Shown here: positions 1 to 64,000 of the stretch, in pieces
How the letters are laid out: the number at the start of each line of letters is the position of its first letter
How positions within the stretch are numbered: position 1 is the stretch's first letter
NCBI GenBank assembly: GCA_965247115.1
Contig: CBDFGR010000002.1
Coordinates: forward strand, 1,498,669 to 1,562,668
Direction of reading: 5' to 3'
From: Myxococcota bacterium
Lineage (GTDB): Bacteria; Myxococcota_A; UBA9160; SZUA-336
DNA length: 64,000 nucleotides
Made by a program: the position numbers and the translations under genes
Notes under the pieces: generated by a model
The model's input: the letters and a program-made list of their open reading frames with translations, nothing else
Database searches by the model: none
What the model was told of the DNA's origin: nothing

Positions 1-642
1 CAGGGCGCGCACGCTCACGTCTACCGCAACGAGGCCGCGCAGGCTCGTGGTGAGCGAGGGCAGTCCCGTCTCCAGGTTGGCGGTGTCCGAAAGGATGATC
101 ACGTCGGCGGAGAGACGCTCGCGATGGGCGCGCAGGAACTCCGCCAGGTGTGGAGACCCGATCTCCTCCTCGCCCTCGACGATCAGCTTGACGTTCGTCG
201 GCAGCTCGGAGCTCGCCTCGAGCCAGGCGCGCAGCGCAGCAAGGTGCAGCATCAGTCCCGCCTTGTCGTCGACCACCCCGCGTCCATACAGACGACCATC
301 CGCGCGGTATGTGGGCTCGAAGGGCGGCGACTCCCAAAGCTCCTCGCGCCCCGGGGGCTGAACGTCGTGGTGCGCGTAGATCAGCACGGTCGTCGCAGCG
401 GGTCCGTGGTCCACGCGTTCTCCGACGACGTAGGGATGAGCCCCACCCTGGGCCACGACCTCCACCTTCGAAAGCCCCGTGTCCCGCAGCAGCTCGGCCA
501 CCGCGTCGGCCGAGCGCGCCACCTGCGCCGGCTCGAAGCCCGCCGCGGACACACCCGGAATGCGAGCAAGCTCGCACAGTTGCGCGAACGTTCGAGCGAA
601 GCCCTGCTCTAGCGCCGCGAGGGCCTGCTCGAGCTGCGCCAT
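1..642 (-). CDS. M20 family metallopeptidase (ArgE/DapE-like), partial: C-terminal part lies beyond window start
   Basis: Reverse-strand translation from ATG (complement of 640-642) reads MAQLEQALAALEQGF...HHDVQPPG...GRGVVDDKAG...EGEEEIGS, motifs typical of M20 peptidases. Absent from ORF track because no stop codon occurs before the window edge. Confidence 0.7.
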   Translation of the reverse strand, partial: MAQLEQALAALEQGFARTFAQLCELARIPGVSAAGFEPAQVARSADAVAELLRDTGLSKVEVVAQGGAHPYVVGERVDHGPAATTVLIYAHHDVQPPGREELWESPPFEPTYRADGRLYGRGVVDDKAGLMLHLAALRAWLEASSELPTNVKLIVEGEEEIGSPHLAEFLRAHRERLSADVIILSDTANLETGLPSLTTSLRGLVAVDVSVRAL

Positions 643-689
643 CACTCCTCCCCAAACGGCAGAGTAGCAGAGCCGTTAGAATCCCCCGC

Positions 690-2246
690 ATGAGCTGGAA
701 GCCCGAGGTGGACGGAATCGAGCAACGCCGTCGGCTCGCTCTATTGCAGGGCGGAGAGGACGCGATCCGCACCCAGCACGAGCGTGGCCGGCTTACGATT
801 CGCGAACGCATCGACGGCCTATTCGACCGCGGCACATTCCAGGAGCAGGGGCCGATCGCGGGCGTATCTGACGTCGACGACAGGGGCGAGCTCATCGGCT
901 TCAGCCCGGCGAACTACGTGCTAGGCCTCGGGCGCATCGATGGACGCCTCGTCGCGGTGGGCGGCGAGGACTTTACGCTGCGCGGCGGCTCGCCCTCTCC
1001 GGCGGGCTTCCGCAAGTCCGTAATGGCGGAGGAGCTCGCGTGCCGCTACCGGGTACCGCTCGTTCGGTTCCTCGAGGGAGGGGGCGGCAGCGTGGCCCCG
1101 GCTCGGGGACCCGCGTCCGCGGCCACCGTCGAGTCGCCAGCGACCGCACCGCGGTTCATGAGCGTGATGCAGGCCATGGGAATGGTGCCAGTCGTCGCCG
1201 GTGCCATGGGAGCCGTCGCCGGTCTTCCGGCGGCGCGGCTAGCTGCCTCGCACCTCTCGATCATGACTGGGGATACGGCGCAGGTGATGATCGGCGGGCC
1301 CGCACTCGTCGAGCGGGCAACCGGACACTCGCTCTCCAAGGAAGAGCTCGGCGGCCCGAAGGTGCACCTGAAGAGTGGCGTGGTCGACAACGTCGCTCCC
1401 GACGAGCGCGGCGTGTTCGAGCAAGCCAGGCGCTTCCTGAGCTATCTGCCAACGAACGTCTGGGAGCGCGCTCCCCTTACGAGCTGCGACGACGCGCCGG
1501 ACCGCTGCGAGGAGGAGCTCCTGTCCATCATTCCCCGGGATCGCCGCAAGCCCTACAAGATGCGCAGGCTCATCGAGCTCCTCGTCGACCGCGGCAGCTT
1601 TTTCGAGATGTCGGCAGGCTACGGCCAGAGCCAGATCACCGGCCTGGCCCGTCTGAACGGCCAGCCCGTCGGTGTGCTCGCGAACGATCCCTACTTCTAC
1701 GCGGGTGCCATGACGGCAGCGGGCGCGCAGAAGGTGACGCGCTTCGTCGACCTGTGCGACACGTTCCACCTGCCGATCGTGAGTCTTGCCGATGAGCCCG
1801 GCTTCATGATCGGCCCGGAGGCGGAGCGCTCGGCAACGATCCGCTACGGGACCGCCACCCTGTTTGCGATCATGCAGTCGACCGTCCCCTGGGCCACGGT
1901 CATGGTACGCAAGACCTTCGGCGTTGCAGGTGCCGCGCACTTCGGTCCACACGGACACACGCTGGCCTGGCCGTCTGCCGAGTCCGGCGCGCTACCGCTC
2001 GAGGGCGGCGTCGCCGTCGCGTACCGACGAGAGATCGCCGCCGCACCCGACCCAGAAGCCAAGCGCCGCGAGCTCGAAGAGCAGCTCGCGAGCCGCCGCT
2101 CCCCCTACGCCAGCGCCGAAGGCTTCGGTGTCTCGGACCTGATCGACCCCCGCAACACGCGCCCCGCGCTCTGCAACTGGACCGAATGGATCCAGCCCCG
2201 CCTGGAACAGCACCTGGGCCCCCGCGCCTACACCGTTCGCCCGTGA
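690..2246 (+). CDS. acyl-CoA carboxylase carboxyltransferase subunit (propionyl-CoA carboxylase beta-like)
   Basis: In-frame ATG at 690 inside track ORF 309..2246; MSWKPEVDGIEQRRRLALLQGGEDAIRTQHERGRLTIRERIDGLFDRGTFQE... is a typical carboxyltransferase N-terminus; length about 518 aa fits. Confidence 0.8.
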   Translation: MSWKPEVDGIEQRRRLALLQGGEDAIRTQHERGRLTIRERIDGLFDRGTFQEQGPIAGVSDVDDRGELIGFSPANYVLGLGRIDGRLVAVGGEDFTLRGGSPSPAGFRKSVMAEELACRYRVPLVRFLEGGGGSVAPARGPASAATVESPATAPRFMSVMQAMGMVPVVAGAMGAVAGLPAARLAASHLSIMTGDTAQVMIGGPALVERATGHSLSKEELGGPKVHLKSGVVDNVAPDERGVFEQARRFLSYLPTNVWERAPLTSCDDAPDRCEEELLSIIPRDRRKPYKMRRLIELLVDRGSFFEMSAGYGQSQITGLARLNGQPVGVLANDPYFYAGAMTAAGAQKVTRFVDLCDTFHLPIVSLADEPGFMIGPEAERSATIRYGTATLFAIMQSTVPWATVMVRKTFGVAGAAHFGPHGHTLAWPSAESGALPLEGGVAVAYRREIAAAPDPEAKRRELEEQLASRRSPYASAEGFGVSDLIDPRNTRPALCNWTEWIQPRLEQHLGPRAYTVRP

Positions 2247-2328
2247 GCTCGCGCTCAATCGTTCGCGTTCGGCCGGGGCGATCGAATAGCATGGGGTGGA
2301 GGCCCCGAGAACGGGTCGCGGAGCGTCG

Positions 2329-3261
2329 ATGGATCTCAAGGTTCGGATCGGGGTAGGGACGGCGACGTTTCCCTTCTCGAGCGCCGGCGCATACTGGCGT
2401 TGGGTCGACCTGCTGGAGTCGAGCAACGTCGACTCGCTGTGGCAAACGGACCGGCTGACGGGGAGGCAGCCCTTTCTCGAGGCCATGAGCGCGATGGCGG
2501 CACTGGCAGGGGCGACGGACAGGCTCAAGTTCGGGATGAACGCGGTGGTCGTGAGCCTTCGCGATCCGCTACTGCTGGCCAAGCAGTGCGCGACCATCGA
2601 CTACCTGAGCGACGGGCGGCTCTTGCCCGTCTTCGGAGTCGGTGGGGACAACGCGCCGGAGTGGAAAGCCACGGGCAGGAGCCCGAGGCGTCGCGGGCGC
2701 CTGGCAGACGAAGCCCTGGAGATCATGCGCCGACTCTGGACCGAAGAGCGCGTCAGCTTCGAGGGTGAGCACTTCCACTACCACGAGGCCAGCATCGCGC
2801 CGCGCCCGGTCCAGAAACCGCTGCCACTGTGGATCGGCGGCAGCAGCAAGGCGGCGATCCGCCGCACCGCGCGACTCGGCACAGGCTGGCTCGCCGGCAT
2901 CCAGTCTCCAGCACAGGTCAAGCCCGTCGTCGCCGCGATCAAGGAGGCGGCCGCCGAAGCCGGGCGCAAGATCGACGCAGATCACTACGGCGCCGGCATC
3001 CCCTTCTTCTTCGGGAGCTGGGACGATCCGGAGGTCGAGCAGATCGCGCGGGCCCGGGGGAGACTTCCCGGTGGAGCCGATCCCCGGAGCTACTTCGCGA
3101 TCGGCGACGCCGCGGCCGTTCTCAACCGCATCCGAGAGTACCGAGACGCGGGCGCCTTCAAGTTCGTGCTGATTCCGATCGCTCGGGGAGACCGCGCGAT
3201 CAGCGAGCAGACACAGCGCCTGGTCGAGGAGGTTCTGCCCGTCGCGCACGCCTGGACCTGA
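2329..3261 (+). CDS. luciferase-like (LLM class) flavin/F420-dependent oxidoreductase
   Basis: ATG at 2329 inside ORF 2296..3261; MDLKVRIGVGTATFPF...LWQTDRL...GRLLPVFGVGG pattern of LLM family; about 310 aa. Confidence 0.7.
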   Translation: MDLKVRIGVGTATFPFSSAGAYWRWVDLLESSNVDSLWQTDRLTGRQPFLEAMSAMAALAGATDRLKFGMNAVVVSLRDPLLLAKQCATIDYLSDGRLLPVFGVGGDNAPEWKATGRSPRRRGRLADEALEIMRRLWTEERVSFEGEHFHYHEASIAPRPVQKPLPLWIGGSSKAAIRRTARLGTGWLAGIQSPAQVKPVVAAIKEAAAEAGRKIDADHYGAGIPFFFGSWDDPEVEQIARARGRLPGGADPRSYFAIGDAAAVLNRIREYRDAGAFKFVLIPIARGDRAISEQTQRLVEEVLPVAHAWT

Positions 3262-3310
3262 TCGCGCCGCTGCGCTCAGGCCGCTGGCACGACACGCCGA
3301 TCCGGTTCGC

Positions 3311-4927
3311 ATGGCCGTGTCCGAGCAAGCTCATCCCGCGCTAGTCGTCCGCGGCTCCTGTAGCGAGTGCGGCGGTCCGTTTCGCGCCGGCATCTGGGAC
3401 CACTCGTTCCACTGCGAATACTGCGGGTCTCTCCTGCTGTCGAAGCGCGAGCTGGGCGGCGAAGTGTACGTCGTCACCTCGGGGCGGAACCTCGCGGTGC
3501 TCGACGTGATCATCGCGAGGGAGTCGGATGAGCTGCGCTCCAGGCTGGCCGGGCGTTACAGGAGCGATGACGGCCTGAGCCTGGAGCTCCCCGCGTTCGT
3601 CGAGGCCAAGGTGACCACGCTCCAGGCGGAGCTGCGCGCCTCGCTCGAGCTCGTGGAGACGATCGACTTCTTCGCCCCGTACCTGGTTCGCGAGCAGACC
3701 GTCATGCAGGGCATCCTGGGCAGGCGACGGGGCCTGAAGGAGTCCTTCGTCCAGGCTTTTCTCGTGGAAGAGCTGGCGCGCCGGTACGACGCCTCGGACT
3801 TCAACCTGCGGGACCGCGGCCTCAAGATCCGGGGCCTGGAGCTGCAGCTCCTGCGCGACACTCACTTCGCCGAGAGCGAGCCCCGCTTCCTTGAGGCCAA
3901 CACGGCTGCGGAGTTCGACTCGCGTCTGGATCGCTCGGCGTTTCGCGTGCGAGCCGACACCCAGATCATCAGCCGCATTCACGACACGACGCGTGAGCGC
4001 CGCCTCAGCGTCTACAAGCACATGAGCTACGCCTGCGTGAAGCGCGACGCTGCTCCCGAGCGCTACCTGATCGACCGCCAGTTCGACGGCATCGCAGGCA
4101 GGCCCTCGGCGGAGGAGGCCGAGCGGTTTCGAGCCCTGCCGCTCCGGCCGATCTCCCAGGTCCTGGTGCCACCGGACATCCGGGCGATCGCGTCGCAGTG
4201 TCCGAACTGCGGCTGGGAGCTGGAGCTGCCAGCGCGAGAGAGCATCGTCTTCTGTCCTACCTGCTGGCTCGGCGTGTCGGTGACACCGGAGGGGCTTCAG
4301 GCGCACACCTACCGGGTCGAGCAGGCGCAGCCTCTGAGCCATGACCGGCGGCTGCTCTATTTCCCGTTCTGGGCGTTTCCTTTCCGGGTGCGCGCGGAGG
4401 GCGCGCTCTACACGCGACTCTGGGACTGGCTGGCCGCAGTCTCCCCCCAGCCGCTGGCGGAGCAGTTCCGCGAGACGGACCTGCCGGAGAGCACGTTCTT
4501 CCTGCCGGCGCGCGAGGTCTTCGGCAGTCCAGAGCTGGACGACGTGTTTGCCCAGCTCACCGGTTGGGTGAACTGGCGCCAGCCCGAGCTGCTTCGGGAT
4601 CGCCCGCCACCCGCCGAGCGGACGAGCGCGCTCGGCGTGGAGCTCTCGCCCGCCGAGGCCTGGAAGCTCGCTCGCTTTGCCCTGCTCGCACTGCACGACG
4701 ACCAGAGCACGCGCCGCCTGAACGGCGGCAACTTCGGCCGGTACCTGGCGGAGGCGGAGACTCTGCAGGGCTCCGCGTTCCTGGCCCTCGTCCCGCTCAT
4801 CAGCAGGGGCGAGGACTGGGACCCGGGTCTCAAACTACTGGGCTCCAGCGTGCGGGGGTTTCCCATGGCCCGGATCGAGGGCAGCGCCGCCAGGGCGCGA
4901 CTGACCAAGAGCTTCAACCTCGTGTGA
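3311..4927 (+). CDS. hypothetical protein with two CxxC...CxxC zinc-ribbon motifs
   Basis: ORF track 538 aa; CSECGG...HCEYCG near N-terminus and CPNCGW...CPTCW mid-protein; no family recognised by eye. First gene of a co-directional cluster with 5016..5504 and 5510..6646. Confidence 0.5.
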   Translation: MAVSEQAHPALVVRGSCSECGGPFRAGIWDHSFHCEYCGSLLLSKRELGGEVYVVTSGRNLAVLDVIIARESDELRSRLAGRYRSDDGLSLELPAFVEAKVTTLQAELRASLELVETIDFFAPYLVREQTVMQGILGRRRGLKESFVQAFLVEELARRYDASDFNLRDRGLKIRGLELQLLRDTHFAESEPRFLEANTAAEFDSRLDRSAFRVRADTQIISRIHDTTRERRLSVYKHMSYACVKRDAAPERYLIDRQFDGIAGRPSAEEAERFRALPLRPISQVLVPPDIRAIASQCPNCGWELELPARESIVFCPTCWLGVSVTPEGLQAHTYRVEQAQPLSHDRRLLYFPFWAFPFRVRAEGALYTRLWDWLAAVSPQPLAEQFRETDLPESTFFLPAREVFGSPELDDVFAQLTGWVNWRQPELLRDRPPPAERTSALGVELSPAEAWKLARFALLALHDDQSTRRLNGGNFGRYLAEAETLQGSAFLALVPLISRGEDWDPGLKLLGSSVRGFPMARIEGSAARARLTKSFNLV

Positions 4928-5015
4928 GAGCTCCTCAAGCTGGGCCCGGAGCACGCCGAAGCACCTCTTTGCACCTGGCGCTCTTGACCTTCGCTGACGA
5001 ACGGGGAGCACGGCT

Positions 5016-5504
5016 TTGACAGATCTCAATCGAGTGATTCGCGGCCAGAGGAACGCCCTCGAGGCCCTGGTCCAGCACGTCCCCGGCTTTCGCGGCTACT
5101 TCGATCGGGAGAATCGGCGCGAGGCAGACCGTCTGGTCCGCGACTTCGGCGTGACCCGGCTCGAGCGTCTTTGCTCGGAGCTCAGCGAGACCACCAAGCA
5201 GGCTGCGCTCTCCGAGATGGACACCTATCAGGAGACGATCAACCAGGCGGAGACTCTGCGCAACGCCCTGCGCCATGCCGACCAGGGCTACTCGGGCTTT
5301 TTCGCGGAGATCAAGTGGGACGACGAGGACGCCCTGCAGGCCGTCTACTGCCTGGACCTGGAGCTGGTCCTCGACATCGAAGCACTCGTCTCGGACTTCG
5401 ATTCCGGAGCACCCGCGCCCGAACGACTTCGCGGCGAGCTCGTAGGACTCAAACGCAGGCTCGAAGATCGCCGCGCCGCGATCCTCGGCCTGGTCGGGGA
5501 GTGA
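5016..5504 (+). CDS. hypothetical small protein (about 160 aa)
   Basis: ORF track 162 aa; codon at 5016 is TTG (alternative GTG at 5034); stop 6 nt before the next gene start, suggesting co-transcription. No recognisable motif. Confidence 0.4.
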   Translation: MTDLNRVIRGQRNALEALVQHVPGFRGYFDRENRREADRLVRDFGVTRLERLCSELSETTKQAALSEMDTYQETINQAETLRNALRHADQGYSGFFAEIKWDDEDALQAVYCLDLELVLDIEALVSDFDSGAPAPERLRGELVGLKRRLEDRRAAILGLVGE

Positions 5505-5509
5505 GCGGC

Positions 5510-6646
5510 ATGTCGCAGTTCATCGAGGTCATCGAAAGCCTGGACACAACGGGCGACACCATCGTGTCGCGCTATCCCGCGGACGGTTCCGCCGAGATCA
5601 AGCTGGGGGCGCAGCTCGTCGTCCGTGAGAGCCAGGCGGCGGTTTTCTTCCGAGACGGACGAGCTCTGGATACGCTCGGGCCGGGGCGCCACACGCTGTC
5701 GACGCTGAACGTGCCCATCCTGACCAAGGTGCTGTCGCTGCCGACCGGGTTCACGAGCCCCTTCCGCGCGGAGGTCTACTTCCTGAACCTCAAGACCTTC
5801 ACGAATCAGAAGTGGGGAACCACAGAGCCCATCCTGTTCCGCGACGAGGAGCTGTCGATGGTTCGGCTGCGCTCGTTCGGCATGTTCTCGTTCCGGATCA
5901 CAAACGCCCAGGTGTTTCTCAACACGCTCTCCGGGACCGTCGGACGCCTTTACACCGACTGCATCGCGTCGTTCTTCCGCAGCTTCATCATCACGCAGGT
6001 CGCGGACTTCCTCGGCGAGCACCTGCGGAGCGTGCTCGACCTCGCGCAGTACTACAACGAGCTGAGCGCGGGCATCAAGGCGCACCTGATCTCGGACTTC
6101 GAGAAGTACGGCGTCACCGTCAGCGACTTCAAGATCCTGTCGATCTCGCCGCCCGACCACGTCCAGGAGATGATCGACAAGCGGGCCGGCATCGCGGCTG
6201 TTGGCAGCTTGGACAACTTCCTGCGCTATCAGGCCGGACACGCGCTGGGTATGGTCGGCGAGGCGGAGGGTGGAGAGGGCAGCTCCCTCTTGGGAGCCGG
6301 CGTCGGTCTCGGTGCCGGTGTGGGGATGGGCACCGGCGTTGCCGGCATGGTCTCGCAGGCGCTGTCCGGTGCAACGACTGGAGCTGCCGCGACAGGCTCG
6401 GTCTGCGCACGCTGTGCCGGCCAGATTCCGCCGGGCGCCGGCTTCTGTCCTGGTTGCGGAGGCCCGGTTGCGACCGCAACGAGCTGTACCAGCTGCCAGG
6501 CAAACGTCCCCGATGCGGCGAACTTCTGCCCCCAGTGCGGGGCCCAGCAAGGCGGCGCGCCATGTCCGAATTGCGAGGAGCAGATCGCGCTGGAGGCTCG
6601 TTTCTGCCCGAGCTGCGGGCACGGGCTCGAGGATCCCGGCGCCTAG
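5510..6646 (+). CDS. SPFH/band-7 (stomatin/flotillin-like) domain protein with three C-terminal zinc-ribbon motifs (COG4260-like)
   Basis: ATG at 5510 inside ORF 5171..6646; MSQFIEVIES...RESQAAVFFRDGRALDTLGPGRH... SPFH-like N-domain, Gly-rich linker, then CARCAG..CPGCGG, CTSCQ..CPQCG, CPNCEE..CPSCGH. Confidence 0.7.
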   Translation: MSQFIEVIESLDTTGDTIVSRYPADGSAEIKLGAQLVVRESQAAVFFRDGRALDTLGPGRHTLSTLNVPILTKVLSLPTGFTSPFRAEVYFLNLKTFTNQKWGTTEPILFRDEELSMVRLRSFGMFSFRITNAQVFLNTLSGTVGRLYTDCIASFFRSFIITQVADFLGEHLRSVLDLAQYYNELSAGIKAHLISDFEKYGVTVSDFKILSISPPDHVQEMIDKRAGIAAVGSLDNFLRYQAGHALGMVGEAEGGEGSSLLGAGVGLGAGVGMGTGVAGMVSQALSGATTGAAATGSVCARCAGQIPPGAGFCPGCGGPVATATSCTSCQANVPDAANFCPQCGAQQGGAPCPNCEEQIALEARFCPSCGHGLEDPGA

Positions 6647-6685
6647 CAGCAATCCGGGGCGGACCCGCTTAGACTTGGCTCCGAG

Positions 6686-8050
6686 ATGGGTCAGGGCTTA
6701 CTTACCGATCTGTACCAGATCACGATGGCCAACGCCTACTGGAACAGTGGCTTGGCCGAGCGCGAGGCGGTCTTCCAGCTCTACTTCCGCCGGAACCCGT
6801 TCGGCGGGGGCTATGCAGTGGCTGCGGGGCTGGCCGCGGCGATTGACTCACTGGAGTCCCTGTCTTTCGACGACGAGGATCTGGCCTACCTCGCGAAGCT
6901 CCAGGGAAACGACGGCCGCCCGCTCCTGGACCGAGGGTTCCTGGCGGGGCTCCGAAGCCTGCGCTTCGACTCCGACCTCGACGCGGTGCCTGAGGGGACC
7001 GTGGTGTTCGAGGGGGAGCCGTTGCTGCGCGTCCGCGGCGCCATCGTCCAGTGCCAGCTGGTCGAGACGGCTCTCCTGAACCTGCTGAACTTCCAGACCC
7101 TGGTGGCAACGAAGGCGGCCCGAGTCTGCCTCGCAGCGGCCGGAGATCCGGTGCTCGAGTTCGGGCTCCGGCGCGCGCAGGGACCGGATGGCGGGGTGTC
7201 GGCCAGTCGCGCCGCCTATCTCGGCGGCTGCGCCGCGACCTCGAACGTGCTGGCTGGCAAGCGCTTCGGCATCCCGGTCCGCGGCACGCACGCTCACAGC
7301 TGGGTCATGGCCTTCGACAGCGAGCAGGGGGCCTTCGAGGCGTGGGCCGAGGCTATGCCGAACAACTGCGTCTTCCTGGTGGACACCTACGACACGCTGG
7401 CGGGGGTGCGTCTGGCCGTGAAGGTGGGAACCCGTCTGCGCGAGCGCGGCCACGAGCTTGCCGGCGTCCGGCTCGATTCGGGGGATCTTGCCGATCTGAG
7501 TGTGGCGGCGCGCCAGCTGCTCGACGCGAGTGGCTTCCCGAAAGCGGAGATCGTGGCCAGCAACGATCTCGACGAGCACGCGATCGAAGCGCTCAAGCGA
7601 CGAGGCGCTGCCGTCAGCGTCTGGGGAGTCGGGACTCGGCTCGCCACCGCGCACGACGATCCGGCCCTTGGCGGGGTGTTCAAGCTGGCGGCAATGCGAG
7701 ATGCGGAGGGCCGCTGGACCTATCCCGTGAAACACTCGGAGGACCCGGAGAAGTCGACGCTGCCTGGCATCCACCAGACGCGCCGCTTTCTGCACGGCCG
7801 CAAGTTCCTGCGAGACCTGATTTTCGACGCGGAGCTCGGCGCGGACCAGACCGACGAGCCACACGAGGATCTCCTCAGACCAGTTCTGCGGTCCGGACGC
7901 CGGGTCGAAGAGCCCCCTACCCTGGACGAGTCGCGCGCGCACGCGCTCGATCAGCTCGCGCGGCTTCCCGCCGGGACGAAGCGGCTCGTGAACCCCGACC
8001 CCTATCCGGTGGAGGTCGACACCCGCCTCGCAGCCCGCACGCGCACGTGA
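6686..8050 (+). CDS. pncB: nicotinate phosphoribosyltransferase
   Basis: 454-aa ORF; [15 protein letters not shown]...[13 protein letters not shown]...VDTYDT motifs characteristic of PncB. Confidence 0.9.
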
Positions 8051-8175
8051 GAGCACTCATCCTCGTCGACCTGCAGAACGACTTCCTGCCCGGAGGCTCG
8101 CTCGCGGTGCCCGATGGAAACGGCGTGATCGACGTCGCCAACGCGGTCCAACCCCGCTTCCCCCTGGTCGTCTGA
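8047..8175 (+). pseudogene. pncA: nicotinamidase/isochorismatase-family (pncA-like) N-terminal remnant, 42 codons then stop
   Basis: GTG at 8047 overlapping pncB stop; [42 protein letters not shown] matches PncA N-terminus (about 190 aa expected); no continuation in other frames before the convergent gene at 8240. Confidence 0.5.
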
Positions 8176-8239
8176 GTCCGCCGAGGGACGTTCCCGACCT
8201 CCGAGGTCTGGCTGCTTGGGCTTGCGACCGCGGCGCAAC

Positions 8240-9034
8240 TTACGGAGAGATCAGCTTCGAGAGCGTGTGGAGCGCCCGCTCCATGCGCGGGCCGTACCAG
8301 CTCAGGAGCTCGCCCTCGATCACATGGATCCTACCGCTACGAGCTGCGGCGCAATCGAGCTGCAAGAGCTCGTTCCGATCGGACTCACCGAAGCAGTACG
8401 GCTCCGTGGGCAGAAGGATCACCTCCGGTGCGGACTCCTCCAGTCGGCGCTCGTCGATGCGCGGATAGCGCTTCTGGCCAGCAAAGCAGTTGACGCCACC
8501 GCAGACCCGCATGAGATCGTGCGCGAAGGTGTCCTCACCGACCGCCATGTATGGGTGCTTCCAGATGAGCGCCGCCACCCGGTCTCCTTCCTCGCGCGGG
8601 GAGGTCTTTGCCCGCGCGAGTTCGACACGCAGGGCGATCTGCTCCGCTACGGGTGAGGTTCCCGTCAATAGGCCAAGTGTGCGGATGTCTTCGATGGCCT
8701 CGGCGAGCGTGCGCGCGTACGTGACGAACACCCGTACACCCGCGGCTTCCAGGCGCTCAACGTCGCGCCGCCGGTTCTCCTCCTTGTTCGCGATGACCAG
8801 ATCGGGCTCCAGGCCCAGGATCGTGTCGAGCGAGGGATTCTTCGTCCCTCCGACGTGGGTCTTAGAGTGCACGCCCTCCGTCGGGTGAACACAGAACTCG
8901 GTAACTCCAACGATCTCGATGTCCAGACCGAGAGCGAAGAGCGTCTCGGTGATCGACGGGACGAGCGACACGACTCGCTGCGGAGGGCGCTCAAAGTCGT
9001 GGCTCCTGCCGAGCGCGTCCAGGATTCGCGGCAT
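8240..9034 (-). CDS. periplasmic substrate-binding protein, TroA/BtuF-like (ABC-type cobalamin or Fe3+-siderophore binding fold)
   Basis: 264-aa ORF; RVVSLVPSITETLFALGL...VGVTEFC...PDLVIA and ...EVILLPTEPY pattern of class III periplasmic binding proteins. No ABC permease or ATPase adjacent. Confidence 0.65.
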   Translation of the reverse strand: MPRILDALGRSHDFERPPQRVVSLVPSITETLFALGLDIEIVGVTEFCVHPTEGVHSKTHVGGTKNPSLDTILGLEPDLVIANKEENRRRDVERLEAAGVRVFVTYARTLAEAIEDIRTLGLLTGTSPVAEQIALRVELARAKTSPREEGDRVAALIWKHPYMAVGEDTFAHDLMRVCGGVNCFAGQKRYPRIDERRLEESAPEVILLPTEPYCFGESDRNELLQLDCAAARSGRIHVIEGELLSWYGPRMERALHTLSKLISP

Positions 9035-9035
9035 C

Positions 9036-10133
9036 TCAGCTCGGCGCGGCCCACGGATCGGGATCGAGGTCGAGGAAGCTCAGGGTCTCGGCCCCGAGCG
9101 CCGCGAGCGCCGCGTACAGGCGCTCGAGTCCCGGACGCTCCGTCGGGGCGTGTCCGGCATCGAGGAGACACATGCCTCGATCTTGGGCCGCTCGCGCAGC
9201 GTGGTGGCCCAGATCGCCCGTCACGACGGCGTCCGCGCCCGCCGCCGCGGCCAGGCTCAGCAGCTCAGAGCCCGAGCCGGGGATCACCGCGACCCGGTCG
9301 AGCACCCGGTCGGGGTCGCCGGCACGACGCAGCGTCTTCGTGTGTAGCTCCTCGGCCGCGCGCTGCGCCAGCCCCTGGAGCGTGGTCCCCGCGGCGGGTG
9401 TCCCGACTCGCCCGACCATTCCTGCGTTGCCATGGCGCTCGTAGACGTCGTAGGTAGGCTCCTCGTAGGGATGTGCAGCCACGAGCGCTCCCAGTGCCAG
9501 AGCTTCCTTGGATCGCGGCACCACGAACTCGAGCCGTACCTCGGGTTCCTCGTTCAGCCGTCCCTGCTTGCCCGTGCGGGGCTGGGTAGCAGCTCCGGCG
9601 AAGAAGGTCCCCACGCCCTCGGAACGGTAGGAGCAGCTCGAGTAGTTCCCGATCCGCCCCGCGCCCGCGGCGGAGACCGCCTGGAGCACCGACGGCGCGG
9701 CCTCCACGGGCAGAAAGGTGACGATCTTCAGGACATCTTGGCCGTACAGGGGGGCGAAGCCGGAGAGCTCGTCCAGGCCGAGTACCTCCGCCAGTGCGTC
9801 GGAGGTTCCTCCCTCGGCGACGTCGAAGTTCGTGTGGACCACGGCCAGCGCCGTGCCAAGGCGCGCCAGCCGCAACGTCCTGCCTTCCGGCGTCGCTCCA
9901 CTGAGCAGAGTGTTCGTGGACCGGAACAGCAACGGGTGGTAGCTGACGAGCAGGTCCACGGGACCTTGCTCCAGACGCGCGACGACCTCCTCGGTCACCT
10001 CGTGACACACTGCAACTCGTTCCACACGTGCAGAGGCATCTCCAAGCTGGAGGCCGACCGGATCCCAGGCCGCCGCCTTCTCAAACGGCGCACGCTGACC
10101 GAGCGAGGCGAGAAAGTCGGCTACCGTCCGCAC
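9036..10133 (-). CDS. Nif3-like dinuclear metal center protein (GTP cyclohydrolase 1 type 2 homolog)
   Basis: 365-aa ORF (GTG start); C-terminal AVIPGSGSELLSLAAAAGADAVVTGDLGHHAARAAQDRGMCLLDAGHAPTE is typical of Nif3/YqfO family. Confidence 0.75.
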   Translation of the reverse strand: MRTVADFLASLGQRAPFEKAAAWDPVGLQLGDASARVERVAVCHEVTEEVVARLEQGPVDLLVSYHPLLFRSTNTLLSGATPEGRTLRLARLGTALAVVHTNFDVAEGGTSDALAEVLGLDELSGFAPLYGQDVLKIVTFLPVEAAPSVLQAVSAAGAGRIGNYSSCSYRSEGVGTFFAGAATQPRTGKQGRLNEEPEVRLEFVVPRSKEALALGALVAAHPYEEPTYDVYERHGNAGMVGRVGTPAAGTTLQGLAQRAAEELHTKTLRRAGDPDRVLDRVAVIPGSGSELLSLAAAAGADAVVTGDLGHHAARAAQDRGMCLLDAGHAPTERPGLERLYAALAALGAETLSFLDLDPDPWAAPS

Positions 10134-10186
10134 ACGTCGGATGGTAGCGCCTTTGCCGGCGCTGCCGACTGAGGTACGATCCCGTG

Positions 10187-10405
10187 ATGCACATCTCGAT
10201 TACGTACTGCGGGGCCTGAAACTACCTCCCGCAGGCCACCAGTCTGGCGGCCACGATCAAGGCAGAAGTCGGCGTCGAGACCGAGTTGATTCGCGGCGGC
10301 AGCGGCGTCTTCGACGTAGAGGTCGACGGCCGCACGATCTACTCCAAATCCGAGACCGGCCGCTTCCCCGAGCCGGACGAGATCCTCCCGGAGCTCAAGG
10401 GGTAG
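10187..10405 (+). CDS. selenoprotein W-like (Rdx/SelW/SelT family) small redox protein with in-frame UGA (Sec) at 10217-10219
   Basis: Manual translation from ATG 10187: MHISITYCGA-U-NYLPQATSLAATIKAEVGVETELIRGGSGVFDVEVDGRTIYSKSETGRFPEPDEILPELKG*; CxxU motif and FDVEVDG...SK...GRFP signature; not in ORF track because of the TGA. Confidence 0.75.
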
Positions 10406-10411
10406 TGGGCC

Positions 10412-10500
10412 TTTTGGGACCCGGCCGCGGGCGTCCGCGGCCACCCACCTCCGCTCAGGCCAGGGGCCTTCGCTGCGCGCGCCGCTCTCGCAGCGCTTGC
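10412..10500 (+). repeat. GC-rich ~90-bp multi-hairpin repeat, copy A (REP/RPE/MITE-like family)
   Basis: TTTTGGGACCCGGCCGCGGGCGTCCGCGGCCACCCACCTCCGCTCAGGCC-AGG-GGCCTTCGCTGCGCGCGCCGCTCTCGCAGCGCTTGC, immediately after the selenoprotein stop; matches copies B-H. Confidence 0.85.
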
Positions 10501-10570
10501 GCGGGTGCTTGGTCGAGGACGGGGTCGGGAGATGTCGACAGGGATGGAGGCGCGGCCTAGGCTCCGTCGC

Positions 10571-10933
10571 ATGAGGCGTCGGCTTCTGGTTGTCACAACG
10601 GCCGCGATCCTCGGCGTGGGTTGTCTGGGGCCAACGCCGAATCCGGAAACTTGCAGGATCGAGATCGTCGGCGTCGAGAGCGCCGTCAACAACAACAGAG
10701 GCTTCGACATCTCGTACCGCGTGAAGGGGTACGCGGGAACACCAGGGGTCGTCTCACTCGTCGCGCAACGACACGACGGCGGCTACCTGTCGGGAAAGGG
10801 CGTCGACGTCGGCCCCGGAGCTTTCGTCGCAATCATCGAGCAAAAGCTCACCGGTCCCGCAACAGGCTACGTCGCCCTGCTCGAAGTCGCCGACAGCCGC
10901 TCCCGCGCCAACGCCAAACCACCAGAGGCCTAG
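10571..10933 (+). CDS. putative small secreted protein or lipoprotein
   Basis: Within ORF 10505..10933; MRRRLLVVTTAAILGVGC... resembles a signal peptide with lipobox-like LGVGC; bracketed by repeat copies A and B in inverted orientation. Start uncertain. Confidence 0.4.
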   Translation: MRRRLLVVTTAAILGVGCLGPTPNPETCRIEIVGVESAVNNNRGFDISYRVKGYAGTPGVVSLVAQRHDGGYLSGKGVDVGPGAFVAIIEQKLTGPATGYVALLEVADSRSRANAKPPEA

Positions 10934-10953
10934 CAGTCGACCTCGGCACCGCA

Positions 10954-11043
10954 GCAAGCGCCGCGAACGCGGCGCGCGCAGCGAAGGCCCTCGGCCTGAG
11001 CGGAGGTGGGTGGCCGCGGACGCCCGCGGCCGGGTCCCACAAG
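10954..11043 (-). repeat. GC-rich ~90-bp repeat, copy B (inverted relative to A)
   Basis: GCAAGCGCCGCGAACGCGGCGCGCGCAGCGAAGGCCCTCGGCCTGAGCGGAGGTGGGTGGCCGCGGACGCCCGCGGCCGGGTCCCACAAG; ends next to the korB stop codon. Confidence 0.85.
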
Positions 11044-12069
11044 TTACGAGACGGTCCAGCGGTCGCCGGCGAAGAGGAGGTCGGCGAGGCCTGCGTCGCC
11101 ATGCGCGAGCTCGGCCTGGGACTGCTCCTGCGTTTCACCGTCGAAGGTTGGCTCCTCCACGGCCCGCAGCACGCCGATCGGCGTGGGGAAGTCGGGCGCC
11201 TCGCAGCGGGCCAGCAACATGGACAACGTCGGGTCCCGATTCGTCTCGTCGTGCAGGACCTCCACGCCGTCGTCCTTGGCACCGACGTGACCAGCGTAGA
11301 GGCGCAGGTAGGTCGGGTTTAGCTTGAGCATACGATCGTGATCGTTGCCGTAGATGAGCGGCTGACCGTTCTCGAGCACGAGCAGGTGGTCGGACTTGAT
11401 CTTGCGGTCCTTGACCTCATCGAACACACCGTCGTTATAGACCGGGCAGTTCTGGTAGATCTCGAGGAAGGCAGAGCCTTTGTGCTCGGCCATCCGGCGA
11501 ATCATTTCCTGCAGGTGACGGGTCTCCGTGTCTACCGTCCGCGCGACGAAGGTCGCCTCGGCTCCCAGCGCCAGCGAGAGGGTGCGAAATGGCCGGGCCA
11601 CCGATCCGTTTGGCGACGACTTCGTCTTCATGCCGATCTCGGAGGTGGGCGAGAACTGACCCTTGGTCAGCCCGTAGACCTTGTTGTTGAACAGCAGGAT
11701 CTTCAGATCCACGTTGCGACGCAGCATGTGGATCAGGTGGTTTCCACCGATAGACAGCCCATCACCGTCGCCGGTCACCACCCACACGGACAGGTCGGGT
11801 CGTGCGATCTTCAGTCCGGTCGCGATGGCCGGCGCGCGCCCGTGAATCGTGTGAAAACCGAACGTGTCCATGTAGTACGGAAAGCGCGAGCTGCAGCCGA
11901 TCCCGGACACGAAGACGATGTTCTCGCGCGGGACGCCCAGCTCGGGCATGACCTTCTGCATCTGGGCGAGGATGGCGTAGTCGCCACAGCCCGGGCACCA
12001 GCGCACCGCCTCGTCCGGAATGAAGTCCTTCTTGGTCAGCTTCGGGGCATCTGCGGTCTGAATGCTCAT
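11044..12069 (-). CDS. korB: 2-oxoglutarate:ferredoxin oxidoreductase beta subunit
   Basis: 341 aa; WCPGCGDYAIL...GIGCSSRFPYYM...VVTGDGDGLSIGGNHLIHMLRRN, TPP-binding beta subunit signature; 4-bp overlap with korA. Confidence 0.85.
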   Translation of the reverse strand: MSIQTADAPKLTKKDFIPDEAVRWCPGCGDYAILAQMQKVMPELGVPRENIVFVSGIGCSSRFPYYMDTFGFHTIHGRAPAIATGLKIARPDLSVWVVTGDGDGLSIGGNHLIHMLRRNVDLKILLFNNKVYGLTKGQFSPTSEIGMKTKSSPNGSVARPFRTLSLALGAEATFVARTVDTETRHLQEMIRRMAEHKGSAFLEIYQNCPVYNDGVFDEVKDRKIKSDHLLVLENGQPLIYGNDHDRMLKLNPTYLRLYAGHVGAKDDGVEVLHDETNRDPTLSMLLARCEAPDFPTPIGVLRAVEEPTFDGETQEQSQAELAHGDAGLADLLFAGDRWTVS

Positions 12070-13949
12070 AGCCTCGCCTCGTGTAGGGCCCGTGTGGGAA
12101 GCAGCGGGCGAACAGCGTCGATGATCTCCTGAACCTTGAAGGGTTGGCCCTGCACCTTGTTCAGGCCCTTTGCGTCGACCAGGAAGCGGTGCCGCAGGAT
12201 CGAAAGCAGCTGGCCCATGTTGAGCTCCGCCACGATCACGTTGCGGTAGCGGGACAGGAGCTCGCCCACGTTCGACTGCATGGGGTTCAGGTAGCGCAGG
12301 TGGAGATGCCCGACGTCCGCGCCCTCGCTGCGCAGCGCCGCGGCCGCCTGGTGCAGCGAGCCGAAGGTGCCACCCCAGCCGACCAGGAGTACGTCACCGT
12401 GCTCCGGACCGTCGATCTCCGCCAGCGGAATCCGGTGCGCGATGCGCTCGAGCTTGGCGTGTCGGACGCGGTTCATGTGCTCGTGGTTCAGCGGGTCGTA
12501 CGAGACGTTTCCCGTCACGTCCTCTTTCTCCAGCCCTCCGATCCGGTGCTCGAGGCCCGGGGTGCCCGGCACCGCCCACGGGCGAACGAAATCGTCGTTG
12601 CGCAGGAACGGGTGGAATCCCTCGGGATCCACGCAGTTCTCGGAGCGGATCGGCTCGAGCTGCTCGGGGTCAGGCAAGAGCCAGGGCTCCGAGCCGTTCG
12701 CGAGCGACGCGTCGGACAGGTAGACGACCGGCGTCATGAACTCGATGGCAAAGCGGACCGCCTGGATCATGACGTCGAAACAGTCGGCAGGCGTCGCGGG
12801 AGCCACCACGGCCACAGGGCAGTCGCTGTTCCGACCGACCAGCGCCTGCATCAGATCGCCCTGCTCGGGCTTGGTCGGCATCCCGGTCGAGGGTCCGGCC
12901 CGCTGCACGTCGACGATCAGGAGCGGGAGCTCCGTCACGACCGCGAGCGCGATCCCCTCCTGCTTGAGCGTGAACCCGGGCCCGGAGGTTCCAGTCGCCC
13001 CCAGGACACCTCCAAACGAGGCGCCGATCGCTGCCGTCACGGCCGCGATCTCGTCCTCGGCCTGGAACGCGGTCACTCCGTAGCGGCCGTATCCCGAGAG
13101 GTGGTGCAGGATGTCGGAGGCGGGGGTGATCGGATAGCTCGCGTAGAAGATCTTGCGGCCCGCGAGCTGTCCCGCGGCCACGATGCCGAGCGCGGCGGCC
13201 TCGTTCCCCGTCACGTGGCGGTAGGGTCCCGGCTCGAGCTTGGCCGGCGGGACCCGATAGGTCGCGTCCACGAGCTCCGCCGTCTCACCAAAGTGGAAGC
13301 CCGTCAGGAAGACCTTGGCGTTCGACTCGGCGATCTCCGGTCGACGAGCGAACTTGGCTCGAATGGCCTCGACCTCGGGCTCGGGATCGCGGTTGTAGAG
13401 CCAGAACACGACGCCCAACGCAAACATATTTCGCGTCCGCTGCGTGTCCTTGGTCGATAGCCCACTGCCCTTGAGGGCTGCCGTCACGTGCTTGGAGAAG
13501 TCGATCTCGATCACGCGGTAGTCGGCGAGGCTCCCGTCCTCGAGCGGGCTTTTCTCGTAGCCTGCCAGCTCGAGGTTGCGCTTCTTGAACGACGAGTTGT
13601 CGACCAGAAGCATACCGCCGGGAATCAGGTCTGCGATGTTCGTCCTGAGCGCCGCGGGATTCATGGCCACGAGCACGTCGGGGGCGTCGCCAGCAGTAAA
13701 TATTTCGTTGCTGGAGAACTGCAGCTGGAAGCCGGAGACGCCAGCGAGACTCCCCGCGGGCGCGCGGATCTCCGCGGGGAAGTCCGGGAACGTGGCGATG
13801 TCATTGCCGAACAACGCCGCCGAGCGCGTGAACTCCGTCCCCGTGAGCTGCATCCCGTCACCCGAGTCGCCCACGAAGCGGACTACTACGGAGTCGAGCT
13901 CCTGGATGCGCGGATCGCCGACTTCGTCCGGGCCGTTCGGTTTTGTCAT
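12066..13949 (-). CDS. korA: 2-oxoglutarate:ferredoxin oxidoreductase alpha subunit
   Basis: 627 aa; RFVGDSGDGMQLTGTEF...FPDFPAEIRAPAG... typical of KorA/2-oxoacid:ferredoxin oxidoreductase alpha. Confidence 0.85.
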   Translation of the reverse strand: MTKPNGPDEVGDPRIQELDSVVVRFVGDSGDGMQLTGTEFTRSAALFGNDIATFPDFPAEIRAPAGSLAGVSGFQLQFSSNEIFTAGDAPDVLVAMNPAALRTNIADLIPGGMLLVDNSSFKKRNLELAGYEKSPLEDGSLADYRVIEIDFSKHVTAALKGSGLSTKDTQRTRNMFALGVVFWLYNRDPEPEVEAIRAKFARRPEIAESNAKVFLTGFHFGETAELVDATYRVPPAKLEPGPYRHVTGNEAAALGIVAAGQLAGRKIFYASYPITPASDILHHLSGYGRYGVTAFQAEDEIAAVTAAIGASFGGVLGATGTSGPGFTLKQEGIALAVVTELPLLIVDVQRAGPSTGMPTKPEQGDLMQALVGRNSDCPVAVVAPATPADCFDVMIQAVRFAIEFMTPVVYLSDASLANGSEPWLLPDPEQLEPIRSENCVDPEGFHPFLRNDDFVRPWAVPGTPGLEHRIGGLEKEDVTGNVSYDPLNHEHMNRVRHAKLERIAHRIPLAEIDGPEHGDVLLVGWGGTFGSLHQAAAALRSEGADVGHLHLRYLNPMQSNVGELLSRYRNVIVAELNMGQLLSILRHRFLVDAKGLNKVQGQPFKVQEIIDAVRPLLPTRALHEARL

Positions 13950-13957
13950 CGCCTTTC

Positions 13958-14464
13958 TCAGCCGCCGTACTTCTTCGGGATCTTGGCGGGATCAGGGGGA
14001 ACGTTTAGAACTGCGTCCGGAAACATCGACACGATGAACTGCACAATGTCTCGCATGGCGACGATGCCCACCGGCCGACGTTGCCCATCCACCAGCGGGA
14101 TGTGTCGGAAGCCGCCCTCCGCCATCTCGTTCAACGCGAGTGCGAGCCTGTGTTCGGGTCGGAGCACATCGGGGTCAGCCGTCATGACCTCACCTACGGA
14201 GATCGTGGACGTGTTGATTTCCTCCTGCACGATCCGGAGCAGATCGCGCTCGGTGAAGATACCCGCCAGCTTCCCGTCCTCAACTACCAGAACACAACCG
14301 GTGTGGTGCTCGTTCATGAGCCCGATCGCCTCTCGAACCGATAGCTCGCCCGAGACCTCGATCGGCTTCCTCGGGTCCAGTACCGAAATCGGCTCGTTCA
14401 TGATCGCTCCCCGGAGCGAAGTGGAATCCTCGTCGTATGCTTCGGAAAACTCGCTCTCCACCAT
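13958..14464 (-). CDS. CBS domain pair protein
   Basis: ATG at 14464 inside longer track ORF (whose N-terminal extension is translated repeat C); ...PISVLDPRKPIEVSGELSVREAIGLMNEHHTGCVLVVEDGKLAGIFTERDLLR... then a second CBS motif. Confidence 0.7.
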   Translation of the reverse strand: MVESEFSEAYDEDSTSLRGAIMNEPISVLDPRKPIEVSGELSVREAIGLMNEHHTGCVLVVEDGKLAGIFTERDLLRIVQEEINTSTISVGEVMTADPDVLRPEHRLALALNEMAEGGFRHIPLVDGQRRPVGIVAMRDIVQFIVSMFPDAVLNVPPDPAKIPKKYGG

Positions 14465-14653
14465 GAAGGCCTCCCCGAGCCCCTCCGGGCAGTGCGAAAG
14501 AATCCGGCCAGTGGCTCCTGGCGTCGACCTGGAGCGTGTCCGCACCCGCTGGGAGGGGTCGTTTGCGCCTCCGCAGTCTACCCCATCCGCCAGAGCGCAA
14601 CCCGAGATCGACCTAGACGCCGCGCCCGCTGGGTTGAGTACAGGGGCACTACT

Positions 14654-14743
14654 GCAAGCGCCGCGAAGACGGCGCGCGCAGCGAAGGCCGTAGGCCTGAG
14701 CGGAGGTGGGTGGCCGCGGCCGCCCGCGGCCGGGTCCCACAAG
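14654..14743 (-). repeat. GC-rich ~90-bp repeat, copy C
   Basis: GCAAGCGCCGCGAAGACGGCGCGCGCAGCGAAGGCCGTAGGCCTGAGCGGAGGTGGGTGGCCGCGGCCGCCCGCGGCCGGGTCCCACAAG, directly 3' of the alcohol dehydrogenase stop (14755). Confidence 0.85.
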
Positions 14744-14754
14744 ACCCGATCCCA

Positions 14755-15753
14755 CTAGATTCGGAGCACGGCGGACCCGACCACGTCCCCTCGCTTCAGG
14801 CGCTGCAGCGCGACGTTCGCCTGCTCGAGCGGGAAGCTGGTCGTGACGGGTCGGATGGGGATCTCCGCGGCCACGGCGAGCAGCTCCGCCCCGTCCCGGC
14901 GGGTGTTCGCCGTCACGCTCGTCAGTGTTCGCTCCTGAAACAGCTCTCCCTGGTAGCTGAGCGCCGGCACGTCGCTCATGTGGATGCCGGCACAGGCCAG
15001 GGTTCCGCCCGGCGCCAGCGCTCGCAGCGCGAGCGGGACGAGCTCACCCACGGGGGCGAAGTTGATCGCCGAGTCCAGAGCGCACGGAGGCTCCTCCGAC
15101 AGGCCGCCCGCCCAGGTCGCGCCGAGCTCGAGGGCAAGCTCGCGGTGTGACGCCTCTCTCGTCACCACGTAGACCTCGCAATTCCAGTGCCGCGCCACCT
15201 GCAGCGACAGGTGAGCCGAGGAGCCGAACCCGTACAGGCCCAGGCTGCAGCCGGGCCGCACCGCAGCCCGCCGCAGGGCGCGGTAGCCGATGATGCCCGC
15301 GCAAAGGAGAGGTGCAGCCTCTTCTGGGCTGAAGATCTCCGGAATGGCGTACGCGTACGCTTCCGGAACCGTCAGACGCTCGGCGTACCCACCGTCGACG
15401 TGCCAGCCGGTAAAGGTGGGCGCCTGGCACAGGTTCTCGCGTCCGCTCTGGCAGTAGGGGCAGAGGCGGCATGTGTCGTGGAGCCAGGCGACGCCCACCC
15501 GCGTACCAATCGGGAAGCGCGCGGCAGCGGAGCCACGAGCCGAGACGGTTCCCACGACCTGATGGCCGGGCACGACGCGCGGCTGTGCCTGGTCGAGCTC
15601 GCCCTCGATCAGGTGCAGATCGGTGCGGCAGACGCCGCAGGTGGACACCTCGACAAGGATCTCGGCGGGACCCGGCTCCGGATCGGGGAGCGACTCGAGA
15701 ACGAGCGGCGACCGCTCGATCGGGGCGGGGTCGTGCAACACCATCGCGCGCAT
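14755..15753 (-). CDS. zinc-dependent alcohol dehydrogenase family (MDR) oxidoreductase
   Basis: MRAMVLHD...CGVCRTDLHLIEGE...GHQVVGTV... and GLYGFGSSAHL NAD-binding region; start taken at internal ATG near 15753. Confidence 0.8.
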   Translation of the reverse strand: MRAMVLHDPAPIERSPLVLESLPDPEPGPAEILVEVSTCGVCRTDLHLIEGELDQAQPRVVPGHQVVGTVSARGSAAARFPIGTRVGVAWLHDTCRLCPYCQSGRENLCQAPTFTGWHVDGGYAERLTVPEAYAYAIPEIFSPEEAAPLLCAGIIGYRALRRAAVRPGCSLGLYGFGSSAHLSLQVARHWNCEVYVVTREASHRELALELGATWAGGLSEEPPCALDSAINFAPVGELVPLALRALAPGGTLACAGIHMSDVPALSYQGELFQERTLTSVTANTRRDGAELLAVAAEIPIRPVTTSFPLEQANVALQRLKRGDVVGSAVLRI

Positions 15754-15803
15754 CTGCGCCCGCCAGCTTGCCACACGAGCCCGCCGTGGGAACACTCGGC
15801 CGT

Positions 15804-16517
15804 GTGAATCTCATCCTGCTCGATCCCGAGGACTTCGTGTCCCGAGACCGTGTGCGGCTCACGGGTCGACGCCTGGACCACGTGCGCCACGTGTGCCGCG
15901 CCAGCGTGGGCGAGAGTCTGCGCGTGGGCGAGGTTGGCGGCATGCTCGGCTCCGGTCGCGTCCTGAGCCTGGCTGAGCAAGCCCTCGAGCTCGAGGTCAG
16001 GCTCGATCAGGCCCCCCCGGCGCCGCTCGCGGTCACCCTGGCCGTGGCCCTGCCGCGGCCGCCGGCTCTGCGCAGGCTACTGCAGCAGGCAACTGCGCTA
16101 GGGGTCAAGCGCATCCTGCTCTTTCACAGCAGGCGGGTGGAGAAGAGCTACTGGCAGAGCCATGGGCTCGAGAGCGCGGCCATCGAGATGCAGCTGCGGC
16201 TCGGCCTGGAGCAGGCGCGCGACACGATCCTACCCGAGGTCGGAACCCGCCGACGCTTCCGGCCCTTCGCCGAGGACGAGGTCCCGGAGCTGGCGAAAGT
16301 GGGCGCCGTCCTCGTGGCCGACCCGGGCGCCGCGCAGCTCACCGCTCCGGCTGATCCCGGCCAACCCTCGACGCTGATCGTCGGGCCGGAGGGGGGACTC
16401 GTGCCGTTCGAGCTCGAGCTACTGACGACGAGTGGCGCGCGCCTGCTGGGACTGGGCGAGCGCGTGCTTCGCGTGGAGACGGCCGTCGTGGCACTCCTCG
16501 CGCGCCTCGCGCTATAG
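15804..16517 (+). CDS. rsmE: 16S rRNA (uracil1498-N3)-methyltransferase RsmE-like
   Basis: GTG at 15804 in frame of ORF 15471..16517; C-terminal ...STLIVGPEGGLVPFELELL...GARLLGLGERVLRVETAV is RsmE-like. Confidence 0.65.
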   Translation: MNLILLDPEDFVSRDRVRLTGRRLDHVRHVCRASVGESLRVGEVGGMLGSGRVLSLAEQALELEVRLDQAPPAPLAVTLAVALPRPPALRRLLQQATALGVKRILLFHSRRVEKSYWQSHGLESAAIEMQLRLGLEQARDTILPEVGTRRRFRPFAEDEVPELAKVGAVLVADPGAAQLTAPADPGQPSTLIVGPEGGLVPFELELLTTSGARLLGLGERVLRVETAVVALLARLAL

Positions 16518-16526
16518 ACAGGGACC

Positions 16527-17831
16527 ATGGACACGATGGAGAAGCTCGTCGCGCTCTGCCTCAACCGAGGCTTCATCTATCCCTCGAGCGAGATCTACGG
16601 GGGAATCGCGGGATTCTGGGACTACGGCCCCCTGGGAACGGAGCTGCGCAGCAACCTCAAGGCCGCCTGGTGGAACCGCATGGTGCGCGAGCGCGACGAC
16701 GTCGTGGGCCTCGACTCCTCCATCATCGCGAACCCCGAAGCCTGGGTCGCCTCCGGTCACGTCGCGAACTTCAATGATCCGATGGTCGATTGCAGAAGCT
16801 GCAAGCGCCGCTTCCGCCCCGATCAGATCGACGCGAACGACCGCTGCAGCGAGTCGGAGAACGGCGAGCACGACCTGACCGAGCCCAGACAGTTCAACCT
16901 GATGCTCCGGACGCACGTCGGCGCCTCGGAGGACTCGACCACGCAAGCGTACCTGCGCGGCGAGACCTGCCAGTCGATCTTTCTCGACTTCAAACGCGTG
17001 ATGCAATCGAGCCGACTCAAGCCGCCCTTTGGCATCGCACAGATCGGAAAGGCGTTCCGCAACGAGATCACGCCAAGAAACTTCATCTTCCGCTCTCGCG
17101 AGTTCGAGCAGATGGAGCTGGAGTTCTTCACGCCTCCGTCGGATGCTCTCTCCTGGTTCGAACGCTGGCGCGAGCAGCGCTGGCAGTGGCATCTAGAGAT
17201 CGGGCTCCCCGAGAGCAAGCTGCACTGGCACGAGCACGGTCCCGACGAGCTCGCCCACTACGCGAAGCTGGCTTTCGACATAGTGTTTGACTTCCCATTT
17301 GGTCGCCACGAGCTGGAGGGTACGCACTACCGGGGCGACTACGATCTCGCCGCACACGGCGAGCACTCCGGCAAAGACCAGTCGTATACGGATCCCGAGA
17401 CCCGCGAGCGCTACCTCCCTCACGTCGTGGAGACATCCGTCGGTGTCGACCGCTGCATGCTGGCGTTGCTCACGAGCGCATACTCGGAAGACGAGGTCGC
17501 CGGAGACAAGCGCGTTGTGCTACGGCTAGCGCCGCAGATCGCCCCGGTCAAGGTGGGCCTGCTGCCACTCTCGAAGAAGCTGGCAGAGCCGGTCCAGAAG
17601 CTCGCGGTCGAGCTGCGAAGACGCTTTCATGTCGCCTTCGACAGCACGGCCAGCATCGGCAAGCGCTACCGACGGCAGGACGAGATCGGGACGCCGTATT
17701 GCGTGACCTACGACTTTGAGTCGGAGACCGACCAGATGGTCACCGTGCGAGAGCGAGACTCGACGGAGCAAGAGCGCATTGGGCTAAGCCAAGTGGCGAC
17801 GTACTTGAGCGACAAGATCTTCGGAACGTGA
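16527..17831 (+). CDS. glyQS: glycine--tRNA ligase (class II, dimeric type)
   Basis: 434 aa; MDTMEKLVALCLNRGFIYPSSEIYGGIAGFWDYGPLG...FRNEITPRNFIFRSREFEQMELEFF. Confidence 0.9.
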   Translation: MDTMEKLVALCLNRGFIYPSSEIYGGIAGFWDYGPLGTELRSNLKAAWWNRMVRERDDVVGLDSSIIANPEAWVASGHVANFNDPMVDCRSCKRRFRPDQIDANDRCSESENGEHDLTEPRQFNLMLRTHVGASEDSTTQAYLRGETCQSIFLDFKRVMQSSRLKPPFGIAQIGKAFRNEITPRNFIFRSREFEQMELEFFTPPSDALSWFERWREQRWQWHLEIGLPESKLHWHEHGPDELAHYAKLAFDIVFDFPFGRHELEGTHYRGDYDLAAHGEHSGKDQSYTDPETRERYLPHVVETSVGVDRCMLALLTSAYSEDEVAGDKRVVLRLAPQIAPVKVGLLPLSKKLAEPVQKLAVELRRRFHVAFDSTASIGKRYRRQDEIGTPYCVTYDFESETDQMVTVRERDSTEQERIGLSQVATYLSDKIFGT

Positions 17832-17877
17832 GTCGGGCGGGGCGCGCCCGTCGCGAGCTTCGTCTTCCTCTGCGCGC

Positions 17878-18984
17878 TCAGTACTGGATCACGCTGCGGA
17901 TGACCTCGCCAGCGTGCATCAGCTCGAAGGCGTCGTTTATTTTCTCGAGCGGCAGCGTCGCCGTGATCAGCTCGTCGATCTTGATGCGGCCGCTCATATA
18001 GCGATCGACGAAGCCCGGCAGCTGCGTGCGCCCGCGGGTCCCACCAAAGGCGCTGCCCCGCCACGAACGGCCCGTGACGAGGAGGAATGGCCGTGCCCTG
18101 ATCTCTTCGCCGGCGCCGGCCACACCGATGATGATCGCCTCTCCCCAGCCGCGATGTGTGCAGGCCAGCGCGGCGCTCATCACGTCGGTTCGACCGATGC
18201 ATTCGAAGGAGTAATCGACCCCGCCATCGGTCATGTCGACGATCGCGCCTGCGACGTCCTCCACTTCGCTCGGGTTCAGGAAGTCCGTCGCGCCGAGCTT
18301 CTCCGCCAGCTCGAACTTCTTCGGGTTGGTGTCGACGCCAACGATTCGCTCAGCCCCAGCGAGCACGGAGCCCTGGACGACGGAGAGACCGACGCCCCCC
18401 AGCCCGAACACCGCCACACTTGAGCCTGGCTCCACCTTCGCGGTGTGCAGGACAGCACCGATGCCGGTGGTGATCCCGCAACCGAGGAGACAGATTTTCT
18501 CGAGCGGCGCGTCCTTGCGCACCCTGGCGAGCGCGATCTCGGGCACCACACAGTACTCTCCGAACGTGGAGGTGCCCATGAAGTGGTGGATCAGCGTTCC
18601 CGATTGGGACAACCGACTCGTCCCGTCGGGCATCAAGCCCTGACCCTGGGTGGCGCGAATACGGGCGCACAAGTTCGTTCTGCCCGAGAGGCAGAACTTG
18701 CAGTCCCTACACTCGGGAATGTAGAGCGGGATGACGTGATCGCCGACCTCGACCGAGCGCACCCCGGTCCCCAGCTCCTCGACCACCCCTGCGCCCTCGT
18801 GACCCAGGACCGCGGGGAACACGCCCTCGGGATCGGCGCCACTCAGCGTGTAGGCATCTGTGTGGCAGACGCCGGTCGCAGCGAGGCGCACCAGGCATTC
18901 GCCCTCACGAGGGCCGTCGAGCTCGACCTCCTCGACCTCGAGCGGATGTCCCGCCTCCCACGCAACCGCGGCCTTGATCCTCAC
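17878..18984 (-). CDS. adhC: class III alcohol dehydrogenase / S-(hydroxymethyl)glutathione dehydrogenase
   Basis: GTG at 18984; ...RIKAAVAWEAGHPLEVEEVELDGPREGECLVRLAATGVCHTDAYTLSGADPEGVFPAVLGHEGAG... characteristic of FrmA/AdhC. Confidence 0.8.
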   Translation of the reverse strand: MRIKAAVAWEAGHPLEVEEVELDGPREGECLVRLAATGVCHTDAYTLSGADPEGVFPAVLGHEGAGVVEELGTGVRSVEVGDHVIPLYIPECRDCKFCLSGRTNLCARIRATQGQGLMPDGTSRLSQSGTLIHHFMGTSTFGEYCVVPEIALARVRKDAPLEKICLLGCGITTGIGAVLHTAKVEPGSSVAVFGLGGVGLSVVQGSVLAGAERIVGVDTNPKKFELAEKLGATDFLNPSEVEDVAGAIVDMTDGGVDYSFECIGRTDVMSAALACTHRGWGEAIIIGVAGAGEEIRARPFLLVTGRSWRGSAFGGTRGRTQLPGFVDRYMSGRIKIDELITATLPLEKINDAFELMHAGEVIRSVIQY

Positions 18985-19112
18985 GTCTCTGGGCCCCCTC
19001 CAAAGCAACGCTCGCAGCAGTATACTTACAGATGGGCGCTTTGACGGAAATATCACAATCTCTGAGGTTCGAGGGGTACAGGGCAGGTCTGCAACCGGCT
19101 ACTCTGCCACGC

Positions 19113-20168
19113 ATGCGTGAGAAGCGTGTTCTCGGCGACGCGATCGGCGTCCTCCCGACGGATTGCTACGACAACCCGACCTGGAAGGGTGTGGCCTGGC
19201 TGCTGCGCGACCTCGTCATCTACGCGACAGTGGTGATCGCGCTGGTGGCAGCCGATTCGATCTTCCTGGTCGTCCCGCTGTGGCTGCTCGCCTCGCTGAG
19301 CATCGCTGCGCTCTTCACTCTGGGACACGACGCTGCCCACGGTGCGCTGTTCCGCAGCGGGCGTCTGAACTACGTGCTCGGTCAGCTCGCGATGCTGCCC
19401 TCGCTGCATCTCTATGAGGCCTGGTGCTTCGGCCACAACCGGATCCACCACGGCCACACGACGCGCGAGAGCATGGACTACGTCTGGCACCCAGTGACGC
19501 CGCAGCAGTTCGCGGAGCTGTCCACCCGGCAACGGCTCGCACACCGTCTGATGTGGTCGTGGATCGGCGGGGGAATCTACTACCTGCGCGACATCTGGTG
19601 GCGAAACATGGTGCACTTCACGCCCCCGAGCCGGATTGCGGGCAAGGTCCGCCGCGATCGGATCGTCGTGGGGACGTTCTTCGCCGCCGCGAGCCTGGCT
19701 CTGTTCGGGCTCGGCGCATCGCTCTCGGGGACACTTGGCGGCGCGCTCTGGATGTGGGTCAAGGTCTTCGGCGTGCCCTTCCTGCTCTGGAATTACTGCA
19801 TCGGGATCGCCGTCTACGTCCACCACATCGCACAGGACATCCCCTGGAAGAAGCGTCGTGACTGGACGAAGTTCACCGGGCAGGTCGAGGGCACGACCGT
19901 GCTCCATGTCCCGCGCTTCATTAACTTCTTCTTCCACAACATCTTTCTGCACGTTCCCCACCACGTGGACATGCGGATCCCCTTCTACGGCCTCCCCGAG
20001 GCTGTCGTCGCCCTGCGCGAGCATTTCGGCGACGTCCTGCGCGAGCGCGAGTACCGCCTCCGCGACTACATCAAGACCACGCGCGCCTGCAAACTCTACG
20101 ACTTCGAAGCCGGCGTCTGGCGCAACTATTCCGGCGAAGCCGCAGACCCCGCGACTGCCCAGGCCTAG
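19113..20168 (+). CDS. membrane fatty acid desaturase
   Basis: Histidine boxes HDAAH, HNRIHH and HVPHH plus hydrophobic segments; ATG at 19113. Confidence 0.75.
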   Translation: MREKRVLGDAIGVLPTDCYDNPTWKGVAWLLRDLVIYATVVIALVAADSIFLVVPLWLLASLSIAALFTLGHDAAHGALFRSGRLNYVLGQLAMLPSLHLYEAWCFGHNRIHHGHTTRESMDYVWHPVTPQQFAELSTRQRLAHRLMWSWIGGGIYYLRDIWWRNMVHFTPPSRIAGKVRRDRIVVGTFFAAASLALFGLGASLSGTLGGALWMWVKVFGVPFLLWNYCIGIAVYVHHIAQDIPWKKRRDWTKFTGQVEGTTVLHVPRFINFFFHNIFLHVPHHVDMRIPFYGLPEAVVALREHFGDVLREREYRLRDYIKTTRACKLYDFEAGVWRNYSGEAADPATAQA

Positions 20169-20272
20169 GTCACCCGTCCCGCGACTGGAGCCCGAGACGA
20201 AGGGTGGGGTCCGCGCCCCGACCTCCCGGTCGGAGGCGTCTTCCGAGCGCTACAGATTTCCCGAGGAACGAC

Positions 20273-20872
20273 CTAGGCAGGAGAGGCCCGCGTCCCACCT
20301 GGCACCGCCGAGGGATCCAGAAGCCCGTGGCGTCGCCAGCCGACTCTCAGGAGCCAGGTGTGCGCGTTGGCGACTGGTCGAGGCCGCTCTACACGCTCGA
20401 GTCGAGCCGTACCTCTCTTCCACCCATCAAACCACCGGCCCGAGGAGGCGGGATCCAGAGCCGTGCGCGCAGTTCGGCGATGCCGGGCCGCGTTGAGCAG
20501 TACGTACCGGATTGCATTCCGGACTTCGTGCGGCGTCTTCAGAACCCGCATGTGGTAGCGATCCGCCAGCAGCAAACCTCGCCACCCGAACGCCCGCCGC
20601 ATCGCCCAGATCATCCTTCTGCTCAAGGACTTCATCCCACGACCGAGGGCGTGCTGATCCTTCGCCTCAACGATCAGGTGTGCGTGATCCCGCAAGAGAG
20701 CGTAGTGCACCAGCCGAAACTCGCCCCTGTCGCACCCACGAGTGGCGAGCGTATCCTCGAACGCTCGCACAAAGGCCGGAGCCCGTAGCGACGGAACTCC
20801 CTCGCGTACTCGCAGCGTCACGTGGCACGGATGTCTCGACGGCAGCTTTGGCCGACTCCGATGCTGAACCAG
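20273..20872 (-). CDS. Y1 (HUH) transposase, IS200/IS605-like / REP-associated tyrosine transposase-like; start codon unresolved
   Basis: ...HVTLRVREGVPSLR...EFRLVHYALLRDHAHLIVEAKD...LLADRYHMRVLKTPHEVRNAIRYVLLNAARH... then DPASSGRWFDGW tail; HuH motif (H-A-H) and catalytic RY. No ATG/GTG/TTG found just upstream of the conserved core. Confidence 0.55.
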   Translation of the reverse strand: MVQHRSRPKLPSRHPCHVTLRVREGVPSLRAPAFVRAFEDTLATRGCDRGEFRLVHYALLRDHAHLIVEAKDQHALGRGMKSLSRRMIWAMRRAFGWRGLLLADRYHMRVLKTPHEVRNAIRYVLLNAARHRRTARTALDPASSGRWFDGWKRGTARLERVERPRPVANAHTWLLRVGWRRHGLLDPSAVPGGTRASPA

Positions 20873-21024
20873 GGGGTTTGGGCCAGGCTTGCGCCCAGCC
20901 CCCGTGCGCCGCCCGCCATGACGCGCGGGAGGCCGTAGATCAAGGGAGAGCTGTCTGTTTGATTGCGTCACTCTATCACCGATAAGTGTAGAATAGGGCG
21001 TTCTAAGAACGGGCCTTCGGCGAG

Positions 21025-21570
21025 TTTGGCCTGCCCCTGCGTGATCTTGACGGACAACGGGTCCCCTTTCGTGGCTCCGCGGGCTCACCGGCTCAGTGTG
21101 TGATGGAATGAGCCTCGGGATCCGCCCCGTTCGCATCGAGCCTGCCCACCCGGAGCAGAACGGGGCTCACGAGCGCATGCACCGGACCCTCAAGGCCGAG
21201 ACCACGCATCCGCCTGCCGGAAACCGCGGCGTCCAGCAACGCCGCTTCAATCGCTTCCGGCAGATCTACAACGAGGAGCGGCCACACGAAGCGCTCGGTC
21301 AGGTCCCTCCTGCAAAGGTGTGTGGCGCCCTTCGGCTCGAGCCTTTCCCGAGCGGATCCCTCTTCCGGAGTATCCCGAACACTAGACAACAGAGTGTTAC
21401 CCATGTTGCCGGTCTAACCGTTACCCATGTCCCGGGTTGAACAAAGATCGCCGCGCTAGAAGGCCCGCTTTATCGGGCTCGACGAGACCGAGGACGGGAT
21501 CTGGTCGGTCTACTTCAGAGACGTCCTGCTCGGTCGCTACCACGAGGAAGAACGGAGGATCTTCTGGTAA
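21025..21570 (+). pseudogene. DDE transposase (rve integrase-core) C-terminal remnant, frameshifted
   Basis: Three frames carry consecutive pieces: VILTDNGSPFVA; MSLGIRPVRIEPAHPEQNGAHERMHRTLKAE...YNEERPHEALGQVPPAKV; ...RFIGLDETEDGIWSVYFRDVLLGRYHEEERRIFW*. N-terminal half absent. Confidence 0.55.
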
Positions 21571-21655
21571 GGCCGGGCTCCTGCGAGCCTGTGTCTCGAA
21601 GCCAATGAATGCAAGTGGAATAGAGAAGAAAGACAGACGGGCCGATCCAACGGAC

Positions 21656-21943
21656 CTAGCGAGGGGCTCCGGAGGTGCCGTGGGCGTCGCGGCGCGCGGC
21701 TTCGTCGACGTGGATGGGGATCTGGAGGACCTGGCTCGGATAGATGCGGGCCGGGTCTTTGATCTGGTCTCGGTTGAACTTGTAGATGACTGGCCAGAGG
21801 TAGGGGTCGGCGTAGATGTCCGGCTGGCCAGCGATCGACCAGAGGGATTCGCCGCTCTCCACCGTGTGCTCGATGGTCTCGGCTGCGTTCGCTGACAGCG
21901 TCGTCAGGGCCAGGATTCCTATGCTCGCGGCGAAGCTCCTCAC
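21656..21943 (-). CDS. small secreted LysM domain protein
   Basis: 95 aa; signal-peptide-like MRSFAASIGILALTTLSANA then HTVESGESLWSIAGQ...YPSQVLQIP LysM motif; 4-bp overlap with aspS stop. Confidence 0.65.
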   Translation of the reverse strand: MRSFAASIGILALTTLSANAAETIEHTVESGESLWSIAGQPDIYADPYLWPVIYKFNRDQIKDPARIYPSQVLQIPIHVDEAARRDAHGTSGAPR

Positions 21944-23748
21944 TCGTCCGCGCTCTCGGTGACCACGCCGCGCAGCCGGATGCCGAGCTCCTGCAGCTGC
22001 TGGCCGGTCACGCTGCTGGGCGACTCCATGAACATGTCCTGCCCGCGCTGCGTCTTCGGGAAGGCAATCACGTCGCGAAGACTGTCGCCGCCAGCGAGCA
22101 GCAGGCAGAGGCGGTCGAGGCCGAACGCGAAGCCCCCGTGCGGAGGGGCGCCGGTCTCGAGCGCCTCGAGCATGAAGCCGAAGCGCGCGCGCGCCTCGGC
22201 TTCGGGATAACCGAGCAGCTCGAGGATCTTCAGCTGCACGTCGGAGCGATGGTTCCTCAGGCTGCCGGAGCCCAGCTCTACGCCGTTCAGCACCAGGTCG
22301 TAGTGGGTCGTCTTGACCCGAAGCGGCTCGGAGTCGAGCAGCGGGATGTCTTGCTCTTCAGGTGCGACGAAGGGCATGTGCATGGGTGTGAGTCCGCCGC
22401 CCTCCGCCTCCTCGAAGAGCGGGAAGCCGAGCACGAAGTGTACGTCCCAGAGACGGCCGTCGGTGCGCCCGAGGCGCTCGCCAAGCTCGACCCGCAGCCG
22501 CCCCAATACGTCGCTCACCAGGGCGGGCCGGTCGGCGCAGAACAGGAGCACGTGCCCGGGCTCCAGGCCAGCGCGTCCAGCGATCGCGCTGCGCTCCTCC
22601 TCGCTCAGGAACTTCGCGATCGGGGAGGCCCAGGAGCCGTCCTCCTTGACCCGCACCCAGGCCAGACCGCGCGCTCCCCACTTGCGGGCCTGCTCGCCAA
22701 GCCGGTCCAGGTCGCTCCTGGTCACCTCATCGGCGCGCGGGAGCGGGAGCCCTCGTACCACGCCCCCGCGCTCTATGGCGGAGGCGAACACCTCGAAGCC
22801 ACTCTCTGCGACGACATCCGAGAAGTCGACGAGCTCGAGCTGGATGCGGCGATCCGGTCGATCCGAACCGTAGCGCGACATGGCCTCTTCGTAGCTGATG
22901 CGATCGAAGGGGCGCGGTAGCTCGACCCCTACCACGTCCTGGAGCGCGCAGGCGGTGATCTCTTCCAGCACCTGCAGCACCTCGGCAACACCGACAAACG
23001 ACAACTCGAGGTCGAGCTGCGTGAACTCGAGCTGGCGGTCGGCGCGCTGGTCCTCGTCACGAAAGCAACGTGCGATCTGAAAGTAGCTGTCGAATCCGGC
23101 GACCATTAGCATCTGCTTCATGATCTGCGGAGACTGCGGCAGCGCGTAGAAGCTGCCGTGCTGAAGCCGACTCGGGACCAGGAAGTCCCTGGCGCCCTCG
23201 GGCGTGGCCCGCGCGAGCAGCGGCGTCTCTATCTCGTACATGCCAAGGCTCGTGCACGTGCGACGCAATGACTGCAGCAGCCGGTGCCGCAGCTCGAGCC
23301 GACGCTGCATGACTGGGCGCCGCAGCTCGTGGATCCGATGCCGTAGCCTGACGGCATCTTCCACCACCGTGTCGTCCTCGAGAGTGAACGGCGGCGTTGC
23401 CGCCGTGTTCAGGATCCGCACCTCGTCCGCGATCAGCTCGACCTCGCCCGTCGGGAGCTTGGTATTGATCGCGTCGTCGGCACGCCGCTCGAGACGTCCG
23501 CGTACGGCCAGGACCCACTCGGAGCGGATTTGCTGCGCCCGCTCGTGCGCCTCGGGCGCGTTGTCAGGTTTGAACACCACCTGGGCAATGCCGGTGCGAT
23601 CGCGCAGGTCGATGAAGACGACTCCGCCGTGATCTCTGCGGCGTCTTACCCAGCCACACAGGGTGACTTGCTGCCCGACTCGTTCCGCGCGCACCTCGCC
23701 ACAGAATTGTGTGCGACGCAAAGTTCCTAAGGGATCGAGCTGCACCAC
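21940..23748 (-). CDS. aspS: aspartate--tRNA ligase
   Basis: 602 aa; ...FIDLRDRTGIAQVVF..., ...QSPQIMKQMLMVAGFDSYFQIARCFRDED..., ...GGFAFGLDRL class II motifs. Confidence 0.9.
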   Translation of the reverse strand: MVQLDPLGTLRRTQFCGEVRAERVGQQVTLCGWVRRRRDHGGVVFIDLRDRTGIAQVVFKPDNAPEAHERAQQIRSEWVLAVRGRLERRADDAINTKLPTGEVELIADEVRILNTAATPPFTLEDDTVVEDAVRLRHRIHELRRPVMQRRLELRHRLLQSLRRTCTSLGMYEIETPLLARATPEGARDFLVPSRLQHGSFYALPQSPQIMKQMLMVAGFDSYFQIARCFRDEDQRADRQLEFTQLDLELSFVGVAEVLQVLEEITACALQDVVGVELPRPFDRISYEEAMSRYGSDRPDRRIQLELVDFSDVVAESGFEVFASAIERGGVVRGLPLPRADEVTRSDLDRLGEQARKWGARGLAWVRVKEDGSWASPIAKFLSEEERSAIAGRAGLEPGHVLLFCADRPALVSDVLGRLRVELGERLGRTDGRLWDVHFVLGFPLFEEAEGGGLTPMHMPFVAPEEQDIPLLDSEPLRVKTTHYDLVLNGVELGSGSLRNHRSDVQLKILELLGYPEAEARARFGFMLEALETGAPPHGGFAFGLDRLCLLLAGGDSLRDVIAFPKTQRGQDMFMESPSSVTGQQLQELGIRLRGVVTESADE

Positions 23749-23782
23749 CGCAGGCGGAGCCTACCAACCGCTCCCGACGCGG

Positions 23783-25198
23783 TCAAAAAAGACCTGGCAG
23801 CGGTCCGGGGTCGCTGAGCTCGTTGGCCGAGCAGACCTTGTTCCTGCCGAGCGCCTTGCCCAGGTACATCGCCTTGTCGGCGAGATCGAGGATCATCTCG
23901 GACGTTTCGCCGTTACCGGGGAAGCTGGCGACACCGATGCTGAGCGTCAGGCTGAGCTGCAGCCCTCGTTCTGCTCCGAACCGAGCGTCCTCCACGCTCC
24001 GGCGTATGCGCTCCGCGACCTCTAGCGCCTTGTCCTGGTCTGTGTCCGCCAGCAGGATCGTGAATTCGTCGCCGCCGTAGCGCCCGACGGTATCGATCGC
24101 CCGAATCTGCTTGTGCAGGAGCTGGCCGAGCTCCATCAGCACGCGCGAGCCCACCAGGTGTCCGAACTGGTCATTCACGTTCTTGAAGCGGTCCAGGTCC
24201 AGGAACAGCACGCTCAGCTGGCTGTGCGCGCGGGTGGCCCGGCTGACCTCTCGATCGAGGGCGGAGAGCAGGTAGCGTGCGTTGTAGAGCCCGGTCACGT
24301 CATCCACGAACGCGCGCTCGCGCGCCTGGACGAAGCGGTCTGCGTTGATAAGGGCCAGCTCGGACTGGGTGGCCACGAGCTCCCCGCGACGGGTCTCATC
24401 GGGCGTAAAGGCCCGGCCCTCCGGGAGCACCCAGATGCCCCCGGCAACGTGACCGTCGAGACACACGGGTAGACTCAGGATCTCCTCCCCCTCGGCCAAG
24501 CAGCCAAGCTGAGTCAGGAGCGCCTGGCTCGACGCGTCACATCCGCCCTCGGACTCGAGCGCGCCGAGATCGAACAGCTTGTCGCGCTGGATGGAATCCC
24601 GCAGCTCGGGGACCCCTTCCACGGGAAAGCCCCTGAGGTGAACACCCTCCGAGGGACGGGCTTGCTCACCGTACGCGAGTCTCCCGATGGCCATGGAACG
24701 GCTCACGACTCGGAGGACGATGTCCAGAGCCAGGGGCAGCACGTCGGATGTCTCGAGGCAGGAGGCGAGGCTTCGTGTGGCCTCGAAAGCCTGGATGCAG
24801 CCACGCAGGGCTTCGTTCTCCGAGAGGAGATGTCGGCGCAGCAAGGTGCGCTTGACGCAGTAGACGATCTCTGGCGCGGTGACGGGCTTGCGCAGGAAGT
24901 CCGCAGCGCCCAGCCGCATGGCCTGGAGAGCGCTTTCCAGCGAGGCGTAGCCCGTCAGGACCACCACTTCGGTCGACGGCCAGTCCCGCCGCACCTGCTC
25001 CATCAGCTCGAAGCCGTCCATCTCGCGCATGGAGAGGTCCGTCAGGAGCAGCTCGACCGCGCCATTGCGACCCAGCCATTCCAGGGCTTCCATCCCGGAG
25101 GTCGCGAGGTGTACTCGGAAGCCCTCCTGCGCAAGGGCGTCCCGCGTCATTTCGCGAATCAGTAGATCATCGTCGACGACCAGAACTCGCCTGCTCAC
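23783..25198 (-). CDS. response regulator with receiver domain and GGDEF diguanylate cyclase domain
   Basis: N-terminal VLVVDDDLLIREM...LTDLSMREMDG receiver; C-terminal DDVTGLYNARYL...RYGGDEFTILL GGDEF signature. Confidence 0.85.
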   Translation of the reverse strand: MSRRVLVVDDDLLIREMTRDALAQEGFRVHLATSGMEALEWLGRNGAVELLLTDLSMREMDGFELMEQVRRDWPSTEVVVLTGYASLESALQAMRLGAADFLRKPVTAPEIVYCVKRTLLRRHLLSENEALRGCIQAFEATRSLASCLETSDVLPLALDIVLRVVSRSMAIGRLAYGEQARPSEGVHLRGFPVEGVPELRDSIQRDKLFDLGALESEGGCDASSQALLTQLGCLAEGEEILSLPVCLDGHVAGGIWVLPEGRAFTPDETRRGELVATQSELALINADRFVQARERAFVDDVTGLYNARYLLSALDREVSRATRAHSQLSVLFLDLDRFKNVNDQFGHLVGSRVLMELGQLLHKQIRAIDTVGRYGGDEFTILLADTDQDKALEVAERIRRSVEDARFGAERGLQLSLTLSIGVASFPGNGETSEMILDLADKAMYLGKALGRNKVCSANELSDPGPLPGLF

Positions 25199-25275
25199 CA
25201 GATGGGCCCCTGGACAGTCCGTCCCATCGCGCTCTTTCGGCGAGCACTGCCTTTACCCTTAGGGGTGGCGCAGCC

Positions 25276-26463
25276 CTACTTGCGGAGCCTGAGTCGGAGG
25301 GCGTTCAGGCGGATGAAGCCGGTGGCGTCGCGCTGGTCGTAGCTGTCATCGGCCTCGAAGCTCGCGATGTCCTCTCGGTAGAGCGTGTTCGGGGACTTGC
25401 GACCCAGAATCGAGACGGCGCCCTTGTACAGGCGCACGCGCACGGTGCCGGTGACGAGCTCCTGGCTGTGCGCGACGGCTGCGCGCAAGAACTCCAGCTC
25501 CGGAGAGAACCAGAAGCCATTGTAGATCAGCTGCGCGATGCGCGGGATGAGGCGATCCCGCTCCAGCAGGACCTCGCGATCGACGCTGATCGACTCGAGT
25601 GCCCTGTGGGCCGCGTGAAGAACTGTCCCGCCTGGCGTCTCGTAGACCCCCCTCGCCTTCATGCCCACCGCCCTGCTCTCGACGATGTCCACGCGGCCGA
25701 CCCCGTGTGACGCCCCCAGCAGGTTGAGCCTCTCCAACAGCTCGACCGGCCCCAGACGCTCCCCCTCGACCCGCACCGGGGCTCCCGCCTCGAAGTCAAT
25801 CTCGAGCTCGGCAGGTCGGTCTGGCGCGTCTACAGGGGACGTCGTCCACTCGAACATGGCCTCGTCCGGCGAGCGCCAGGGATCCTCGAGGACGCCACCT
25901 TCGTAGCTGATGTGGAAGAGGTTGCGGTCGATCGAGTACGGCTGCTCGAGCGACGCCTCGACGGGGATGTCGAACTTGTCCGCGTAGCTCAGGAGCTCAG
26001 TCCGTCCGCGCAGGTCCCACTCGCGCCACGGGGCGATGATCTTGAGCTCAGGAGCGAGCGCCTGGAAAGCCAGCTCGAAGCGCAGCTGGTCGTTCCCCTT
26101 CCCGGTGCACCCGTGCGAGAGCGCATCCGCCCCGAACTCCCGAGCCACCCTCACCATCTCCTTGGCCAGAACGGGTCGCGCGAGCGAGGTCCCCAGCAGG
26201 TAGCTGCCCTCGTAGACGGCGCCAGACTGGATCGCGAAGTAGCAGAAGTCGCGTACGAACTCCTCGCGCAGGTCCGACACGACGCACTCCACGGCGCCCG
26301 TGTCGAGGGCCTTCTTGCGGACGGCATCGAGGTCTTCGGCCTGGCCGACGTTCCCGCACCACGCGACCACCTCGGCACCGTAGGTCTCGATCAGCCACGT
26401 GAGGATCACGGAGGTATCGAGCCCGCCGGAGTAGGCCAGCAGGATGCGCTTTACGTCCGACAT
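25276..26463 (-). CDS. argG: argininosuccinate synthase
   Basis: 395 aa; ILLAYSGGLDTSVILTWL...SHGCTGKGNDQLRFE. Confidence 0.95.
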   Translation of the reverse strand: MSDVKRILLAYSGGLDTSVILTWLIETYGAEVVAWCGNVGQAEDLDAVRKKALDTGAVECVVSDLREEFVRDFCYFAIQSGAVYEGSYLLGTSLARPVLAKEMVRVAREFGADALSHGCTGKGNDQLRFELAFQALAPELKIIAPWREWDLRGRTELLSYADKFDIPVEASLEQPYSIDRNLFHISYEGGVLEDPWRSPDEAMFEWTTSPVDAPDRPAELEIDFEAGAPVRVEGERLGPVELLERLNLLGASHGVGRVDIVESRAVGMKARGVYETPGGTVLHAAHRALESISVDREVLLERDRLIPRIAQLIYNGFWFSPELEFLRAAVAHSQELVTGTVRVRLYKGAVSILGRKSPNTLYREDIASFEADDSYDQRDATGFIRLNALRLRLRK

Positions 26464-26517
26464 CGTGGCGCATGATAGCCGGCTGGCCGGGGTGACGCGA
26501 CGCCGCGTCGCGTCGGT

Positions 26518-26901
26518 TCAGGCGACGATCTTCTCACGGATCAGGCGCGCCAGCACCTCGAGCGTTCGTTGTCGGCTGCAGGTCGACAGGCTGAGCAGGT
26601 CGCCGATCGACACCTTGCCGTCGATCTGCGAGAGCATGTGGCCTTCCTCTCGGTCGAGCTTCAGCTTCAGCATCTCCTCGGTCGTGCAGTTCAGCTGCAG
26701 CGCGCGTCCCTGGTCTCCGATCTGCTTCGACCACTTCTCGGCGCGCGCGTTGCCGACCAGCTGCAAGTAGCCCTGTACGTCGAGACGCTCCGAGTCGACC
26801 TTGGAGACCTTTTCGAGGTTCTTCCAGGCGTGATCCAGCTCGCCGATCTTGTACGCTGCGAGCGCATCCGCGATCAGCTCCTCGTGGTCCTCTGACTTCA
26901 C
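26518..26901 (-). CDS. hypothetical protein; possibly the C-terminal part of the upstream TPR ORF (same frame, separated by one TAA)
   Basis: Track ORF 127 aa begins at GTG 26901; same reading frame as 26974..27249; no family recognised. Confidence 0.35.
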   Translation of the reverse strand: MKSEDHEELIADALAAYKIGELDHAWKNLEKVSKVDSERLDVQGYLQLVGNARAEKWSKQIGDQGRALQLNCTTEEMLKLKLDREEGHMLSQIDGKVSIGDLLSLSTCSRQRTLEVLARLIREKIVA

Positions 26902-26973
26902 GACAACGACGTCGCCGATCGCTCGCGTCAGCGAGATCTCGTTGGGGTCCGGCGCATCGTCAGTCAGCTCGAA

Positions 26974-27249
26974 TTAGGAGAAGGGCGTGGAATCATCGTC
27001 GAGCGCATCCGCCCCGAGCTCCTCGAGCTCCACGAATTCCTCGACTTCCTCGACTTCCTCGACCTCCGCCACCTCCAGATCTCGTTCCTGGTACGCGTTG
27101 GCAAGGTAATCGTGGATGGCGTTGTTCTCCGGGTCGATCGCCCGCGCTCGCTCCCAGCAATCGATCGCAGCCTCGAGGTTGCTCAGCCCGTAGTGGTTGA
27201 GTCCCCGCTTGAGCAGGCGCGTAACCTCCTTGTTGCGATCCGCGGCCAA
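26974..27249 (-). CDS. small TPR-like protein with acidic tail
   Basis: 91 aa; ...GLSNLEAAIDCWERARAIDPENNAIHDYLANAYQ... TPR-like helix pair, then EVEEVEEVEEF acidic run; stop TAA at 26974-26976. Confidence 0.4.
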   Translation of the reverse strand: MAADRNKEVTRLLKRGLNHYGLSNLEAAIDCWERARAIDPENNAIHDYLANAYQERDLEVAEVEEVEEVEEFVELEELGADALDDDSTPFS

Positions 27250-27253
27250 GCTC

Positions 27254-28816
27254 TCAGCCCTTGACTTGGACCGCGTACTCGGACGAGAGCTTCTCGACCT
27301 CTTCCTCGCTGAGCGCGCCGCGGGGGTTGACCTGGATCGATTGAGCCTGGTTCGTTGCGAGGTCCTTCGCAGAGACGCTCACGATCCCGTTCGCATCGAT
27401 GTCGAAGCACACCGAAACCTCGCACTCCCCCTTGGGAGCCGGGATGATCCCCGAGAGGATGAACTCGCCCAGCAGGTCGTTCTCGTCGGCTCGTTCGCCC
27501 TCGCCCTGGAGCACTCGAACCTTGACCGCCGTCTGATTGTCCCGAGTCGTGGTGAAGATCTCCTTTCGAGACGTGGGCACCTTGGTGTTGCGCTCGATCA
27601 GCCTTGCGAAGTGGCCACCGAAGGTCGCGATTCCGAGCGAGAGCGGCGTCACATCGATCAGCAGCGGGCTCTCGCTTCCCTCGGTCAGCATCGCGGCCTG
27701 GATGGCGGCTCCGATCCCCACGACCTCGTCGGCGTTGACACCCTTGTGCGGTGGCTTTCCAAAGAACTCGGTGACGAGCCTCTGCACGAGCGGAGTGCGG
27801 GTCTGCCCACCGACGAGCAGTACCTGATCGATGTCCGCCACTCCCAGGTTCGCGTCTTCCAGCACCCTCTCGCAGATGGTCTGCGTGCGGGCGACGATGT
27901 CGGTGATCAGCTCCTCGAACTTGGCGCGGTCCAGCAGCATGCTCATGTGCAGGGGCTGCTCATCGGCGTTCGCCGCAATGAACGGCAGGTTGATCTCCGT
28001 CGACTGGACCTGCGACAGATCACACTTGGCTTTTTCCGCCGCGTCTTTCAGGCGCTGCAGGGCCATGATGTCGTCGCTGAGGTCAACGCCTTCCTTGTCC
28101 GCGAAGACGTCGATGAAGTGCTGAACAAGACGCAGATCGAAGTCCTCTCCCCCAAGGCACGTGTCGCCGGAGGTGGCAAGCACCTCGATCAGTCCGGAGC
28201 CCAGCTGCAGAATCGAGATGTCGAACGTGCCCCCACCCAGATCGTACACGGCGATGTGCTCGTTTTGGTCGCGGCCCAGACCGTAGGCGAGGGCCGCCGC
28301 CGTCGGCTCGTTGATGATGCGCAACACTTCCAGCCCCGCGACACGCCCCGAGTCCCGCGTCATCTGGCGCTGGGAATCGTTGAAGTAGGCGGGAACGGTG
28401 ATGACCGCCTCCTGGACGCTGTCCCCGAGATACTCCTCCGCCACGCGCTTCATCTCCCGGAGCACGATCCCCGAGATCTCAGACGTCGTGTAGACGCGCC
28501 CGGCAATCTGAATGCGCGTATCCCCGTTCGGTCCCTCGACCACATCGTAGGGAAGGAGCTCCTTGGCGCGCACCACCTCTTCCGAGTCAAAGCTCCGGCC
28601 GATCAGTCGCTTGGCGGCATACACCGTGTTTCGGGCATTCGTCACCGCCTGCCGCTTTGCCAGATGACCCACCAGCCGCTTGCCCTCCTCGGTCACGGCA
28701 AAGATCGACGGTGTGGTCTTGTAGCCGCCCGTGTTCGGGATGACGACAGGCTGGCCGTCCTCCATGACCGCAACGCAGGAGTTCGTCGTCCCGAGATCTA
28801 TTCCGACTACTCCCAA
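27254..28816 (-). CDS. Hsp70 family chaperone (DnaK-like, short form lacking C-terminal lid)
   Basis: 520 aa, TTG start with AAGGAG RBS; [13 protein letters not shown]...[14 protein letters not shown]...[13 protein letters not shown]; canonical DnaK is about 640 aa. Confidence 0.9.
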
Positions 28817-28837
28817 TCTCTGTGCTCCTTTTTCGGC

Positions 28838-29854
28838 CTAGAGTGTCTGCAGCTCGGCCCGGACTTCTCGATCCATCGGATCCAGCTCCCACGCCCGCTG
28901 CAGGTACTTGCGCGCCGACGCGACCTTGCCGAGCTGCTTGAAGATCTGGCCGAGTACCTTGAGCGAATTGACCGAGTCTCCATCCAGCGAGATCGCCCGC
29001 TCCGCAAACGTTCGGGCCGTCTTGAGGTCTCGTTCCTTGAGCAAGAGCTCTGCTACCGTCGCCGCCAGCTCGGCATCGGTAGGTCGCAGCTGCGACGCCT
29101 CCGAGAGCATCTCGATCGCGTTCTTGCGTTCACCTCGCTTCAGCATGGCGCGCCCGCGCGCCAGCGCTTCGTCCCCACGCGCGGCATTCGCCTGGATCAC
29201 CACCTCGGCGAGCTCGTCGTGGATCGTCGTATCCCGCGGGTCGAAGGCCAGCGCGTGCTTGAGAAGCGAGGCGGCTCGCTCCCAGTTCCCCGCCTCCTTG
29301 TGCTCCAGTGCCTCGTCGACGTGCCGCTTGGCTCTCGAGCGACTCTGCTTCAGCCGCCGCTCCAGGATCTCCAGCTGGCCCTTCGGGGAGCGCAGACCTT
29401 TCCTGTCGCGCAGCGACGGACCGCCGGTCGGCTGTGCAGTAGACGTGGCGTCGCGCGTCGGGTCCTCGTCGGCAGACGACTGGCTCTTCGAGGGAGCTCG
29501 GTCTTTTCTCGGTCCGCCCTCGTTGAGCAGCCGGTCGTAGCTCTGGCGGAGGGAGGGGTCCCGCAGAACGTCGTTCGCTGCAACTACGCGCTTGTAGATC
29601 TCGGTCAGCAGGGGCCCGTACATGCCTGTCTGCTTGTTGAAGTACCGATCGGGATGGAAGCGCTTGGAGCACTCGAAGAAGGCGTCGCGGACCGCGGCGT
29701 CGTCCACGTCAGGCTCCAGGCCTAGCAGCTCGTAGTAGTTGAGGGCGGGCAGAGCGCGAGCGAGGTCGCGGAGCTCAGCCTGGAACTCCGAAGACAGATC
29801 GACGGCCTCGTTGGCCGCCGCTTGTCCCGAAGAGCCTTCCCCGCTTTCGCTCAT
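28838..29854 (-). CDS. J-domain (DnaJ-like) protein with TPR repeats
   Basis: 338 aa; YYELLGLEPDVDDAAVRDAFFECSKRFHPDRY J-domain with HPD; C-terminal TPR-like repeats. Confidence 0.8.
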   Translation of the reverse strand: MSESGEGSSGQAAANEAVDLSSEFQAELRDLARALPALNYYELLGLEPDVDDAAVRDAFFECSKRFHPDRYFNKQTGMYGPLLTEIYKRVVAANDVLRDPSLRQSYDRLLNEGGPRKDRAPSKSQSSADEDPTRDATSTAQPTGGPSLRDRKGLRSPKGQLEILERRLKQSRSRAKRHVDEALEHKEAGNWERAASLLKHALAFDPRDTTIHDELAEVVIQANAARGDEALARGRAMLKRGERKNAIEMLSEASQLRPTDAELAATVAELLLKERDLKTARTFAERAISLDGDSVNSLKVLGQIFKQLGKVASARKYLQRAWELDPMDREVRAELQTL

Positions 29855-29982
29855 ACTTCACCCACTCGGATACGCACCGGATCCCCAAAGCTATCGGGAA
29901 CACTGGCGGGAAAGTTGAGCCAGTCTGGCGGCGGCGGACGTCGCTGACACGTCCTCCGCAGCGTTGGCCAGGACGGGAATTG

Positions 29983-30948
29983 CTACGCGAGCAGCCGCTC
30001 CAGGATCGCCTTTTGCGCGTGCAGGCGGTTCTCGGCCTGGTCGAACACGAGCGAGCGCTCGGATTCGAAAACCTCGGCCGTGATCTCCTCACCCCGGTGG
30101 GCCGGCAGGCAGTGGAGGATCCGAACGGACCCGGGTGCGGCGCGCAGGAGCGTGTCGTTGAGCTGATATGGCGCGAAGACCGAGCGACGCTCGGCCGCCT
30201 CGTCCTCTCTGCCCATGCTCGCCCAGACGTCCGTGTAGAGAAATGACGCATCCTTGACCGCCGCCTGGGGATCGTGCGAGAGGTGGATCTCCGCCCCAGA
30301 GGTCCTGGCGAGCTCGGCGCCGCGCCGAACGATGGCTGGATCCGGGGCGTAGTCCGGGGGCGTACAGACCGTGAGCTTCATTCCCAGGCGCCCGGCCAGG
30401 TGGATTAGCGAGTGGGCCACATTGTTCCCGTCGCCGATGTAGACCACGAGATCCTGGCGGAGGTCTCCGTTCTCACGGATCGTAAGCGCATCTGCCATGG
30501 CCTGGCACGGATGCAGCAGGTCGGTCAACCCGTTCACGACGGGGACACTGCCCCAGCTCGCGAGTTTCTCTACCATGTCATGACCGAAGGTTCGCGCGAC
30601 GATGCCGTGACACCAGCGCGACAGGTTGCGGGCGACGTCCTCGATAGGCTCGCGTTCTCCGATGTTCACCTGGCCCGTCGGTAGCTGTAGCGCGTGCGCG
30701 CCGAGCTCGGAGATGCCCACCTCGAACGTGACAAAGGTGCGCAGGCTCGGCTTCTCGAAGTAGAGCAGGATCGACAAGCCCTGCAGCGAGCGGACCGTCT
30801 CGCGTCGGGCACGGCTGACCTTGAGCTCGCCAGCCCGCTCCAGCATCTTCTCGAGCTCGTCGCGCGGCCAGTCGGCGATCGAGAGGAAGCTGGTGGGGAC
30901 CTTCTCGGTGTCACCTAACGCGGACAAGCTTTGTTCCCACGCCTCCAT
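29983..30948 (-). CDS. argF: ornithine carbamoyltransferase
   Basis: ...[20 protein letters not shown]... (STRTR-type carbamoyl-phosphate motif) and [10 protein letters not shown]; ATG at 30948. Confidence 0.9.
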
Positions 30949-31771
30949 CCGTGAATATCTCGAGCAATAGCGCGTGCGAGACGCGGCCGTCAATGACGTG
31001 GGCTGACGTTACCGTGCCCTCGAGCCCACTGATGCAGCACTCGAGCTTGGGGATCATTCCCCCTTGTACGCTGCCGTCGGCGATCGCTGCCAGCGCCTCA
31101 GCGCTCGTCATTAAGGTCCGCAAGACCCCGTTTTCGTCGAGCACTCCTTCCACGTCGGTGACGAGGATCAGCTTCTCGGCCCCTACGGCCTCCGCGATCC
31201 CGGCAGCCGCAACGTCTGCGTTCACGTTGTAGGTGCGACCCTCCGTATCGAGTCCGATCGGCGCAATGACGGGAATGAGGCCGCTGCGCGTCATGGTGGT
31301 GATCAAGCTCTCGTCGATGTGCTCGGGAGTCCCCACCCGCCCCAGGTCTTCGCCCGATGGCAGCTTGAGGGGACGCACGCGCATCAGCTCCCCGTCCTTG
31401 CCCGTCAAGCCCACTGCCCGACCACCGGCGCGGCCAATCAGCGAGACGATCTCCGCATTGACATGTCCGCCCAGCACCATCTCGACGACGTCCATGGTCT
31501 CTTCGTCGGTGACCCGCATGCCGTCGACAAAGCGGGTCTCTTTGCCGAGCCGCTTTAGCATGTCACCGATCTGCGGACCACCACCGTGGATGATGACCGG
31601 GCGCAGCCCGATGTAGCGCAGAAGTGTGACGTCAGTCGCAAACGAGGCCTTGAGCTCTGCATCGAGCATCGCCGCGCCGCCGTACTTGATGACGATGGTC
31701 TTGTCGTAGAACGCTCGGATGTACGGCAGCGCCTCTACCAGGACGCCGGCCTTCTCGATCAGCTTCTCCAT
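30911..31771 (-). CDS. argB: acetylglutamate kinase
   Basis: 286 aa; [10 protein letters not shown]...[18 protein letters not shown]...; apparent 38-bp overlap with the argF start. Confidence 0.9.
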
Positions 31772-31783
31772 CAGCTTCCGCGC

Positions 31784-33091
31784 CTAGAGCACGAACCGCG
31801 ACAGGTCGCGGTTCCCTGCGATCTCTTCCAGCCGCTTCCTCACGACCGCCGCATCGAGGGTGACGGTTTCCCCTGCCATGTCCGGGGCGCCGAACAGCTC
31901 GAGCTCGAGCAGGCGTTCGAGCACCGTGTGCAGCCTTCGGGCACCGATGTTCTCTGTCGACCGGTTCACCTCCGAGGCGATCCGCGCGATCTCCTGAATC
32001 GCATCCGGTTTGAACTCGAGCTCCACCGCTTCAGTCGCCAGCAGCGCCTCGTACTGCTTTACGAGCGCGTTCTTCGGCTCCTGCAGGATGCGCACGAAGG
32101 CGGCCTCGTCCAGGTCATGGAGCTCGACCCGGATCGGGAAGCGGCCCTGCAGCTCCGGAATCAGATCCGAAGGACGCGAGACGTGAAACGCCCCCGCCGC
32201 GATAAACAGGATGTGATCCGTGCGCACACTGCCGTGCTTGGTCTGCACGCTGCAGCCCTCGATCACAGGCAGCAGGTCGCGCTGCACCCCTTCGCGCGAA
32301 ACGTCGGTGCCCCAGCTCTCGCGTCGTGCGATCTTGTCGAGCTCGTCGAGAAAGACGATACCCGACTCCTCGACACGCTCGATCGCTCGCTCTCGGACAG
32401 CGTCCTGGTCGATCAGCCTGTGCGCCTCTTCGTCCTGCAGGAGCTCGCGCGCCTGGCGCACCTGTACGCGCCGCACGCGTTTGCCCTTGGACATCATGTT
32501 GCCCATCAGGTCCTTGAGGTTGAAGCCCATCTCTTCGACGCCCTGCGGCGAAAAGATCTCGAGCGTTGGACCCGCGCGCTCCTGGGTCTCGATCTCCACC
32601 TCCCGCTCTTCGAGGTCGCCTGCGCGCAGCTTCTCGCGCAGCCGTTCCCGCGTGGCGTCGGCGCCGCCTTCGCCGGGACGGGGAAACAGGGCGTCGAGCA
32701 GCCGTTCCTCCGCGATCCGCTCCGCGGAGGCACGAACCTTGACGGCCTCTTCGTCGCGGACCAGCGTGATCCCTACCTCGACCAGATCGCGCACGATCGA
32801 CTCGACGTCGCGCCCAACGTAGCCCACCTCCGTGAACTTGGAGGCCTCGACCTTGACAAACGGGGCGCCCGAGAGCTTGGCCAGCCGGCGGGCGATCTCC
32901 GTCTTGCCGACACCCGTCGGCCCGATCATGAGGATGTTCTTGGGATGGATGTCCTCGCGAAGGTCACCCTCCACCTGCTGCCGCCGCCAGCGATTTCGCA
33001 GCGCGATCGCGACCGCGCGTTTGGCATCGCTCTGGCCCACGATGTAGCGGTCCAGCTCGGAGACAACCTCGCGTGGCGTGAACGACTTCAA
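31784..33091 (-). CDS. hslU: ATP-dependent protease ATPase subunit HslU
   Basis: 435 aa; [33 protein letters not shown]...[20 protein letters not shown]... Confidence 0.95.
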
Positions 33092-33630
33092 GCCGTGAGT
33101 TCCTCAATGCTGATCTGCTCGTTGGTGTAAAGGCAGATGCCCGCTGCAACCCGCATGGCACGCTCTGCGATCTCCCTCGCGGACAGGTCCGTGGCTTCCA
33201 TCAGAGCGCGCGCCGCAGCGCGCGCGTAGCCGCCTCCCGACCCGATCGCGGCGATTCCGTCGTCCGGCTGGATCACGTCGCCGTTGCCGGAGAGCAGCAG
33301 CGTCTCGTTCGCATCGGCTACCACGAGCAGGGCCTCCAGGCTGCGCATGCTTCGGTCGGTGCGCCAGTCCTTGGCGAGCTCCACGGCCGCTCGTCGCAGG
33401 ACTCCGAACTCCTCCAGCTTCGCCTCAAAGCGCTCGACCAGCGCCACCGCATCTGCCGTGGAGCCTGCGAAGCCCGCCAGTACGCTGCCTCCACGGAGCC
33501 GTTGGATCTTGGTCGCGCCGTTCTTCACCACGGTGTCGCCCATGCTGACCTGGCCGTCGCCCGCGATCACAACCGTATCGCCGCGGCGCACCGCGATCAC
33601 CGTGGTCCCGCGCATCTCGAGCTGACTCAT
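33088..33630 (-). CDS. hslV: ATP-dependent protease subunit HslV
   Basis: 180 aa; [31 protein letters not shown]... with N-terminal Thr after processing. Confidence 0.95.
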
Positions 33631-34565
33631 CCTCTCTCCCTTACTGGAGAGCCCGCAAATCCATCGGGCTCTCGGGAGCGCGGATGCGCCTGCCGGTAGA
33701 CCCGAGCCAGCCGCTCGGCCGACACCTGGGTATAGCGCTGTGTCGTGCTGAGCCGCTCGTGCCCGAGCAGCTCCTGGATCGCGCGGAGATCGACGTCCGC
33801 ATCGAGCAGATGCGTGGCATAGCTGTGGCGGAGAGTGTGCGGGCTCACTTGCCGCGGGATCCCGACCTCGAGCAGGCGACGCCTCAGGACCTTGCGGACC
33901 CCCCGCGCCGAGAGCCGTCCCCCCCGGGCGTTCAGGATCAGCGGCTCGTTCAGCAGTCCCTGTCGCACGCGCGGCTCGAGATACGCGAGCAGGGATTCGA
34001 GCGCCTGCCCTGGGATCGGGACCACCCTCTGCCGGTTCCCTTTGCCCTGGACCCGGAGCTCGGCGCGATCGCGGTCGAGGTCGCGAACGGAGAGACTCGT
34101 GAGCTCACCGACCCGGAGCCCGGTTCCGTAGAGCAGATCGAACACCGCTCGATCGCGAGCGTCCAGGGCCGGCCGCGGGTGCGGGCTCGCGGCGTCGATA
34201 AGTCGCTCGCACTCCGCGGCTCCCAGCGGAGCGGGCAGCCGCCGCTCGGGCTTGGGTCCGGGCAGCCCCTCGCTCGGGTCAGCGGCCCGTGCGCCGAGGC
34301 GCACCTGAAAGCGGAAGTAGGAGCGCAGGGCGGAGAGCCGCCGCGTTCGGGTCGCCGGCGTGTGCGTGCGATGGAAGCCCGCCAGGTAGGCGCGGAGCGA
34401 GAGCGCGTCCACCTGCGCGAGCCCTCCCGCAAGCGCGCACTCCGGACTCGAGGCCAGCCGCCGCACCTCGCTCGTATACGCCCGGACGGTGTGTGGCGAG
34501 AAGCCTCGCTCCGCCTCCAGGTAGCGGCGGAACTCCGCATTGGAGCTGCGTTCCGCGGGCGTCAC
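33627..34565 (-). CDS. xerC: tyrosine recombinase XerC/XerD family
   Basis: GTG at 34565 overlapping the trmFO stop (GTGA); C-terminal ...[39 protein letters not shown]... with catalytic RY. Confidence 0.85.
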
Positions 34566-35884
34566 GGGAGCGAAGCCGGAACGGTGGAGGCCCAGGGAGC
34601 GAGGTCTGCCAGAGCTCGGGCGCTCACCCGCAGGTTGCGTTCGCGCTTCGGTGTGCGCCGAGTGCGGTCCGCGAGCGGCGGGAACAGTCCGTAGTTCACG
34701 TTCATGGGCTGGAAGCTGTCCGGACGCGCATCCCGTAGGTGACGCAGGAGAGCGCCCAGCGCTGTCGTCGGCGGAGGCGCCGTCGCCAGCGCACCCTTCG
34801 CACGGCCTGCGACGAAGATCCCGGCCAGCAGCCCGAGCGCCGCCGACTCCACGTAGCCCTCCACTCCCGCGATCTGCCCGGCAAAGTAGAGGCCGTCGCT
34901 CTTCCTGTGCTGGAGCTGCTCGTCGAGCAGGAGCGGCGCGCGGATGAACGTGTTGCGGTGGGTCGAGCCGTAGCGCGCGAAGACTGCCCCGGCCATGCCC
35001 GGGAGGCTCCGGAAGATGCGCCGCTGCTCGCCGATCCGCAGCTTGGTCTGGAAGCCGACGAGGTTGTACAGCGTCCCCGTCTTGTCTTCCTGGCGCAGCT
35101 GCACGACGGCGAAGGCTGGCTCCCCGCCGCGAGGATCGCGCAATCCGACGGGCTTCATGGGTCCGAAGGCCAGGGTATCGGCGCCGCGCTCCGCCATCAC
35201 CTCGATCGGGAGACATGCTTCGAAATAGATCGCCTGCTCAAAGCGGTGCAGCGGCACCTTCTCCGCCTTCACGAGCTCGTCCACGAACGCGTAGTACTGC
35301 TCGCGATCGAGCGGGATGTTCAGGTAGTCGCCGGCTCCCGCCTCGTAGCGAGAGGCGCGAAAGACTACGTCGTAGTCCAGGCTGTCGGCGTAAACGGTGG
35401 GCGAGATCGAGTCGTAGAAGTAGAGCGAGTCGCCGCAGATCTGCGCGATCGCGGCCGCGAGCCCATCCGAGGTGAGTGGGCCGGTGGCGAGAATCGCGAG
35501 TCCCTCCGGAAGCTCTGTCACCTCCTCGCGCACGACCTCGATACGTGGCTCCTGGGCGATGCTTTCCGTCACCTGGCTCGAGAACTGCGTGCGGTCCACG
35601 GCCAGCGCCTTGCCCGCGGGAACGCGGCACGCGTCTGCCGCACGAAGGATCAGGGAGTCGAGGCACCTCATCTCCGCATGCAGGAGCCCCACCGCGTTGG
35701 CCGGCTGGTCCGAGCGGAAGCTGTTGGAGCAAACGAGCTCCGCCAGCCCCTCGCTCGTGTGCGCTGCGGAGAAGCGCGCCGGTCGCATCTCGTAGAGACG
35801 CACCGCCACACCCCTTCGGGCCAGCTGCCAGGCGGCCTCGCAGCCTGCCAGACCTCCGCCGATGACGCTCACAGGCTCGCTCAT
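34562..35884 (-). CDS. trmFO: methylenetetrahydrofolate--tRNA-(uracil-5-)-methyltransferase TrmFO
   Basis: 440 aa; VIGGGLAGCEAAWQLARRG...YFAGQIAGVEGYVESAALGLLAG. Confidence 0.9.
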   Translation of the reverse strand: MSEPVSVIGGGLAGCEAAWQLARRGVAVRLYEMRPARFSAAHTSEGLAELVCSNSFRSDQPANAVGLLHAEMRCLDSLILRAADACRVPAGKALAVDRTQFSSQVTESIAQEPRIEVVREEVTELPEGLAILATGPLTSDGLAAAIAQICGDSLYFYDSISPTVYADSLDYDVVFRASRYEAGAGDYLNIPLDREQYYAFVDELVKAEKVPLHRFEQAIYFEACLPIEVMAERGADTLAFGPMKPVGLRDPRGGEPAFAVVQLRQEDKTGTLYNLVGFQTKLRIGEQRRIFRSLPGMAGAVFARYGSTHRNTFIRAPLLLDEQLQHRKSDGLYFAGQIAGVEGYVESAALGLLAGIFVAGRAKGALATAPPPTTALGALLRHLRDARPDSFQPMNVNYGLFPPLADRTRRTPKRERNLRVSARALADLAPWASTVPASLP

Positions 35885-35902
35885 GGAACGCCCGAGGATA
35901 GC

Positions 35903-36991
35903 TCAGCGAAGAAGGACCACCCGGGCTCCCTCGCGCGCGATCCGGCCGCCCAGCTCGAGCTCGAGCAGTGTCGCGGCGAGGCTGGCAGCGGGAACGCCCA
36001 GCTTTCGCACGATGTCGTCTGCGGAGAGCGGACCGTCGCGGAGCAGCGCCAGAACCTGCTCGGACACGCCCCTCTCCGGGGTGCCTACTCCGACGTCTCC
36101 CTGGGGACCCTTCTTCCGCGGCGGCCACACATCGACCAGGAGGCGCAGGTCCGTCAGGTCCAGGATCGGCGCGGCCGCGCGCAGCAGCGCGTTCGATCCC
36201 CGACAGAGATCGCTATCCGTCGGACCCGGGATGACGCCGAGATTTCGACCCTGGTCGAGCGCGTGCCGGGCCGTCCACAGGGTCCCGCTCTTCTCGCGCG
36301 CCTCCACGACGAGCGTCGCCCTGGCCAGACCGCTGATGAGCCGATTGCGTTCGGGGAAGTGGTACGGCCGATACTCCTGCCCTGGCGGGTACTCCGAGAG
36401 CCAGGCTCCCCCCGAGTCGAGGATCCGAGTGGCGAGCCGGCGATTTCCCGCTGGGCTTGGTCGCTCGAGGCCGGAGGCGAGAATGGCCACGGTGCGGCCG
36501 GCTCCACGGAGCGCTCCCTCATGCGCCGCTGCGTCGATCCCGTAAGCCAGGCCGCTGACGATGACCGCGCCGTCCACCGCCAGCTGCTCCGCGTACTGCT
36601 GTGCCGCAAGCCGGGCTCGTGAGGACGGGCGCCGCGACCCGACGATGGCGAGTCCCGGCTCAGCGGGGAGCGAGCCGCGAGCGTAGAGGACAAGAGGAGG
36701 GTCGGGCATCTGCAGGAGCGCCAGAGGGAAGCCGGGCATGCCGTAGAGCAGCACCGCCAGCTCCCGCTTCTGAACGGCCGCCAGCTCCTCGGAAGCCGCG
36801 GCCAGGTCCGGACCGCACTGCAGTGCCGCCGCCAGCACCTCGCCACACTCTTCCTTCAGCTCCGAGTAGCCTCGAGCAAAGATCTCGCCAGGCGAGCCCA
36901 GACGCTCGAGCAGGTGCACCGCAATGTCCCGACGCATCCCGGGCACGTTCCGCAACGCGATCCAGAGCAGGGGATCGTCCAAGCTTTGCAT
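35903..36991 (-). CDS. dprA: DNA processing protein DprA (Smf)
   Basis: 362 aa; ...AIVGSRRPSS...VSGLAYGIDAAAHEGAL... Rossmann-like DprA core. Confidence 0.85.
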   Translation of the reverse strand: MQSLDDPLLWIALRNVPGMRRDIAVHLLERLGSPGEIFARGYSELKEECGEVLAAALQCGPDLAAASEELAAVQKRELAVLLYGMPGFPLALLQMPDPPLVLYARGSLPAEPGLAIVGSRRPSSRARLAAQQYAEQLAVDGAVIVSGLAYGIDAAAHEGALRGAGRTVAILASGLERPSPAGNRRLATRILDSGGAWLSEYPPGQEYRPYHFPERNRLISGLARATLVVEAREKSGTLWTARHALDQGRNLGVIPGPTDSDLCRGSNALLRAAAPILDLTDLRLLVDVWPPRKKGPQGDVGVGTPERGVSEQVLALLRDGPLSADDIVRKLGVPAASLAATLLELELGGRIAREGARVVLLR

Positions 36992-37168
36992 CCGCGGGAC
37001 CGCGTACGGGGTGCGAACTCAACCTAGCGAATGCCGCCGCTCGCGCGTCAGATTCCTCGCCTGGCTGCGCTGGGACGGACGCTCACCGCCGCAGACGGCC
37101 GAAAAAGACCCGAGTGGCCTCTAAAGTACGCGTCTGACCCTGCCGACAAGAGATAGCAGGGAGAGACC

Positions 37169-37495
37169 ATGAACGACGAGCGACGCATAACGCCGCGCCA
37201 GGAGATCCGGGCCGCGGTGGCGTACTGGGGCTCCAGCCGCGAGGGCGGAGGCACCCTCGCGAACATCTCCAATACGGGGGCGTTGATCGAGCCCGCGTCT
37301 CCGCCGATCGTTCCCGGGACGCCCATCCGGCTGCGCATCAACGGGGTCACCTTCAGCTCCGTGGAGCTTCAGTCCGAGGTCGTTCGCACGACCCCAGCGG
37401 GCTTTGCGGTCTGCTTCGAGGACCTCGACCCAGAGCCGCGTCGCCTGCTGGAGGAGCTGCTGTCAGGCGACGACACTGCGGGAGCCGTCTACTAG
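37169..37495 (+). CDS. PilZ domain protein (c-di-GMP binding)
   Basis: 108 aa; RRITPR (RxxxR) and NISNTGALIE (D/NxSxxG) PilZ motifs. Confidence 0.7.
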   Translation: MNDERRITPRQEIRAAVAYWGSSREGGGTLANISNTGALIEPASPPIVPGTPIRLRINGVTFSSVELQSEVVRTTPAGFAVCFEDLDPEPRRLLEELLSGDDTAGAVY

Positions 37496-38337
37496 GGCAG
37501 ACCAGCCCCCGGGACCTCGACCTCGGTGAACTCAATTCGCCCCCTAGCCTGAGCGCGCGTCTCGCGAGCGCTCGAGCTCGGAGCAGTGCAGACGAAGAGC
37601 GTGCGCCGCTCGGGACCACCCAGCATGCAGGCAAAGGCCTGCGTTGACACCGAGATGCGTCGCGTCACTTCGCCCCCCTCGCGCACGCGTAGCACTTCCG
37701 CGCTGGTGGGTGATGCCACCCAGATCGCGCCCTCCGCATCCAGGCAGATCCCGTCGGGCACCGCGCCGGGAGTGGCGGCCCACTCGCGCCGACCGGAGAG
37801 CCCGCCGTCGGCTGCCACGTCGAAGGCGGTGAGCCGCGCGCGGAACGACTCGCCGACGATCAGCGTGCCCCCATCGGGCGTGATCACAGTTCCGTTCGGA
37901 AAGCCGAGCTCATCGGCAACGACGCGAGTGTGGCCGTCGGGGGTCGCCAGGACAAGCTCGGCCGTCTTGAAGTCCGCCTGCGCCTCGAGGTCGAAGCCGA
38001 AGTTCCCGACGTAGGCCCGACCCTCCGCATCCACGACCATGTCGTTGCAGTGGAACGACGCCAGAGCGGAGAGGTCCGCATGCTCGACCAGGCCCCCCGG
38101 ATCCAGGCGCAGGAGCTTCCTGTCCGTCATGGAGACGACGAGCAGGCGACCGTCTGGCAGCCAGCCCAGACCAGACGGTTGCTGCGGGACCTCCACGATC
38201 GTCTCCGTGTTCCCCTGCATGTCCACGGCCACGACGCGGTGAAAGTGCATGTCCGAGAACCAGAGCCGCCCGTCGTGCCAGCGCGGTCCCTCGGGGAACG
38301 CGAGACCATCGACGAGGATGGAGAGCTCAGCACTCAC
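37492..38337 (-). CDS. SMP-30/gluconolactonase/LRE family protein
   Basis: 281 aa; ...EGPRWHDGRLWFSD...GNTE... six-bladed propeller motif pattern. Confidence 0.8.
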   Translation of the reverse strand: MSAELSILVDGLAFPEGPRWHDGRLWFSDMHFHRVVAVDMQGNTETIVEVPQQPSGLGWLPDGRLLVVSMTDRKLLRLDPGGLVEHADLSALASFHCNDMVVDAEGRAYVGNFGFDLEAQADFKTAELVLATPDGHTRVVADELGFPNGTVITPDGGTLIVGESFRARLTAFDVAADGGLSGRREWAATPGAVPDGICLDAEGAIWVASPTSAEVLRVREGGEVTRRISVSTQAFACMLGGPERRTLFVCTAPSSSARETRAQARGRIEFTEVEVPGAGLP

Positions 38338-38412
38338 GCTGCTGATTCTAGCAGCGGCCCCTGGACCCGTGGGTGGGACCTCCTATCCTGCAGTGCCCGA
38401 GAGGAGTCCTGG

Positions 38413-41013
38413 TTGCGAGAGATTCCGGAGAAGTACGACCACGCGGAGGGCGAGGCTACCTGGAAGGAGCGCTGGGAGTCGGAGGGTCTCTACCGCTGGG
38501 ACCCAACGCGGCCGCGCGAGGAGACCTTCGTGGTGGACACCCCCCCGCCGACGGTCTCGGGCTCGCTCCACGTCGGGCACGTGTTCAGCTACACGCACCA
38601 GGATGTGATCGCGCGTTACCAGCGCATGCTCGGCAAGAATATCGCCTACCCCATGGGCTGGGACGACAACGGGCTCCCCACAGAGCGCCGCGTGCAGGAC
38701 TCGTTCGGGATCCGTCCCGATCCCGGCCTGCCTTACGACCCGAGCTGGAGACCTCGCCGCGACAAGAGCAAGAAGGAGCCCGTCGAGGTGGTCTCGCGCC
38801 GCAACTTCGTCGAGGCCTGCGCGCTCGTCACGGAGGAAGACGAGGCCGCCTTCGAGGAGCTGTGGCGCAACCTCGGCCTCTCGGTGGACTGGGGGCAGCA
38901 GTACGCGACGATCGACGCGCACTGCCGGCGCCTGGCGCAGCTGTCATTTCTCGACCTCACCGAGAAGGGAGAGGTGTACCAGAGCCTGTCCCCCACCATG
39001 TGGGATGTGGACTTCCAGACCGCGGTCGCGCAGGCTGAGGTCGAGGATCGCGAACGGCCGGGCGCCTACCACGACATCCGCTTCGACATCGAAGGCGGCA
39101 GCGAGCTAGTCATCTCGACGACGCGACCCGAGCTGCTCGGCGCGTGCATTGCGGTCGTCGCCCACCCCGAGGACGAGCGCTACCGGCCGATCTTCGGCAA
39201 GCAGGCGATCGTTCCGCTGTTCGGCGCAGCCGTGCCGATTCTTCCGGCGGAGCACGCGGACCCCGAGCGGGGCACGGGCATCCTGATGGTCTGCACGTTC
39301 GGCGACCTCGCCGACGTCGAGTTCTGGCGCGGTAGCGGGCTGCCACTCCGTCAGCTGCTCGCCGCCAACGGTCGGATCGCTCCGGTGCGCTTCGGCCAGG
39401 AGCCCTTCGCGAGCCGGAACGCCGCGGCTGCCAACACCGCCCACGCGGAGCTCGAGGGCAAGAGCGTCGTGCAGGCACGCAAGAGGGTCGCCGAGCTGCT
39501 TCGCGACGCCGGCCGGCTGGTCGGCGAGCCGCAGCCCGTGCGCCACCCTGTCAAGTTCTACGAGCGCGGCGAGCGGCCGCTCGAATTCGTTCCCACACGG
39601 CAGTGGTTCGTCCGGTTGCTCGAGCACAAGCAGCAGCTGATCGAGCAGGGGCGCAAGATCGCCTGGCATCCGGAGTTCATGCGCGCGCGCTACGAGGACT
39701 GGGTGGAGGGCTTGAACCAGGACTGGTGCATCAGTCGCCAGCGCTACTCGGGCGTGCCCTTTCCCGTCTGGTACCCGCTCTCCGCCGAGGGCGAGGTCGA
39801 GTACGACCGCCCGATCTTTGCGACGCTCGAGCAGCTCCCGGTCGACCCCACCTCCGAGACACCGCAGGGCTACGAGGAGGCCCAGCGCAACCAGCCCGGT
39901 GGCTTCGCCGGCGACCCCGACGTAATGGACACGTGGGCTACTTCCTCCCTGTCGCCGCAGATCATGAGCCACTGGAAGCTCGATCCGGCACGGCACGCGC
40001 GGCTCTTTCCGATGGACGTCCGCCCGCAGTCCCACGAGATCATCCGCACATGGGCCTTCTACACGATCGTCAAGGCGTGGATGCACGAGCGCGAGGTGCC
40101 CTGGCGGAACGTCGTCATCAGCGGCTGGATCCTCGACCCCGACCGCAAGAAGATGAGCAAGTCTCGCGGCAACGTCGTGACGCCCGGCGAGCTCCTTGCC
40201 GAACACTCGGCAGACGCCGTGCGCTACTGGGCGGCGCGCGCTCGCCTCGGCGCGGACACCGCCTACGACCCGAAGATCTTCAAGCTCGGCAAGCGGCTCT
40301 GCACCAAGCTCGTGAACGCGAGCCGCTTCGCGCTCGCGCGTGTGGAGGAGAATGAGGGCGCGAGCCTCGGCGCTGAGCAGATCGTGGAGCCTCTGGACGT
40401 CGACTTCGTGACGCGCGTGCGCCGGGTCGCGGCCAAGGCCAGCAAAGAGCTCGATCGCTTCGAGTACTCCGGCGCGCTGCAGGTGACTGAGCAGGCGTTC
40501 TGGGAGTTCTGTGATCACTATCTGGAGCTGGTGAAGAGCCGCTCGTACGCGCAAGTGGACACACCGGGTCGCCGCTCAGCGCTCGCCACGCTACAGCTCG
40601 CGCTCCGGACCTTCCTGCGCCTGTTCGCACCGTTCCTGCCCTTCGTGTGCGAGGAGATCTGGTCCTGGCGTTTTGCAGGTCCGGGACGGGAGAGCTCGAT
40701 CCATACGGCGCCGTGGCCCACCCCAGAGGATTCGGCCAACGTCGCGAGCGGCGATGGCGCGGATCGCTATGCCTGCGCGATCGAGCTCAGCCAGAAGATC
40801 CGTGCTGCAAAGACTCGCGCGCGGAGGAGCCTGCGCTGGCCCGTCGAGAGCCTCGACGTCTCAGGCCAGGGGGACGACGTCGCTGCCCTGCGCACGGTGC
40901 TGGCCGATGTGCTTGCCGCGGGAACGATCGCCGAGGAGCGCTGCAGAATCCGGACGGGCCCGGCTCCCGAGGGCGAGCGCTTCTCCGTAGAGGTAGTCCT
41001 GGCGGAGGAGTGA
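38413..41013 (+). CDS. valS: valine--tRNA ligase
   Basis: TTG at 38413 preceded by GAGGAG; ...PPPTVSGSLHVGHVFSYT... (HIGH) and ...KMSKSRGNVV (KMSKS); track ORF 37930..41013 has a spurious N-terminal extension. Confidence 0.9.
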   Translation: MREIPEKYDHAEGEATWKERWESEGLYRWDPTRPREETFVVDTPPPTVSGSLHVGHVFSYTHQDVIARYQRMLGKNIAYPMGWDDNGLPTERRVQDSFGIRPDPGLPYDPSWRPRRDKSKKEPVEVVSRRNFVEACALVTEEDEAAFEELWRNLGLSVDWGQQYATIDAHCRRLAQLSFLDLTEKGEVYQSLSPTMWDVDFQTAVAQAEVEDRERPGAYHDIRFDIEGGSELVISTTRPELLGACIAVVAHPEDERYRPIFGKQAIVPLFGAAVPILPAEHADPERGTGILMVCTFGDLADVEFWRGSGLPLRQLLAANGRIAPVRFGQEPFASRNAAAANTAHAELEGKSVVQARKRVAELLRDAGRLVGEPQPVRHPVKFYERGERPLEFVPTRQWFVRLLEHKQQLIEQGRKIAWHPEFMRARYEDWVEGLNQDWCISRQRYSGVPFPVWYPLSAEGEVEYDRPIFATLEQLPVDPTSETPQGYEEAQRNQPGGFAGDPDVMDTWATSSLSPQIMSHWKLDPARHARLFPMDVRPQSHEIIRTWAFYTIVKAWMHEREVPWRNVVISGWILDPDRKKMSKSRGNVVTPGELLAEHSADAVRYWAARARLGADTAYDPKIFKLGKRLCTKLVNASRFALARVEENEGASLGAEQIVEPLDVDFVTRVRRVAAKASKELDRFEYSGALQVTEQAFWEFCDHYLELVKSRSYAQVDTPGRRSALATLQLALRTFLRLFAPFLPFVCEEIWSWRFAGPGRESSIHTAPWPTPEDSANVASGDGADRYACAIELSQKIRAAKTRARRSLRWPVESLDVSGQGDDVAALRTVLADVLAAGTIAEERCRIRTGPAPEGERFSVEVVLAEE

Positions 41014-41026
41014 GTGCGGCGGCGCG

Positions 41027-42295
41027 CTAGCGTTGGCTGCGGAAGCGGTCACCGACCAGGACGTCGGTGCGAGCCCGGGTGACCAGCGCGAGTGAGGTCT
41101 TCTCCGACACTTTGACCACGAAGGCGCCGCCGATCACGTCGTCCGGCACGATCACCCTCTCGAGGGTGGCCGGATCCCGAGCTTCCTGTGACGCGCGGTA
41201 GAGCTCGAAGCGGCGCCCGGGCGTGATCCCCTCGCGCAGCCCACGGTCCAGGATGACCATGTCGCCGGAGCTGGCGCGCAGCCGGTACGGCTGGTAGGCG
41301 AGCACCCGACCCTCTACGCGCTCCTCCGAGTGAACCTCGACGAACTCCGTCGGTTGCTCGACGTAGGGCATCACGCGGTCACCGGGCTCGATCTCCGAAT
41401 AGGACATGGTGATGCGGACGTAGGACGACCCGGGGTGGATCTCGGTGACCTCGGCGTGGCCAAGGACCTGGACGAAGTAGCCAAGGTTCTCGAGCGTCTC
41501 CGGATGGCGGACCCTCTTGATGGTGCGAAAGATGGTCAGCGCATCGCCCATGTGGGCCTTGCCCTCGCCCAGGCTCACGATCGTGCGCTGCCCCTGAGAC
41601 GACCAGTAGTGCGCCTCGTGGCTGCCCATGATCGCTGCGGTGCCCGTGTACTGAAGGTCGCTGACAAAGCCGTAGCGATGCAGACCCGAGAAACGCATCA
41701 CCCGGCTGACACCCGTCTCCCCTTGATCCAGTGCGGCGAAGGGATCGTCCAAGGACGGAGCCTCTTCCAGCTCTTCCCCGAGGTCCGCCGGGTACGGAAG
41801 CAGCCCTTCGTCCCCCGGGATCCCGCCGGCATACTCCGAGCCATCGGAGTACTCCGAGCCGTCACCCGCTTCGGACCCGTCGCGGGCCTCGGAGTCAGCA
41901 GCGGCCATGTCCTCCGAACCGTCCTCGGATCCCAGGATCTCCAGGGCAGAGCTTGCGCTGAAGTCCTCGCCCGCCTCGGCCATTGCCTGCCGCAGCCGTT
42001 CCGCCTCTTCGGGCGTGAGCTTGCGCATCAGCCGCTCGCTGATCCAGACCTCGTCCTTGGGGTAGATCAGGTGAGGATTGGCGATGTACTCGTTCTCGGT
42101 CCAGACCGAGGGCCACACCCACGGAGTCCCCAGATAGTGATTGGAGATGTCCCAAAGGGTGTCTCCCCTGATGATCAGGTGGATGTACCCCTTCTCGCCG
42201 TCCCGAACCTCGACCTTGCCCTGCGCCGAGGACAGACCGGGAAGCGTGAGGACGAGCGCGACGAGTGAGATGAGCCAGAACGAGGGCATGCACAT
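41027..42295 (-). CDS. secreted LysM domain protein with acidic DGSE-repeat linker
   Basis: 422 aa; signal peptide MCMPSFWLISLVALVLTLPGLSSAQG; IHLIIRGDTLWDISNHYLG...ANPHLIYP LysM motif; low-complexity GSEDGSED...DGSEYSDGSEY segment. Confidence 0.7.
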   Translation of the reverse strand: MCMPSFWLISLVALVLTLPGLSSAQGKVEVRDGEKGYIHLIIRGDTLWDISNHYLGTPWVWPSVWTENEYIANPHLIYPKDEVWISERLMRKLTPEEAERLRQAMAEAGEDFSASSALEILGSEDGSEDMAAADSEARDGSEAGDGSEYSDGSEYAGGIPGDEGLLPYPADLGEELEEAPSLDDPFAALDQGETGVSRVMRFSGLHRYGFVSDLQYTGTAAIMGSHEAHYWSSQGQRTIVSLGEGKAHMGDALTIFRTIKRVRHPETLENLGYFVQVLGHAEVTEIHPGSSYVRITMSYSEIEPGDRVMPYVEQPTEFVEVHSEERVEGRVLAYQPYRLRASSGDMVILDRGLREGITPGRRFELYRASQEARDPATLERVIVPDDVIGGAFVVKVSEKTSLALVTRARTDVLVGDRFRSQR

Positions 42296-42356
42296 TCCCC
42301 TTCCGGGAAAGCATCGGCAGCGCGGAAAGTGCCCTTGAGATGGCGAAGCTGCGGCG

Positions 42357-43706
42357 CTAGCCGGACCCCCGGTTCTTCCGCCAGCTCGGGTGGGTGATTC
42401 CGAGGCGCTGCACGCGATAGTTGAGCTTGCGTCGGCTCATGCGAAGCAGATGGGCCGCGTCTTTCTGTACCCAGCTGGCGCGTTCCAGGGCCTGCAGGAC
42501 GAGCGAGCGCTCTACCTCTCGGTAGTCGACACCTTCGGCGGGCAGGCGCACCGCCATGCCTTCCCCGCCCTCGTACTCGGGCGCGTCCAGACACAGGTCG
42601 CAGCGCTCGACGCACTCGGAGTCGCCCATCAAGACCGCTCGCTCGACCACGTTGCGAAGCTCGCGCACGTTCCCTGGCCAGTGGTGTCGCATGAGCGCAT
42701 CCAGCGCCCCGGGCGAGAAGCCGCGCTTGGGTCTGGCCTCCAGCCGGTTGAACTCGCGCAAGAACTCCTGCGCCAGCTCCGGGACGTCGCAAGCTCGCTG
42801 GCGCAGCAGGGGCAGCCGAATGGTGATGACGTTCAGCCGGAAGAGCAGCTCCGCCCGGAACTGACCCGCTCGGATCATCTCGCGCAGGTCCTGGTTCGTG
42901 GCCGCGATCACCCGTACGTCGACGCGCAAGGACTGCGAGCCACCCAGACGCTCGAACTCGCGCTCTTGCAGCGCGCGCAGCACCTTGCCCTGAGTGCGCA
43001 GACTCATGTCTCCGATCTCGTCGAGGAACAGAGTCCCGCCGTCCGCCTCCTCGAAACGTCCGAGACGACGCTGCTCGGCTCCCGTGAACGCGCCACGCTC
43101 GTGACCGAACAGCTCGCTCTCGAGCAGCGGCTCTGGCAGCGCGGCGCAGTTCACCTTGACGATGCGCTGCGTGCGTCGAGGCGACAGAGCGTGAATAGTG
43201 CCGGCAACCAGCTCCTTGCCAGTCCCGGTTTCGCCGATCACGAGCACGCTGGCGCGCGAGCCAGCCACCTTCTTGATCTGCCGTCGCACGGCTTTGATCT
43301 CCGGACCGGAGCCGAGTATCGAGCGCTCGGTCTCGAGCGCCGCACTCTCGCCACGCAGACGCGCGAGCTCTACACGCAACCCAAGCTGTGCAAGCGCGCG
43401 ATCGAGCTTGATGCCCAGCTCGTCCAGATCAAAGGGGAAGGCGACAAAGTCGTCCGCCCCCTGCTTGAGTGCTGCCACCTGTGCCTCGACGCAGCCGCGC
43501 GCGCAGAGTGCCAGGATCGCCGGACGCGGTGAGAGAGCGGCGAGCTCGCGCAGTCGCGCAGCGGCTGCGGGGTAGTCGAGGATCGCTGCCCGCGGGACGC
43601 CTCCCGCCAGGCGCTCCTGTACCTCGTAGCCCTGCCCGGTGAGCCATCGCTCCAACTCCGAGCGGACTTTCGAGTCCCCGCAGACCAAGACCACGCGCTC
43701 GTGCAC
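42357..43706 (-). CDS. sigma-54-dependent response regulator (NtrC family)
   Basis: 449 aa; GETGTGKE Walker A, ESELFGHERGAFTGA (GAFTGA motif), C-terminal HTH. Confidence 0.9.
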   Translation of the reverse strand: MHERVVLVCGDSKVRSELERWLTGQGYEVQERLAGGVPRAAILDYPAAAARLRELAALSPRPAILALCARGCVEAQVAALKQGADDFVAFPFDLDELGIKLDRALAQLGLRVELARLRGESAALETERSILGSGPEIKAVRRQIKKVAGSRASVLVIGETGTGKELVAGTIHALSPRRTQRIVKVNCAALPEPLLESELFGHERGAFTGAEQRRLGRFEEADGGTLFLDEIGDMSLRTQGKVLRALQEREFERLGGSQSLRVDVRVIAATNQDLREMIRAGQFRAELLFRLNVITIRLPLLRQRACDVPELAQEFLREFNRLEARPKRGFSPGALDALMRHHWPGNVRELRNVVERAVLMGDSECVERCDLCLDAPEYEGGEGMAVRLPAEGVDYREVERSLVLQALERASWVQKDAAHLLRMSRRKLNYRVQRLGITHPSWRKNRGSG

Positions 43707-43769
43707 TCGTCACCCGAGTTTCAAAAATGCACTCGAAGTATCGGAGCGCGGCGTCCGGAAGTGAAACCG

Positions 43770-45080
43770 CTAGCGGCCGACTCCCGTATAGCGGAAGCCC
43801 AGCTTCTCGACCTCACTGCGATCGTAGACGTTGCGCAGGTCGACGAGGACCGGGCTCAAGAGGTACTCCCTGAGCCTCACGAAGTCGAGCGAGCGGAACT
43901 CGTTCCACTCCGTGGCCAGGACCAGACAGTCGCTGTCTTTCGCGACGTCGTACGCATCCTTACAGAAGGTCACATCCACGAGCTCTTCCCGAGCCCTCGG
44001 CATGGCTTGCGGGTCGAAGCAGCGCACCCCGGCACCCTCCTCCTGCAGACGTCGGATGATCCCCAGTGCGGGCGAGTCTCGCACGTCGTCCGTGTTCGGC
44101 TTGTAGGAGAGACCGAGCACGCCCACGGTCTTGCCGACCAGGGCTCCGATCTGCTCGGAGATCTTCTCGATCATGCGCTCGCGCTGTGCGTCGTTGGCGG
44201 CGATCGCCGCGGAGACGACGCGCTGCTCGACTCCGAACTCGCGGCTGAAGCTCACGAGCGAAAGGGTGTCCTTGGGAAAGCAGGAGCCGCCGTAGCCCGG
44301 CCCGGGATGCAGGAACTTGCTGCTGATCCTGCCGTCCAGTCCCATCGCGCGCGCCACGTGGTGCACGTCCGCACCGACCCTTTCCGCCAGGTTGGAGATC
44401 TCGTTGATGAAGCTGATCTTCGCCGCGAGGAAAGCGTTCGACGCATACTTGATGAGCTCGGCTGTCGCGATGTTCGTGACGACGAAGGGCACCTCGATCA
44501 AGTAGAGCGGACGGTAGAGGTCCCTGAGAATCGCGATCGCCTCATCGTCCTCCGCGCCGATCACGATACGATCGGGGCGCAGGAAGTCCTCCACCGCGCT
44601 GCCCTCGCGCAGGAACTCCGGGTTCGCGACAACGGAGCAGCGATGCTGTTCGTTGCCGCTCTCTGCCATGGCAGCTTCGATCGTCCTCTTGACCCGCTCC
44701 GCCGTCCGCACCGGGACGGTGCTCTTCGTGACGACCACCTTGTAGCCATCGAGACTGGCACCGATGGTGCGTGAGACGTCGTCCACGTATGAGAGGTCCG
44801 TGCTGCCGTCCGGTTGCGGAGGAGTGGGGACGGCAATGAAGATGACCAGGGCTCGCTCGACGGCTTCGCGCGCGTTCGTCGTGAAGCGGAGGCGGCCGTT
44901 GCTCGTGTTGCGGCGCACGATCTCCTCGAGTCCGGGCTCGAAGATCGGAACCTCGCCCTCCCGGAGCTTGTCGATCTTGGCCCCATCCTTGTCGACGCAG
45001 GTGACACTGATCCCGAACTCGGCGAAGCAAGCGCCCGTAACGAGCCCGACGTACCCCGTTCCGATCACCGCCACGTTCAT
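43770..45080 (-). CDS. ugd: UDP-glucose 6-dehydrogenase
   Basis: 436 aa; MNVAVIGTGYVGLVTGACFAEFG...GGSCFPKD catalytic Cys motif. Confidence 0.9.
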   Translation of the reverse strand: MNVAVIGTGYVGLVTGACFAEFGISVTCVDKDGAKIDKLREGEVPIFEPGLEEIVRRNTSNGRLRFTTNAREAVERALVIFIAVPTPPQPDGSTDLSYVDDVSRTIGASLDGYKVVVTKSTVPVRTAERVKRTIEAAMAESGNEQHRCSVVANPEFLREGSAVEDFLRPDRIVIGAEDDEAIAILRDLYRPLYLIEVPFVVTNIATAELIKYASNAFLAAKISFINEISNLAERVGADVHHVARAMGLDGRISSKFLHPGPGYGGSCFPKDTLSLVSFSREFGVEQRVVSAAIAANDAQRERMIEKISEQIGALVGKTVGVLGLSYKPNTDDVRDSPALGIIRRLQEEGAGVRCFDPQAMPRAREELVDVTFCKDAYDVAKDSDCLVLATEWNEFRSLDFVRLREYLLSPVLVDLRNVYDRSEVEKLGFRYTGVGR

Positions 45081-45451
45081 GACCGCTCCCTCTTTCGCGC
45101 CGAGAACCGGACGCCCTCGAACACCACGATCCCGATCAAGACTCCCACGGCGTTCGCGCGAAGATCAGCGAATGAGGCAACCCGACTGGGAACCGACGCC
45201 TGGAGCCACTCCCCTAGCGCGGCAAAGCCCAGACACGCGGCCAGCGCGATCGGGATCCGTAGCTGGGGAGGACCACCGAGGCTCCACAGGGTAACCCAGG
45301 AAAGACCGACGAACAGCGGGATGTGTACGAGATCCATCGTGGAGGCCGAGAGCCCGAGCCGCACCAGATCTCTCGCCGGCGTGGCGGAGAGCAACAGGAT
45401 CCCGCCGAGGTAGATCAGGACGACCGGGAGCCGCCGCAGCGCTGGAGTCAC
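45077..45451 (-). CDS. VanZ-like membrane protein
   Basis: 124 aa, hydrophobic; ...HIPLFVGLSWVTLWSL... resembles VanZ family. Confidence 0.5.
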   Translation of the reverse strand: MTPALRRLPVVLIYLGGILLLSATPARDLVRLGLSASTMDLVHIPLFVGLSWVTLWSLGGPPQLRIPIALAACLGFAALGEWLQASVPSRVASFADLRANAVGVLIGIVVFEGVRFSARKRERS

Positions 45452-46401
45452 GGAGACTCCTCTCGCAGCCAGCGGACGAACTCGCGCAGACCAAGATCGA
45501 GGTCCACACGAGGCTCGTAGCCAAGCTCGGCGCGGGCGAGATCAATCGCCGCCCAGGTTCTTGGCACGTCCCCAGCCTGAAGCGGGTGCACCTCGCGCTT
45601 GATGGAGACTCCGAGCGCACGCTCCAGCGCGGCGATCGTCTCGTTCAACGTCACCGGTGCTCCCCTGCCGAGGTTGTAGACGTGGAAGCCCTCAGCTCGA
45701 TCGAGGGCACGGAGAATCCCATCGACCAGATCCGAAACGAAGGTGAAGTCGCGCTCGCTACTCCCGTCTCCGAAGACGGGAATGGCCTCGCCGGCCAGAG
45801 CTCGGCGCGCAAAGGTGTGAATGGCGAGATCCGGGCGCTGGCGTGGCCCGTAGGCCGTAAAGAAGCGCAGGCATGTGATGGAAAAGTCAGCACTCGCGTG
45901 GAAGGAGTGACAGAGCAGCTCACCCCCGCGCTTGCTCGCGCCATAGGGCGAGAGCGGGCGGTCCGGGCGGTCCGCCTCGTTGAACGGCTCCCGCGGCCGA
46001 TCTCCGTAGACACTTGCCGAGGAGGCAAAGATCACGCGTGAGACCTCCGCTTGCGCGGCCGCATGGAGCAGCGTCGCCGTCCCCGTCATGTTGACGTCCA
46101 TGTACTCCTCGGGCTCGAGCAGGCTCGGTCGAACACCTGCACGCGCGGCGAGGTGGATCAGCGCAGCGGGACGGAACTCGCGAAGACAACGCGTGACACC
46201 GTCCCGATCGCGGATATCGAGCTCCCAGACACCGGCGAAGCCCCGCTGGCTGCGGGCGCCTGCCAGGTTTCGCTCCTTCATCCGTCGCGGATAGAAGTCG
46301 TGAAAAGAGTCGAGCACAGCGACTTCATCCGAGCGCGCGAGCAGAGCGTCCACCACGTGCGACCCAATGGCCCCAGCCCCGCCCGTAACCAGAACCTTCA
46401 T
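45448..46401 (-). CDS. NAD-dependent epimerase/dehydratase (UDP-glucuronate 4-epimerase-like)
   Basis: MKVLVTGGAGAIGSHVV Rossmann motif; YxxxK region ...YGASKRGGELL; adjacent to ugd. ATG at 46401 (track ORF starts at TTG 46407). Confidence 0.85.
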   Translation of the reverse strand: MKVLVTGGAGAIGSHVVDALLARSDEVAVLDSFHDFYPRRMKERNLAGARSQRGFAGVWELDIRDRDGVTRCLREFRPAALIHLAARAGVRPSLLEPEEYMDVNMTGTATLLHAAAQAEVSRVIFASSASVYGDRPREPFNEADRPDRPLSPYGASKRGGELLCHSFHASADFSITCLRFFTAYGPRQRPDLAIHTFARRALAGEAIPVFGDGSSERDFTFVSDLVDGILRALDRAEGFHVYNLGRGAPVTLNETIAALERALGVSIKREVHPLQAGDVPRTWAAIDLARAELGYEPRVDLDLGLREFVRWLREESP

Positions 46402-46425
46402 GAACAAAGCATAACGAAAAGCAAA

Positions 46426-46471
46426 CCCCTACCCGATCGGCAACCTGAACCCCTAGCCGATCGGCAACCTG
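46426..46471. promoter_or_regulatory. tandem 24-bp direct repeat, each unit carrying the palindrome CCGATCGG; candidate regulator-binding site
   Basis: CCCCTACCCGATCGGCAACCTG-aa-CCCCTAGCCGATCGGCAACCTG located 25-70 bp upstream of the epimerase start. Confidence 0.35.
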
Positions 46472-46553
46472 CAAGCGCCGCAATTGCGGCGCGCGCAGCG
46501 AAGGCCTGAGCGAAGGTGGGTGGCCCGCGGACGCCCGCGGGCCGGGTCCCACA
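46471..46553 (-). repeat. GC-rich repeat, copy D (short variant lacking the GGCC-N3-GGCC hairpin)
   Basis: GCAAGCGCCGCAATTGCGGCGCGCGCAGCGAAGGCCTGAGCGAAGGTGGGTGGCCCGCGGACGCCCGCGGGCCGGGTCCCACAG directly 3' of the sigma-54 regulator stop (46559). Confidence 0.8.
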
Positions 46554-46558
46554 GGGAC

Positions 46559-47986
46559 TCACTCCGCGAGGCCACACTCCTTGATCTTCTGGAGGAGGGT
46601 CTTGTAGCTCACCTCGAGGATCTTGGCGGCCTTCTTGCGGTTCCAGTTCGTCTGATACAAAACTTGTCGCAGCGCCCGCCGTTCCGCCGCTCGAGCGGCT
46701 CGCTTGCCGATCTCGCGCAGCGACACACCCTCCTGCGTCGGATCGAGCTCCGGAGCCGCCTCGTCCTCTTCCTCCACTCTCGGGTGGACCGAAGCACTGG
46801 TTCCAAAAACCTCGTCCGCGATGACCTCCTCGCTTTGCAGCACGACGATGCGCTTCAGCATGTTCTCGAGCTCACGCACGTTCCCCGGCCAGGGATACTC
46901 CTTGAAGCCCTGCCGGAGGCGCTTGGACAGCGTGACTTGCTCGCGCCCGTACTCGCGGCTGTACAGCGTCAGGAAGTGGTCGGTGAGAAGCGGGATCTCC
47001 TCTGGCCGCTCGCGGAGCGGCGGCACGCGGACGTTCACGACGTTCAGCCGGTAATACAGATCCTCGCGGAACGTGCCTTTGCGAACCATCTCCTCCAGGT
47101 TGCGGTTCGTCGCGGCCACGACGCGGACGTCGACGCGGACCTCGGTGTGGCCGCCGAGCCGTGAGAACTCGCCGTCCTGGAGGACCTGCAGGAGCTTCGC
47201 TTGGAGCTTGGGACTCATCTCCCCGATCTCATCGAGGAACATGGTGCCACCGCAGGCGACCTCGAACTTGCCCGGCTTGCGGGACGTCGCGCCCGTGAAG
47301 GCCCCGCGCTCGTAGCCGAACAGCTCGCTCTCGAGCAGCTCCTCGGGCAAGGCCGCGCAGTTCACCTTGACGAAGCGCTTCGTGCGCCGCGTGGACAGCT
47401 CGTGCACGGTACGCGCCACGACCTCCTTGCCCACGCCACTTTCACCGTGGATCAATACGGTCACCCCGGCGTCGCCGATCTGCTCGAGGATCTCCCGGAT
47501 CCGGTTCATCTGCTCGGAGGCCCAGAGGAACGTCGCCTTGCCGCGACCGCGTTGGCTCCCGGGCAGCTCGTCCTGGTGGACCTCGGGGGCAGAGTCGAAC
47601 GCCCGCTCGAGCGCGTCCCCGAGCTCCTTCTCCTCGAAGGGCTTGTTCAGGTAGTCAACCGCGCCGATGTTCATCGCCTCCACTACGGTGGCCGCCTTGC
47701 GCACCACCGAGAGCATGATCACGGGCATGCTCGGCAAGCGGCGGCGAATCTCGCGCAGCGTGTCCAGACCACCCAGGTCCGGCATCATGACATCGAGGAA
47801 GATCGCGTCCGGCTGGGTTTCCCGCTCGAGGAGCTCTAGCGCCGCGGCGCCGTCCGCGGCCAGCACGACGTCGTATCCCAAAAGAGGCAGCAGGTTCTGC
47901 AGGTAAGCCCGAATGGCCTCTGCGTCGTCAACGACCATCACCCGTCTGCGCGAGGGAATACTTCGCGGCGCTCCGGACCTAGTCAT
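46559..47986 (-). CDS. sigma-54-dependent response regulator (NtrC family)
   Basis: RRRVMVVDDAEAIRAY receiver; GESGVGKE; ESELFGYERGAFTGA; C-terminal HTH. ATG at 47986 (track ORF starts at GTG 47995). Confidence 0.9.
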   Translation of the reverse strand: MTRSGAPRSIPSRRRVMVVDDAEAIRAYLQNLLPLLGYDVVLAADGAAALELLERETQPDAIFLDVMMPDLGGLDTLREIRRRLPSMPVIMLSVVRKAATVVEAMNIGAVDYLNKPFEEKELGDALERAFDSAPEVHQDELPGSQRGRGKATFLWASEQMNRIREILEQIGDAGVTVLIHGESGVGKEVVARTVHELSTRRTKRFVKVNCAALPEELLESELFGYERGAFTGATSRKPGKFEVACGGTMFLDEIGEMSPKLQAKLLQVLQDGEFSRLGGHTEVRVDVRVVAATNRNLEEMVRKGTFREDLYYRLNVVNVRVPPLRERPEEIPLLTDHFLTLYSREYGREQVTLSKRLRQGFKEYPWPGNVRELENMLKRIVVLQSEEVIADEVFGTSASVHPRVEEEDEAAPELDPTQEGVSLREIGKRAARAAERRALRQVLYQTNWNRKKAAKILEVSYKTLLQKIKECGLAE

Positions 47987-48044
47987 GGCGGTCACAGCTC
48001 GAGTCCATCGCTCACTCTATCGGCGAGGAACTCCGCGGGCTTGT

Positions 48045-48240
48045 CTTGTGGGACCCGGCCCGCGGGCGGCCGCGGGCCACCCACCTTCGCTCAGGCCAAA
48101 GGCCTTCGCTGCGCGCGCCGCTTCCGCGGCGCTTGCCTTGTGGGACCCGGCCCGCGGGCGGCCGCGGGCCACCCACCTTCGCTCAGGCCAAAGGCCCTCG
48201 CTGCGCGCGCCGCTTCCGCGGCGCTGCGCGCGCCGCTGCA
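48045..48240 (+). repeat. GC-rich repeat, copies E1 and E2 (two tandem units, period 92 bp)
   Basis: CTTGTGGGACCCGGCCCGCGGGCGGCCGCGGGCCACCCACCTTCGCTCAGGCCAAAGGCC(T/C)TCGCTGCGCGCGCCGCTTCCGCGGCGCTTGC twice, in the divergent intergenic region between the sigma-54 regulator and ligA. Confidence 0.85.
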
Positions 48241-48406
48241 TGGGTGGGGACTCCGCAACGGGTTGCCGATTCTTCACGGAATCTGAACTTGGGAATCTGA
48301 ACTTGGGGACGGTCCTTAATCTTGCACTCGCTGCTGGCGCGGAAGGCGTGCGCTGGCGCATGCTGTCGCCACAAAGGTGCGGATTTTTGCTGAGGTCGGG
48401 GCGTAG

Positions 48407-50404
<1,998 letters not shown>

Positions 50405-50434
50405 TCCGGGTGATGCTTTGGGGTTCGTGACGCC

Positions 50435-50468
50435 GTCGGAGGGCGGGGACCACTCCTCGCCCTCCGAC
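50435..50468. terminator. candidate bidirectional hairpin terminator between convergent ligA and rsmI
   Basis: Perfect 11-bp inverted repeat GTCGGAGGGCG (50435-50445) / CGCCCTCCGAC (50458-50468) with 12-nt loop; no U-tract. Confidence 0.35.
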
Positions 50469-50503
50469 TCCTTGCCCGCGCTTCGTGTTCGGGTCGGGGG
50501 AGG

Positions 50504-51358
50504 CTAGTCGGGGGGGTCGGGTTTCTGTGCGGGGACGTGGGCGAGGATGCTGCGGTAGGCGGTAGTTCTGGAGACGCCCAGCTCCGTGGCCAGCTTCCGG
50601 GCTACGTCGCGGACGCTCAGGCCCGAGGCGAGGAGCTCCTCGATGTGGGGGGCGAGGTTCGTGGGGTCGGGCTCCGCGGCGGAGGCGGGGCCCTCCACGA
50701 TCAAGGTGACCTCGCCCCGCGTCCGGTCGAGGTGGACCTCGCCGAGCCGGCCGCGGACGAATTCCTCGTAGAGCTTCGTGAGCTCCCGTCCGATCGCGAT
50801 CCGCCTCGGGCCGAGCGTACGAAACAGGTCCGCGAGCGTGTCGTTCACCCGCCCCGGCGCCTCGTAGAATACGAGCGTTCCCGGGAACGCGGCTACGCGT
50901 TCCAGTGTCAGGTGTCGCGCGCGGCCTTTGCGCGGCAGGAAGCCCTCGAACGCGAAGGGCCGTGTCGCAAAGCCACTGCCAACGAGCCCTGCCAGCAGTG
51001 CGGACGGCCCGGGAACAGGCACGACCTCTATCCCGCCTGCAAGGGCGGCGCTCACCAGCGCAAGGCCTGGGTCCGAGAGCAGTGGGGTCCCCGCGTCCGA
51101 GACGAGCGCGATCGAGTCGCCGGTCTTCAAGCGGCCCAGGAGCATCGGGACACGCCGCGCCTCGTTGTGCGCGTGGAGTGAGACGCGCCGGGTCGGGATC
51201 TCGAAGCGCTGGCACAGGCGCGCGGTCCGCCGCGTGTCCTCGCACGCAATCAGCGCGACCTCTCGCAGCGTGCGCAGCGCTCGCACGCTCGCGTCATCTA
51301 GATTCCCGATCGGCGTCGCGACCACGTAGACGCGGCCCGGATTCTCCGATATCGTCAC
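50504..51358 (-). CDS. rsmI: 16S rRNA (cytidine1402-2'-O)-methyltransferase RsmI
   Basis: ...GRVYVVATPIGNLDDASVRALRTLREVALIACEDTR...; GTG at 51358 preferred over upstream ATG 51448 because of the divergent yraN-like gene. Confidence 0.8.
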   Translation of the reverse strand: MTISENPGRVYVVATPIGNLDDASVRALRTLREVALIACEDTRRTARLCQRFEIPTRRVSLHAHNEARRVPMLLGRLKTGDSIALVSDAGTPLLSDPGLALVSAALAGGIEVVPVPGPSALLAGLVGSGFATRPFAFEGFLPRKGRARHLTLERVAAFPGTLVFYEAPGRVNDTLADLFRTLGPRRIAIGRELTKLYEEFVRGRLGEVHLDRTRGEVTLIVEGPASAAEPDPTNLAPHIEELLASGLSVRDVARKLATELGVSRTTAYRSILAHVPAQKPDPPD

Positions 51359-51392
51359 CCGTGCCTCACCCCGGCTCTCGGTCCCGAAGGCG

Positions 51393-51770
51393 CTGGATAT
51401 TCCCACCGAGCGGAACACGCGAGCACTGGGCCGCCGCGGCGAGGACATCGCACAGTCCTTCCTGGAGGACCGGGGCTACCGTATTCTCGCACGCAACGTT
51501 CACCTCCGGCACGCGGAGCTGGACCTCGTGGCCCTCGACGGCGACACACTCTGCTTCGTCGAGGTACGACTGCGCAGGAGCCGGCGCTTCGGCAGCGCCG
51601 AGGAATCGATCGATAAGCGAAAGCAGCGCCGCATCCTTCGCGCCGCCTCGCAGCTCCTGGCCACCCGAAGCCTCCCTCGCTTCCGCAAGATTCGCTTCGA
51701 CGTAATAGCAATCGACGCCTCCCATCACCCCCCGGAGGTAGGTCACTTCCGAAACGCCTTCCACCGCTAG
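51393..51770 (+). CDS. YraN family (UPF0102) predicted endonuclease; start codon uncertain (no ATG/GTG in frame upstream)
   Basis: ...RRGEDIAQSFLEDRGYRILARNVHLRHAELDLVALDGDTLCFVEVRLRRS...IRFDVIAIDAS...; divergent from rsmI as in the E. coli rsmI/yraN region. Confidence 0.6.
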   Translation: MDIPTERNTRALGRRGEDIAQSFLEDRGYRILARNVHLRHAELDLVALDGDTLCFVEVRLRRSRRFGSAEESIDKRKQRRILRAASQLLATRSLPRFRKIRFDVIAIDASHHPPEVGHFRNAFHR

Positions 51771-51783
51771 CCGAGCCAACCGG

Positions 51784-51876
51784 GCAAGCGCCGCGGAACG
51801 CGGCGCGCGCAGCGAAGGCCGAAGGCCTGAGCGAAGGTGGGTGGCCCGCGGACGCCCGCGGGTCGGGTCCCACAAG
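51784..51876 (-). repeat. GC-rich repeat, copy F
   Basis: GCAAGCGCCGCGGAACGCGGCGCGCGCAGCGAAGGCCGAAGGCCTGAGCGAAGGTGGGTGGCCCGCGGACGCCCGCGGGTCGGGTCCCACAAG between convergent yraN-like and rplS. Confidence 0.85.
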
Positions 51877-51882
51877 ACAGGT

Positions 51883-52233
51883 CTATTCGGCCGTGTAGCG
51901 CTCGCGGATCCGCGCTGCCTTGCCCCGCAGCTCGCGCAAGTAGAAGAGGCGCGAGCGGCGCACGCGGCCGCGCGACTTGAGCTCGATCCGGACCACGTTC
52001 GGCGACTGCAGGGGGAAGACGCGCTCGACGCCGACGCCGTAGGACACCTTGCGTACGGTGAACGTCTCGTGCATCCCACCCCGATGGCGCTGGAGCACAA
52101 CTCCCTCGAAGACCTGCACGCGCTCCTTGTCCCCCTCCGTGATCCGGACGTGCACGCGAACGGTGTCACCGCTGCGAAACTGCGGGTGGTCGGTCCGCAT
52201 GCCCTCTCTCTCGATCTCTCGAATCTCTCTCAT
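51883..52233 (-). CDS. rplS: 50S ribosomal protein L19
   Basis: 116 aa; ...[55 protein letters not shown]... Confidence 0.95.
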
Positions 52234-52958
52234 TTTCCTAACTCCCGGAGGAACTTCCGATCCTCCTCGCTCAAGCGCTCCGTCTCGAGCAGCTCCGGCC
52301 TGCGGCGCCGCGTCACGCGAAGGGACTCCTCGCGCCGAAAGCGTTCGATGCGTGCGTGATTGCCCGACAGCAAGGGCTCCGGGACGGTGCGGCCCCGGAA
52401 CTCCCGGGGTCGCGTGAAGATCGGGTGCTCCAGAAGCCCCTCGCTAAAGGTGTCGGCCTGCGGCGAGATGGGATTTCCGACGACGCCGGGCACGAGCCGG
52501 GTCACAGCCTCGGTCACGACCAGGGCCGCCGCCTCTCCGCCCGAAATCACGAAGTCCCCAATTGAAAGCTCCTCGGCGCCCGTCTCCTCGAAGATCCGCT
52601 CGTCGAAGCCCGCATAGCGGCCACAGAGCAGGAGCAGCTGCCGCTCTGCAGCCAGCTCCTGGGCCAGGACCTGATCGAAGAGGCGTCCTCGAGGACCCAG
52701 CGCGCAGATCCGCGCACCTGGGAACGCGAGGGCCTCGACGGCCGCGACGACCGGCTCGCACTTGAGCACCATCCCGTCGCCCCCACCGTAGGGCTCGTCG
52801 TCCACGCTGCGCTGCTTGTCCGTGGCGTACGCTCGCAGGTCGCTGACCCGAACCTCGACGACCCCCTCGCGGCGAGCCGCGCCGAGCAGCGAGCCCTTGA
52901 GAAAGTGCTCCACCAGCTCGGGAAAGATGGTGACGATGTCGATACGAGGGCCCGCCAT
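52230..52958 (-). CDS. trmD: tRNA (guanine37-N1)-methyltransferase
   Basis: 242 aa; IDIVTIFPE...[13 protein letters not shown]...[13 protein letters not shown]. Confidence 0.95.
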
Positions 52959-52959
52959 A

Positions 52960-53541
52960 TCAGGCCTCGTCCTCGATCATTCCTGCTGGAGGATCCAGCC
53001 AGATCTCTCCCGCCTCGAGATCCACCCGAACTAGGAGCTCGCGCAGGGCGGGTACCAGGTTTTGGTGCGAGCCCTTGCACACCACGAGCACGTCGCTGGC
53101 GCGCGTCGACCAGATCTCTTCGACTCGCCCCAGCTCGCTCCCGTCGGGGAGGCGCGCACGCAGACCGATGATCTCGCGCCAGTAGAACTCGCCCGCCGGC
53201 AGCGCTTGGATCGCTGCTTCGCGCAGCGAGAGCCGCGCTCCCTTCCACTCCACGGCCTGCTCGCGGCTGCCGAGTCCCAGCAGCTCGAGATGGGCCCGCG
53301 CGTGCCCGGCGCGGCTCGGACTCGCCGCCAGCGCGTGGCGGATCCGAAAGGGGATCTCGCCGGGGCCGCCCTCGAGACGGACCTCCGTCGCCTCTAGGAG
53401 ATTCTTGAGATCCTCGCCGTGAAGCTCGACCAGCAGGCGGCCCTCGCGACCCGTCGGTCGCAGCAGCCACCCGATCTCGACCCACGTGCCGCTCCCAGTG
53501 TCGGGCAGGCTCGAAAGCTCACTTGCGCCTCTCGCAGCCAC
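52960..53541 (-). CDS. rimM: ribosome maturation factor RimM
   Basis: Position between trmD and rpsP plus PRC-barrel-like C-terminus; start uncertain (GTG at 53541). Confidence 0.8.
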   Translation of the reverse strand: MAARGASELSSLPDTGSGTWVEIGWLLRPTGREGRLLVELHGEDLKNLLEATEVRLEGGPGEIPFRIRHALAASPSRAGHARAHLELLGLGSREQAVEWKGARLSLREAAIQALPAGEFYWREIIGLRARLPDGSELGRVEEIWSTRASDVLVVCKGSHQNLVPALRELLVRVDLEAGEIWLDPPAGMIEDEA

Positions 53542-53566
53542 GTCCGCACAACCCGATCGCGCTCGC

Positions 53567-53836
53567 TCAGCTGGCCGCGGGCTGCGGCTCTTCCGCTGCC
53601 TCGCGCGCGCGCTTGCGAATGAGCGATGCGACGCTGTCGCTGACGCGCGCTCCCTTACCGACCCAGGCGTCGAAAGCCTGCCGCTTGAGCGAGAGCTCGG
53701 TGCCGGGCGCGAGCGGGTCGTAGGTTCCCAGGAACTCCAGCGCGCGACCGCTGCGCTTGGTCCGGGAGTCGACAGCTACGATGCGGTACTTCGGGCGCTT
53801 CTTGGCACCCGCTCGAAACAGGCGAATGGTCACCAT
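53567..53836 (-). CDS. rpsP: 30S ribosomal protein S16
   Basis: ATG at 53836; MVTIRLFRAGAKKRPKYRIVAVDSRTKRSGRALEFLGTYDP... Confidence 0.95.
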   Translation of the reverse strand: MVTIRLFRAGAKKRPKYRIVAVDSRTKRSGRALEFLGTYDPLAPGTELSLKRQAFDAWVGKGARVSDSVASLIRKRAREAAEEPQPAAS

Positions 53837-53904
53837 ACTGGAGTCCTCACGGAAGGTCCGAGGCGCGCCGCGAGGCACCCTCGGAAGAAGTGAAGTGGGC
53901 GAAA

Positions 53905-54114
53905 TTATAGGCGCTTTGCGCTCGAGTCAAGCGCGCCGGTACGGCGCGCCTCCTTCTCTCGGGAGCAGTCCCGACAGGCGTACCGGACTGGGTGACGCTG
54001 GGGGAGTCTGTCATAGCCCTGATCCAATGCGATCCTGCGCACGTGCGTTACCGGGCGTCCGCAGAAATCGCACTTCTCGAGTCCGCCCTGGTCCACGCTG
54101 GCGCAAGGTAGCAC
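53905..54114 (-). CDS. hypothetical small zinc-ribbon protein (weak call)
   Basis: 69-aa ORF with CDFCGRP...CRDCS; upstream of rpsP on the same strand; could be non-coding. Confidence 0.3.
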   Translation of the reverse strand: MLPCASVDQGGLEKCDFCGRPVTHVRRIALDQGYDRLPQRHPVRYACRDCSREKEARRTGALDSSAKRL

Positions 54115-54148
54115 AGGCGCCGCGGGGGGCGTCTGCTAGGGTTGCGGT

Positions 54149-54466
54149 GTGCGTGGCCGGCACCCAGGACGGCGCAAGAGTGGGCCACCCGAAGCGGTGG
54201 CGACTCTGTTGCCCAGCGTGCTCGACGAAGTGGGACTCGGCGCGACGTCAGACGCGGTGCAGCTCGTCCACGTCTGGGACGAGACCCTCGGCGAGCCCTT
54301 TGCTGCGAACTGCCGCCCCGAGGGTGTCCGCAAGGGGGTGGTGGTGGCCCGAGTCCCCGACTCGGCCTGGATGCAGCGTATCCAGCTCGAGAAGCCACGC
54401 ATCCTGAAGCGCCTGGCAGAAGCGCTCGCGGAGCCCCCGCACGACATCCGACTCCTCATCGGCTGA
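54149..54466 (+). CDS. DUF721 (DciA-like) family protein
   Basis: ...VHVWDETLGEPFAANCRPEGVRKGVVVARVPDSAWMQRIQLEKPRILKRLAEALAEPPHDIRLLIG resembles the DUF721 pattern. Confidence 0.5.
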   Translation: MRGRHPGRRKSGPPEAVATLLPSVLDEVGLGATSDAVQLVHVWDETLGEPFAANCRPEGVRKGVVVARVPDSAWMQRIQLEKPRILKRLAEALAEPPHDIRLLIG

Positions 54467-55055
54467 GCACGGCCGCCTCCAGGATCGCGTCGAAGCGGAT
54501 CGCCCCCTCGCGCAGGAGACGCAGGTTCCCGTCGGGATCGAGTGCAACGACGCTCGACGGGGCAAGATTCCCGGCCGTCCCCGCGACGACTGGCAGCTCC
54601 TGGCCGAAGAGCTCGTGAACCTCGCAAGCGGTCCCACATGGCGCTTCCCCGCTGCGATTGCAGCTCGTCGCGGCGATCGGCCGCTCGTACAGCCGCGCCA
54701 GGCGAGCGGCGACCGGGTGCGAGGAGCACCGAAAGCCGACACCGAACTCTGTAGCCACCTGCGCGAACGCGACGTCGACCTGTTGCAGCACCAGGGTGAG
54801 GGGACCGGGCCAGAAGCGCTTGGTCAAAAGAAGCGCTGGTTCGGGAAGGCTCGGGAGCCAGGCCTCCAGCGCGCTCGCGTCCCGGACCAGCACCGAGAGC
54901 CCGCGCTCGGGCGCCCGCCCCTTGAGGACTTGGAGTGCCTCGAGCGCGCTCGGCTCGAAGACGTCGACACCGAGGCCAAAGACGGTCTCGGTGGGATAGG
55001 CCACGACCCGCCCAGTCCCGAGGAGGCGAACGGCCTCGTCCGCAGAAACGATCAA
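54456..55055 (-). CDS. tsaC: L-threonylcarbamoyladenylate synthase (YrdC/TsaC family)
   Basis: TTG at 55055 overlapping purD stop (TTGA); ...GRVVAYPTETVFGLGVD...KGRAPERGLSVLV... YrdC motif. Confidence 0.75.
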   Translation of the reverse strand: MIVSADEAVRLLGTGRVVAYPTETVFGLGVDVFEPSALEALQVLKGRAPERGLSVLVRDASALEAWLPSLPEPALLLTKRFWPGPLTLVLQQVDVAFAQVATEFGVGFRCSSHPVAARLARLYERPIAATSCNRSGEAPCGTACEVHELFGQELPVVAGTAGNLAPSSVVALDPDGNLRLLREGAIRFDAILEAAVLSR

Positions 55056-56623
55056 CCCGCGTGGTCCCGGAGCGCCCGGAGCGCAATGTCGCTCCTGAGC
55101 TGGGCACCCTCGAACTGGATGCGACGCGCGGCGGCGTAGGCACGATCGCGGGCGGCGGCGATGCTGGCACCGCGGGCCGTGATGCCGAGCACGCGCCCAC
55201 CTGCCGTCTCCCAGCGACCGCCAGAGCGGCGGGTGGCGGCGTGAAACACGAGAACCTCCGGCTCGCTCTCGAGCTCCTCGAGCCCCCTGATCTCTCGCCC
55301 CACCGGGTAGCTGCGCGGATAGCCCTCGCTCGCCAGCACGACGCACACGGCCGGATCCCCGAAGACGGGGCCTGCGGGACCCGGCGCGCGAGCGGTCGCG
55401 CGCCACCCACCTCCGCTCGGCTTCGCCTCGCTGCGCGCGCCGCTATCCGCGGCGCTTGCACCTGCGGGACCCGGCGCGCGAGCGGTCGCGCGCCACCCAC
55501 CTCCGCTCGGCTTCGCCTCGCTGCGCGCGCCGCTATCCGCGGCGCTTGCACCTGCGGGACCCGGCGCGCGAGCGGTCGCGCGCCACCCACCTCCGCTCGG
55601 CTTCGCCTCGCTGCGCGCGCCGCTATCCGCGGCGCTTGCACCTGCGGGATCCGGCGCGCGAGCCGCTTGCAGAGGGAGCTGGCCCTGGGCCGCACCCACG
55701 AGCAGCGGGACGAGGTCGGACTCCATTCGGTACAGCAGAGGCTGCGTCTCCGGGTCGCCGAAGCGGACGTTAAACTCCACCACAACGGGCTCGGCCTCGA
55801 CGACCATCACGCCGACGTAGAGCACTCCCCGATAGGGCGTGCCCTCCGCACGCAGGCCGTCGAGCGTGGGCTGAACGATCTTCTCGATGATTCGCTGCTC
55901 CACGTCGGGGCTCACAACCGGGGCCGGGGAGTAGGCGCCCATGCCTCCTGTGTTCTCGCCGCGGTCACCGTCTAGCGCGCGTTTGTGATCCTGCGCAGCG
56001 GCCAGGCACACGCTGCGCTCCCCGTCGGAGATCGCGTAGTACGAGGCCTCCTCGCCAACGAGCCAGTCCTCGATCACGACCTCGGCACCGGAGTCGCCGA
56101 AGCGCCGCTCGCGCATGATCTCCGAGAGGGCAACGCTCGCCTCATCCGGACCCGCGCACATGTACACGCCCTTGCCAGCCGCGAGCCCGTCCGCCTTCAC
56201 GACAAGCGGCCCGCCGCGAGCGCGCACATACCGCTCCGCTTTGTCTGGGTCCGCGAAGCCCTGGTAGGCGGCAGTCGGGATGCCGTGGCGCTGCATGAAG
56301 GCCTTGGCGAAGCTCTTGCTGCCCTCAAGGCGAGCCGCGGCCGCGCCGGGCCCGAATACCGCGATCCCGGCAGCCTCGAGGTGATCCGCCAATCCCGCGA
56401 CCAGGGGAACCTCGGGACCGACGACCACCAGCTGAACGTCCTCGCGTTTCACGAGCTCCACGACGGAGTCGGGGCTGGCCAGCCGCGCCTCCGCACAGCG
56501 GCCGTGTCGCCCGATGCCGTCGCTGCCCGGGGCGCAGAGCACCTCGTCGACCAGCGGGCTGCGGCCGATCGCCCAGACCAGCGCGTGCTCACGACCTCCC
56601 GAGCCCAGAACCAGGACGCGCAT
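55052..56623 (-). CDS. purD: phosphoribosylamine--glycine ligase, carrying an about 95-aa in-frame insertion of repeat units
   Basis: MRVLVLGSGGREHAL...PLVVKADGLAAGKGV...FNVRFGDPETQ... then (ASAADSGARSEAKPSGGGWRATARAPGPAG)x3 before ...VVLASEGYP...; ATG at 56623 with GGAGGAG RBS. Confidence 0.9.
   Translation of the reverse strand: MRVLVLGSGGREHALVWAIGRSPLVDEVLCAPGSDGIGRHGRCAEARLASPDSVVELVKREDVQLVVVGPEVPLVAGLADHLEAAGIAVFGPGAAAARLEGSKSFAKAFMQRHGIPTAAYQGFADPDKAERYVRARGGPLVVKADGLAAGKGVYMCAGPDEASVALSEIMRERRFGDSGAEVVIEDWLVGEEASYYAISDGERSVCLAAAQDHKRALDGDRGENTGGMGAYSPAPVVSPDVEQRIIEKIVQPTLDGLRAEGTPYRGVLYVGVMVVEAEPVVVEFNVRFGDPETQPLLYRMESDLVPLLVGAAQGQLPLQAARAPDPAGASAADSGARSEAKPSGGGWRATARAPGPAGASAADSGARSEAKPSGGGWRATARAPGPAGASAADSGARSEAKPSGGGWRATARAPGPAGPVFGDPAVCVVLASEGYPRSYPVGREIRGLEELESEPEVLVFHAATRRSGGRWETAGGRVLGITARGASIAAARDRAYAAARRIQFEGAQLRSDIALRALRDHAG
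55371..55674 (+). repeat. GC-rich repeat, copies G1-G3 plus a partial fourth, period exactly 90 bp, inside purD coding sequence
   Basis: CCTGCGGGACCCGGCGCGCGAGCGGTCGCGCGCCACCCACCTCCGCTCGGCTTCGCCTCGCTGCGCGCGCCGCTATCCGCGGCGCTTGCA repeated at 55371, 55461, 55551; a diverged variant of the intergenic repeat. Confidence 0.85.
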
Positions 56624-56631
56624 CACTCCTC

Positions 56632-56751
56632 CTTGTGGGACCCGCGCGCGGGCGGCCCTCCCGCGGGTCAACGACCCGCGGGCCGCTGACGGCTTCCCAC
56701 CTTCGCTCAGGCCTACGGCCTTCGCTGCGCGCGCCGCTATGCGGCGCTTGC
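56632..56751 (+). repeat. GC-rich repeat, copy H (long variant with about 30-bp internal insertion)
   Basis: CTTGTGGGACCCGCGCGCGGGCGGCCCTCCCGCGGG...TTCCCACCTTCGCTCAGGCCTACGGCCTTCGCTGCGCGCGCCGCTATGCGGCGCTTGC; abuts the purD RBS and lies 3' of alr. Confidence 0.8.
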
Positions 56752-56802
56752 AGGCTGCCTATTCTAGCGCTCAGGCTTACGACCTTCGGCGCGTTTCTTG
56801 GG

Positions 56803-57924
56803 TCAGCAGATGACCCGGGGGATGCGCGGGCCGATCCGGACCAGGATCTCGTAGGAGATGGTGTCGGCGGCCAGGGCCAGCTCCTCGACACGAAGCTCGA
56901 GCGCGGCGCGCCGGCCGAAGAGGAGCACCTCGTCTCCCTCGTGGCCCTCCCCGACCCGACCCACGTCGACGGTCGCCAGGTCACAAGAGACGCGGCCCAC
57001 GAGCGGGACGCGTCGGCCGCGATGGCCGACCTGCAGGCGATTCCCCGCCGCCCGCGGCAGACCGTCCGCGTAGCCGATCGGCAGGGTCAGGATGCGCGTC
57101 GCATCCGGCGTCTCGTACGTCCCCCCGTACCCGATGCGCATGCCCGCAGGGACGTCCTTCGCCAGGCAGACACGCGCACACAGCGTCATCACCGCCTCGA
57201 GCGCGTGCCCGCCCTCGAGCGTGGGGTCGGCCCCGTACAGCGCGAGGCCGGGGCGTACTGCCGTCGTGTCCGGGGTCGCGCCCCGCACGATCCCTGCGGA
57301 GTTGTCGATGTGGGTCCACTCCGGCTCGAAGCCCGCGTCGCGGACCTGCGCGAGGAGCTCCCCGAACAGCTTGCGTTGGCGCTCGGTCACGGCGGACGAA
57401 GGATCGTCCGCCTCCGCCAAGTGGCTCATGACCCCTTCCAGACCGACCTCCGGGGTCGAGCCCAGACGCTCGAGGATCGGCGTCAGATCCCGCGGCAGGA
57501 AGCCCAGGCGTCCCATCCCCGTGTCCAACTTCAGGTGGACAGGCGCACGCACTCCCGCCCGCTTCGCCGCAGCCGCGACCGCTTCCAGATGCTGCAGGCG
57601 CAGCAATGTTGGCACCACCTGAAGGGCCAGCAGCTCGTCCGCGTGTTGCGGCGTAAGCGGCCCCGCCAGCAGGAGAATCGGTGCTCGGATCGAGGCCTGC
57701 CGCAGCTCCCGCGCCTCCTCCAGCGTGACCACGGCGAGCGCGTCGCAACCTGCGCGCACGAGGGCATGCGAGACCGGAACGACACCGTGTCCGTAGGCGT
57801 TCGCCTTGACGACCGCGATCACGCGTCGGTCCCGCGCCTGCTGCCGGAGCTGGGCGTAATTCCGCTGCAGCGCGCCGAGGTCGATCTCGGCCCAGGCGCG
57901 CGCCTTCTCCTCGGTCACCTTCAC
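56803..57924 (-). CDS. alr: alanine racemase
   Basis: ...AVVKANAYGHGV... PLP-lysine motif; GTG at 57924 chosen so the gene does not overlap thiS. Confidence 0.85.
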   Translation of the reverse strand: MKVTEEKARAWAEIDLGALQRNYAQLRQQARDRRVIAVVKANAYGHGVVPVSHALVRAGCDALAVVTLEEARELRQASIRAPILLLAGPLTPQHADELLALQVVPTLLRLQHLEAVAAAAKRAGVRAPVHLKLDTGMGRLGFLPRDLTPILERLGSTPEVGLEGVMSHLAEADDPSSAVTERQRKLFGELLAQVRDAGFEPEWTHIDNSAGIVRGATPDTTAVRPGLALYGADPTLEGGHALEAVMTLCARVCLAKDVPAGMRIGYGGTYETPDATRILTLPIGYADGLPRAAGNRLQVGHRGRRVPLVGRVSCDLATVDVGRVGEGHEGDEVLLFGRRAALELRVEELALAADTISYEILVRIGPRIPRVIC

Positions 57925-58002
57925 GCCCCAGACTGTAGGGGCGCCCGCAAGTGGTGTCTTGCGTTTGAACTTCCACACTGCATCGCTTACCGTCGAAACT
58001 GG

Positions 58003-58203
58003 ATGAGATTCGAACTCAACGGCGAGTCTCAGCACGTCCCGGAACCCCTCAGCGTGCGCGATCTGCTGGAACGCTTCGGGCTTGGGAAACGTCGTGTCGC
58101 CGTGGCGATCAACGCCGAGGTCGTGCCGAGATCTCGGTTCGAGCTGGCCCGGATCCACGAGGGCGATCACATCGAGGTCATCCAGGCCGTCGGAGGCGGA
58201 TAA
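58003..58203 (+). CDS. thiS: thiamine biosynthesis sulfur-carrier protein ThiS
   Basis: 66 aa ending ...[10 protein letters not shown]; stop overlaps thiG start (TAATG). Confidence 0.8.
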
Positions 58204-58982
58204 TGTCCGGGAGCTATCGACTCGGGGATGCCGAGTTCCACTCGCGCTTGATCATCGGCTCGGGGAAGTACAAGTCTTTCGAGGAGAACCGCCAGGCGCT
58301 GGACGAGAGCGGTGCGGAGCTGATTACGGTCGCCGTGCGCCGTATCGATCTCTCGAGCCGCGACGCCGGCTCCCTGCTCGATTACATCCCACCGGACCAG
58401 TTCCAGCTGCTGCCGAACACGGCCGGCTGCTACACCGCGAAGGAGGCCGTCACCACCGCCCAGCTGGCTCGCGAGCTCCTCGACACCCCACTCGTCAAGC
58501 TCGAGGTGATCGGCGACGAGCGTACGCTGTTCCCCGACACTAGCGAGACGCTGGAGGCGGCCCGGATCCTGATCGCGGAAGGCTTCACCGTGCTGCCGTA
58601 TATCACCGACGATCCGGTGGCCTGCCTCAGGCTCGAAGAGCTGGGCTGTGCTGCAGTCATGCCGCTGGGGGCGCCAATCGGCTCCGGCCTCGGAATCCGC
58701 AACCCGACGAACATTCGCATCATCCTGGAGAGCGTCAGCGTCCCGGTCATTGTAGATGCTGGTGTGGGCACGGCCTCCGATGCCGCGATCGCTATGGAGC
58801 TCGGCTGTACCGCGGTCCTGATGAACACCGGAATCGCCGCGGCGAAGGACCCCCTCAAGATGGCGCGCGCAATGCGTCTGGCGGTGGAGAGCGGGCGCAT
58901 GGCCTACGAGGCCGGGCGCATGCCGAGCCGACTCTACGCCCAGGCCTCCAGTCCCATGGAGGGGCGAATCGACGTACCGTGA
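58203..58982 (+). CDS. thiG: thiazole synthase
   Basis: 259 aa; ...LIIGSGKY...[10 protein letters not shown]...[13 protein letters not shown]... Confidence 0.95.
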
Positions 58983-59602
58983 TCCCGCGCCTCTGCTACA
59001 TCACAGATGCCGAGCGAGGGACCGGCGGGCGCCCGCTGGCACAAGTGCTGAAGGACTCGGCCCGCGGCGGAGTGGAGCTCGTGGTGCTGAGAGAGCCCCA
59101 GCTAGAGGGCAGCGAATGGGAGGCTCTCTTGCAGCAGATCGCCCCGCTGCGCGAGGAGGGGCTCAGAGTGGTCGCCAGTCGCCGCTTGGACGTGGCTAGA
59201 GCCTGCGAGCTGGATGGCGTCCACCTGGCGGCCGACGCGATCAGCGTAGCCGAGGCTCGCGCCTGGCTGGGGCCGGGGGCCCTGATCGGATATTCGGCCC
59301 ACTCGGGCAGCGAGGCTCGCGACGCTGCCGCCGCCGGCGCAAGCTATGTGACACTTTCGCCGATCTACCAGACAGCGTCCAAACCCGGGACTGCCGGTCG
59401 GGGCTGCGCCTGGCTGGCGCAAGAGCTGCGGGAGGTGGAACTTCCCGTACTCGCACTCGGCGGCCTGACACCGGAACGCACACCGGAGGTGCTGGAGGCC
59501 GGAGCCTGGGGCGTCGCGGCAGTGTCCGCGATCGGCGCGGCTCCGGACGTCAGGGCGGCCGTCGGTGAATTTCAGAACGCACTCAAGGAGAACGCACCAT
59601 GA
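58979..59602 (+). CDS. thiE: thiamine-phosphate synthase
   Basis: 207 aa, GTG start; ...LCYITD...VLALGGL... TMP-synthase pattern; follows thiG. Confidence 0.85.
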
Positions 59603-61053
59603 CTCGCGCCTCACTCCTCGTACCGTTCGTCGCGAGCTTGGTCGGCTGCACAAGCCTGCCGAGCGCGCTCGCGAACGATCCGCTGGAGGCCCTGCAGACC
59701 CGGGTCATCGACGTCAACCACGCGGCGAGCCCCTCCGTCGTCCACATCGAGGCGGCGCTCAAGGTCAACAACCGGCGCAAGCTGGTGACAGGCTCCGGCT
59801 TCATTACCCATCCCGAGGGCATCGTGGTGACAAACGAGCACGTGGTCGAGCGGGCGCAGAAGGTCACCGTCCTGGTTCCTGGACGCGAGGGTCGCTATGC
59901 GGCGCAGGTCGTGGGAACGGACAAGCAGACGGACCTCGCGGTCCTGCGCATCGAGCCGCGCGAGGGGGAGCCGCCTTTCGCCGCAGCCGCACTCGGTGAC
60001 TCCGACCAGCTGCGCGTTGGGGAGTGGGTGATCGCGATCGGAAATCCCTACGGGCTGGAAGGGACGGTCTCGCTTGGGATCGTGTCGGCCAAGGGCCGGG
60101 ATCTGAAAGAAGGGAATCTGCTGAACGACTTCATCCAGACGGACGCCATGATCGATCACGGCTCGTCGGGCGGACCTTTGCTCGATCTGGACGGGCTGGT
60201 CGTAGGCGTGAATTCCCGCGGCCAGGGTCGCGGCATCGGCTTCACCATCCCCATCAACACGGCCAAGCAGGTCGCGGCCGATCTGCTGGGCGAGGGGCGC
60301 ATCGCGCGCGGCTATCTCGGCGTGTCCATTCAGCCGCTCGATCGCGAGCTCGCCCGCTACTGGGGCATCGAGCAGATCCACGGCGTGATCGTCGGCGCGG
60401 TGACGCACCAATCGCCTGCCCAGAATGCCGGGCTCCACGTGGGCGACATCATCACGCGCTTCGACGGCGAGGAGATCCGCGCGGAGAAGGACGAGGACAT
60501 GGGCCAGTTCCAGCGCCTGATCGCGGCCATGCAGGCGGGGGAGGAGGTCGCGATCGACGTATTGCGCGGTGGTGAGCACAAGACCGTTACCGCGACGCTG
60601 AGCGCCCAGCCCAAGGTCGTACCCGATGAGGAAGAGACCGAGCTCGGCTTCACCGCCCAGGAGGTGACCGAGATCCTCTATCGATCCCACCGTCTCGAGC
60701 AACGCTCCGGGGTGCTCTGCTCCTTCGTCGAGCGCGGCTCGGAGGCGGCTGAGGCGGGCATGGCACCTGGAGACCTGATCGTGGAGGTCGAGGGGGTCGA
60801 GATCCGCGACATCGAGGAGTTCCGGCAGGCGATGAGGGACCTGCGTCCTGGCACTCCGTTCCTGATCCGGGCGCTGCGTGGCGACAACATGCGGTACATG
60901 CTGGTCGTGCCGCGTTCCGGCGACTTCCGGGCCGCAAGCGCGAGACCCGAGCGGCAGCTTGCGCGCAAGATCGATGTGCGAGCCAGAGACGAGGGCGGGG
61001 AGGGAACAGATCTTGCGCAGTCATCCTCTGAAGGCAGGCGGATCACCAAATAG
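59599..61053 (+). CDS. HtrA/DegP family periplasmic serine protease with PDZ domains (paralog 1)
   Basis: 484 aa; signal/lipoprotein-like N-terminus; ...VVTNEHVV..., ...DLAVL..., ...GSSGGPL catalytic triad context; PDZ region. Confidence 0.9.
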   Translation: MTRASLLVPFVASLVGCTSLPSALANDPLEALQTRVIDVNHAASPSVVHIEAALKVNNRRKLVTGSGFITHPEGIVVTNEHVVERAQKVTVLVPGREGRYAAQVVGTDKQTDLAVLRIEPREGEPPFAAAALGDSDQLRVGEWVIAIGNPYGLEGTVSLGIVSAKGRDLKEGNLLNDFIQTDAMIDHGSSGGPLLDLDGLVVGVNSRGQGRGIGFTIPINTAKQVAADLLGEGRIARGYLGVSIQPLDRELARYWGIEQIHGVIVGAVTHQSPAQNAGLHVGDIITRFDGEEIRAEKDEDMGQFQRLIAAMQAGEEVAIDVLRGGEHKTVTATLSAQPKVVPDEEETELGFTAQEVTEILYRSHRLEQRSGVLCSFVERGSEAAEAGMAPGDLIVEVEGVEIRDIEEFRQAMRDLRPGTPFLIRALRGDNMRYMLVVPRSGDFRAASARPERQLARKIDVRARDEGGEGTDLAQSSSEGRRITK

Positions 61054-61087
61054 GGCGGCGGAGCCCGCCGTCAAAGGGACTGGCCCG

Positions 61088-62443
61088 ATGAAGAGCACCC
61101 TACTCGCTTGGGTCGTCCTTCCGATCCTCGCGATCGGGAGCACGGCTGTAGCCGACGTCGACACGCGCCGCACCCCCATTGTGAAGGCCGTAGAGCGCGT
61201 TGGCCCAGCCACAGTGAACATCACCTCGACCCAGGAGGTGCGCCAGCGGGCCAATCCCTTCTTCAGCTCGGACCCGTTCATCGAGAAGTTCTTCGGCACC
61301 TTCCTCGATCCCCGGCGCCGAACGGTCAGCAGCCTGGGTACCGGCCTCATCATCGGGCCAGAGGGCCAGGTGCTGACGAACGAGCACGTCCTGGCCGGCG
61401 CGACACAGATCCACGTCGTGCTCGCCGACGGGCGCGAGTTCGACGCCGAGCTCATCGGCGCGGACCCGGAGACGGACCTCGCGGTCGTGCAGATCAGCGC
61501 GGACGAGCCGCTGCCCTTCGTGGAGCTCGGGAGCTCGGAGGATCTGCTGATTGGCGAGACCGTGATCGCGATCGGGAACCCTTTCGGCCTGCACCACACG
61601 GTAACAACCGGCGTGCTCTCAGCGGAGAACCGCTCGATCCGCGCGGGCGACCGCGAGTACCACGGGTTCCTGCAGACCGACGCAAGTATCAACCCAGGGA
61701 ACTCGGGCGGACCGCTGCTCAACATCGACGGCGACGTGATCGCCATCAATACCGCCATCTTTCGCGAGGCGGAGGGAATCGGCTTTGCCATCCCGATAGA
61801 CAGGGCGAAGCGGGTCGTCGACGACCTCTTGACCCACGGCGAGGTCATTCCGGTCTGGCTGGGCCTTCGCCTGCAAGACCTCACCCAGAGCCTCCGCGAC
61901 GCGTTCACTGCCCGCGCGACGGGCGGCGTCCTGATTACGCACGTCTTCGCTGACTCCCCCGCGCAGCGCGCGAAGCTGCGCCGTGGCGACATCCTGCTCG
62001 AGCTGGATGGGACGAAGATCGGCACCGCGCGCAACTACTTCGAGGTCCTGGCCGGGCTGACCGATGGGGACCGCGCCGAGCTCGTGATCGACCGCGGGGG
62101 AGATCAACATCGGCAGGAGACGCACGCTGAGATCTTTCCGGAGAGCAGGGCCGACGAGCTGGCTCAGATCCTTCTCGGTGTGGAAGTTGCGGAGATAGAC
62201 AGTGAGCCGGGGGCCCGCCGCCGGGGCAACCGCGGCCTCGTAGTGCGGCGTGTCATCCCCCGTAGCTCAGCGGATTACAAGAGGATTCGACCAGGCGATG
62301 TGATCCTGAAGATCGACCAGGACCCGGTCGAGGATCGTGTTGCCTTTCGCAAGGCGATTACTAAGCTTCGCGGACGTGGACAGGTGCTCCTTCTCGTCCA
62401 GCGCGAGCGCTATGGCTACTACGTGACCCTGGATCTGTCCTAG
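61088..62443 (+). CDS. HtrA/DegP family serine protease (paralog 2)
   Basis: ATG at 61088; MKSTLLAWVVLPILAIG signal peptide; ...VLTNEHVL..., ...DLAVV..., ...GNSGGPL... Confidence 0.9.
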   Translation: MKSTLLAWVVLPILAIGSTAVADVDTRRTPIVKAVERVGPATVNITSTQEVRQRANPFFSSDPFIEKFFGTFLDPRRRTVSSLGTGLIIGPEGQVLTNEHVLAGATQIHVVLADGREFDAELIGADPETDLAVVQISADEPLPFVELGSSEDLLIGETVIAIGNPFGLHHTVTTGVLSAENRSIRAGDREYHGFLQTDASINPGNSGGPLLNIDGDVIAINTAIFREAEGIGFAIPIDRAKRVVDDLLTHGEVIPVWLGLRLQDLTQSLRDAFTARATGGVLITHVFADSPAQRAKLRRGDILLELDGTKIGTARNYFEVLAGLTDGDRAELVIDRGGDQHRQETHAEIFPESRADELAQILLGVEVAEIDSEPGARRRGNRGLVVRRVIPRSSADYKRIRPGDVILKIDQDPVEDRVAFRKAITKLRGRGQVLLLVQRERYGYYVTLDLS

Positions 62444-62462
62444 ACCGCAGGAGAGGAATTCG

Positions 62463-63911
62463 ATGAGACACGGCAAGGTTCTGGCGGCGATCGGCTTCGC
62501 GTTTGGGGGATTGCTGATCCTCACCCAACCGCTGGGCCTGGAGCTGCGGCTGAGCGAAAAGAGTGCCCACGCCCGCGTCGCGGGCGACGCCTTCTGGACG
62601 GACGGACAACCCGGCCCCACGCTCGGCAGGCCCGACTCGGTGGCGGATCTGGCCGAGGCCCTGTCTCCCGCGGTCGTGAACATCAAAACGGAGCGGAAGA
62701 GCAGCGCTCGCAGTCCCGACATCTTCGAGGAGTTCTTCGGGCGCCGCCGTCCTCGGGGAGGACCGCCTCCACAGTTCCGCACCGACGCGACGGGCTCGGG
62801 CTTCGTAATCTCCGAGGACGGCTACATCGTGACGAACAACCACGTGGTGGAGGGAGCCGACAAGATCGTTGTGGTGCTGGACAACGGAGAGGAGCTCGAT
62901 GCGGAGATCGTCGGTCGTGACCCGGAGACGGACCTGGCGTTGCTCAAGATAGACGCCGATCACGAGCTCAACGTCGCACCGCTAGGTGACTCCGACGCCA
63001 TCCGCGTCGGCGATTGGCTCATGGCGATCGGCAATCCCTTCGGACTCGATCACACGGTTACCCTCGGCATCCTGTCCGCGCGCGGCCGCAACATCAACGC
63101 AGGAAGGTACGACGACTTCCTGCAGACCGACGCGAGCATAAATCCTGGCAACTCGGGTGGACCGCTGTTCGACATGCGCGGGCGCGTGATCGGGATCAAC
63201 ACGGCAATCAACCAGAACGGTCAGGGCATCGGCTTTGCCATCCCGATCAACATGGCGAAGGATCTGCTCCCTCAGCTGCGCGCCGTGGGCGCGGTGACGC
63301 GAGGCTGGCTCGGTGTGCAGATTCAGCGCGTGAACCCGGCCCTGGCGAAGAGCTTCGGGCTCGATGAGCCGCGCGGCGCCCTCATCTCCATGGTCTTCGA
63401 GGACGGGCCGGCGGACAAGGCCCGGATCAAGCGCGGCGACGTGATCGTCGAGTTCGACGGCTCCGCGATCGACGAGTTCAACGACCTTCCGAGAATCGTG
63501 GCGAATACCGCTCCCGAGAGCGAGGTCTCGGTCAAGGTGCTGCGCGACGGTAAGGCCAAGACCCTCAAGGCAAGGCTCGGCAAGCTGGAGGAGGACCAGG
63601 TCCAGCTGGCATCGACCGAGCGCCACGATTCCGAGTGGGGCTTCGAGGTGGAGGCCCTGACCAGCGACATCGTGGAGAGGCTCGATCTGGACAAGGACCT
63701 GTCCGGCGTCCTGGTAACGGGCGTCGATCCCGAGTCAGGTGCCTACGATGAGGGGCTGCGCCAGGGCGACATCATTCTCGAGGTGAACCGCACCGAGGTC
63801 TCCCGGCCCGACCAGGTGACCCGGGCGCTCGAGAAGGAAGACGAGCACGCCGTGCTTCTCGTGCAGCGAGGCGAGGCGACGCTGTATCTCGCGATCGAGC
63901 GGGAGCGGTAG
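62463..63911 (+). CDS. HtrA/DegP family serine protease with two PDZ domains (paralog 3)
   Basis: 482 aa; ...IVTNNHVV..., ...DLALL..., ...GNSGGPL...; two PDZ-like C-terminal regions. Confidence 0.9.
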   Translation: MRHGKVLAAIGFAFGGLLILTQPLGLELRLSEKSAHARVAGDAFWTDGQPGPTLGRPDSVADLAEALSPAVVNIKTERKSSARSPDIFEEFFGRRRPRGGPPPQFRTDATGSGFVISEDGYIVTNNHVVEGADKIVVVLDNGEELDAEIVGRDPETDLALLKIDADHELNVAPLGDSDAIRVGDWLMAIGNPFGLDHTVTLGILSARGRNINAGRYDDFLQTDASINPGNSGGPLFDMRGRVIGINTAINQNGQGIGFAIPINMAKDLLPQLRAVGAVTRGWLGVQIQRVNPALAKSFGLDEPRGALISMVFEDGPADKARIKRGDVIVEFDGSAIDEFNDLPRIVANTAPESEVSVKVLRDGKAKTLKARLGKLEEDQVQLASTERHDSEWGFEVEALTSDIVERLDLDKDLSGVLVTGVDPESGAYDEGLRQGDIILEVNRTEVSRPDQVTRALEKEDEHAVLLVQRGEATLYLAIERER

Positions 63912-63914
63912 GGC

Positions 63915-64000
63915 TCAGCGCGCAATCAGCAGTCGGATCCGATTGCCTGCCTTCTCGGAGTGGTCGGCGAGGTCCCCGATCCACCCAATGATTTGGTACC
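63915..64000 (-). CDS. partial CDS (C-terminal 27 codons only), possibly a PhoU-like domain protein
   Basis: Reverse translation of window end: ...YQIIGWIGDLADHSEKAGNRIRLLIAR*; weak resemblance to the PhoU IGDHA motif; N-terminus beyond window. Confidence 0.25.
   Translation of the reverse strand, partial: YQIIGWIGDLADHSEKAGNRIRLLIAR

Follow-up and report, generated by a model that had tools for sequence, protein, structure and literature searches.

Several classes of small repeat that resemble the one described here are already known from bacterial genomes. REP/BIME elements, together with GTAG-REPs and REPINs, are moved by RAYTs (PMC3733652, PMC2817692); a REP is a single imperfect palindrome of ~20-40 bp with a fixed, unpaired GTAG (or CGTC) tag, and clustered REP/BIME units lie in alternating orientation or as inverted dimers. 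For MIRUs, insertion at start codons has been described (PMC12548453). Each contains a short ORF coupled to the gene downstream, and conserved hairpins are not among its building blocks. Rickettsia palindromic elements (RPEs) are AT-rich and Rickettsia-specific, and nearly half of the copies of three families are intragenic. Here, we describe a dispersed, GC-rich, three-hairpin DNA repeat family, with units of ~100 bp, from an uncultured Myxococcota lineage, which has not previously been described.

Copies and architecture of the repeat

Within the window (the whole 64-kb stretch of DNA analysed here), the 21-mer GGCCTTCGCTGCGCGCGCCGC has 8 matches at ≤3 mismatches, against 0.04 expected, and searches with nhmmer and with a covariance model (filters off) identify 11 full units at 8 loci (Table 1), with no match above 19 bits beyond these loci. 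All eight had been listed in the first-pass annotation, whose count of ~13 units is corrected here to 11 full units plus partial ones; the 3' end of the unit also reaches ~10 nt further than given there, to CTTGCAGG(G)TTGCC. Outside the window, there are 22 further loci in a Myxococcota MAG (CBDDEE01) and a Deltaproteobacteria MAG (JAUXJB01), copies in near-identical strains and, in three JGI metagenome contigs (L031, L032 and L034), copies that have diverged. Viral contigs and plasmids gave no family match, nor did Rfam at gathering or relaxed thresholds, and a search of the Myxococcota literature found no described repeat family of comparable kind.

Table 1. Repeat copies in the window, and the gene that contains array G
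Feature	Coordinates	Strand	Description
Copy A	10411..10508	+	Single unit (nhmmer, covariance model); 5' end 5 nt past TAG stop (10403-10405) of Rdx/SelW-like gene
Copy B	10945..11043	-	Single unit between convergent genes; 5' end fused directly to TAA (11044-11046) of 2-oxoacid:ferredoxin oxidoreductase beta gene, 3' end 11 nt from opposing gene's TAG (10931-10933)
Copy C	14646..14754	-	Full unit (14646-14743) plus 11-nt mini-unit TGGGATCGGGT (14744-14754), which begins directly after TAG (14755-14757) of zinc alcohol dehydrogenase gene
Copy D	46463..46555	-	Single unit, with 7 nt of hairpin 2 missing; lies 3 nt past TGA stop (46559-46561) of sigma-54 response regulator
Array E	48045..48228	+	Two head-to-tail units, period 92; divergent spacer between sigma-54 regulator and ligA
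Copy F	51775..51876	-	Single unit between convergent rplS and UPF0102; 5' end 6 nt past rplS TAG (51883-51885)
Array G	55370..55672	+	303 nt inside purD; three 90-bp units plus 33-nt internally deleted unit retaining both termini
purD	55052..56623	-	Phosphoribosylamine-glycine ligase, 523 aa
Copy H	56631..56759	+	Antisense to flanking genes; hairpin 1 carries nested palindrome, given as 24 nt (56667-56690) or 35 nt

Some smaller features lie beside these copies. The TGGGC between copy A and its TAG looks like the remnant of a 5' end, the 3' tail of copy D falls within a 24-bp tandem duplication (46424-46471), and a degenerate fragment after copy H reaches the alr stop (56803).

The unit is ~78% GC and is made up of three hairpin modules: GTGGG-ACCC-(9-bp stem)-A-CCCAC, GC..AGGCC-NNN-GGCCU..GC and GCUGC-G-GCGCCGC-N4-GCGGCGC-U-UGCAG. 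Across 39 copies, 95.9% of the cells in the stems hold a pair and double changes occur at 7 pairs, a combination of pairing and double changes that was matched by 0 of 500 shuffles (slid controls were 28-51% paired); a paired indel is seen at alignment columns 18/33 and, in the metagenome copies, the stems of hairpins 1 and 2 are wholly different in sequence with complementarity kept. The three hairpins are maintained by compensatory change. Their stems are stable, with z-scores of -2 to -4.5 in most copies, and substitutions to G·U (17) and A·C (15) show no strand preference, so that an RNA of the sense strand is no better supported than antisense RNA or hairpins formed in DNA.

Between the 5' end of the unit, CTTGTGGGACCC, and its 3' end read as the reverse complement, GGCAACCCTGCAAG, there is no inverted identity, and the unit has no terminal inverted repeats. 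Where the 5' CTTG varies (to CCTG, CATG or ACTG), the 3' CTTG does not change with it, so CTTG is no target duplication. Unit length varies over 84-93 nt without keeping to multiples of three, through indels of 1-2 nt, and none of the reading frames is conserved; promoter-like sites were not found. A Rho-independent terminator was considered and rejected, as hairpin 3 is followed by TTGCAGGGTTGCC rather than by a T/U tract, and a terminator scan flagged no site at any unit.

Placement at the ends of genes

The first-pass annotation had remarked that copies A, B, C, D and F abut stop codons (here, with gaps of 5, 0, 11, 3 and 6 nt), and this generalises: at 18 of 29 independent loci the 5' end of the unit lies ≤11 nt from a co-oriented stop, where 6.9 would be expected, a figure reached in 0 of 200,000 simulations. 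Median distances are 7 nt for the 5' side and 64 nt for the 3' side. The adjoining stop is TAG in 13 of the 18, against a background of 36% (p=0.002), with NTAG sitting 1-11 nt upstream, and 3 further copies have a TAG nearby without a validated ORF. TAG is preceded by G in 7 cases, by C in 8 and by A or T in 3, the balance of G and C being what GC3 composition alone predicts. In six copies, TAG and CTTG are separated by exactly 1 nt; however, the gap from stop to unit varies over 0-11 nt and around half of the copies have no nearby TAG (it is missing at antisense copies, intragenic copies and the junctions of tandem units), such that a strict tetranucleotide target is not demonstrated.

Convergent or co-directional genes flank many of the copies. 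Tabulating distance and orientation together, as had been suggested, bears out a positional bias but not one of orientation, since co-directional gene pairs hold 8 sense and 6 antisense copies. The 5' end of antisense copies precedes a start codon by 7-39 nt; in copy H the distance to the purD ATG is 7 nt, and this end supplies part of an AAGGAGG Shine-Dalgarno sequence.

For copies A, B and C, comparison with relatives that lack the insert places it at the stop codon in each case, with the right-hand junctions located only approximately because these relatives are 5-13% diverged. In L042, one of these relatives, site A consists of no more than a 34-nt spacer; at site B, L042 has overlapping CTAG stops, and L044 has a spacer of 15 nt; at site C, alignment to L042 opens a gap immediately 3' of the TAG. 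No target-site duplication is seen at A, B or C against the insert-free L042 and L044. These alignments point to polar insertion at a stop codon, rather than to placement driven by function. In new copies CTTGTGGGACCC, the 5' end, directly adjoins an ORF boundary, in most cases just 3' of a stop, with TAG over-represented. In the spacer that holds copy F, a 98% strain has a 20-bp 5' duplication and a 30-bp insertion, the main copy is inverted in a relative whose L19 is 93% identical, and in L040 the rplS-UPF0102 spacer has been occupied independently, in the opposite orientation.

Array length and the purD insertion

Arrays expand and contract, head-to-tail, between closely related strains. 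Among strains ~98% identical, locus E holds 1, 2, 2.4 or 3.4 units, locus G 0.3, 1.3 or 3.3, and locus H from 1 to at least 2, with the proviso that small strain differences may be assembly errors, as several of the strain contigs come from long-read assemblies of 4-10x in which frameshifts occur. Within arrays E and G the units follow one another head-to-tail, and inverted pairs are only occasional (for example L007 4794/5030, L008 and L040).

The earlier assignment of copy G to the inside of purD is confirmed, and the array proves to be in frame. Lying antisense to the gene, it adds 101 residues between the GARS_A and GARS_C domains, both of which are intact. In strains and relatives with PurD 92-100% identical, the array amounts to 0, 0.3, 1.3 or 3.3 units and the protein to 427, 433, 463 or 523 aa; the insert, where present, is 33, 123 or 303 nt (11, 41 or 101 residues), always in frame, and it is absent in the 92% relative. 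In the predicted PurD model, residues 328-414 are coil with pLDDT <50, the remainder being mostly >90. Only in-frame, stop-free versions of the array survive in purD, as what the model predicts to be a disordered loop.

Origin of the family and its place among known repeats

Synthesising these observations, we consider it probable that this is a lineage-specific, non-coding and non-autonomous dispersed repeat family, of a REP/MIRU/RPE-like kind, that has spread by polar insertion. We suggest that insertion would be end-specific and catalysed in trans by an enzyme encoded elsewhere, for which the most plausible candidate may be an HUH/Y1 enzyme (RAYT- or IS200/IS605-like) or another transposase that makes no target-site duplication; insertions that break genes would then be removed by purifying selection, and replication slippage or unequal recombination between CTTG-flanked units may subsequently alter copy number. 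No transposase or RAYT gene is present among the ~55 window genes scanned or annotated in the syntenic contigs, the window genes and the neighbours of copies at other loci all being housekeeping, and so we infer mobility only from presence/absence and from the distribution over several genomes. As most copies would be co-transcribed with the upstream gene, the hairpins probably act as incidental barriers to 3'-to-5' exonucleases or as termination-pause structures, but the data do not require either function to explain placement.

The first-pass annotation had preferred to see in the family a 3'-end stem-loop under selection, as a stabiliser or terminator. A selected 3'-UTR module of RNA might protect mRNA from 3'-to-5' exonucleases, end transcription, or modulate terminating ribosomes, and a comparable role has been proposed for E. 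coli REPs near stop codons. The far-above-chance adjacency to co-oriented stops, the stable and covarying stems, and the many copies at convergent or co-directional positions, where transcription would cover them, are all consistent with it. GTAG-REPs, likewise, are reported mainly downstream of ORFs, and transcribed (PMC3733652). However, the 8:6 orientation in co-directional pairs weakens this reading, as do antisense copies that put the same 5' end beside start codons, the lack of a sense-strand signature in the G·U and A·C counts, a hairpin 3 with neither T-tract nor predicted terminator, and copies in a divergent promoter spacer (E) or antisense within purD (G); it also leaves unexplained why inserts start exactly at TAG when set against insert-free relatives. 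We therefore regard it as unlikely.

We are similarly doubtful that the family is a complex member of the GTAG-tagged REP superfamily, moved by a RAYT (a Y1 transposase), in which a 5' (G/C)TAG would be the cleavage tetranucleotide and double as the stop of the host gene. Enrichment of TAG beside the 5' end, the six copies with a fixed 1-nt spacing, and the lack of terminal inverted repeats and target duplications, as expected of HUH/Y1 elements, agree with this. Less easily accommodated are a ~100 bp unit of three different hairpins in place of one short palindrome, a base before TAG that follows composition, copies without TAG (antisense, tandem-internal and intragenic), the variable spacing, head-to-tail arrays rather than inverted dimers, and the finding of no RAYT gene among the proteins scanned.

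A bolder proposal, to which we give only a modest chance, is that of a mobile element that targets ORF boundaries through a putative recombinase making no target-site duplication. Such an enzyme would join the fixed 5' end directly 3' of stops, preferentially TAG, and on the other strand would place it just upstream of start codons. Were this so, gene ends would be tagged genome-wide with hairpin cassettes, C-termini and stops could be rewritten (as at site B), and the logic of insertion would be unlike that of REP/RAYT elements, MITEs or MIRUs.

Far less probable is a classical MITE, derived from an IS by internal deletion, bounded by terminal inverted repeats and duplicating its target on insertion. 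Small size, dispersal, a hairpin transcript and occasional in-frame intragenic copies fit the general description (PMC10969869), but CTTGTGGGACCC and GGCAACCCTGCAAG are not inverted repeats, CTTG is no target duplication, filled and insert-free sites show no duplication, and the element is GC-rich rather than AT-rich; the MITE label offered previously is therefore withdrawn. It is more improbable still that the units are a multi-copy structured non-coding RNA gene, a cis-regulatory RNA or a repeated protein-coding module. Covarying helices, and reading frames of which nearly all six are open, might suggest as much, but at 78% GC open frames are to be expected, coding is ruled out by indels of lengths not divisible by three, neither an Rfam match nor promoter-like sites were found, and copy number differs between near-identical strains. 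An assembly or chimeric artefact limited to the window contig can be dismissed for the family as a whole: tandem arrays and GC-rich palindromes readily give rise to assembly errors, and related long-read contigs do have frameshifts, but the repeat is present in at least 5 other independent assemblies or samples and in two other MAGs, and the frame is kept in each of the 433-, 463- and 523-aa variants of PurD, which NCBI and ENA both record.

The preferred reading, of a non-autonomous repeat spread by polar insertion, makes this a selfish repeat of an interesting but not unprecedented kind. Myxococcota gains a well-delimited repeat family, one that causes spurious ORF calls and assembly breaks in MAGs of 67-70% GC, and whose arrays are ready-made VNTR markers for typing strains in metagenomes; purD, in turn, is a clean natural case of in-frame repeat expansion within an essential enzyme. 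The polar rule that sets the 5' end at a stop provides a handle on target choice without inverted repeats or target duplication and, if an enzyme is responsible, it would be worth finding.

As regards known systems, the likeness to REP/BIME and Rickettsia palindromic elements that had been drawn at the outset is upheld, in that the family is dispersed, hairpin-forming, non-coding and able to sit in frame within a gene. With REP/BIME elements, GTAG-REPs and REPINs it shares GC-richness, a mostly extragenic location, enrichment between convergent and co-directional genes, positions near or overlapping stops with TAG supplied or adjacent, occasional intragenic copies, clusters, and the lack of terminal inverted repeats or target duplications. 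It differs in its ~100 bp unit of three distinct hairpins, its apparent lack of a fixed unpaired GTAG tag, and its head-to-tail arrays; no match to Y1_Tnp or a RAYT was found among the proteins scanned (the 64 kb and short loci), and there is no sequence similarity to any described family.

MIRU-VNTR loci, like this family, have GC-rich units of 40-100 bp, arranged head-to-tail at ORF boundaries and differing in copy number between close strains. Here, however, there is no coupled ORF, unit length being no multiple of three, no consistent overlap of units with a downstream start codon was found (e.g. L001), the stop codon is preferred, and the host phylum is another. RPEs share palindromic repeats of ~100-150 bp, able to lie in frame within housekeeping genes as a tolerated peptide (PMC10969869), whereas in this family, at 78% GC, in Myxococcota and with no match in Rfam or to other known families, 1 of the 8 window loci is intragenic, and that insert has been amplified as a tandem array whose copy number varies at the strain level. 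Finally, classical MITEs (Correia/NEMIS, ERIC, BOX/RUP/SPRITE and Chunjie) are, like the family, small, non-autonomous and dispersed, with stable stem-loops in transcripts that can alter the expression of neighbouring genes; set against them, the family has no terminal inverted repeats, target-site duplication or related IS, is GC-rich, and takes up a polar placement relative to the ends of ORFs.

Repeat units and their genomic distribution

The eight loci listed by the first-pass annotation were all recovered by BLASTN, TRF and nhmmer, and the 21-mer of hairpin 3 has eight matches in the window at ≤3 mismatches, against 0.04 expected. A covariance model built from 39 copies, and run over the entire window with filters off, returned 11 full units at 55-107 bits (A, B, C, D, two in E, F, three in G, and H), with no other match above 19 bits; array G holds an additional 33-nt unit with an internal deletion, and copy H a 35-nt nested palindrome along with a degenerate tail. 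The consensus is (GT)CTTGTGGGACCCGG-CC(C)GCGG-GCGK-CCGC(G)GG-CCACCCACCTYCGCTCAGGCC-NNN-GGCCTTCGCTGCGCGCGCCGC-N4-GCGGCGCTTGCAGG(G)TTGCC, such that the unit as first drawn stands but its real 3' end lies ~10 nt further out. Mini-units of 9-33 nt that keep both termini (TGGG…CTTG) are found 5' of full units at A, C, L006 and L007, and also in purD.

Several smaller repeats accompany the family (see table). A 24-bp tandem duplication (AACCCCTACCCGATCGGCAACCTG ×2) takes in the 3' tail of copy D. At three separate chromosomal loci, the apical loop of hairpin 1 contains a nested 24-nt palindrome, GTCAGCGGCCCGCGGGTCGCTGAC; these copies form a long-stem subfamily, or else the larger element has received an insertion of a smaller palindromic one. 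The short repeat GGAACTTGGGGACGGTCC, preceded in the window by the 14-bp tandem repeat GGAATCTGAACTTG ×2, recurs in L003, L004, L009, L012, L015 and L021, and in several genomes follows the main element at 20-60 nt on its 3' side. Separately, a small TPR-like ORF beside dnaK contains a 9-bp tandem repeat (CGACCTCCT ×6.9).

Coordinates of repeat copies and associated features (distance: from a co-oriented stop codon to the 5' end of the copy)
Feature	Sequence	Position	Strand	Distance (nt)
Copy A	window	10411-10508	+	5
Copy B	window	10945-11043	-	0
Copy C	window	14646-14743	-	11
Copy D	window	46463-46555	-	3
Array E, before ligA	window	48045-48228	+	
Copy F	window	51775-51876	-	6
Array G, in purD	window	55370-55672	+	
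Copy H	window	56631-56759	+	
Rdx/SelW-like gene	window	10187-10405	+	
In-frame TGA of that gene	window	10217-10219	+	
24-bp tandem duplication	window	46424-46471		
9-bp tandem repeat	window	27015-27076		
Short repeat GGAACTTGGGGACGGTCC	window	48278-48315		
Nested palindrome	window	56667-56690		
Nested palindrome	L036	9935-9958		
Nested palindrome	L038	9934-9957		
Nested palindrome	L037	1612-1635		
Nested palindrome	L044	1578-1601		
Overlapping stops (CTAG) at empty site B	L042	6704-6707		
RecA-like ORF region	L008	1345-2346		
Degenerate copy in that region	L008	2133-2221		
Inverted full copy in that region	L008	2258-2346		
Split TP_methylase/ligA	L025/L026	10926-11779		
Split TP_methylase/ligA	L038	16117-18116		

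The possibility of an assembly artefact, raised with the original observation, is answered by the presence of the repeat outside this contig. Scanning contigs of one genome per species for exact 21-mer matches gave 22 loci, 20 in the Myxococcota MAG CBDDEE01 and two in the Deltaproteobacteria MAG JAUXJB01, none syntenic with the window, within which nhmmer identified 29 copies; of nine JGI metagenome contigs returned by a gapped pattern search, three (L031, L032, L034) hold diverged relatives, and the chromosomal region of the window recurs, at 98.2% identity, in long-read ENA contigs of three samples. No copies were found in viral contigs or the plasmid collection. The window itself is ordinary chromosomal core (accD-like, hisS, aspS, argG, dnaK, hslUV, xerC, trmFO, dprA, ileS, ligA, rplS-trmD-rimM-rpsP, purD, alr) with no transposase gene, and the genes beside the copies, here and at the copy-rich loci L007, L008, L009, L015 and L020, are housekeeping genes only. 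The family is thus real and multi-genome; it is also apparently undescribed so far, as literature searches with its sequence string and for myxobacterial REP/MITE families returned nothing relevant.

Position of copies relative to genes

Gene calls were GC3-based and Pfam-checked; as the caller missed short or low-GC3 genes, the contexts of A-D, L006, L009 and L015 were corrected by hand, and placement statistics were taken from 29 independent loci with defined neighbours, leaving out L009 and L015. The reported abutment of A, B, C, D and F on stop codons was borne out, with 5' ends 0-11 nt past co-oriented stops. Across the 29 loci, 18 have their 5' end ≤11 nt from a co-oriented stop, against 6.9 expected from random placement and orientation inside the free spacer, a count reached in 0 of 200,000 simulations; only five have their 3' end equally close to a stop, and median distances are 7 nt (5' side) and 64 nt (3' side). 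The adjoining stop is TAG in 13 of the 18, compared with 36% among other genes (p=0.002).

The shared sense orientation relative to the upstream transcript that had also been proposed does not hold generally: co-directional gene pairs contain eight sense and six antisense copies, and orientation is not strongly biased with respect to transcription. In antisense copies it is again the 5' end that faces a gene, 7-39 nt before its start codon (H/purD, L002, L007 alaS, L008), and upstream of purD copy H, with CCCACAAG+GAGG, forms the Shine-Dalgarno sequence. Because of this ratio and these antisense copies, the robust rule is that the 5' end lies at an ORF boundary, rather than that a sense hairpin follows a gene.

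Comparison with relatives lacking the insert shows the same polarity. The relative L042/L043, in which the oxidoreductase beta subunit is 87% identical and synteny runs over hisS-rsmE-adh-CBS-korAB, has no copy at all, and sites A, B and C are empty in L042. At site C the alignment gap starts right 3' of the adh TAG and the downstream spacer has the same length in both (62 vs 63 nt); therefore, ~115 nt were inserted directly past the adh stop. At site A the window has 164 nt of spacer after the upstream gene, compared with 34 nt in the relative, and the difference again begins at TAG. At site B, the beta-subunit gene and a convergent hypothetical gene have stops overlapping in the palindrome CTAG in L042, and lie 15 nt apart in L044 (a 95% relative). 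The beta-subunit gene of the window is missing its final two codons, and the new TAA at which it stops is fused to CTTG. The RecA-like ORF of L008, whose last ~17 codons and TAG stop fall within a degenerate copy followed by an inverted full copy, is another instance in which C-terminus and stop codon come from the repeat. In the rplS-UPF0102 spacer of L040 (L19 93% identical), a partial sense copy sits 2 nt past the rplS TAG, together with a full copy of opposite orientation to F whose 5' end is 10 nt from the UPF0102 stop; this is an independent event under the same rule.

The gene ending 5 nt before copy A is Rdx/SelW-like (PF10262) and has an in-frame TGA in a C-G-A-U motif (MHISITYCGA*NYLPQ…); since the same TGA is kept in L042 and L044, it probably encodes a selenoprotein, truncated by ordinary ORF calling.

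The purD array and copy-number variation

The Pfam domains of the PurD ORF, GARS_A (residues 117-309) and GARS_C (441-531), are separated by ~130 residues, compared with ~30 in homologues, the extra segment being (PGPAGASAADSGARSEAKPSGGGWRATARA)×3.3, from the antisense strand of the repeat. Its closest database homologues are of 523 aa (100% identity), 463 aa (99%), 433 aa (98%) and 427 aa (92% and below), with 33+270, 33+90, 33 and 0 nt of repeat DNA in the respective alleles, inserted between the codons for …QLP and PVFG…. The array unit is exactly 90 nt, and all surviving alleles are in frame. In an AlphaFold2 model (mean pLDDT 82), confidence is high except at residues 328-414, where pLDDT is <50 and no secondary structure is predicted.

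Other loci also vary among ~98%-identical strains: E has 1, 2, 2.4 or 3.4 units; H has one to two units together with fragments, in spacers of 179, 246 and 313 bp; and F has gained 20 bp by 5' duplication and 30 bp by insertion. Arrays behave in a VNTR-like manner, compatible with unequal recombination or slippage among head-to-tail units. As the strain contigs come from long-read assemblies at 4-10x that contain some frameshifts, only unit-scale length differences are to be trusted. TP_methylase and ligA, intact in the window, are split in some of these ENA contigs, probably through assembly frameshifts, so that single-base strain differences should be treated cautiously.

Hairpin conservation, proposed mode of spread and known repeat families

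Each unit can fold three hairpins on either strand (z-scores mostly -2 to -4.5). Across 39 distinct copies a 32-pair structure has standard pairs in 95.9% of cells, falling to 28-51% in slid controls, and double (compensatory) changes occur at seven pairs, a number reached by 0 of 500 shuffles; in the apical stem of hairpin 1, four pairs covary and a C:G/G:C indel is paired, and in metagenome relatives the stems of hairpins 1 and 2 are wholly different in sequence yet complementary. Hairpin formation is constrained, because pairing is kept through compensatory changes. G·U and A·C substitutions are equally common (17 vs 15), and do not distinguish between sense RNA, antisense RNA and single-stranded DNA as the molecule under constraint.

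The unit is not coding, because its length varies from 84 to 93 nt with indels of 1-2 nt; the open frames noted previously are present, and are an expected by-product of 78% GC. A MIRU-like coupled ORF was rejected. No Rfam family matched at gathering or relaxed thresholds, and a tRNA/tmRNA scan found none. Terminal inverted repeats are absent from the unit, and the short CTTG present at each end was rejected as a target-site duplication.

We consider it rather probable that the family is a dispersed, non-autonomous repeat, mobilised in trans and without target duplication by an end-specific enzyme, for which a RAYT/IS200-like HUH enzyme would be the leading candidate; selection would then remove disruptive insertions, and slippage would later remodel the arrays. 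The first-pass annotation's reading, a 3'-end stem-loop under selection, seems unlikely to us, being weakened by the 8:6 ratio of orientations, by copies lying antisense at start codons, and by the missing strand-specific wobble and U-tract. A canonical terminator was rejected: hairpin 3 lacks a following T-tract, and a scan picked up nothing resembling a terminator (or a sigma-70 site) at any of the units. Under the favoured model of spread in trans, effects on mRNA 3' ends are plausibly consequences of placement, rather than its demonstrated cause.

Two points stand out: a stop-codon-polar insertion shown against insert-lacking relatives, and an in-frame VNTR in purD. The latter is the same phenomenon as described for Rickettsia palindromic elements, where a repeat-derived insert lies within a protein (PMC10969869), with the addition here of tandem amplification. 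The family has behaviour in common with MITEs, REPs and MIRUs, but lacks the defining terminal inverted repeats and target duplication of the first, the size, inverted dimers and probably the fixed GTAG tag of canonical REPs, and the coupled ORF of MIRUs; the last offer a direct precedent in the literature, as they "insert themselves at start codons" (PMC12548453).

Follow-up and report, generated by a model that had tools for sequence, protein, structure and literature searches.

The locus described here, part of a window (the whole stretch of DNA analysed) of 64,000 nucleotides from a Myxococcota bacterium (contig CBDFGR010000002.1), brings together two mobile-DNA genes that are unrelated and very differently preserved. 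On the minus strand there is an intact gene for a protein of the Y1/HUH type; on the plus strand, adjoining its promoter, lie the remains of two nested insertion sequences (ISs) of the IS481 family. Their parts are listed in Table 1. A preliminary description of this DNA had delimited the feature as 20170–21570, a span that takes in most of these parts, but the feature continues to about 21631.

Table 1. Positions, in the window, of the Y1 gene, its motifs and the neighbouring IS remnants
Feature	Position	Strand	Remarks
Spacer between convergent stops of the desaturase and Y1 genes	20169–20272		Small hairpin CCGACC-GGGA-GGTCGG (minus-strand reading)
Y1/HUH (TnpA_REP/TIRYT-like) gene	20273–20971	-	Intact, 232 aa, GTG start; ORF and translation, family alignment, profiles, fold, dN/dS
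C-terminal Trp-rich extension	20420–20455 (DPASSGRWFDGW); 20312–20362 (HTWLLRVGWRRHGLLDP)	-	Part of the 232-aa Y1 gene
Putative catalytic-tyrosine helix IRYVLLNAARH	20480–20512	-	Tyr156 and Asn160, Y-x3-N; family alignment and AF2 model
ADRYHMRV	20543–20566	-	Position of the RAYT W(Q/E) motif, here D-R-Y-H; comparison with PMC6006769 Table 1
HuH motif DHAHLIVEA	20663–20689	-	His96-Ala97-His98, third core strand; family alignment and AF2 model
N-terminal basic arm, invariant GAGRKPG	20882–20902	-	Part of the 232-aa Y1 gene
Conserved leader and -10 region of the Y1 gene	20972–21005	-	TATTCT ... GGTGATAGA-GTG; comparison with relatives
IS481-family remnant A	21006–21442	+	DDE residues ~134–258, four frame segments; ends in inverted-repeat doublet
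Frame segments of remnant A	21007–21036, 21041–21100, 21108–21320, 21332–21382	+	DDE pieces
Terminal inverted-repeat doublet of remnant A	21386–21446	+	Two ~18-nt copies, 21394–21413 and 21418–21435
IS481-family remnant B (older, outer)	21443–21631	+	Last ~33 DDE codons 21469–21567, stop 21568–21570
Hairpin GGCTC-CTGC-GAGCC in remnant B	21576–21589	+	Followed by the post-stop region

Identity of the Y1 gene and its family

The motifs HVTLR, DHAHLIV, ADRYHMRV and IRYVLLN are all contained in the minus-strand ORF 20273–21136. The 287-aa reading of this ORF is an over-extension, since the extra 55 upstream codons cross the promoter and enter the IS debris. The true start, as taken from the family alignment, is the GTG at 20971, and the protein of 232 aa opens with VTQSNRQLSLDL. 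The homology to Y1 transposases first suggested by these motifs is above chance, by profiles (more strongly among the relatives), by fold, and by the invariant H-x-H, Y-x3-N and R-Y-H. The NCBIfam model REP_Tyr_transpos (NF047646) matches the protein with E = 6e-8 to 9e-8 (32–33 bits, under the equivalog cut-off of 80 bits), and Pfam Y1_Tnp (PF01797) with E = 0.006 (17.2–17.7 bits, under the gathering threshold of 23 bits). The former matches 23 of 23 aligned relatives (best E = 1.4e-15) and the latter 20 of the 23 at E ≤ 0.01 (best E = 4.3e-7).

Both histidines of the HuH motif are invariant in the 23 relatives, and the motif falls on a predicted strand (99–106 of the 235-aa query). Similarly, Y, V, L, N and H are invariant in IRYVLLNAARH, on a predicted helix (150–166) with a predicted catalytic role, and R, Y and H in ADRYHMRV; all 58 family-invariant residues are kept by the protein of the window. 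The AF2 model has a core (residues 50–170 of the same query) of strand-helix-strand-strand-helix-strand-helix, with block-mean pLDDT of 68–93 over residues 50–160 and low confidence in the N- and C-terminal thirds. In a Foldseek search of the PDB the top 24 matches are all Y1 transposases, with 4er8 first (E = 5e-6); the leading matches 4er8, 2xm3, 2f4f and 2a6m are the E. coli RAYT and the TnpA proteins of ISDra2, IS200 and IS608, respectively. Searches of the PDB by sequence and by profile (with the protein and with alignment A1) returned nothing relevant, the Y1 enzymes being linked by the fold search only. Because the scores lie under the curated cut-offs of both Pfam and NCBIfam, the product has to be regarded as a divergent Y1/HUH protein and not as a certified RAYT; its place in the Y1/HUH superfamily, nearer to RAYT-type than to IS200-type profiles, is supported.

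The family is large, with more than 5,145 homologues in Myxococcota, Binatia and Planctomycetota and several copies per genome. Eight paralogues are found on one 7-Mb contig, their similarity being confined to the coding sequence plus 30–70 bp on either side, and paralogues are 70–88% identical at the DNA level; a tblastn search of the PLSDB plasmids gave no match. In a related genome (CAVXIU010000006.1) the motif GGTTGGTAAGG is found upstream of 8 of 8 paralogues, at about 100–120 nt (~80 nt in L019 and ~27 nt in L016). Several of them (at least three copies) also have the inverse of this motif on the downstream side, at a distance of about 50 nt; the Y1 cassettes of this genome have GGTTGGTAAGGG ends, with adjacent hairpins. 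In a generic test for terminal inverted repeats (TIRs), 13 of 84 loci reached p ≤ 0.05 against about 4 expected, a mild enrichment which limits the TIR claim to CAVXIU010000006.1. Around the Y1 gene of the window no terminal inverted repeat or REP stands above shuffles (best flank inverted repeat, z = 0.5), and its downstream spacer, which is indel-rich relative to the sister strain, contains no REP, TIR or 90-nt-repeat copy.

The IS481-family debris and the Y1 promoter

The DDE transposase remnant noticed on the plus strand is real, frameshifted and of the rve type, as first described, and belongs to the IS481 family; it is broken into five frame segments, not three. It has lost the N-terminal ~130 residues and the left end, shows at least four frame changes as well as in-frame stops, and keeps only one right-end doublet. 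The piece 21096–21440 (a 114-aa fragment) scores 58 bits with rve_3 and 63 bits with NCBIfam transpos_IS481, its best match. Comparison with the Y1_Tnp and rve models, by which it had been proposed to check both genes, thus bears both out, at a sub-threshold score in the case of Y1_Tnp. The reconstructed DDE protein (183 aa) is 59% identical over 99% of its length to 316-aa rve+rve_3 proteins, and tblastn places residues 134–163, 155–244 and 281–314 of protein P0121 at 21029–21106, 21081–21353 and 21463–21564. Since the right-end doublet precedes the tail of the coding region, two remnants are present.

Of the catalytic residues, remnant A keeps the second D (TDNG) and the E (NGAHER), and its segments are joined directly to the right-end doublet, with the IS terminus at ~21442. 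It is 72–76% identical (DNA) to the ISs in loci L041 and L042. The doublet, a 23-nt direct repeat with 24-nt spacing, fits the inverted-repeat (IR) consensus derived from L041 and L009 and shows 90% identity to the doublet at the right end of an IS derivative from L041 (5020–5080). The IR doublet of this IS can be written as CCGGnACATsGnTrACAC. In the intact relative from L041, which carries an LZ_Tnp_IS481 N-terminal domain, IR doublets (3377–3420 and 4606–4632) bracket the DDE gene only, and the Y1 gene lies outside. Remnant B has lost its own terminal repeat; counterpart remnants with 84–85% identity lie upstream of Y1 paralogues in L036, L039 and L041. An IS-end-like sequence after the Y1 stop was unconfirmed by a fuzzy IR scan and was dropped.

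Comparison of the locus with related genomes, as had been suggested, shows that the Y1 gene is syntenic in a sister strain (contig L035), where remnant B is also present (91.5% identity) and remnant A is absent. The sister strain lacks exactly 21006–21441/2, ending at the IS terminus, and only remnant A is polymorphic; this may reflect insertion in the lineage of the window or excision in L035. The earlier statement that the locus is the only clearly horizontally derived DNA in the window finds no support in this synteny, nor in base composition. The G+C content is 0.63–0.70 across the Y1 gene and remnant A, with neighbours at 0.60–0.73, and only the IS end and the intergenic stretch (21350–21650) fall lower, to 0.57.

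The leader of the Y1 gene is 80–94% identical to its counterpart upstream of the paralogues L036 and L039 and the orthologue L035. A promoter of the form TTGACA-N17-TAnTCT is present in L035, L036, L048 and L069. At the Y1 gene of the window the -35 hexamer of these relatives is absent, with IS debris in its place, and no sigma-70-like site was found upstream; this loss makes expression of the gene uncertain. An apparent IS end in L036 that would supply a -35 was not confirmed by the fuzzy IR scan and was dropped.

Origin of the arrangement

Taken together, the locus is best explained, with good probability, as an intact RAYT/TIRYT-like Y1 gene next to two successive, decayed IS481 insertions, with no detectable link to the 90-nt repeats of the window. 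The Y1 product would be a single-strand-DNA nuclease-ligase from a large and divergent RAYT/TIRYT-like family that is characteristic of Myxococcota and nearby lineages. If it works as the solved Y1 enzymes do, a divalent metal would be bound by His96 and His98 (plus Asn160), and Tyr156 would cut single-stranded DNA beside a hairpin or terminal repeat that the enzyme recognises, becoming joined to the DNA through a 5'-phosphotyrosine link before the strand is resealed. The IS481-family element, whose ends appear to be tandem doublets of an 18-nt repeat, would enter about 10 nt upstream of the Y1 -35, reading away from the gene. The older insertion (B) would have decayed to its C-terminal tail; the younger one (A) would, in this lineage, have entered the stretch that separates B from the Y1 promoter and would then have lost its left half along with the Y1 -35 hexamer.

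The same type of IS lies ~10 nt upstream of the Y1 -35, always divergent, at 10 separate loci (L036/37, L039/40, L002, L041 with two copies, L042, L009, L069, L085 and L048), some of which may share ancestry, so that independent insertion events would number fewer than 10. The flanking genes are unrelated, and no DDE match was found elsewhere in ~600 kb of Y1 flanks. This recurrent position and orientation points to targeted insertion. The deletion junctions at the remnants differ between loci; a common L035/L036 junction, with the tail and the Y1 gene moving together, was considered and rejected (8 nt against 26 nt between tail and TTGACA). Remnant B evolves neutrally (8.5% divergence, against a pS of 9.4% for the Y1 gene, between the strains), and yet it retains 84–85% identity to its counterparts at loci where the dS of the Y1 gene is 0.66–0.79, so the insertions are younger than the paralogue splits. 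A possible generalization, offered tentatively, is that this IS481 subgroup acts as a "parasite of a parasite", specific in site and orientation, which homes to a stretch of ~10 nt just ahead of the -35 of Y1 (TIRYT/RAYT-like) genes in Myxococcota and Binatia alike and hits the site repeatedly. In this sense, the native site GTACC-N-TTGACA resembles the IS terminal repeat GTACATGG-TTGACAC, so targeting may work by end mimicry. Alternatively, the IS may be guided by structures or nicks that the Y1 protein creates in the DNA of its own promoter, in which case the two transposases would be functionally coupled. A literature search, limited in coverage, returned no paper that connects IS481 with RAYT or TnpA_REP genes, and recurrent, oriented IS481 insertion would constitute a clean natural case of IS specificity for another mobile-element gene. 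The locus is ordinary overall, and this homing pattern is its interesting part.

The repeated divergent arrangement might instead be an inherited one, with the Y1 and DDE genes forming a single composite transposon in which Y1 is a passenger or accessory gene, or the IS resides within a mobile Y1 cassette. Apart from its recurrence in the 10 loci, this agrees with the left terminal repeat of the CAVXIU cassette, which lies ~40 nt beyond the -35 and so places the IS site inside the cassette, and with one IS-flank junction that L039 and L041 have in common (CCAGG joined to TCTGTACC). Such an origin is unlikely, however, given that the IR doublets leave the Y1 gene outside and that the tandem double insertions at one site (in the window and in L041), together with the polymorphism of remnant A, amount to repeated hits. 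Moreover, divergence between IS remnants is far below that at synonymous sites of the Y1 genes in the corresponding locus pairs, an IS is missing from most family members (more than 100 loci), no Y1 gene lies next to three remoter DDE homologues whose surroundings are informative, and no common sequence extends beyond the Y1 stop.

The preliminary description had regarded the Y1 gene as a candidate driver of a family of 90-nt multi-hairpin repeats, that is, as a RAYT mobilising them in trans, as RAYTs supposedly do with REP/REPIN. The window is indeed rich in this structured repeat (11 copies, against 0.5 expected matches for the core motif), its third hairpin shows compensatory changes, and RAYT is the nearest match both by profile and by solved fold. 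Scanning the entire window against Rfam returned nothing. It had been conceded from the beginning that the repeats do not obviously flank the gene, and the nearest copies are in fact at 14645–14743 and 46469–46556, none within 5 kb. Flanks and repeat are no more alike than shuffled sequences are: 137 and 58 of 300 shuffles score as well in the case of the downstream spacer, and 245 and 120 of 300 in that of the upstream region; the first of these values disposes of a likeness seen by eye between 20190–20218 and the repeat core. Around 45 homologues, the closest paralogues included, nhmmer found 0 copies in 324 kb, against the 11 of the window, and the search for repeat units flanking other Y1 genes was thus negative as well. 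Considering also that the family is without the RAYT W and Y-x3-NP motifs, that it scores 32 bits against a cut-off of 80, and that PMC6006769 describes the related Quentin subclass 2.1/TIRYT as having no association with REPs, a role of this gene as driver is very improbable, judged from 64 kb of this genome and the flanks of its homologues, and the 90-nt repeat family needs another explanation.

Regarding the state of the Y1 gene, its dN/dS against paralogues is 0.11–0.28 (at dS 0.4–1.1) and its pN/pS against the sister strain is 0.17, while between the same strains the adjoining remnant B and the spacer have diverged by 8.5 and 15%, respectively. The gene of the sister strain is frameshifted near its 5' end, in the N-terminal arm, and selection on this arm may therefore be relaxed. 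Purifying selection and the presence of diverged paralogues in many genomes indicate that the gene behaves as persistent or domesticated. Judged from these sequence comparisons, it appears to be intact and selectively maintained, neither a scar nor a pseudogene nor an active high-copy IS; the term "mobile-element scar", under which the locus was first described, suits the IS debris but not this gene. The reading of both genes as relics, with a Y1 ORF that is an unexpressed pseudogene still without a stop, is very improbable, for the lost -35 hexamer, the frameshift in the sister strain and the lack of detectable cis ends (REP or TIR) in the window are set against an intact ORF with every invariant residue and against the low ratios just given. 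For annotation purposes, the gene should be recorded as an intact divergent Y1/HUH (RAYT/TIRYT-like) protein, not as a transposon scar, and the adjoining DNA as two nested IS481-family pseudogene remnants. The Y1 family, with more than 5,000 proteins, is multi-copy, under selection and outside the curated RAYT/IS200 models, and has no characterised member; its size, selection and position make it a reasonable target for the biochemistry of domesticated HUH nucleases.

Comparison with known systems

The best profile and structural match is RAYT/TnpA_REP (E. coli TnpA_REP, PDB 4ER8; NF047646; class 2 of Quentin et al., 2018). The protein of the window shares with it the HuH motif, the single tyrosine with an asparagine four residues on and an "SS" motif in the proximal C-terminal tail, and the family shares intragenomic copies of low identity, a chromosomal location and purifying selection. 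On the other hand, it stays at 32 bits against the 80-bit cut-off and the middle residue of its HuH is Ala. The class-2 motifs are W(Q/E) and Y-x3-NP (PMC6006769 Table 1), whereas in this family they are replaced by R-Y (consensus D-R-Y-H) and Y-x3-NA (Y-V-L-L-N-A). The protein also adds ~45 N-terminal residues with the invariant GAGRKPG and a Trp-rich C-terminus, the gene has no flanking REP/REPIN (as in the REPtron arrangement), and its relatives reach 8 copies per genome, against ~1–2. Assignment to the RAYT type, as first proposed, therefore stands for profile and fold, but not for the curated score, the W and Y-x3-NP motifs or flanking REPs.

The TIRYT/TIRtron system (Di Nocera et al., 2013; PMC3733652) corresponds roughly to Quentin subclass 2.1 and Bertels group 1. 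The likeness consists of a length of ~230–240 aa with a C-terminal extension, no association with REPs, a prevalence in "delta" lineages, and the CAVXIU paralogues with GGTTGGTAAGG upstream and its inverse downstream of several. TIRYTs have ~238 aa and a C-terminal HTH-like domain; the protein of the window has 232 aa and the "SS" motif, with no HTH/DnaA_C by Pfam and a C-terminus modelled at low confidence. Unlike TIRYT genes, the window copy has no flanking terminal inverted repeats, the CAVXIU TIR motif differs from the published GGGGWSAS, and the HuH and W motifs depart from the subclass 2.1 consensus.

With the TnpA of IS200/IS605 elements (IS608, ISDra2) the protein shares, according to the model, the same fold and the same predicted catalytic arrangement. 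It is ~80 aa longer (232 against ~150 aa), has Y-x3-N instead of Y-x3-Q, and has no subterminal hairpin ends, tnpB partner or near-identical copies.

As for the debris, it has the rve/rve_3 DDE core of the IS481 family, and its intact relative has both the LZ_Tnp_IS481 N-terminus and terminal inverted repeats. It differs in retaining only the C-terminal ~55%, in five frame segments from two nested copies, in ends that consist of an 18-nt repeat arranged as tandem doublets, and in an insertion site apparently restricted to the promoter-proximal edge of Y1 genes. IS1397 and ISKpn1, of the IS3 family, and some IS110-family elements target REPs, entering the REP hairpin loops that are scattered throughout the genome. 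The IS described here resembles IS1397/ISKpn1 in homing to a feature of the Y1/REP world; it belongs, however, to another family, and its target is a single site by the -35 of the Y1 gene itself.

The Y1 gene and its persistence

At this locus a divergent Y1/HUH gene lies next to IS481 debris of an ordinary kind (see the table). The preliminary description was correct in what it observed and partly correct in its interpretation, while its proposal that the gene drives a repeat family finds no support. Every peptide it had quoted for the gene is present in the long minus-strand ORF. In an alignment with 22 homologues, the family begins with M/V-(R/T)-K-S-D-R-Q-L-S-L-D-L, which places the window start at a GTG at 20971, preceded by GGTGAT, and gives a product of 232 aa; the 55 further codons in the long form are read-through of promoter and IS debris. 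The basic N-terminal arm contains an invariant GAGRKPG motif that may be of an AT-hook-like, minor-groove-binding type, and the C-terminal extension is Trp-rich.

Features of the window, followed by IS-bearing loci of Y1 homologues (positions within the named locus)
Feature	Position	Strand	Remark
Fatty-acid desaturase gene	19032-20168	+	flanks the locus on one side
Y1 ORF, long form	20273-21136	-
GAGRKPG motif	20882-20902	-	residues 24-30; disordered Arg-rich N-terminal arm
Remnant A	21006-21442	+	DDE middle part fused to its own terminal doublet
Right-end doublet of A	21386-21446		90% identical to L041-type right-end doublet
Remnant B	21443-21631	+	tail only
IS C-terminal tail	21469-21567		post-stop region on to 21631
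LysM-protein gene	21656-21943	-	flanks the locus on the other side
aspS	21940-23748	-	next after the LysM-protein gene
90-nt repeat copies	10403-10504, 10945-11049, 14645-14750, 46466-46561, 48039-48225, 51776-51886, 55363-55663, 56655-56755		2 copies at 48039-48225, 3 tandem copies at 55363-55663
L036/37			tail alone
L039/40	L039 3808-3960		left-end doublet fused to tail
L002			N-terminus and tail; Y1 truncated
L041	3377-5080		full IS and MITE-like internal-deletion derivative, in tandem
L042			both N-termini deleted
L009	60-130		Binatia; cut by contig end
L069, L085, L048	700-760; 2600-2960; 2320-2395		three soil-metagenome contigs

The gene had been regarded as part of a mobile-element scar, a reading not borne out by its conservation: all 58 family-invariant residues are kept in the window copy, the closest paralogues show a dN/dS of 0.11-0.28 (dS 0.4-1.1), and homologues number more than 5,145, spread over Myxococcota, 'delta' MAGs, Binatia and Planctomycetota. 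The gene is present in several diverged copies per genome (eight on one 7-Mb contig), each standing alone amid housekeeping genes, and DNA similarity among copies covers the CDS and 30-70 bp, not beyond. A sister strain (27-kb contig L035) has the same locus, with neighbouring genes 98.7-99.3% identical; between the two, the Y1 gene, which is older than their split, has a pS of 0.094 and a pN of 0.016, and the adjoining non-coding IS remnant has diverged by 8.5%. A caveat on intactness is that the window gene has lost its -35 hexamer. The L035 orthologue carries a +1 frameshift (1-nt insertion) in the N-terminal arm (L035 ~5010-5020, window ~20905-20915) and gene callers begin it at another Met (P0001, 223 aa). 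The arm may not be needed, or this copy may be in decay.

The convergent desaturase/Y1 spacer (window 20169-20272, L035 5673-5814) is indel-rich, with 85% identity over just 61 nt and the remainder replaced, whereas the flanking genes are 99% identical between strains, which marks a local turnover hotspot beside the Y1 stop codon.

IS481 insertion upstream of Y1 genes

The frameshifted rve-type DDE remnant reported on the plus strand was confirmed, piece 21096-21440 scoring 58 bits with rve_3 and 63 bits with transpos_IS481. Its five frame segments, equivalent to residues ~134-258 and 281-314 of a 316-aa rve+rve_3 protein, contain the second catalytic Asp (TDNG) as well as the Glu (NGAHER) and stitch into 183 aa with 59% full-length identity to such proteins. 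An almost intact relative at L041 defines the element: its N-terminus is of the HTH/LZ_Tnp_IS481 type, a DDE core follows, and an 18-nt repeat (consensus CCGG-n-ACAT-s-G-n-T-r-ACAC) stands as a tandem doublet at either end. In the intact element the order is tail, post-stop region and doublet; in the window the doublet precedes the tail and post-stop region, and therefore two remnants, A and B, are present. L035 lacks exactly 21006-21441/2, the gap ending at the terminus of A, and retains the TTGACA -35 lost in the window. In the simplest history, B would have inserted first and decayed, A would have inserted in the window lineage between B and the Y1 promoter, and the left half of A would then have been lost, taking ~8 nt of the promoter with it; alternatively, A may have been excised in the sister strain. 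Recent gain or loss is demonstrable for A only. The G+C content of the Y1 gene and A (0.63-0.70) is on par with the neighbours and falls to 0.57 solely at 21350-21650, which comprises the IS end and intergenic DNA, and the Y1 family is absent from PLSDB plasmids.

What had not been expected is that one IS481 lineage occurs at the edge of Y1 promoters in a site- and orientation-specific way. In all the IS-bearing loci of the table, an IS of this type, whole or decayed, stands directly upstream of a Y1 gene and reads away from it; these loci span two phyla-level lineages, and their flanking genes are unrelated from one to the next. Surviving left ends lie 9-12 nt upstream of the Y1 -35, and DDE similarity is found nowhere else in ~600 kb of Y1-flanking DNA. 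The Y1 gene might be a passenger of the IS, adjacent to it through co-inheritance; however, the IS repeats enclose the DDE gene alone, leaving Y1 outside, and the deletion junctions vary among loci. In addition, B, which behaves neutrally between strains, is 84-85% identical between loci with a Y1 dS of 0.66-0.79, so the insertions are younger than the paralogue splits, and double hits occur in both the window and L041. Jointly, these four points favour repeated, targeted insertion over co-inheritance. The native site GTACC-n-TTGACA is similar to the IS end GTACATGG-TTGACAC, and the IS may therefore find its target through mimicry of its ends. DDE homologues at a greater distance (49-54% identity) have no Y1 neighbour, and thus this preference is a trait of one IS lineage; a literature search turned up no paper on it.

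The 90-nt repeat family

The 90-nt unit occurs in 11 window copies, in both orientations, and forms three hairpins; in the third stem, the copies at 55.4 kb differ by compensatory changes (GGCCCGCGG/CCGCGGGCC to GGCGCGCG/CGCGCGCC). It has no match in Rfam; a MITE, a REP-like element and an RNA are the candidates. With regard to the proposed driver, the nearest 5 kb on either side of the Y1 gene are free of copies, the similarity of its flanks to the unit is at the level of shuffled sequence, the window gene is not bracketed by an inverted repeat, and nhmmer detects 0 copies in 324 kb around 45 Y1 homologues; the gene thus lacks a REPtron arrangement. The unit is likewise absent from 80 metagenome loci and from ~600 kb of related organisms' loci. 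Judged on 64 kb of the source genome, the driver role is unsupported.

Direct repeats also occur in the window. Three at 59900-63260 (families D4, D9 and D11, spacing 1.45-1.54 kb, 60-89% identity) have the look of three paralogous genes in tandem, and a 159-nt pair (43078-43236 and 47289-47447, 4.2 kb apart, 77% identity) is probably the mark of paralogous genes.

Relation to RAYT and TIRYT genes

At the superfamily level, the window protein is Y1/HUH. It scores 17 bits with Pfam Y1_Tnp (cut-off 23), 32 bits with NCBIfam REP_Tyr_transpos (E=9e-8, cut-off 80; the match covers the entire core) and no better than E=0.23 with the IS200 profile; the RAYT model is matched by all 23 aligned relatives (best 1.4e-15) and Y1_Tnp by 20 of them. 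Searching the PDB by sequence or by profile gave no relevant match. The confident core of the AlphaFold model has the order strand-helix-strand-strand-helix-strand-helix, and its best solved matches are the E. coli RAYT (4er8), then the ISDra2, IS200 and IS608 transposases. His96-Ala-His98 lies on the third strand and Tyr156-x3-Asn160 on the final core helix, both His residues, the Tyr and the Asn being invariant in the family alignment.

The family differs from every subclass of Quentin et al. (2018, PMC6006769, Table 1): its HuH motif contains Ala, R-Y stands in place of the RAYT W-Q/E, and N-A in place of N-P; the basic GAGRKPG arm and the Trp-rich extension are further features. On these grounds the RAYT label was rejected: the window protein is a divergent relative, closest to subclass 2.1/TIRYT by length, tail motif and host range. 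In one related genome (the 7-Mb contig CAVXIU010000006.1), GGTTGGTAAGG stands upstream of 8/8 diverged Y1 paralogues (L005, L007, L008, L014, L015, L016, L019, L030), ~100-120 nt from the start in six, ~80 nt in L019 and ~27 nt in L016; its inverse follows several of them ~50 nt downstream, and a GC-rich hairpin separates the left repeat from a TTGACA-N17-TAGAAT promoter. This arrangement is a TIRtron-like cassette (Di Nocera et al., 2013, PMC3733652), and it supports likening the family to TIRYT genes, which are without REP association.

Follow-up and report, generated by a model that had tools for sequence, protein, structure and literature searches.

A lid-less Hsp70 and its conserved three-gene chaperone module in an uncultured Myxococcota lineage

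Within the 64-kb stretch of Myxococcota DNA analysed here (64,000 nucleotides, hereafter the window), a DnaK-type Hsp70 that lacks the alpha-helical lid is encoded next to a J-domain protein carrying TPR repeats, among genes of arginine biosynthesis. This arrangement raises the question of whether the loss of the lid is natural and, if so, what an Hsp70 of this kind does together with its neighbours. We found that the locus holds a real, conserved three-gene chaperone module (Hsp70, J-TPR and TPR/winged-helix) of an uncultured Myxococcota lineage, with the following features.

25276..26463, minus strand: argG, downstream flank (Pfam Arginosuc_synth)
26518..27249, minus strand: third module gene, 243 codons, with a TPR, an acidic disordered linker, a second TPR and a winged-helix-like end
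26521..26901, minus strand: C-terminal module of the third gene, a TPR-like three-helix unit plus a small winged-helix-like domain, motif LxxxEG[FYH]xLSQIDG
26974..26976, minus strand: in-frame TAA, codon 92 of the third gene; the related locus L028 has GAA (Glu)
27254..28816, minus strand: lid-less DnaK-type Hsp70, 520 aa (Pfam/NCBIfam profiles, DnaK alignment, AlphaFold2 model)
27257..27307, minus strand: C-terminal stub of Hsp70, helix 504-513 plus tail 514-520 (tail counts, model)
28825..28830, minus strand: Shine-Dalgarno AAGGAG, 8 nt before the TTG start of Hsp70 (sequence read)
28838..29854, minus strand: class C J-domain protein, 338 aa, with a J domain, a disordered linker of ∼65 aa and a C-terminal TPR domain (Pfam)
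28841..29332, minus strand: TPR domain of the J protein, residues ∼175-338, 4-5 repeats (Pfam)
29534..29740, minus strand: J domain, residues 39-107, with HPD at 67-69 (nt 29648-29656) (Pfam, alignment)
29983..30993, minus strand: argF, mechanical ORF, upstream flank (Pfam OTCace)
30911..31771, minus strand: argB, upstream flank (Pfam AA_kinase)

A preliminary description of the locus had proposed an Hsp70 of ∼520 aa without the C-terminal helical lid, and this was borne out by profiles, by alignment to DnaK and by the structural model. The protein consists of a nucleotide-binding domain, an LLID linker and the substrate-binding beta-sandwich; behind these, only 10 residues of helix A remain before a conserved C-terminal tail, here EYAVQVKG. 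Its Pfam HSP70 match (E=1.6e-207) spans profile positions 1-513 of 599, it covers positions 4-510 of 625 of the NCBIfam DnaK profile PRK00290, and residues 3-512 align to residues 4-517 of solved E. coli DnaK chains. Since this last alignment stops ∼8 residues before the Hsp70 C-terminus, the protein ends within lid helix A, at about DnaK residue 525. In the AlphaFold2 model (pLDDT 87.9), too, the nucleotide-binding domain and the beta-sandwich are followed by a single helix (504-513), and the lid is absent. Family-wide, the tail reads [DE]-[VI]-x-[VL]-[KR]-x, in the forms EVAVKG or ELYEVQLK[EDG]; docking of the tail in the pocket of its own Hsp70 received no support either way from the model, in which residues 515-520 have a pLDDT below 50.

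The truncated length is a property of the whole family. The 190 homologs of the Hsp70, 66-95% identical to it, measured 505-535 aa (mode 523), and all except one of the 120 best matches fell between 499 and 529 aa. Comparison of the window with the related locus L001 gave a dN/dS of 0.076 for the Hsp70; the J protein had 0.26, the third gene 0.09 and 0.18 in its two halves, and ArgG 0.13. The Hsp70 is under strong purifying selection across the whole lineage.

Up to the missing lid, the features of a canonical DnaK are in place. Across 191 sequences, the catalytic and allosteric positions D8, K70, E171, D194, T199, D201, P143 and R151, the linker residues L390-L391 and D393, and also I401, F426, Q433 and V436, were 99-100% conserved, as were the generic DnaK J-contact residues R167, N170 and T173. 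What is missing are lid helices A-E and the C-terminal tail of DnaK, together with any association with grpE or dnaJ within the 64-kb window. A tblastn search of this window (for GrpE with a hand-entered query) returned no second Hsp70, no class A DnaJ, no other J protein and no GrpE, in agreement with the earlier remark that no grpE is adjacent. The arch residues were altered, with A429T in 99% and M404F in 55% of the 191 sequences; further family changes were D481N (97%) and L484V (100%), and an invariant loop specific to the family, PN[TA]GGYK, occupies residues 28-34. In the nucleotide cleft, K55, R56 and E267 were invariant and E264 was always D. Such a DnaK-type cleft was reportedly associated by Brehmer et al. 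in 2001 with slow nucleotide exchange and dependence on GrpE, so that neither GrpE independence nor a fast exchange like that of HscA/HscC would be expected here.

Over the nucleotide-binding domain, linker and beta-sandwich, the Hsp70 was 54.5% identical to E. coli DnaK (a hand-entered reference sequence, checked by its length and the markers K70, E171, T199, D201, M404, A429 and V436), and its best matches among solved structures were mortalin and DnaK (E ∼1e-175). The score against PRK00290 was 754.3 bits for a cut-off of 648, and that against TIGR02350 was 730.3 for a cut-off of 822.55; the two HscA models remained below their cut-offs (527 and 525 bits versus 620 and 708.55), and no HscC model was among the NCBIfam matches. 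Judged by these scores, the protein classifies as a DnaK derivative and not as an HscA (754 versus 527 bits).

The gene directly upstream codes for the J protein, whose stop codon lies 21 nt before the TTG start of Hsp70. Pfam recognised DnaJ (E=7.7e-11) followed by TPR_14 (182-217), TPR_11 (234-262), TPR_19 (271-333) and TPR_2 (298-326), and gave no match to the DnaJ zinc-finger or DnaJ_C domains. The TPR C-terminus in place of zinc-finger and client-binding domains, previously suggested for this protein, is upheld, and the ORFs lie at the coordinates first given for them. We found 134 homologs at E<=1e-5, mostly of 312-351 aa, and H67, P68 and D69 were invariant in the J-protein alignment A1. 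With a J domain bearing HPD and otherwise TPR families alone, its domain content places it in class C.

Downstream, the preliminary description had recorded a small TPR ORF (26974-27249). The TPR assignment stands; the ORF is not a complete gene and corresponds to the 5′ part of the 243-codon third gene, cut by the in-frame TAA. The 99%-identical L028 carries an intact 246-aa ORF with GAA at this position, so that the interruption comes down to a single G-to-T difference, arisen by mutation or through an error in sequencing, and the gene is conserved at ∼190-260 aa in relatives. In the clade of the window, a conserved short motif, DD-x-T-P-x-S with a small hydrophobic patch behind it, lies in the linker of the third protein; the alignment of the third protein (A2) shows P114 as invariant and T113 as nearly so, and some members have 2-3 copies of the motif. 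For the winged-helix end, Pfam returned no non-TPR family below E=0.03 in 11 aligned sequences, a PDB profile search of the protein gave mostly TPR matches and none to this end, and Foldseek found weak matches to Npr2/Nprl winged helices (E 0.05-0.5). The same type of winged-helix domain is present at the N-terminus of the J protein in a sister clade (hhalign probability 84%, E=7e-6), a sharing that links this protein and the third one within a single assembly. A 'Rosetta stone' relationship, in which the third gene gives way to a J protein with a fused winged helix, was considered and rejected, as it holds for L005 only; in L026 and L027 the fusion and the separate gene occur together.

The arginine-biosynthesis setting noted at the outset was confirmed, with argB and argF upstream and argG downstream, and xerC-hslV-hslU lies further upstream of argB/argF. 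The order xerC-hslVU-argB-argF-J-Hsp70 recurred in ∼24 loci, all from uncultured Myxococcota, where the J gene directly precedes an Hsp70 gene with 67-99% identity of the product. The third gene follows Hsp70 in most loci of sufficient length, including those of the sister clade. One lineage (L003/L004) has Hsp70 and the third gene and lacks the J gene there, and L005/L006 lack the third gene; hence neither partner is strictly required in cis. Cultured myxobacteria were absent from the best 120 matches in each of two Hsp70 searches and from the 18 loci, all of them from MAGs, retrieved by a genome scan with alignment A1. When the search was seeded with P0107, labelled 'Myxococcaceae bacterium', the best 120 listed were also metagenome or MAG proteins only. 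None of four proteins matched PADLOC defence models at E<=1e-3, and no RNA element or tRNA was found near the module.

How does the module compare with known systems? Relative to canonical DnaK and mortalin, this Hsp70 keeps all catalytic, allosteric, J-contact and pocket residues and differs in having no lid beyond the helix A stub, no C-terminal tail of the DnaK type and an F404/T429 arch. It ends at almost the same place as the engineered 'lidless' DnaK(1-517) that Buczynski et al. are said to have described in 2001. It is a natural counterpart of the engineered lid-less DnaK used for lid studies and, as such, could reveal which Hsp70 abilities persist without a lid and how J-specificity is achieved among several Hsp70s per cell. 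In common with HscC-DjlB/DjlC and HscA-HscB, a reduced-lid Hsp70 paralog stands beside a J protein that is not of the DnaJ type, with no adjacent GrpE, and the lack of a lid with a J protein encoded 21 nt upstream is an HscC-type architecture. However, the lids of HscA and HscC are shortened, not absent (PMC13580251). Moreover, in the J partner TPRs stand in for the helical domain of HscB or for a membrane anchor, a TPR/winged-helix gene is added, and arginine and hslVU genes take the place of the isc/hscB neighbourhood of HscA. The ribosome-associated complex (Ssz1/HSPA14 with Zuotin/DNAJC2) differs in its Ssz1, whose ATPase cycle is degenerate; the Hsp70 of the module has intact catalytic residues. 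DNAJC3 and DNAJC7 carry their TPRs on the N-terminal side of the J domain, and the module has no sequence-level relationship with these proteins or with the ribosome-associated complex beyond shared domains.

Within the same phylum, M. xanthus has several non-canonical Hsp70s, namely MXAN_2747 (with the J protein MXAN_2745 nearby), the MXAN_3015/3016 J-Hsp70 pair and StkA. MXAN_2747 is described as lacking a C-terminal tail and having a lid region much reduced in length, and its deletion causes only mild sporulation and oxidative-stress defects (PMC8265645). StkA, with 540 aa and followed by the SCP2-like StkB and then StkC (PMC4319316), was rejected as an ortholog, its context being different. 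Lid-deleted DnaK derivatives have already been catalogued in Myxococcales, and the module joins a recognised, unexplored class of bacterial DnaK derivatives, for almost none of which partners or clients are known. It offers a defined handle on this class: a naturally lid-less, otherwise intact DnaK of constant length, with two candidate partners that share TPR/winged-helix parts. Only uncultured carriers were found and the family has no known phenotype, which limits its value.

Taken together, these features are best explained if the three genes encode a specialised Hsp70 machine for one or a few specific clients, probably working with a GrpE encoded elsewhere, a reading to which we give a probability of roughly 60%. 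The Hsp70 would have lost the whole alpha-helical lid and tail of DnaK while keeping a predicted working ATPase, the allosteric linker, the J-docking surface and the peptide pocket. The J-TPR and TPR/winged-helix proteins would serve as adaptors for targeting, recruiting one or a few specific partners to the Hsp70, after which the J domain would trigger ATP hydrolysis. An Hsp70 free of its lid may bind and release quickly and may accept bulky, folded clients; we propose that, with such a cycle, its task would be the remodelling or regulation of a defined client and not the holding of unfolded chains. The GrpE encoded elsewhere would probably supply nucleotide exchange. The genes themselves are tightly packed, with a 21-nt gap containing AAGGAG between J and Hsp70 and then a 4-nt gap to the third gene; between argF and the J gene lie 128 nt.

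An alternative that we regard as unlikely is that the lid-less Hsp70 mainly modulates the canonical DnaK system, perhaps in the manner of Hsp110 or Ssz1 (for example as heterodimer, exchange factor or by J titration), and that J-TPR chiefly serves the housekeeping DnaK. The M. xanthus J domains closest to that of the window belong to MXAN_2745 and MXAN_3015 (37-43% identity, shared HPDR[YF]F), and these two J proteins, encoded near non-canonical Hsp70s, were recovered only with the canonical MxDnaK1, as confirmed by split luciferase (PMC11019930). Besides, the J-docking residues of the lid-less Hsp70 are identical to those of DnaK, making cross-talk with other J proteins and with canonical DnaK likely, and a 2026 review proposes Hsp110-like roles for bacterial DnaK derivatives (PMC13580251). 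Yet the catalytic residues, the allosteric linker and the hydrophobic pocket are ∼100% conserved, unlike in Ssz1/Hsp110, a pattern that argues for a normal ATP-driven substrate cycle. In addition, the M. xanthus genes are at best putative orthologs of those of the window, and MXAN_2747 has different neighbours: MXAN_2745-2747 are flanked by a CvpA gene on one side and a class II amidotransferase gene on the other, not by arginine genes. The initial idea of a specialised pair with a dedicated J partner must be adjusted accordingly. The adjacency of J and Hsp70 holds in ∼24 loci; 'pair' needs revision, as the module has three genes, and 'dedicated' is only partly sustained, given L003/L004, the generic J-contacts and the M. 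xanthus interactions (PMC11019930).

A variant of the specialised-machine reading assigns a different role to the third gene. Following the logic of HscA-HscB-IscU, the third protein would itself be the dedicated client, which we think unlikely. HscA captures the LPPVK peptide of IscU, and chaperone, J protein and client are all products of a single operon; here the lid-less pocket might capture the DDxTPxS linker peptide and ATP-driven binding might switch the winged-helix end between states. If so, the module would be a chaperone-operated regulatory switch.

It is very unlikely that the module is co-transcribed with argB-argF-argG and hslVU and serves these neighbours by aiding the assembly or turnover of the arginine enzymes or by feeding HslUV. 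All these genes lie on a single strand, the gaps are short and no convincing terminator separates them; the 5 terminator-like sites found, versus 3.6 expected by chance, are all inside genes. The order argB-argF-J-Hsp70 is kept in nearly all loci. Against this, argG is not downstream in L005, L010, L012-L014, L021 and L027 and is inverted in L020, and L018 has argB and the J gene without argF between them; because of these exceptions the position among arginine genes seems to reflect inherited synteny and not a functional link. The dprA-trmFO-xerC-hslV-hslU series is an ancient block of synteny that Bacillus has as well (codVWX), so the setting may be inherited, and we know of no Hsp70 specific to arginine enzymes.

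Finally, an artefact or pseudogene, in which a frameshift or assembly error cut off a lid still encoded downstream, is refuted by the conserved length and the selection: 119 of the best 120 matches, and 190 sequences overall, share the Hsp70 end point and conserved tail, the dN/dS is 0.076, and past the stop codon the DNA shows no lid similarity in any frame, with the conserved TPR gene beginning 4 nt away. The one exception in this set of 120, P0057 (646 aa), occupies the same syntenic position and does have a complete lid. Its nucleotide-binding domain is of the lid-less type, its substrate-binding domain and lid are of the canonical type, and the contig stops 94 bp past the gene; these features point to an assembly chimera.

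The Hsp70 gene lies within a three-gene module on the minus strand, in the following setting (window positions):

33627-35216, minus strand: xerC (mechanical ORF, 529 aa)
33088-33630, minus strand: hslV
31784-33091, minus strand: hslU
30911-31771, minus strand: argB
29983-30993, minus strand: argF (mechanical ORF, TTG start at 30993)
28838-29854, minus strand: J-domain/TPR protein, 338 aa
27254-28816, minus strand: Hsp70, 520 aa
26974-27249, minus strand: TPR ORF, 91 aa, part of the third gene
26518-26901, minus strand: ORF, 127 aa, part of the third gene
25276-26463, minus strand: argG, downstream of the module
23783-25198, minus strand: response-regulator/GGDEF diguanylate cyclase gene, then aspS, downstream of argG

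The mechanical xerC ORF overlaps trmFO (34562-35884, minus strand) by ~650 nt and XerC is called at 301-325 aa in relatives; the true start probably lies near 34565. The argF ORF overlaps argB by 83 nt, argF of the 95%-identical relative L001 is called at 314 aa, and the window gene is probably shorter than the mechanical ORF. Homology searches of the 64-kb window detected no second Hsp70, other J protein or GrpE, and no defence-system, Rfam or tRNA signal was associated with the module.

The Hsp70 matched positions 1-513 of 599 of the Pfam HSP70 profile and 4-510 of 625 of the NCBIfam DnaK model PRK00290, and its residues 3-512 aligned to residues 4-517 of solved E. coli DnaK chains, a stop that places its end near DnaK residue 525, within the first lid helix. 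The AlphaFold2 structure predicted from 40 family members (pLDDT 87.9, pTM 0.87) comprised the nucleotide-binding domain, the beta-sandwich and a single helix (504-513), with the last six residues disordered. The absence of the lid from a protein of ~520 aa, as claimed in the preliminary description, was thus borne out. Among the best 120 homologs (66-95% identity), 119 measured 499-529 aa; a second search seeded with a distant member gave 118 of the best 120 (77-100% identity to the seed) at 520-531 aa. Overall, 190 family sequences fell at 505-535 aa (mode 523) and the C-terminal tail was conserved (EVAVKG-like or ELYEVQLK[EDG]). Comparison with L001 yielded a dN/dS of 0.076 for the Hsp70 gene (0.13 for argG). 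A frameshift, previously raised as a possible source of the shortening, is ruled out by the conserved length and tail and by this dN/dS, and the length is natural. The sole length exception among the best 120 homologs was P0057, a 646-aa Hsp70 in the same syntenic slot (L025, 8001-9941) that combines a lid-less-type nucleotide-binding domain with a canonical-looking substrate-binding domain and lid. Its contig stops 94 bp past this gene, which is most likely an assembly chimera, the alternative being a real recombinant.

We then consider the functional residues in 191 family sequences aligned to E. coli DnaK (a sequence verified by its length and marker residues). Conservation reached 99-100% at the ATPase and allosteric residues (D8, K70, E171, D194, T199, D201, P143, R151), the J-contact residues (R167, N170, T173), the linker (L390-L391 and D393) and the pocket (I401, F426, Q433, V436). 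The arch is altered (A429T in 99%, M404F in 55%), further family-specific changes are D481N and L484V, and a family-specific loop, PN[TA]GGYK, is invariant at positions 28-34. In the nucleotide cleft, K55, R56 and E267 never vary and position 264 always carries D in place of E, a set that Brehmer et al. reportedly described in 2001 as the DnaK-type pattern. This pattern suggests that intrinsic nucleotide exchange would be slow and depend on a GrpE encoded elsewhere.

The J protein carries its J domain at residues 39-107 (HPD at 67-69); after a linker of low complexity, TPR repeats run from ~180 to the end. Neither a zinc-finger nor a DnaJ C-terminal domain was matched in its 338 aa, in agreement with the earlier proposal that TPRs replace them. 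The downstream gene had been described as a small TPR ORF; the TPR is present, but 14 of 16 loci have this ORF and the next joined in a single unbroken gene of 218-259 aa. The window copy has an in-frame TAA (26974-26976, minus strand), where the 99%-identical relative L028 reads GAA within an intact 246-aa ORF (7606-8346); in L001 and L002, from two samples, the disordered linker is also interrupted in frame, by a different stop, TAG (L001 9742-9744). Both halves are under purifying selection (dN/dS 0.09 and 0.18), and the stops could reflect repeated gene fission, read-through or, in the window, sequencing error. From its N-terminus, the protein comprises a TPR, an acidic disordered linker (with DD-x-T-P-x-S conserved in the window's clade), a second TPR and a ~55-aa C-terminal domain with the motif LxPDEGFLLSQIDG. 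Its C-terminal TPR and winged-helix module (26521-26901) had 215 representative relatives, in proteins of 39-1106 aa, and in almost every one listed the match reached the C-terminus or lay no more than a few residues from it. This wider family, whose representatives include P0314-P0463, has no Pfam model, and some scanned relatives (e.g. P0336, P0369) also bear an N-terminal TPR. J proteins of the sister clade (L005, L026, L027) measure 409-439 aa and have an N-terminal winged-helix of the third-gene type (hhalign probability 84%, E=7e-6); a third gene in its own right, coding for 193-194 aa, is also present in L026 and L027. The shared winged-helix type ties both proteins to one assembly.

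The best-supported reading is that the module is a specialised, ATP-driven Hsp70 machine. Since the full catalytic and allosteric apparatus is kept, the Hsp70 would be expected to cycle normally with ATP and, without a lid, to bind and release rapidly and tolerate folded clients, by analogy with engineered lid-less DnaK; targeting would be supplied by the J-TPR and TPR-winged-helix proteins. In the leading alternative, the Hsp70 would modulate the canonical DnaK system and the J protein would work mainly with housekeeping DnaK. Two M. xanthus J proteins with genes near those of non-canonical Hsp70s, MXAN_2745 and MXAN_3015, were recovered with canonical DnaK1 alone (PMC11019930), and no other M. 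xanthus J domains match that of the window more closely (37-43% identity). The preliminary observation is confirmed and its interpretation partly supported: a lid-less Hsp70 does adjoin a J-TPR gene, but the proposed pair has a third conserved gene.

By sequence, the Hsp70 is a DnaK derivative and not HscA. The module resembles HscC-DjlC and HscA-HscB in pairing an Hsp70 paralog with an adjacent special J protein, and differs by complete lid loss, the TPR-bearing J protein and the third gene. For MXAN_2747 of M. xanthus, a much shorter lid region is described; deletion lowered sporulation and oxidative resistance, and the gene failed to complement an E. coli dnaK mutant (PMC8265645). The neighbours of MXAN_2747, like the genomic context of StkA, differ from those found here. 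A 2026 review mentioned DnaK derivatives with a deleted lid in Myxococcales, describing them as uncharacterised (PMC13580251). The module belongs to this recognised, unexplored class, and the literature searched contained no description of the three-gene arrangement.

Homolog-bearing contigs and 18 genome loci from a J-protein alignment search were mapped with the window's proteins. The order xerC-hslV-hslU-argB-argF-J-Hsp70 recurred in essentially every sufficiently long locus (67-99% Hsp70 identity), all of them MAGs or metagenome contigs labelled Myxococcota or 'Deltaproteobacteria'. Exceptions were L003/L004, lacking the J gene (only 200 bp between argF and the Hsp70 gene), L005/L006, lacking the third gene, and L018, lacking argF; argG was downstream in only about half. 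Given these exceptions, the arginine setting looks inherited rather than functional. The dprA-trmFO-xerC-hslV-hslU block (33088-36991, minus strand) is conserved in all related loci and mirrors Bacillus smf-topA-gid-codV-clpQ-clpY; the arginine genes and the module are embedded in this old synteny block. Linkage of the response-regulator/GGDEF and aspS pair is kept in L001, L002, L005/L006 and L028. In the sister clade, a response-regulator/GAF gene separates hslU from argB (L026 1939-3606; L027 2100-3644; L005 3256-4746), and a 313-320-aa gene, with PAS matches in L027, follows the TPR-winged-helix gene (L026 9162-10124; L027 9159-10100), which hints at a signalling connection in that clade.

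Follow-up and report, generated by a model that had tools for sequence, protein, structure and literature searches.

An in-frame tandem array of a three-hairpin repeat, variable in copy number, in the purD gene of a Myxococcota lineage

Rickettsia palindromic elements (RPEs) are small, hairpin-forming dispersed repeats that, in the account of Ogata et al. (2000) as relayed by a 2024 review (PMC10969869), lie in frame in housekeeping or metabolic genes and are translated. According to the review's treatment of these elements, they are inserted where the protein fold tolerates them, and the host gene stays functional (PMC10969869). We describe a similar situation in a 64,000-nt stretch of the genome of a bacterium from an uncultured Myxococcota lineage (hereafter the window), where units of a dispersed, hairpin-forming repeat lie in frame within purD, the gene encoding phosphoribosylamine-glycine ligase (GAR synthetase). 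There are also clear differences. As far as the review describes them, RPEs enter open reading frames frequently (for some families, about half of all copies) and as single insertions of ~100–150 bp, whereas only 1 of ~47 sites of the myxococcotal family is of this kind, and the insertion in purD is a polymorphic tandem array. Hence, frequent in-frame insertion into coding genes is not a trait of this family. Moreover, RPEs reside in AT-rich Rickettsia, whereas our window is Myxococcota DNA with a GC content of ~72%, and the likeness is functional only. Judged from host phylum and base composition, homology with RPEs is implausible.

A second comparison is offered by the mycobacterial interspersed repetitive units (MIRU-VNTR loci), in which dispersed units of 40–100 bp reportedly form head-to-tail arrays at many loci, with a copy number that varies among strains. 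MIRU units are of lengths that permit read-through, and VNTR loci are in some cases found inside open reading frames. MIRUs are found inside operons, in one orientation, with short coupling ORFs. The myxococcotal family likewise has dispersed units in head-to-tail, strain-variable arrays, although this is a likeness of behaviour only. It differs from MIRUs in that its copies occur in both orientations and at gene ends, and in its three conserved hairpins. The nearest match in Rfam was a mycobacterial sRNA with an E-value of 0.18, which is noise.

REP, BIME and REPIN sequences resemble the family as GC-rich palindromes located right after stop codons or before start codons, in part as head-to-head inverted doublets, with a lineage-restricted distribution. 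However, a REP is a single palindrome of 20–40 nt, whereas the myxococcotal repeat is a three-hairpin composite of ~90 nt. REPs are also extragenic by definition; the myxococcotal family is mostly extragenic, at gene ends, but its purD copies are intragenic. MITE-like elements such as ERIC and BOX (Delihas 2007; Croucher 2011, in PMC10969869) are similar in that they are small non-autonomous repeats that can be read through and can give in-frame fusions or insertions. The myxococcotal family differs from these MITE-like elements by its lack of terminal inverted repeats and target-site duplications, and by an array that expands in tandem inside a gene. A first-pass annotation of the window, made from the sequence alone, had considered in-frame repeat insertions into essential genes unusual outside Rickettsia. 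This was overstated, since intragenic in-frame fusions of MITE-like elements (ERIC, BOX, RPE) are "not unusual", with RPEs as the extreme case (PMC10969869). All in all, the myxococcotal repeat probably falls outside RPE, MIRU and REP/REPIN, where RPE and MIRU were compared by behaviour.

PurD and the array in its interdomain linker

The purD gene (55052–56623, minus strand) extends from an ATG at 56623–56621 to a TGA at 55054–55052 and encodes a protein of 523 aa, which was identified by matches to the Pfam domains GARS_N, GARS_A and GARS_C and to PurD structures in the PDB. Its TGA overlaps with the TTG start of a downstream tsaC/yrdC-like (Sua5/YrdC) gene, an overlap of 4 nt. Both the gene order alr-purD-tsaC/yrdC-like and this 4-nt stop/start overlap are kept in related loci, including L001.

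The Pfam domains of PurD are complete and in order, with GARS_N at residues 1–100, the ATP-grasp domain GARS_A at 101–293 and GARS_C at 425–515. They cover profile positions 1–100 of 100, 1–194 of 194 and 1–91 of 92, respectively, at scores far above the gathering thresholds. PurD chains in the PDB align with the protein as two blocks, residues 1–314 and 425–518 (best E 4e-119, for 2yw2), and the linker between the A and C domains comprises ~107 residues, versus ~11 residues in crystal PurDs. The insertion is located after the last helix of the A domain (residues 305–313) and before the first strand of the C domain (residues 425–431). The sequence of this A-C linker is variable among the 74 PurDs that we compared. 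In relatives PurD has 427 aa, and hence the array-bearing enzyme is longer by 96 residues.

The first-pass annotation had described three in-frame tandem copies of a 90-nt unit in purD, adding about 95 residues, and this was borne out by Tandem Repeats Finder (55371–55663; period 90 nt, 3.3 copies, 99% matches, score 579) and by the translation. The array as a whole (55371–55670) consists of three 90-nt units and a truncated unit of 31 nt, all within the purD frame; across it, PurD reads ...LVPLLVGAAQGQLPLQAARAPDPAG(ASAADSGARSEAKPSGGGWRATARAPGPAG)x3 PVFGDPAVCVVLASEGYP... The truncated unit (55640–55670, minus strand) comes first in the coding sense and encodes ...LQAARAPDPAG. It joins the 5' 7 nt of the unit to its 3' 24 nt, with 59 internal nt missing; the reading phase of the initial 7 nt differs from that in a full unit. 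It is followed by unit 1 (55550–55639, minus strand), which is 90 nt long, encodes ASAADSGARSEAKPSGGGWRATARAPGPAG and matches the covariance model described below at 55549–55652 (76.8 bits), and by unit 2 (55460–55549, minus strand), also 90 nt long and with the same sequence as unit 1. The last base of unit 3 (55371–55459, minus strand; covariance-model match at 55369–55460, 69.3 bits) merges into native purD, and PVFGDPAVCVVLASEGYP of the C domain comes next. A partial fourth copy had been noted before. Such a copy is indeed present, but it is an internally deleted unit that occurs in all alleles, with three, one or zero full units.

The array peptide is of low complexity, dominated by Ala, Gly, Ser, Pro and Arg, and has no Pfam match. 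Tryptic peptides expected from the array include SEAKPSGGGWR and APGPAGASAADSGAR. As the 90-nt unit has no stop codon in the purD frame, each unit would be translated as a disordered segment of 30 residues. The AlphaFold2 model (based on a 74-sequence alignment; pTM 0.82) had pLDDT values above 90 in the core and below 50 for residues 332–416, and its core superimposed on A. aeolicus PurD 2yw2 with a target-normalised TM-score of 0.95 and an rmsd of 1.8 Å. The array segment is predicted by this model to form a disordered loop on an otherwise canonical PurD fold, between the A and C domains. This is consistent with the surface-loop placement that the first-pass annotation had proposed.

A lineage-restricted family of three-hairpin repeats

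The repeat in purD belongs to a family that is dispersed over the window. Copies are located at 10403–10513, 10941–11045, 14641–14745, 46458–46557 and 51771–51878, and an intergenic tandem array at 48032–48241 contains 2.1 copies with a period of 92 nt (Tandem Repeats Finder span 48032–48225). In agreement with the earlier annotation, a further copy lies in the alr-purD spacer (56655–56767, minus strand, in the same orientation as purD), directly 5' of the purD ribosome binding site. This copy has an extra hairpin within hairpin 3, and its GGGTCCCACAAG end continues into the ribosome binding site (AAGGAGGAGTGATG). It is kept in L001 and L002, and a degenerate version is found in the sister species L024. 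The core motif of the family yielded 10 matches in the window, versus 0 expected from shuffles. An exact-core scan of one genome per GTDB species matched a single genome, the Myxococcota bacterium MAG CBDDEE01, which had 23 matches and shares ~85–88% identity with the window in orthologous regions.

A covariance model (R1) built on 35 family copies recovered 53 copies in 280 kb, including the purD units and two degenerate sister-species copies. The family folds into three hairpins, with 99% of the cells paired and compensatory double changes at 10 of the 27 pairs (52 distinct copies). These pairing statistics were matched by 0 of 500 shuffles and by none of the slid controls, for an alignment that was itself fitted to the model. 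Across the family, hairpin 3 also shows a paired indel of one base pair. The purD units, in which the core GCGGCGCGCGCAGCG...GAGCGRAGGTGGG is present without a mismatch, matched the covariance model with 69–77 bits (E 4e-10 to 2e-11). The purD unit retains the full set of three hairpins, of which hairpins 2 and 3 depart from the consensus by compensated changes. Its hairpin 3 (GGCGCGCGA/TCGCGCGCC) is the same as in L005, while its short hairpin 2 (GGC-GAA-GCC) is the same as in L007, L016 and L018. The purD unit is therefore a mosaic of sub-variants seen elsewhere, and an ordinary member of the family rather than an outlier. The first-pass annotation had called it a diverged variant of the intergenic repeat; the relationship is supported by the bit scores, but no marked divergence is seen.

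At gathering thresholds, no Rfam family matched anywhere in the window, and at permissive E-values the region 55300–56850 returned only noise (E 0.18–0.65). Our search of the literature gave no relevant result on comparable repeats in myxobacteria. The three-hairpin family is lineage-restricted and uncatalogued, and has no match in Rfam.

Other copies in the window adjoin gene ends: four lie 0 to ~25 nt past stop codons on the opposite strand, and three lie just 5' of start codons. Family copies occur in both orientations, and some are arranged as head-to-head inverted doublets (e.g., L007, 4792–5032). We screened the covariance-model matches for open frames that run through the element and extend 60 codons or more to either side, and translated and inspected ten candidates. 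Genuine coding sequence on both sides was found only at purD. The ten spanning-ORF candidates were rejected as insertions, as real protein on one side only signifies an element beside a gene start or end. None of the ~47 other family sites, which are intergenic, contained an in-frame insertion in a real gene. With purD as the sole case among ~47 sites, it is only by rare accident that the family colonises a real gene in frame.

From a database of 5.8 billion protein sequences, concatenated six-frame translations of the repeat retrieved only PurD and three spurious ORFs from long intergenic arrays, in a search that is insensitive to solo insertions of 30 residues. These long arrays of related genomes have been mis-called as 'proteins' of 263–344 aa (P0121–P0123), in which the reading frame rotates every 92 nt. 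We also considered whether the 90-nt length is special, and rejected this: core lengths mostly fall between 85 and 94 nt, and 18 of the 49 are divisible by three, about as many as expected by chance. Since in-frame lengths occur only at chance level, the repeat has probably survived in purD because selection favoured an insertion that keeps the frame, lacks stop codons and lies in a linker able to tolerate it.

Copy number of the array and the empty site

The first-pass annotation had raised the question whether the insertion is strain-specific and variable in copy number. Alignment with the PurDs of close relatives showed that it is limited to one species-level lineage, in which the number of full units is 0, 1 or 3. 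The 523-aa PurD with three units was found as three different sequences in three assemblies (P0001, P0126 and P0127, on contigs of 2.2 Mb, 447 kb and 61 kb), the 463-aa PurD with one unit in two assemblies (P0002, P0129), and the 433-aa PurD with zero units, which has the remnant only, in two assemblies (P0003, P0130). These seven alleles are 98–100% identical outside the array, and the ORF is intact in all of them. At the DNA level, purD alleles with 97–99% identity carry 0, 1 or 3 units. A 2-unit allele was absent among the seven sequences. More distant PurD relatives (≤92% identity) all have a length of 420–435 aa.

The differences between alleles are clean. The window aligns base for base with L001 (1 unit, ~99% identical) save a gap of 180 nt, and with L002 (0 units, ~97% identical) save a gap of 270 nt. 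The 0-unit allele retains the truncated unit (QQAVRAPGPAS) with differences of its own, and in its 3' part this remnant looks like the final portion of a full unit, as would be expected if the truncated unit had recombined with the last of the full units.

The sister species L024 (~85% DNA identity) has a PurD of 427 aa with an empty linker site, LPADLKEPVFG. Compared to this empty site, ~17 nt of the ancestral linker were apparently replaced at the insertion. Neither terminal inverted repeats nor a clear target-site duplication were seen in the family alignments. The family ends, (GGCAACC)TGCAAGCGCC... and ...GGGTCCCACAAG, are not inverted copies of each other, and a consistent flanking duplication is absent from these alignments, where only the 3' end is sometimes duplicated. 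L024 already holds family copies, including one upstream of purD, and yet its purD site is empty; hence, the family is older than the insertion.

The 1-unit and 0-unit states each occur on both haplotypes, Q251/A259 and E251/E259. The number of units is therefore independent of the flanking haplotype, which indicates either that copy number changed repeatedly or that alleles recombined. Intergenic arrays vary as well. The array at 48032–48225 has 2.1 units of 92 nt in the window, 2 units of 105 nt in L001 and 1 unit in L002. Together with the long arrays in related genomes, this shows that tandem expansion and contraction are general to the family. It shows MIRU-VNTR-like behaviour, with head-to-tail arrays at several loci and a copy number that varies among strains.

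Origin and tolerance of the insertion

Our preferred reading, to which we assign a probability of roughly 80%, is that a unit of the family landed in the A-C linker of PurD, expanded there as an in-frame VNTR and has been tolerated as a near-neutral passenger. A three-hairpin unit of ~90 nt would have entered the variable surface linker in the lineage ancestral to a single species-level population of Myxococcota, and its translation would add an intrinsically disordered segment of 30 residues rich in Ala, Gly, Ser, Pro and Arg. The head-to-tail units are nearly identical, which suggests that the array grows and shrinks by replication slippage (slipped-strand mispairing) or by unequal recombination between units. 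Because the steps are exactly 90 nt, any copy number remains in frame. The enzyme core would be left untouched, and the encoded loop presumably has little effect on catalysis. Most likely, the insertion represents selfish or repeat DNA turned into a protein linker, presumably a neutral one, and not a functional module.

A more far-reaching interpretation, which we consider rather doubtful, is that the family may be an active mobile element of free-living Myxococcota, possibly RNA-mediated or hairpin-DNA-mediated, that can colonise essential coding sequence and grow there as an in-frame VNTR. If this interpretation were true, purD would be a natural, still-segregating case in which non-coding selfish DNA gives rise to new, length-variable, disordered protein linkers, and copy number may have selectable effects on the expression of purD and tsaC or on the behaviour of PurD.

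An alternative explanation might be that the insertion is adaptive, either because extremely stable hairpins in the mRNA tune the translation of purD and the coupled tsaC, or because the disordered 30-residue repeats serve as a length-tunable linker or interaction tether, with copy number as a contingency mechanism. The 341-nt mRNA segment of the array folds at −217 kcal/mol, and an adaptive role could account for the persistence of the array on several haplotypes, for the hairpins kept by the coding copy, and for the conservation across species of the family copy at the 5' end of purD, a gene that is translationally coupled to its downstream neighbour. Yet, the fold has a z-score of only −2.2 compared to shuffles of this sequence, which has a GC content of 80%. 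The units are 100% identical, which points to a recent expansion instead of long maintenance; in addition, the population also contains alleles without a full unit, and the insertion is missing from the sister species. On/off switching would not be expected from an array in which every copy number is in frame, and the peptide is of low complexity and lacks a Pfam match. An adaptive role is therefore unlikely.

It is also quite improbable that purD is decaying or its product inactive, such that the cell would use another purD or purine salvage. Adding 96 residues to an enzyme of 427 residues could in principle be harmful, but the intact ORF of 7 out of 7 alleles argues against decay, as do the conserved operon context and translational coupling. 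Outside the array, pN/pS was 0.06 between the window and L001, both of which bear the insertion (6 synonymous versus 1 nonsynonymous changes, i.e., only 7 substitutions), and 0.09–0.10 in comparison with L002. Furthermore, the array-bearing PurD keeps every alignment column that shows no variation among the 74 PurDs. Strong purifying selection thus acts on PurD beyond the array. The first-pass annotation had judged the flanking PurD sequence intact and canonical, which is in line with the complete Pfam domains, the invariant residues and this selection. Among the best 120 database matches, none was a further close purD encoded on these large contigs. As far as sequence can tell, PurD has probably retained its enzymatic activity (PRA + glycine + ATP -> GAR).

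Could the three copies be an artefact of assembly? Mis-assembly at tandem repeats is a classic problem, and the L001 contig has a coverage of only 4x and several split genes. However, the 523-aa form was found in three assemblies with different point substitutions, the 463-aa and 433-aa forms in two assemblies each, and the remnant in the 0-unit allele differs in sequence from that of the other alleles. The contigs are 0.05–2.2 Mb long and carry names ('ctg..._9x_l') that suggest long-read assemblies, and an array of 300 nt is shorter than long reads. Since each allele occurs in at least two independent assemblies with point differences of its own, and the array is short compared to long reads, an artefact is very unlikely indeed. 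Scarcely any more credible is that the repeat was native to purD and later seeded the intergenic family, which would fit the homology of the copies but nothing more specific, because the sister species and CBDDEE01 are rich in family copies while the purD site is empty where seen, the hairpin sub-variants brought together in the purD unit are widespread outside purD, and conservation in the family follows base-paired stems, not codons.

We therefore return to an insertion that was tolerated in the linker and expanded there. To our knowledge, comparable cases outside Rickettsia are mostly anecdotal. The purD locus captures, at the level of a population, how an intergenic repeat gives rise to protein sequence within a core metabolic enzyme of a free-living bacterium, and the empty site, the remnant and the 1-unit and 3-unit alleles can all be compared. 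The strongly structured family gives rise to spurious 'proteins' in public databases and could confuse the annotation and assembly of MAGs. The allele series itself could be used to measure the dynamics of tandem arrays within a coding region, and to test how well the interdomain linker of an ATP-grasp enzyme tolerates disordered insertions.

Tandem arrays and strain comparison

Outside purD, the repeat family also forms an intergenic tandem array upstream of a sigma54-activator gene (window 48032-48241, minus-strand orientation), and its copy number differs among strains. The window carries 2.1 copies of 92 nt, the ~99% identical locus L001 carries 2 copies of 105 nt (18304-18517), with the GGGTCCCACAA end duplicated, and the ~97% identical locus L002 carries a single copy (18210-18316). 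The window also holds two paralogous sigma54-type response-regulator genes (42600-43250 and 46800-47450; repeat families D5 and D14).

The single-base reliability of L001 (ENA ERZ25069191 ctg573244_4x_l) is limited. Several genes are broken up in L001 that L002 has whole: ligA (459 + 202 aa), PHO4 and one HtrA gene. These splits are likely sequencing errors because the coverage is only 4x. Three tandem HtrA/DegP-like protease paralogues lie at 59900-63300 of the window (repeat families D4, D7 and D9).

Long intergenic arrays of the repeat have also entered public protein collections. The database entries P0121, P0122 and P0123 are gene calls of 263-344 aa, in none of which a Pfam domain was found. 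They are spurious proteins, read-through translations of such arrays in which the reading frame rotates with every 92-nt unit.

Duplicated ends and inverted doublets

In several copies the 3'-terminal motif GGGTCCCACAAG is repeated once more, 2-4 nt downstream. This was observed in L001 (14562-14600) and at five other loci carrying the family, L007 (~1565-1595), L009 (~3485-3515), L010 (~6570-6600), L013 (~4045-4075) and L021 (~6305-6335). The duplication may be the footprint of an insertion or array-seeding mechanism.

Some copies form head-to-head inverted doublets, which recall REPIN doublets. They occur in the window (10403-10513 / 10941-11045), in L007 (4792-4892 / 4928-5032), where the 46-nt arms are 98% complementary, and in two further loci, L008 (2131-2236 / 2244-2348) and L020 (1679-1781 / 1797-1902). 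Frequently, a 'GGCAACC' module is found 5' of the element's 5' end. The module is also contained in AACCCCTACCCGATCGGCAACCTG, a 24-nt sequence present in two tandem copies at window 46424-46471, immediately 5' to the 46458-46557 element; the same duplication is found at the orthologous site of L001 (20103-20150).

Position of the repeat relative to purD and other genes

The copy upstream of purD (56655-56767) belongs to a sub-variant with an extra ~35-nt hairpin within hairpin 3 (GCCGTCAGCGGCCCGCGGGTCGTTGACCCGCGG...), which also occurs at another locus, L011 (5562-5697). Its position is kept in L001 and L002, and a degenerate form is present in the sister species (L024, 2924-3020). At the other end of the gene, the downstream Sua5/YrdC/TsaC-like gene begins with a TTG that shares bases with the stop codon of purD (TTGA; window 55052-55057), and therefore maintenance of the purD frame matters for translational coupling too.

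In every window copy listed for this comparison (n=6; 10941-11045, 14641-14745, 46458-46557, 48032-48241, 51771-51878 and 56655-56767), the GGGTCCCACAAG end lies towards a gene end. Four of these place it 0-25 nt beyond an opposite-strand gene's stop codon, while the remaining copies place it immediately 5' of a start codon; at 56655-56767 it continues into the purD RBS. This consistent placement towards gene ends suggests targeted insertion of the element or a UTR-related role.
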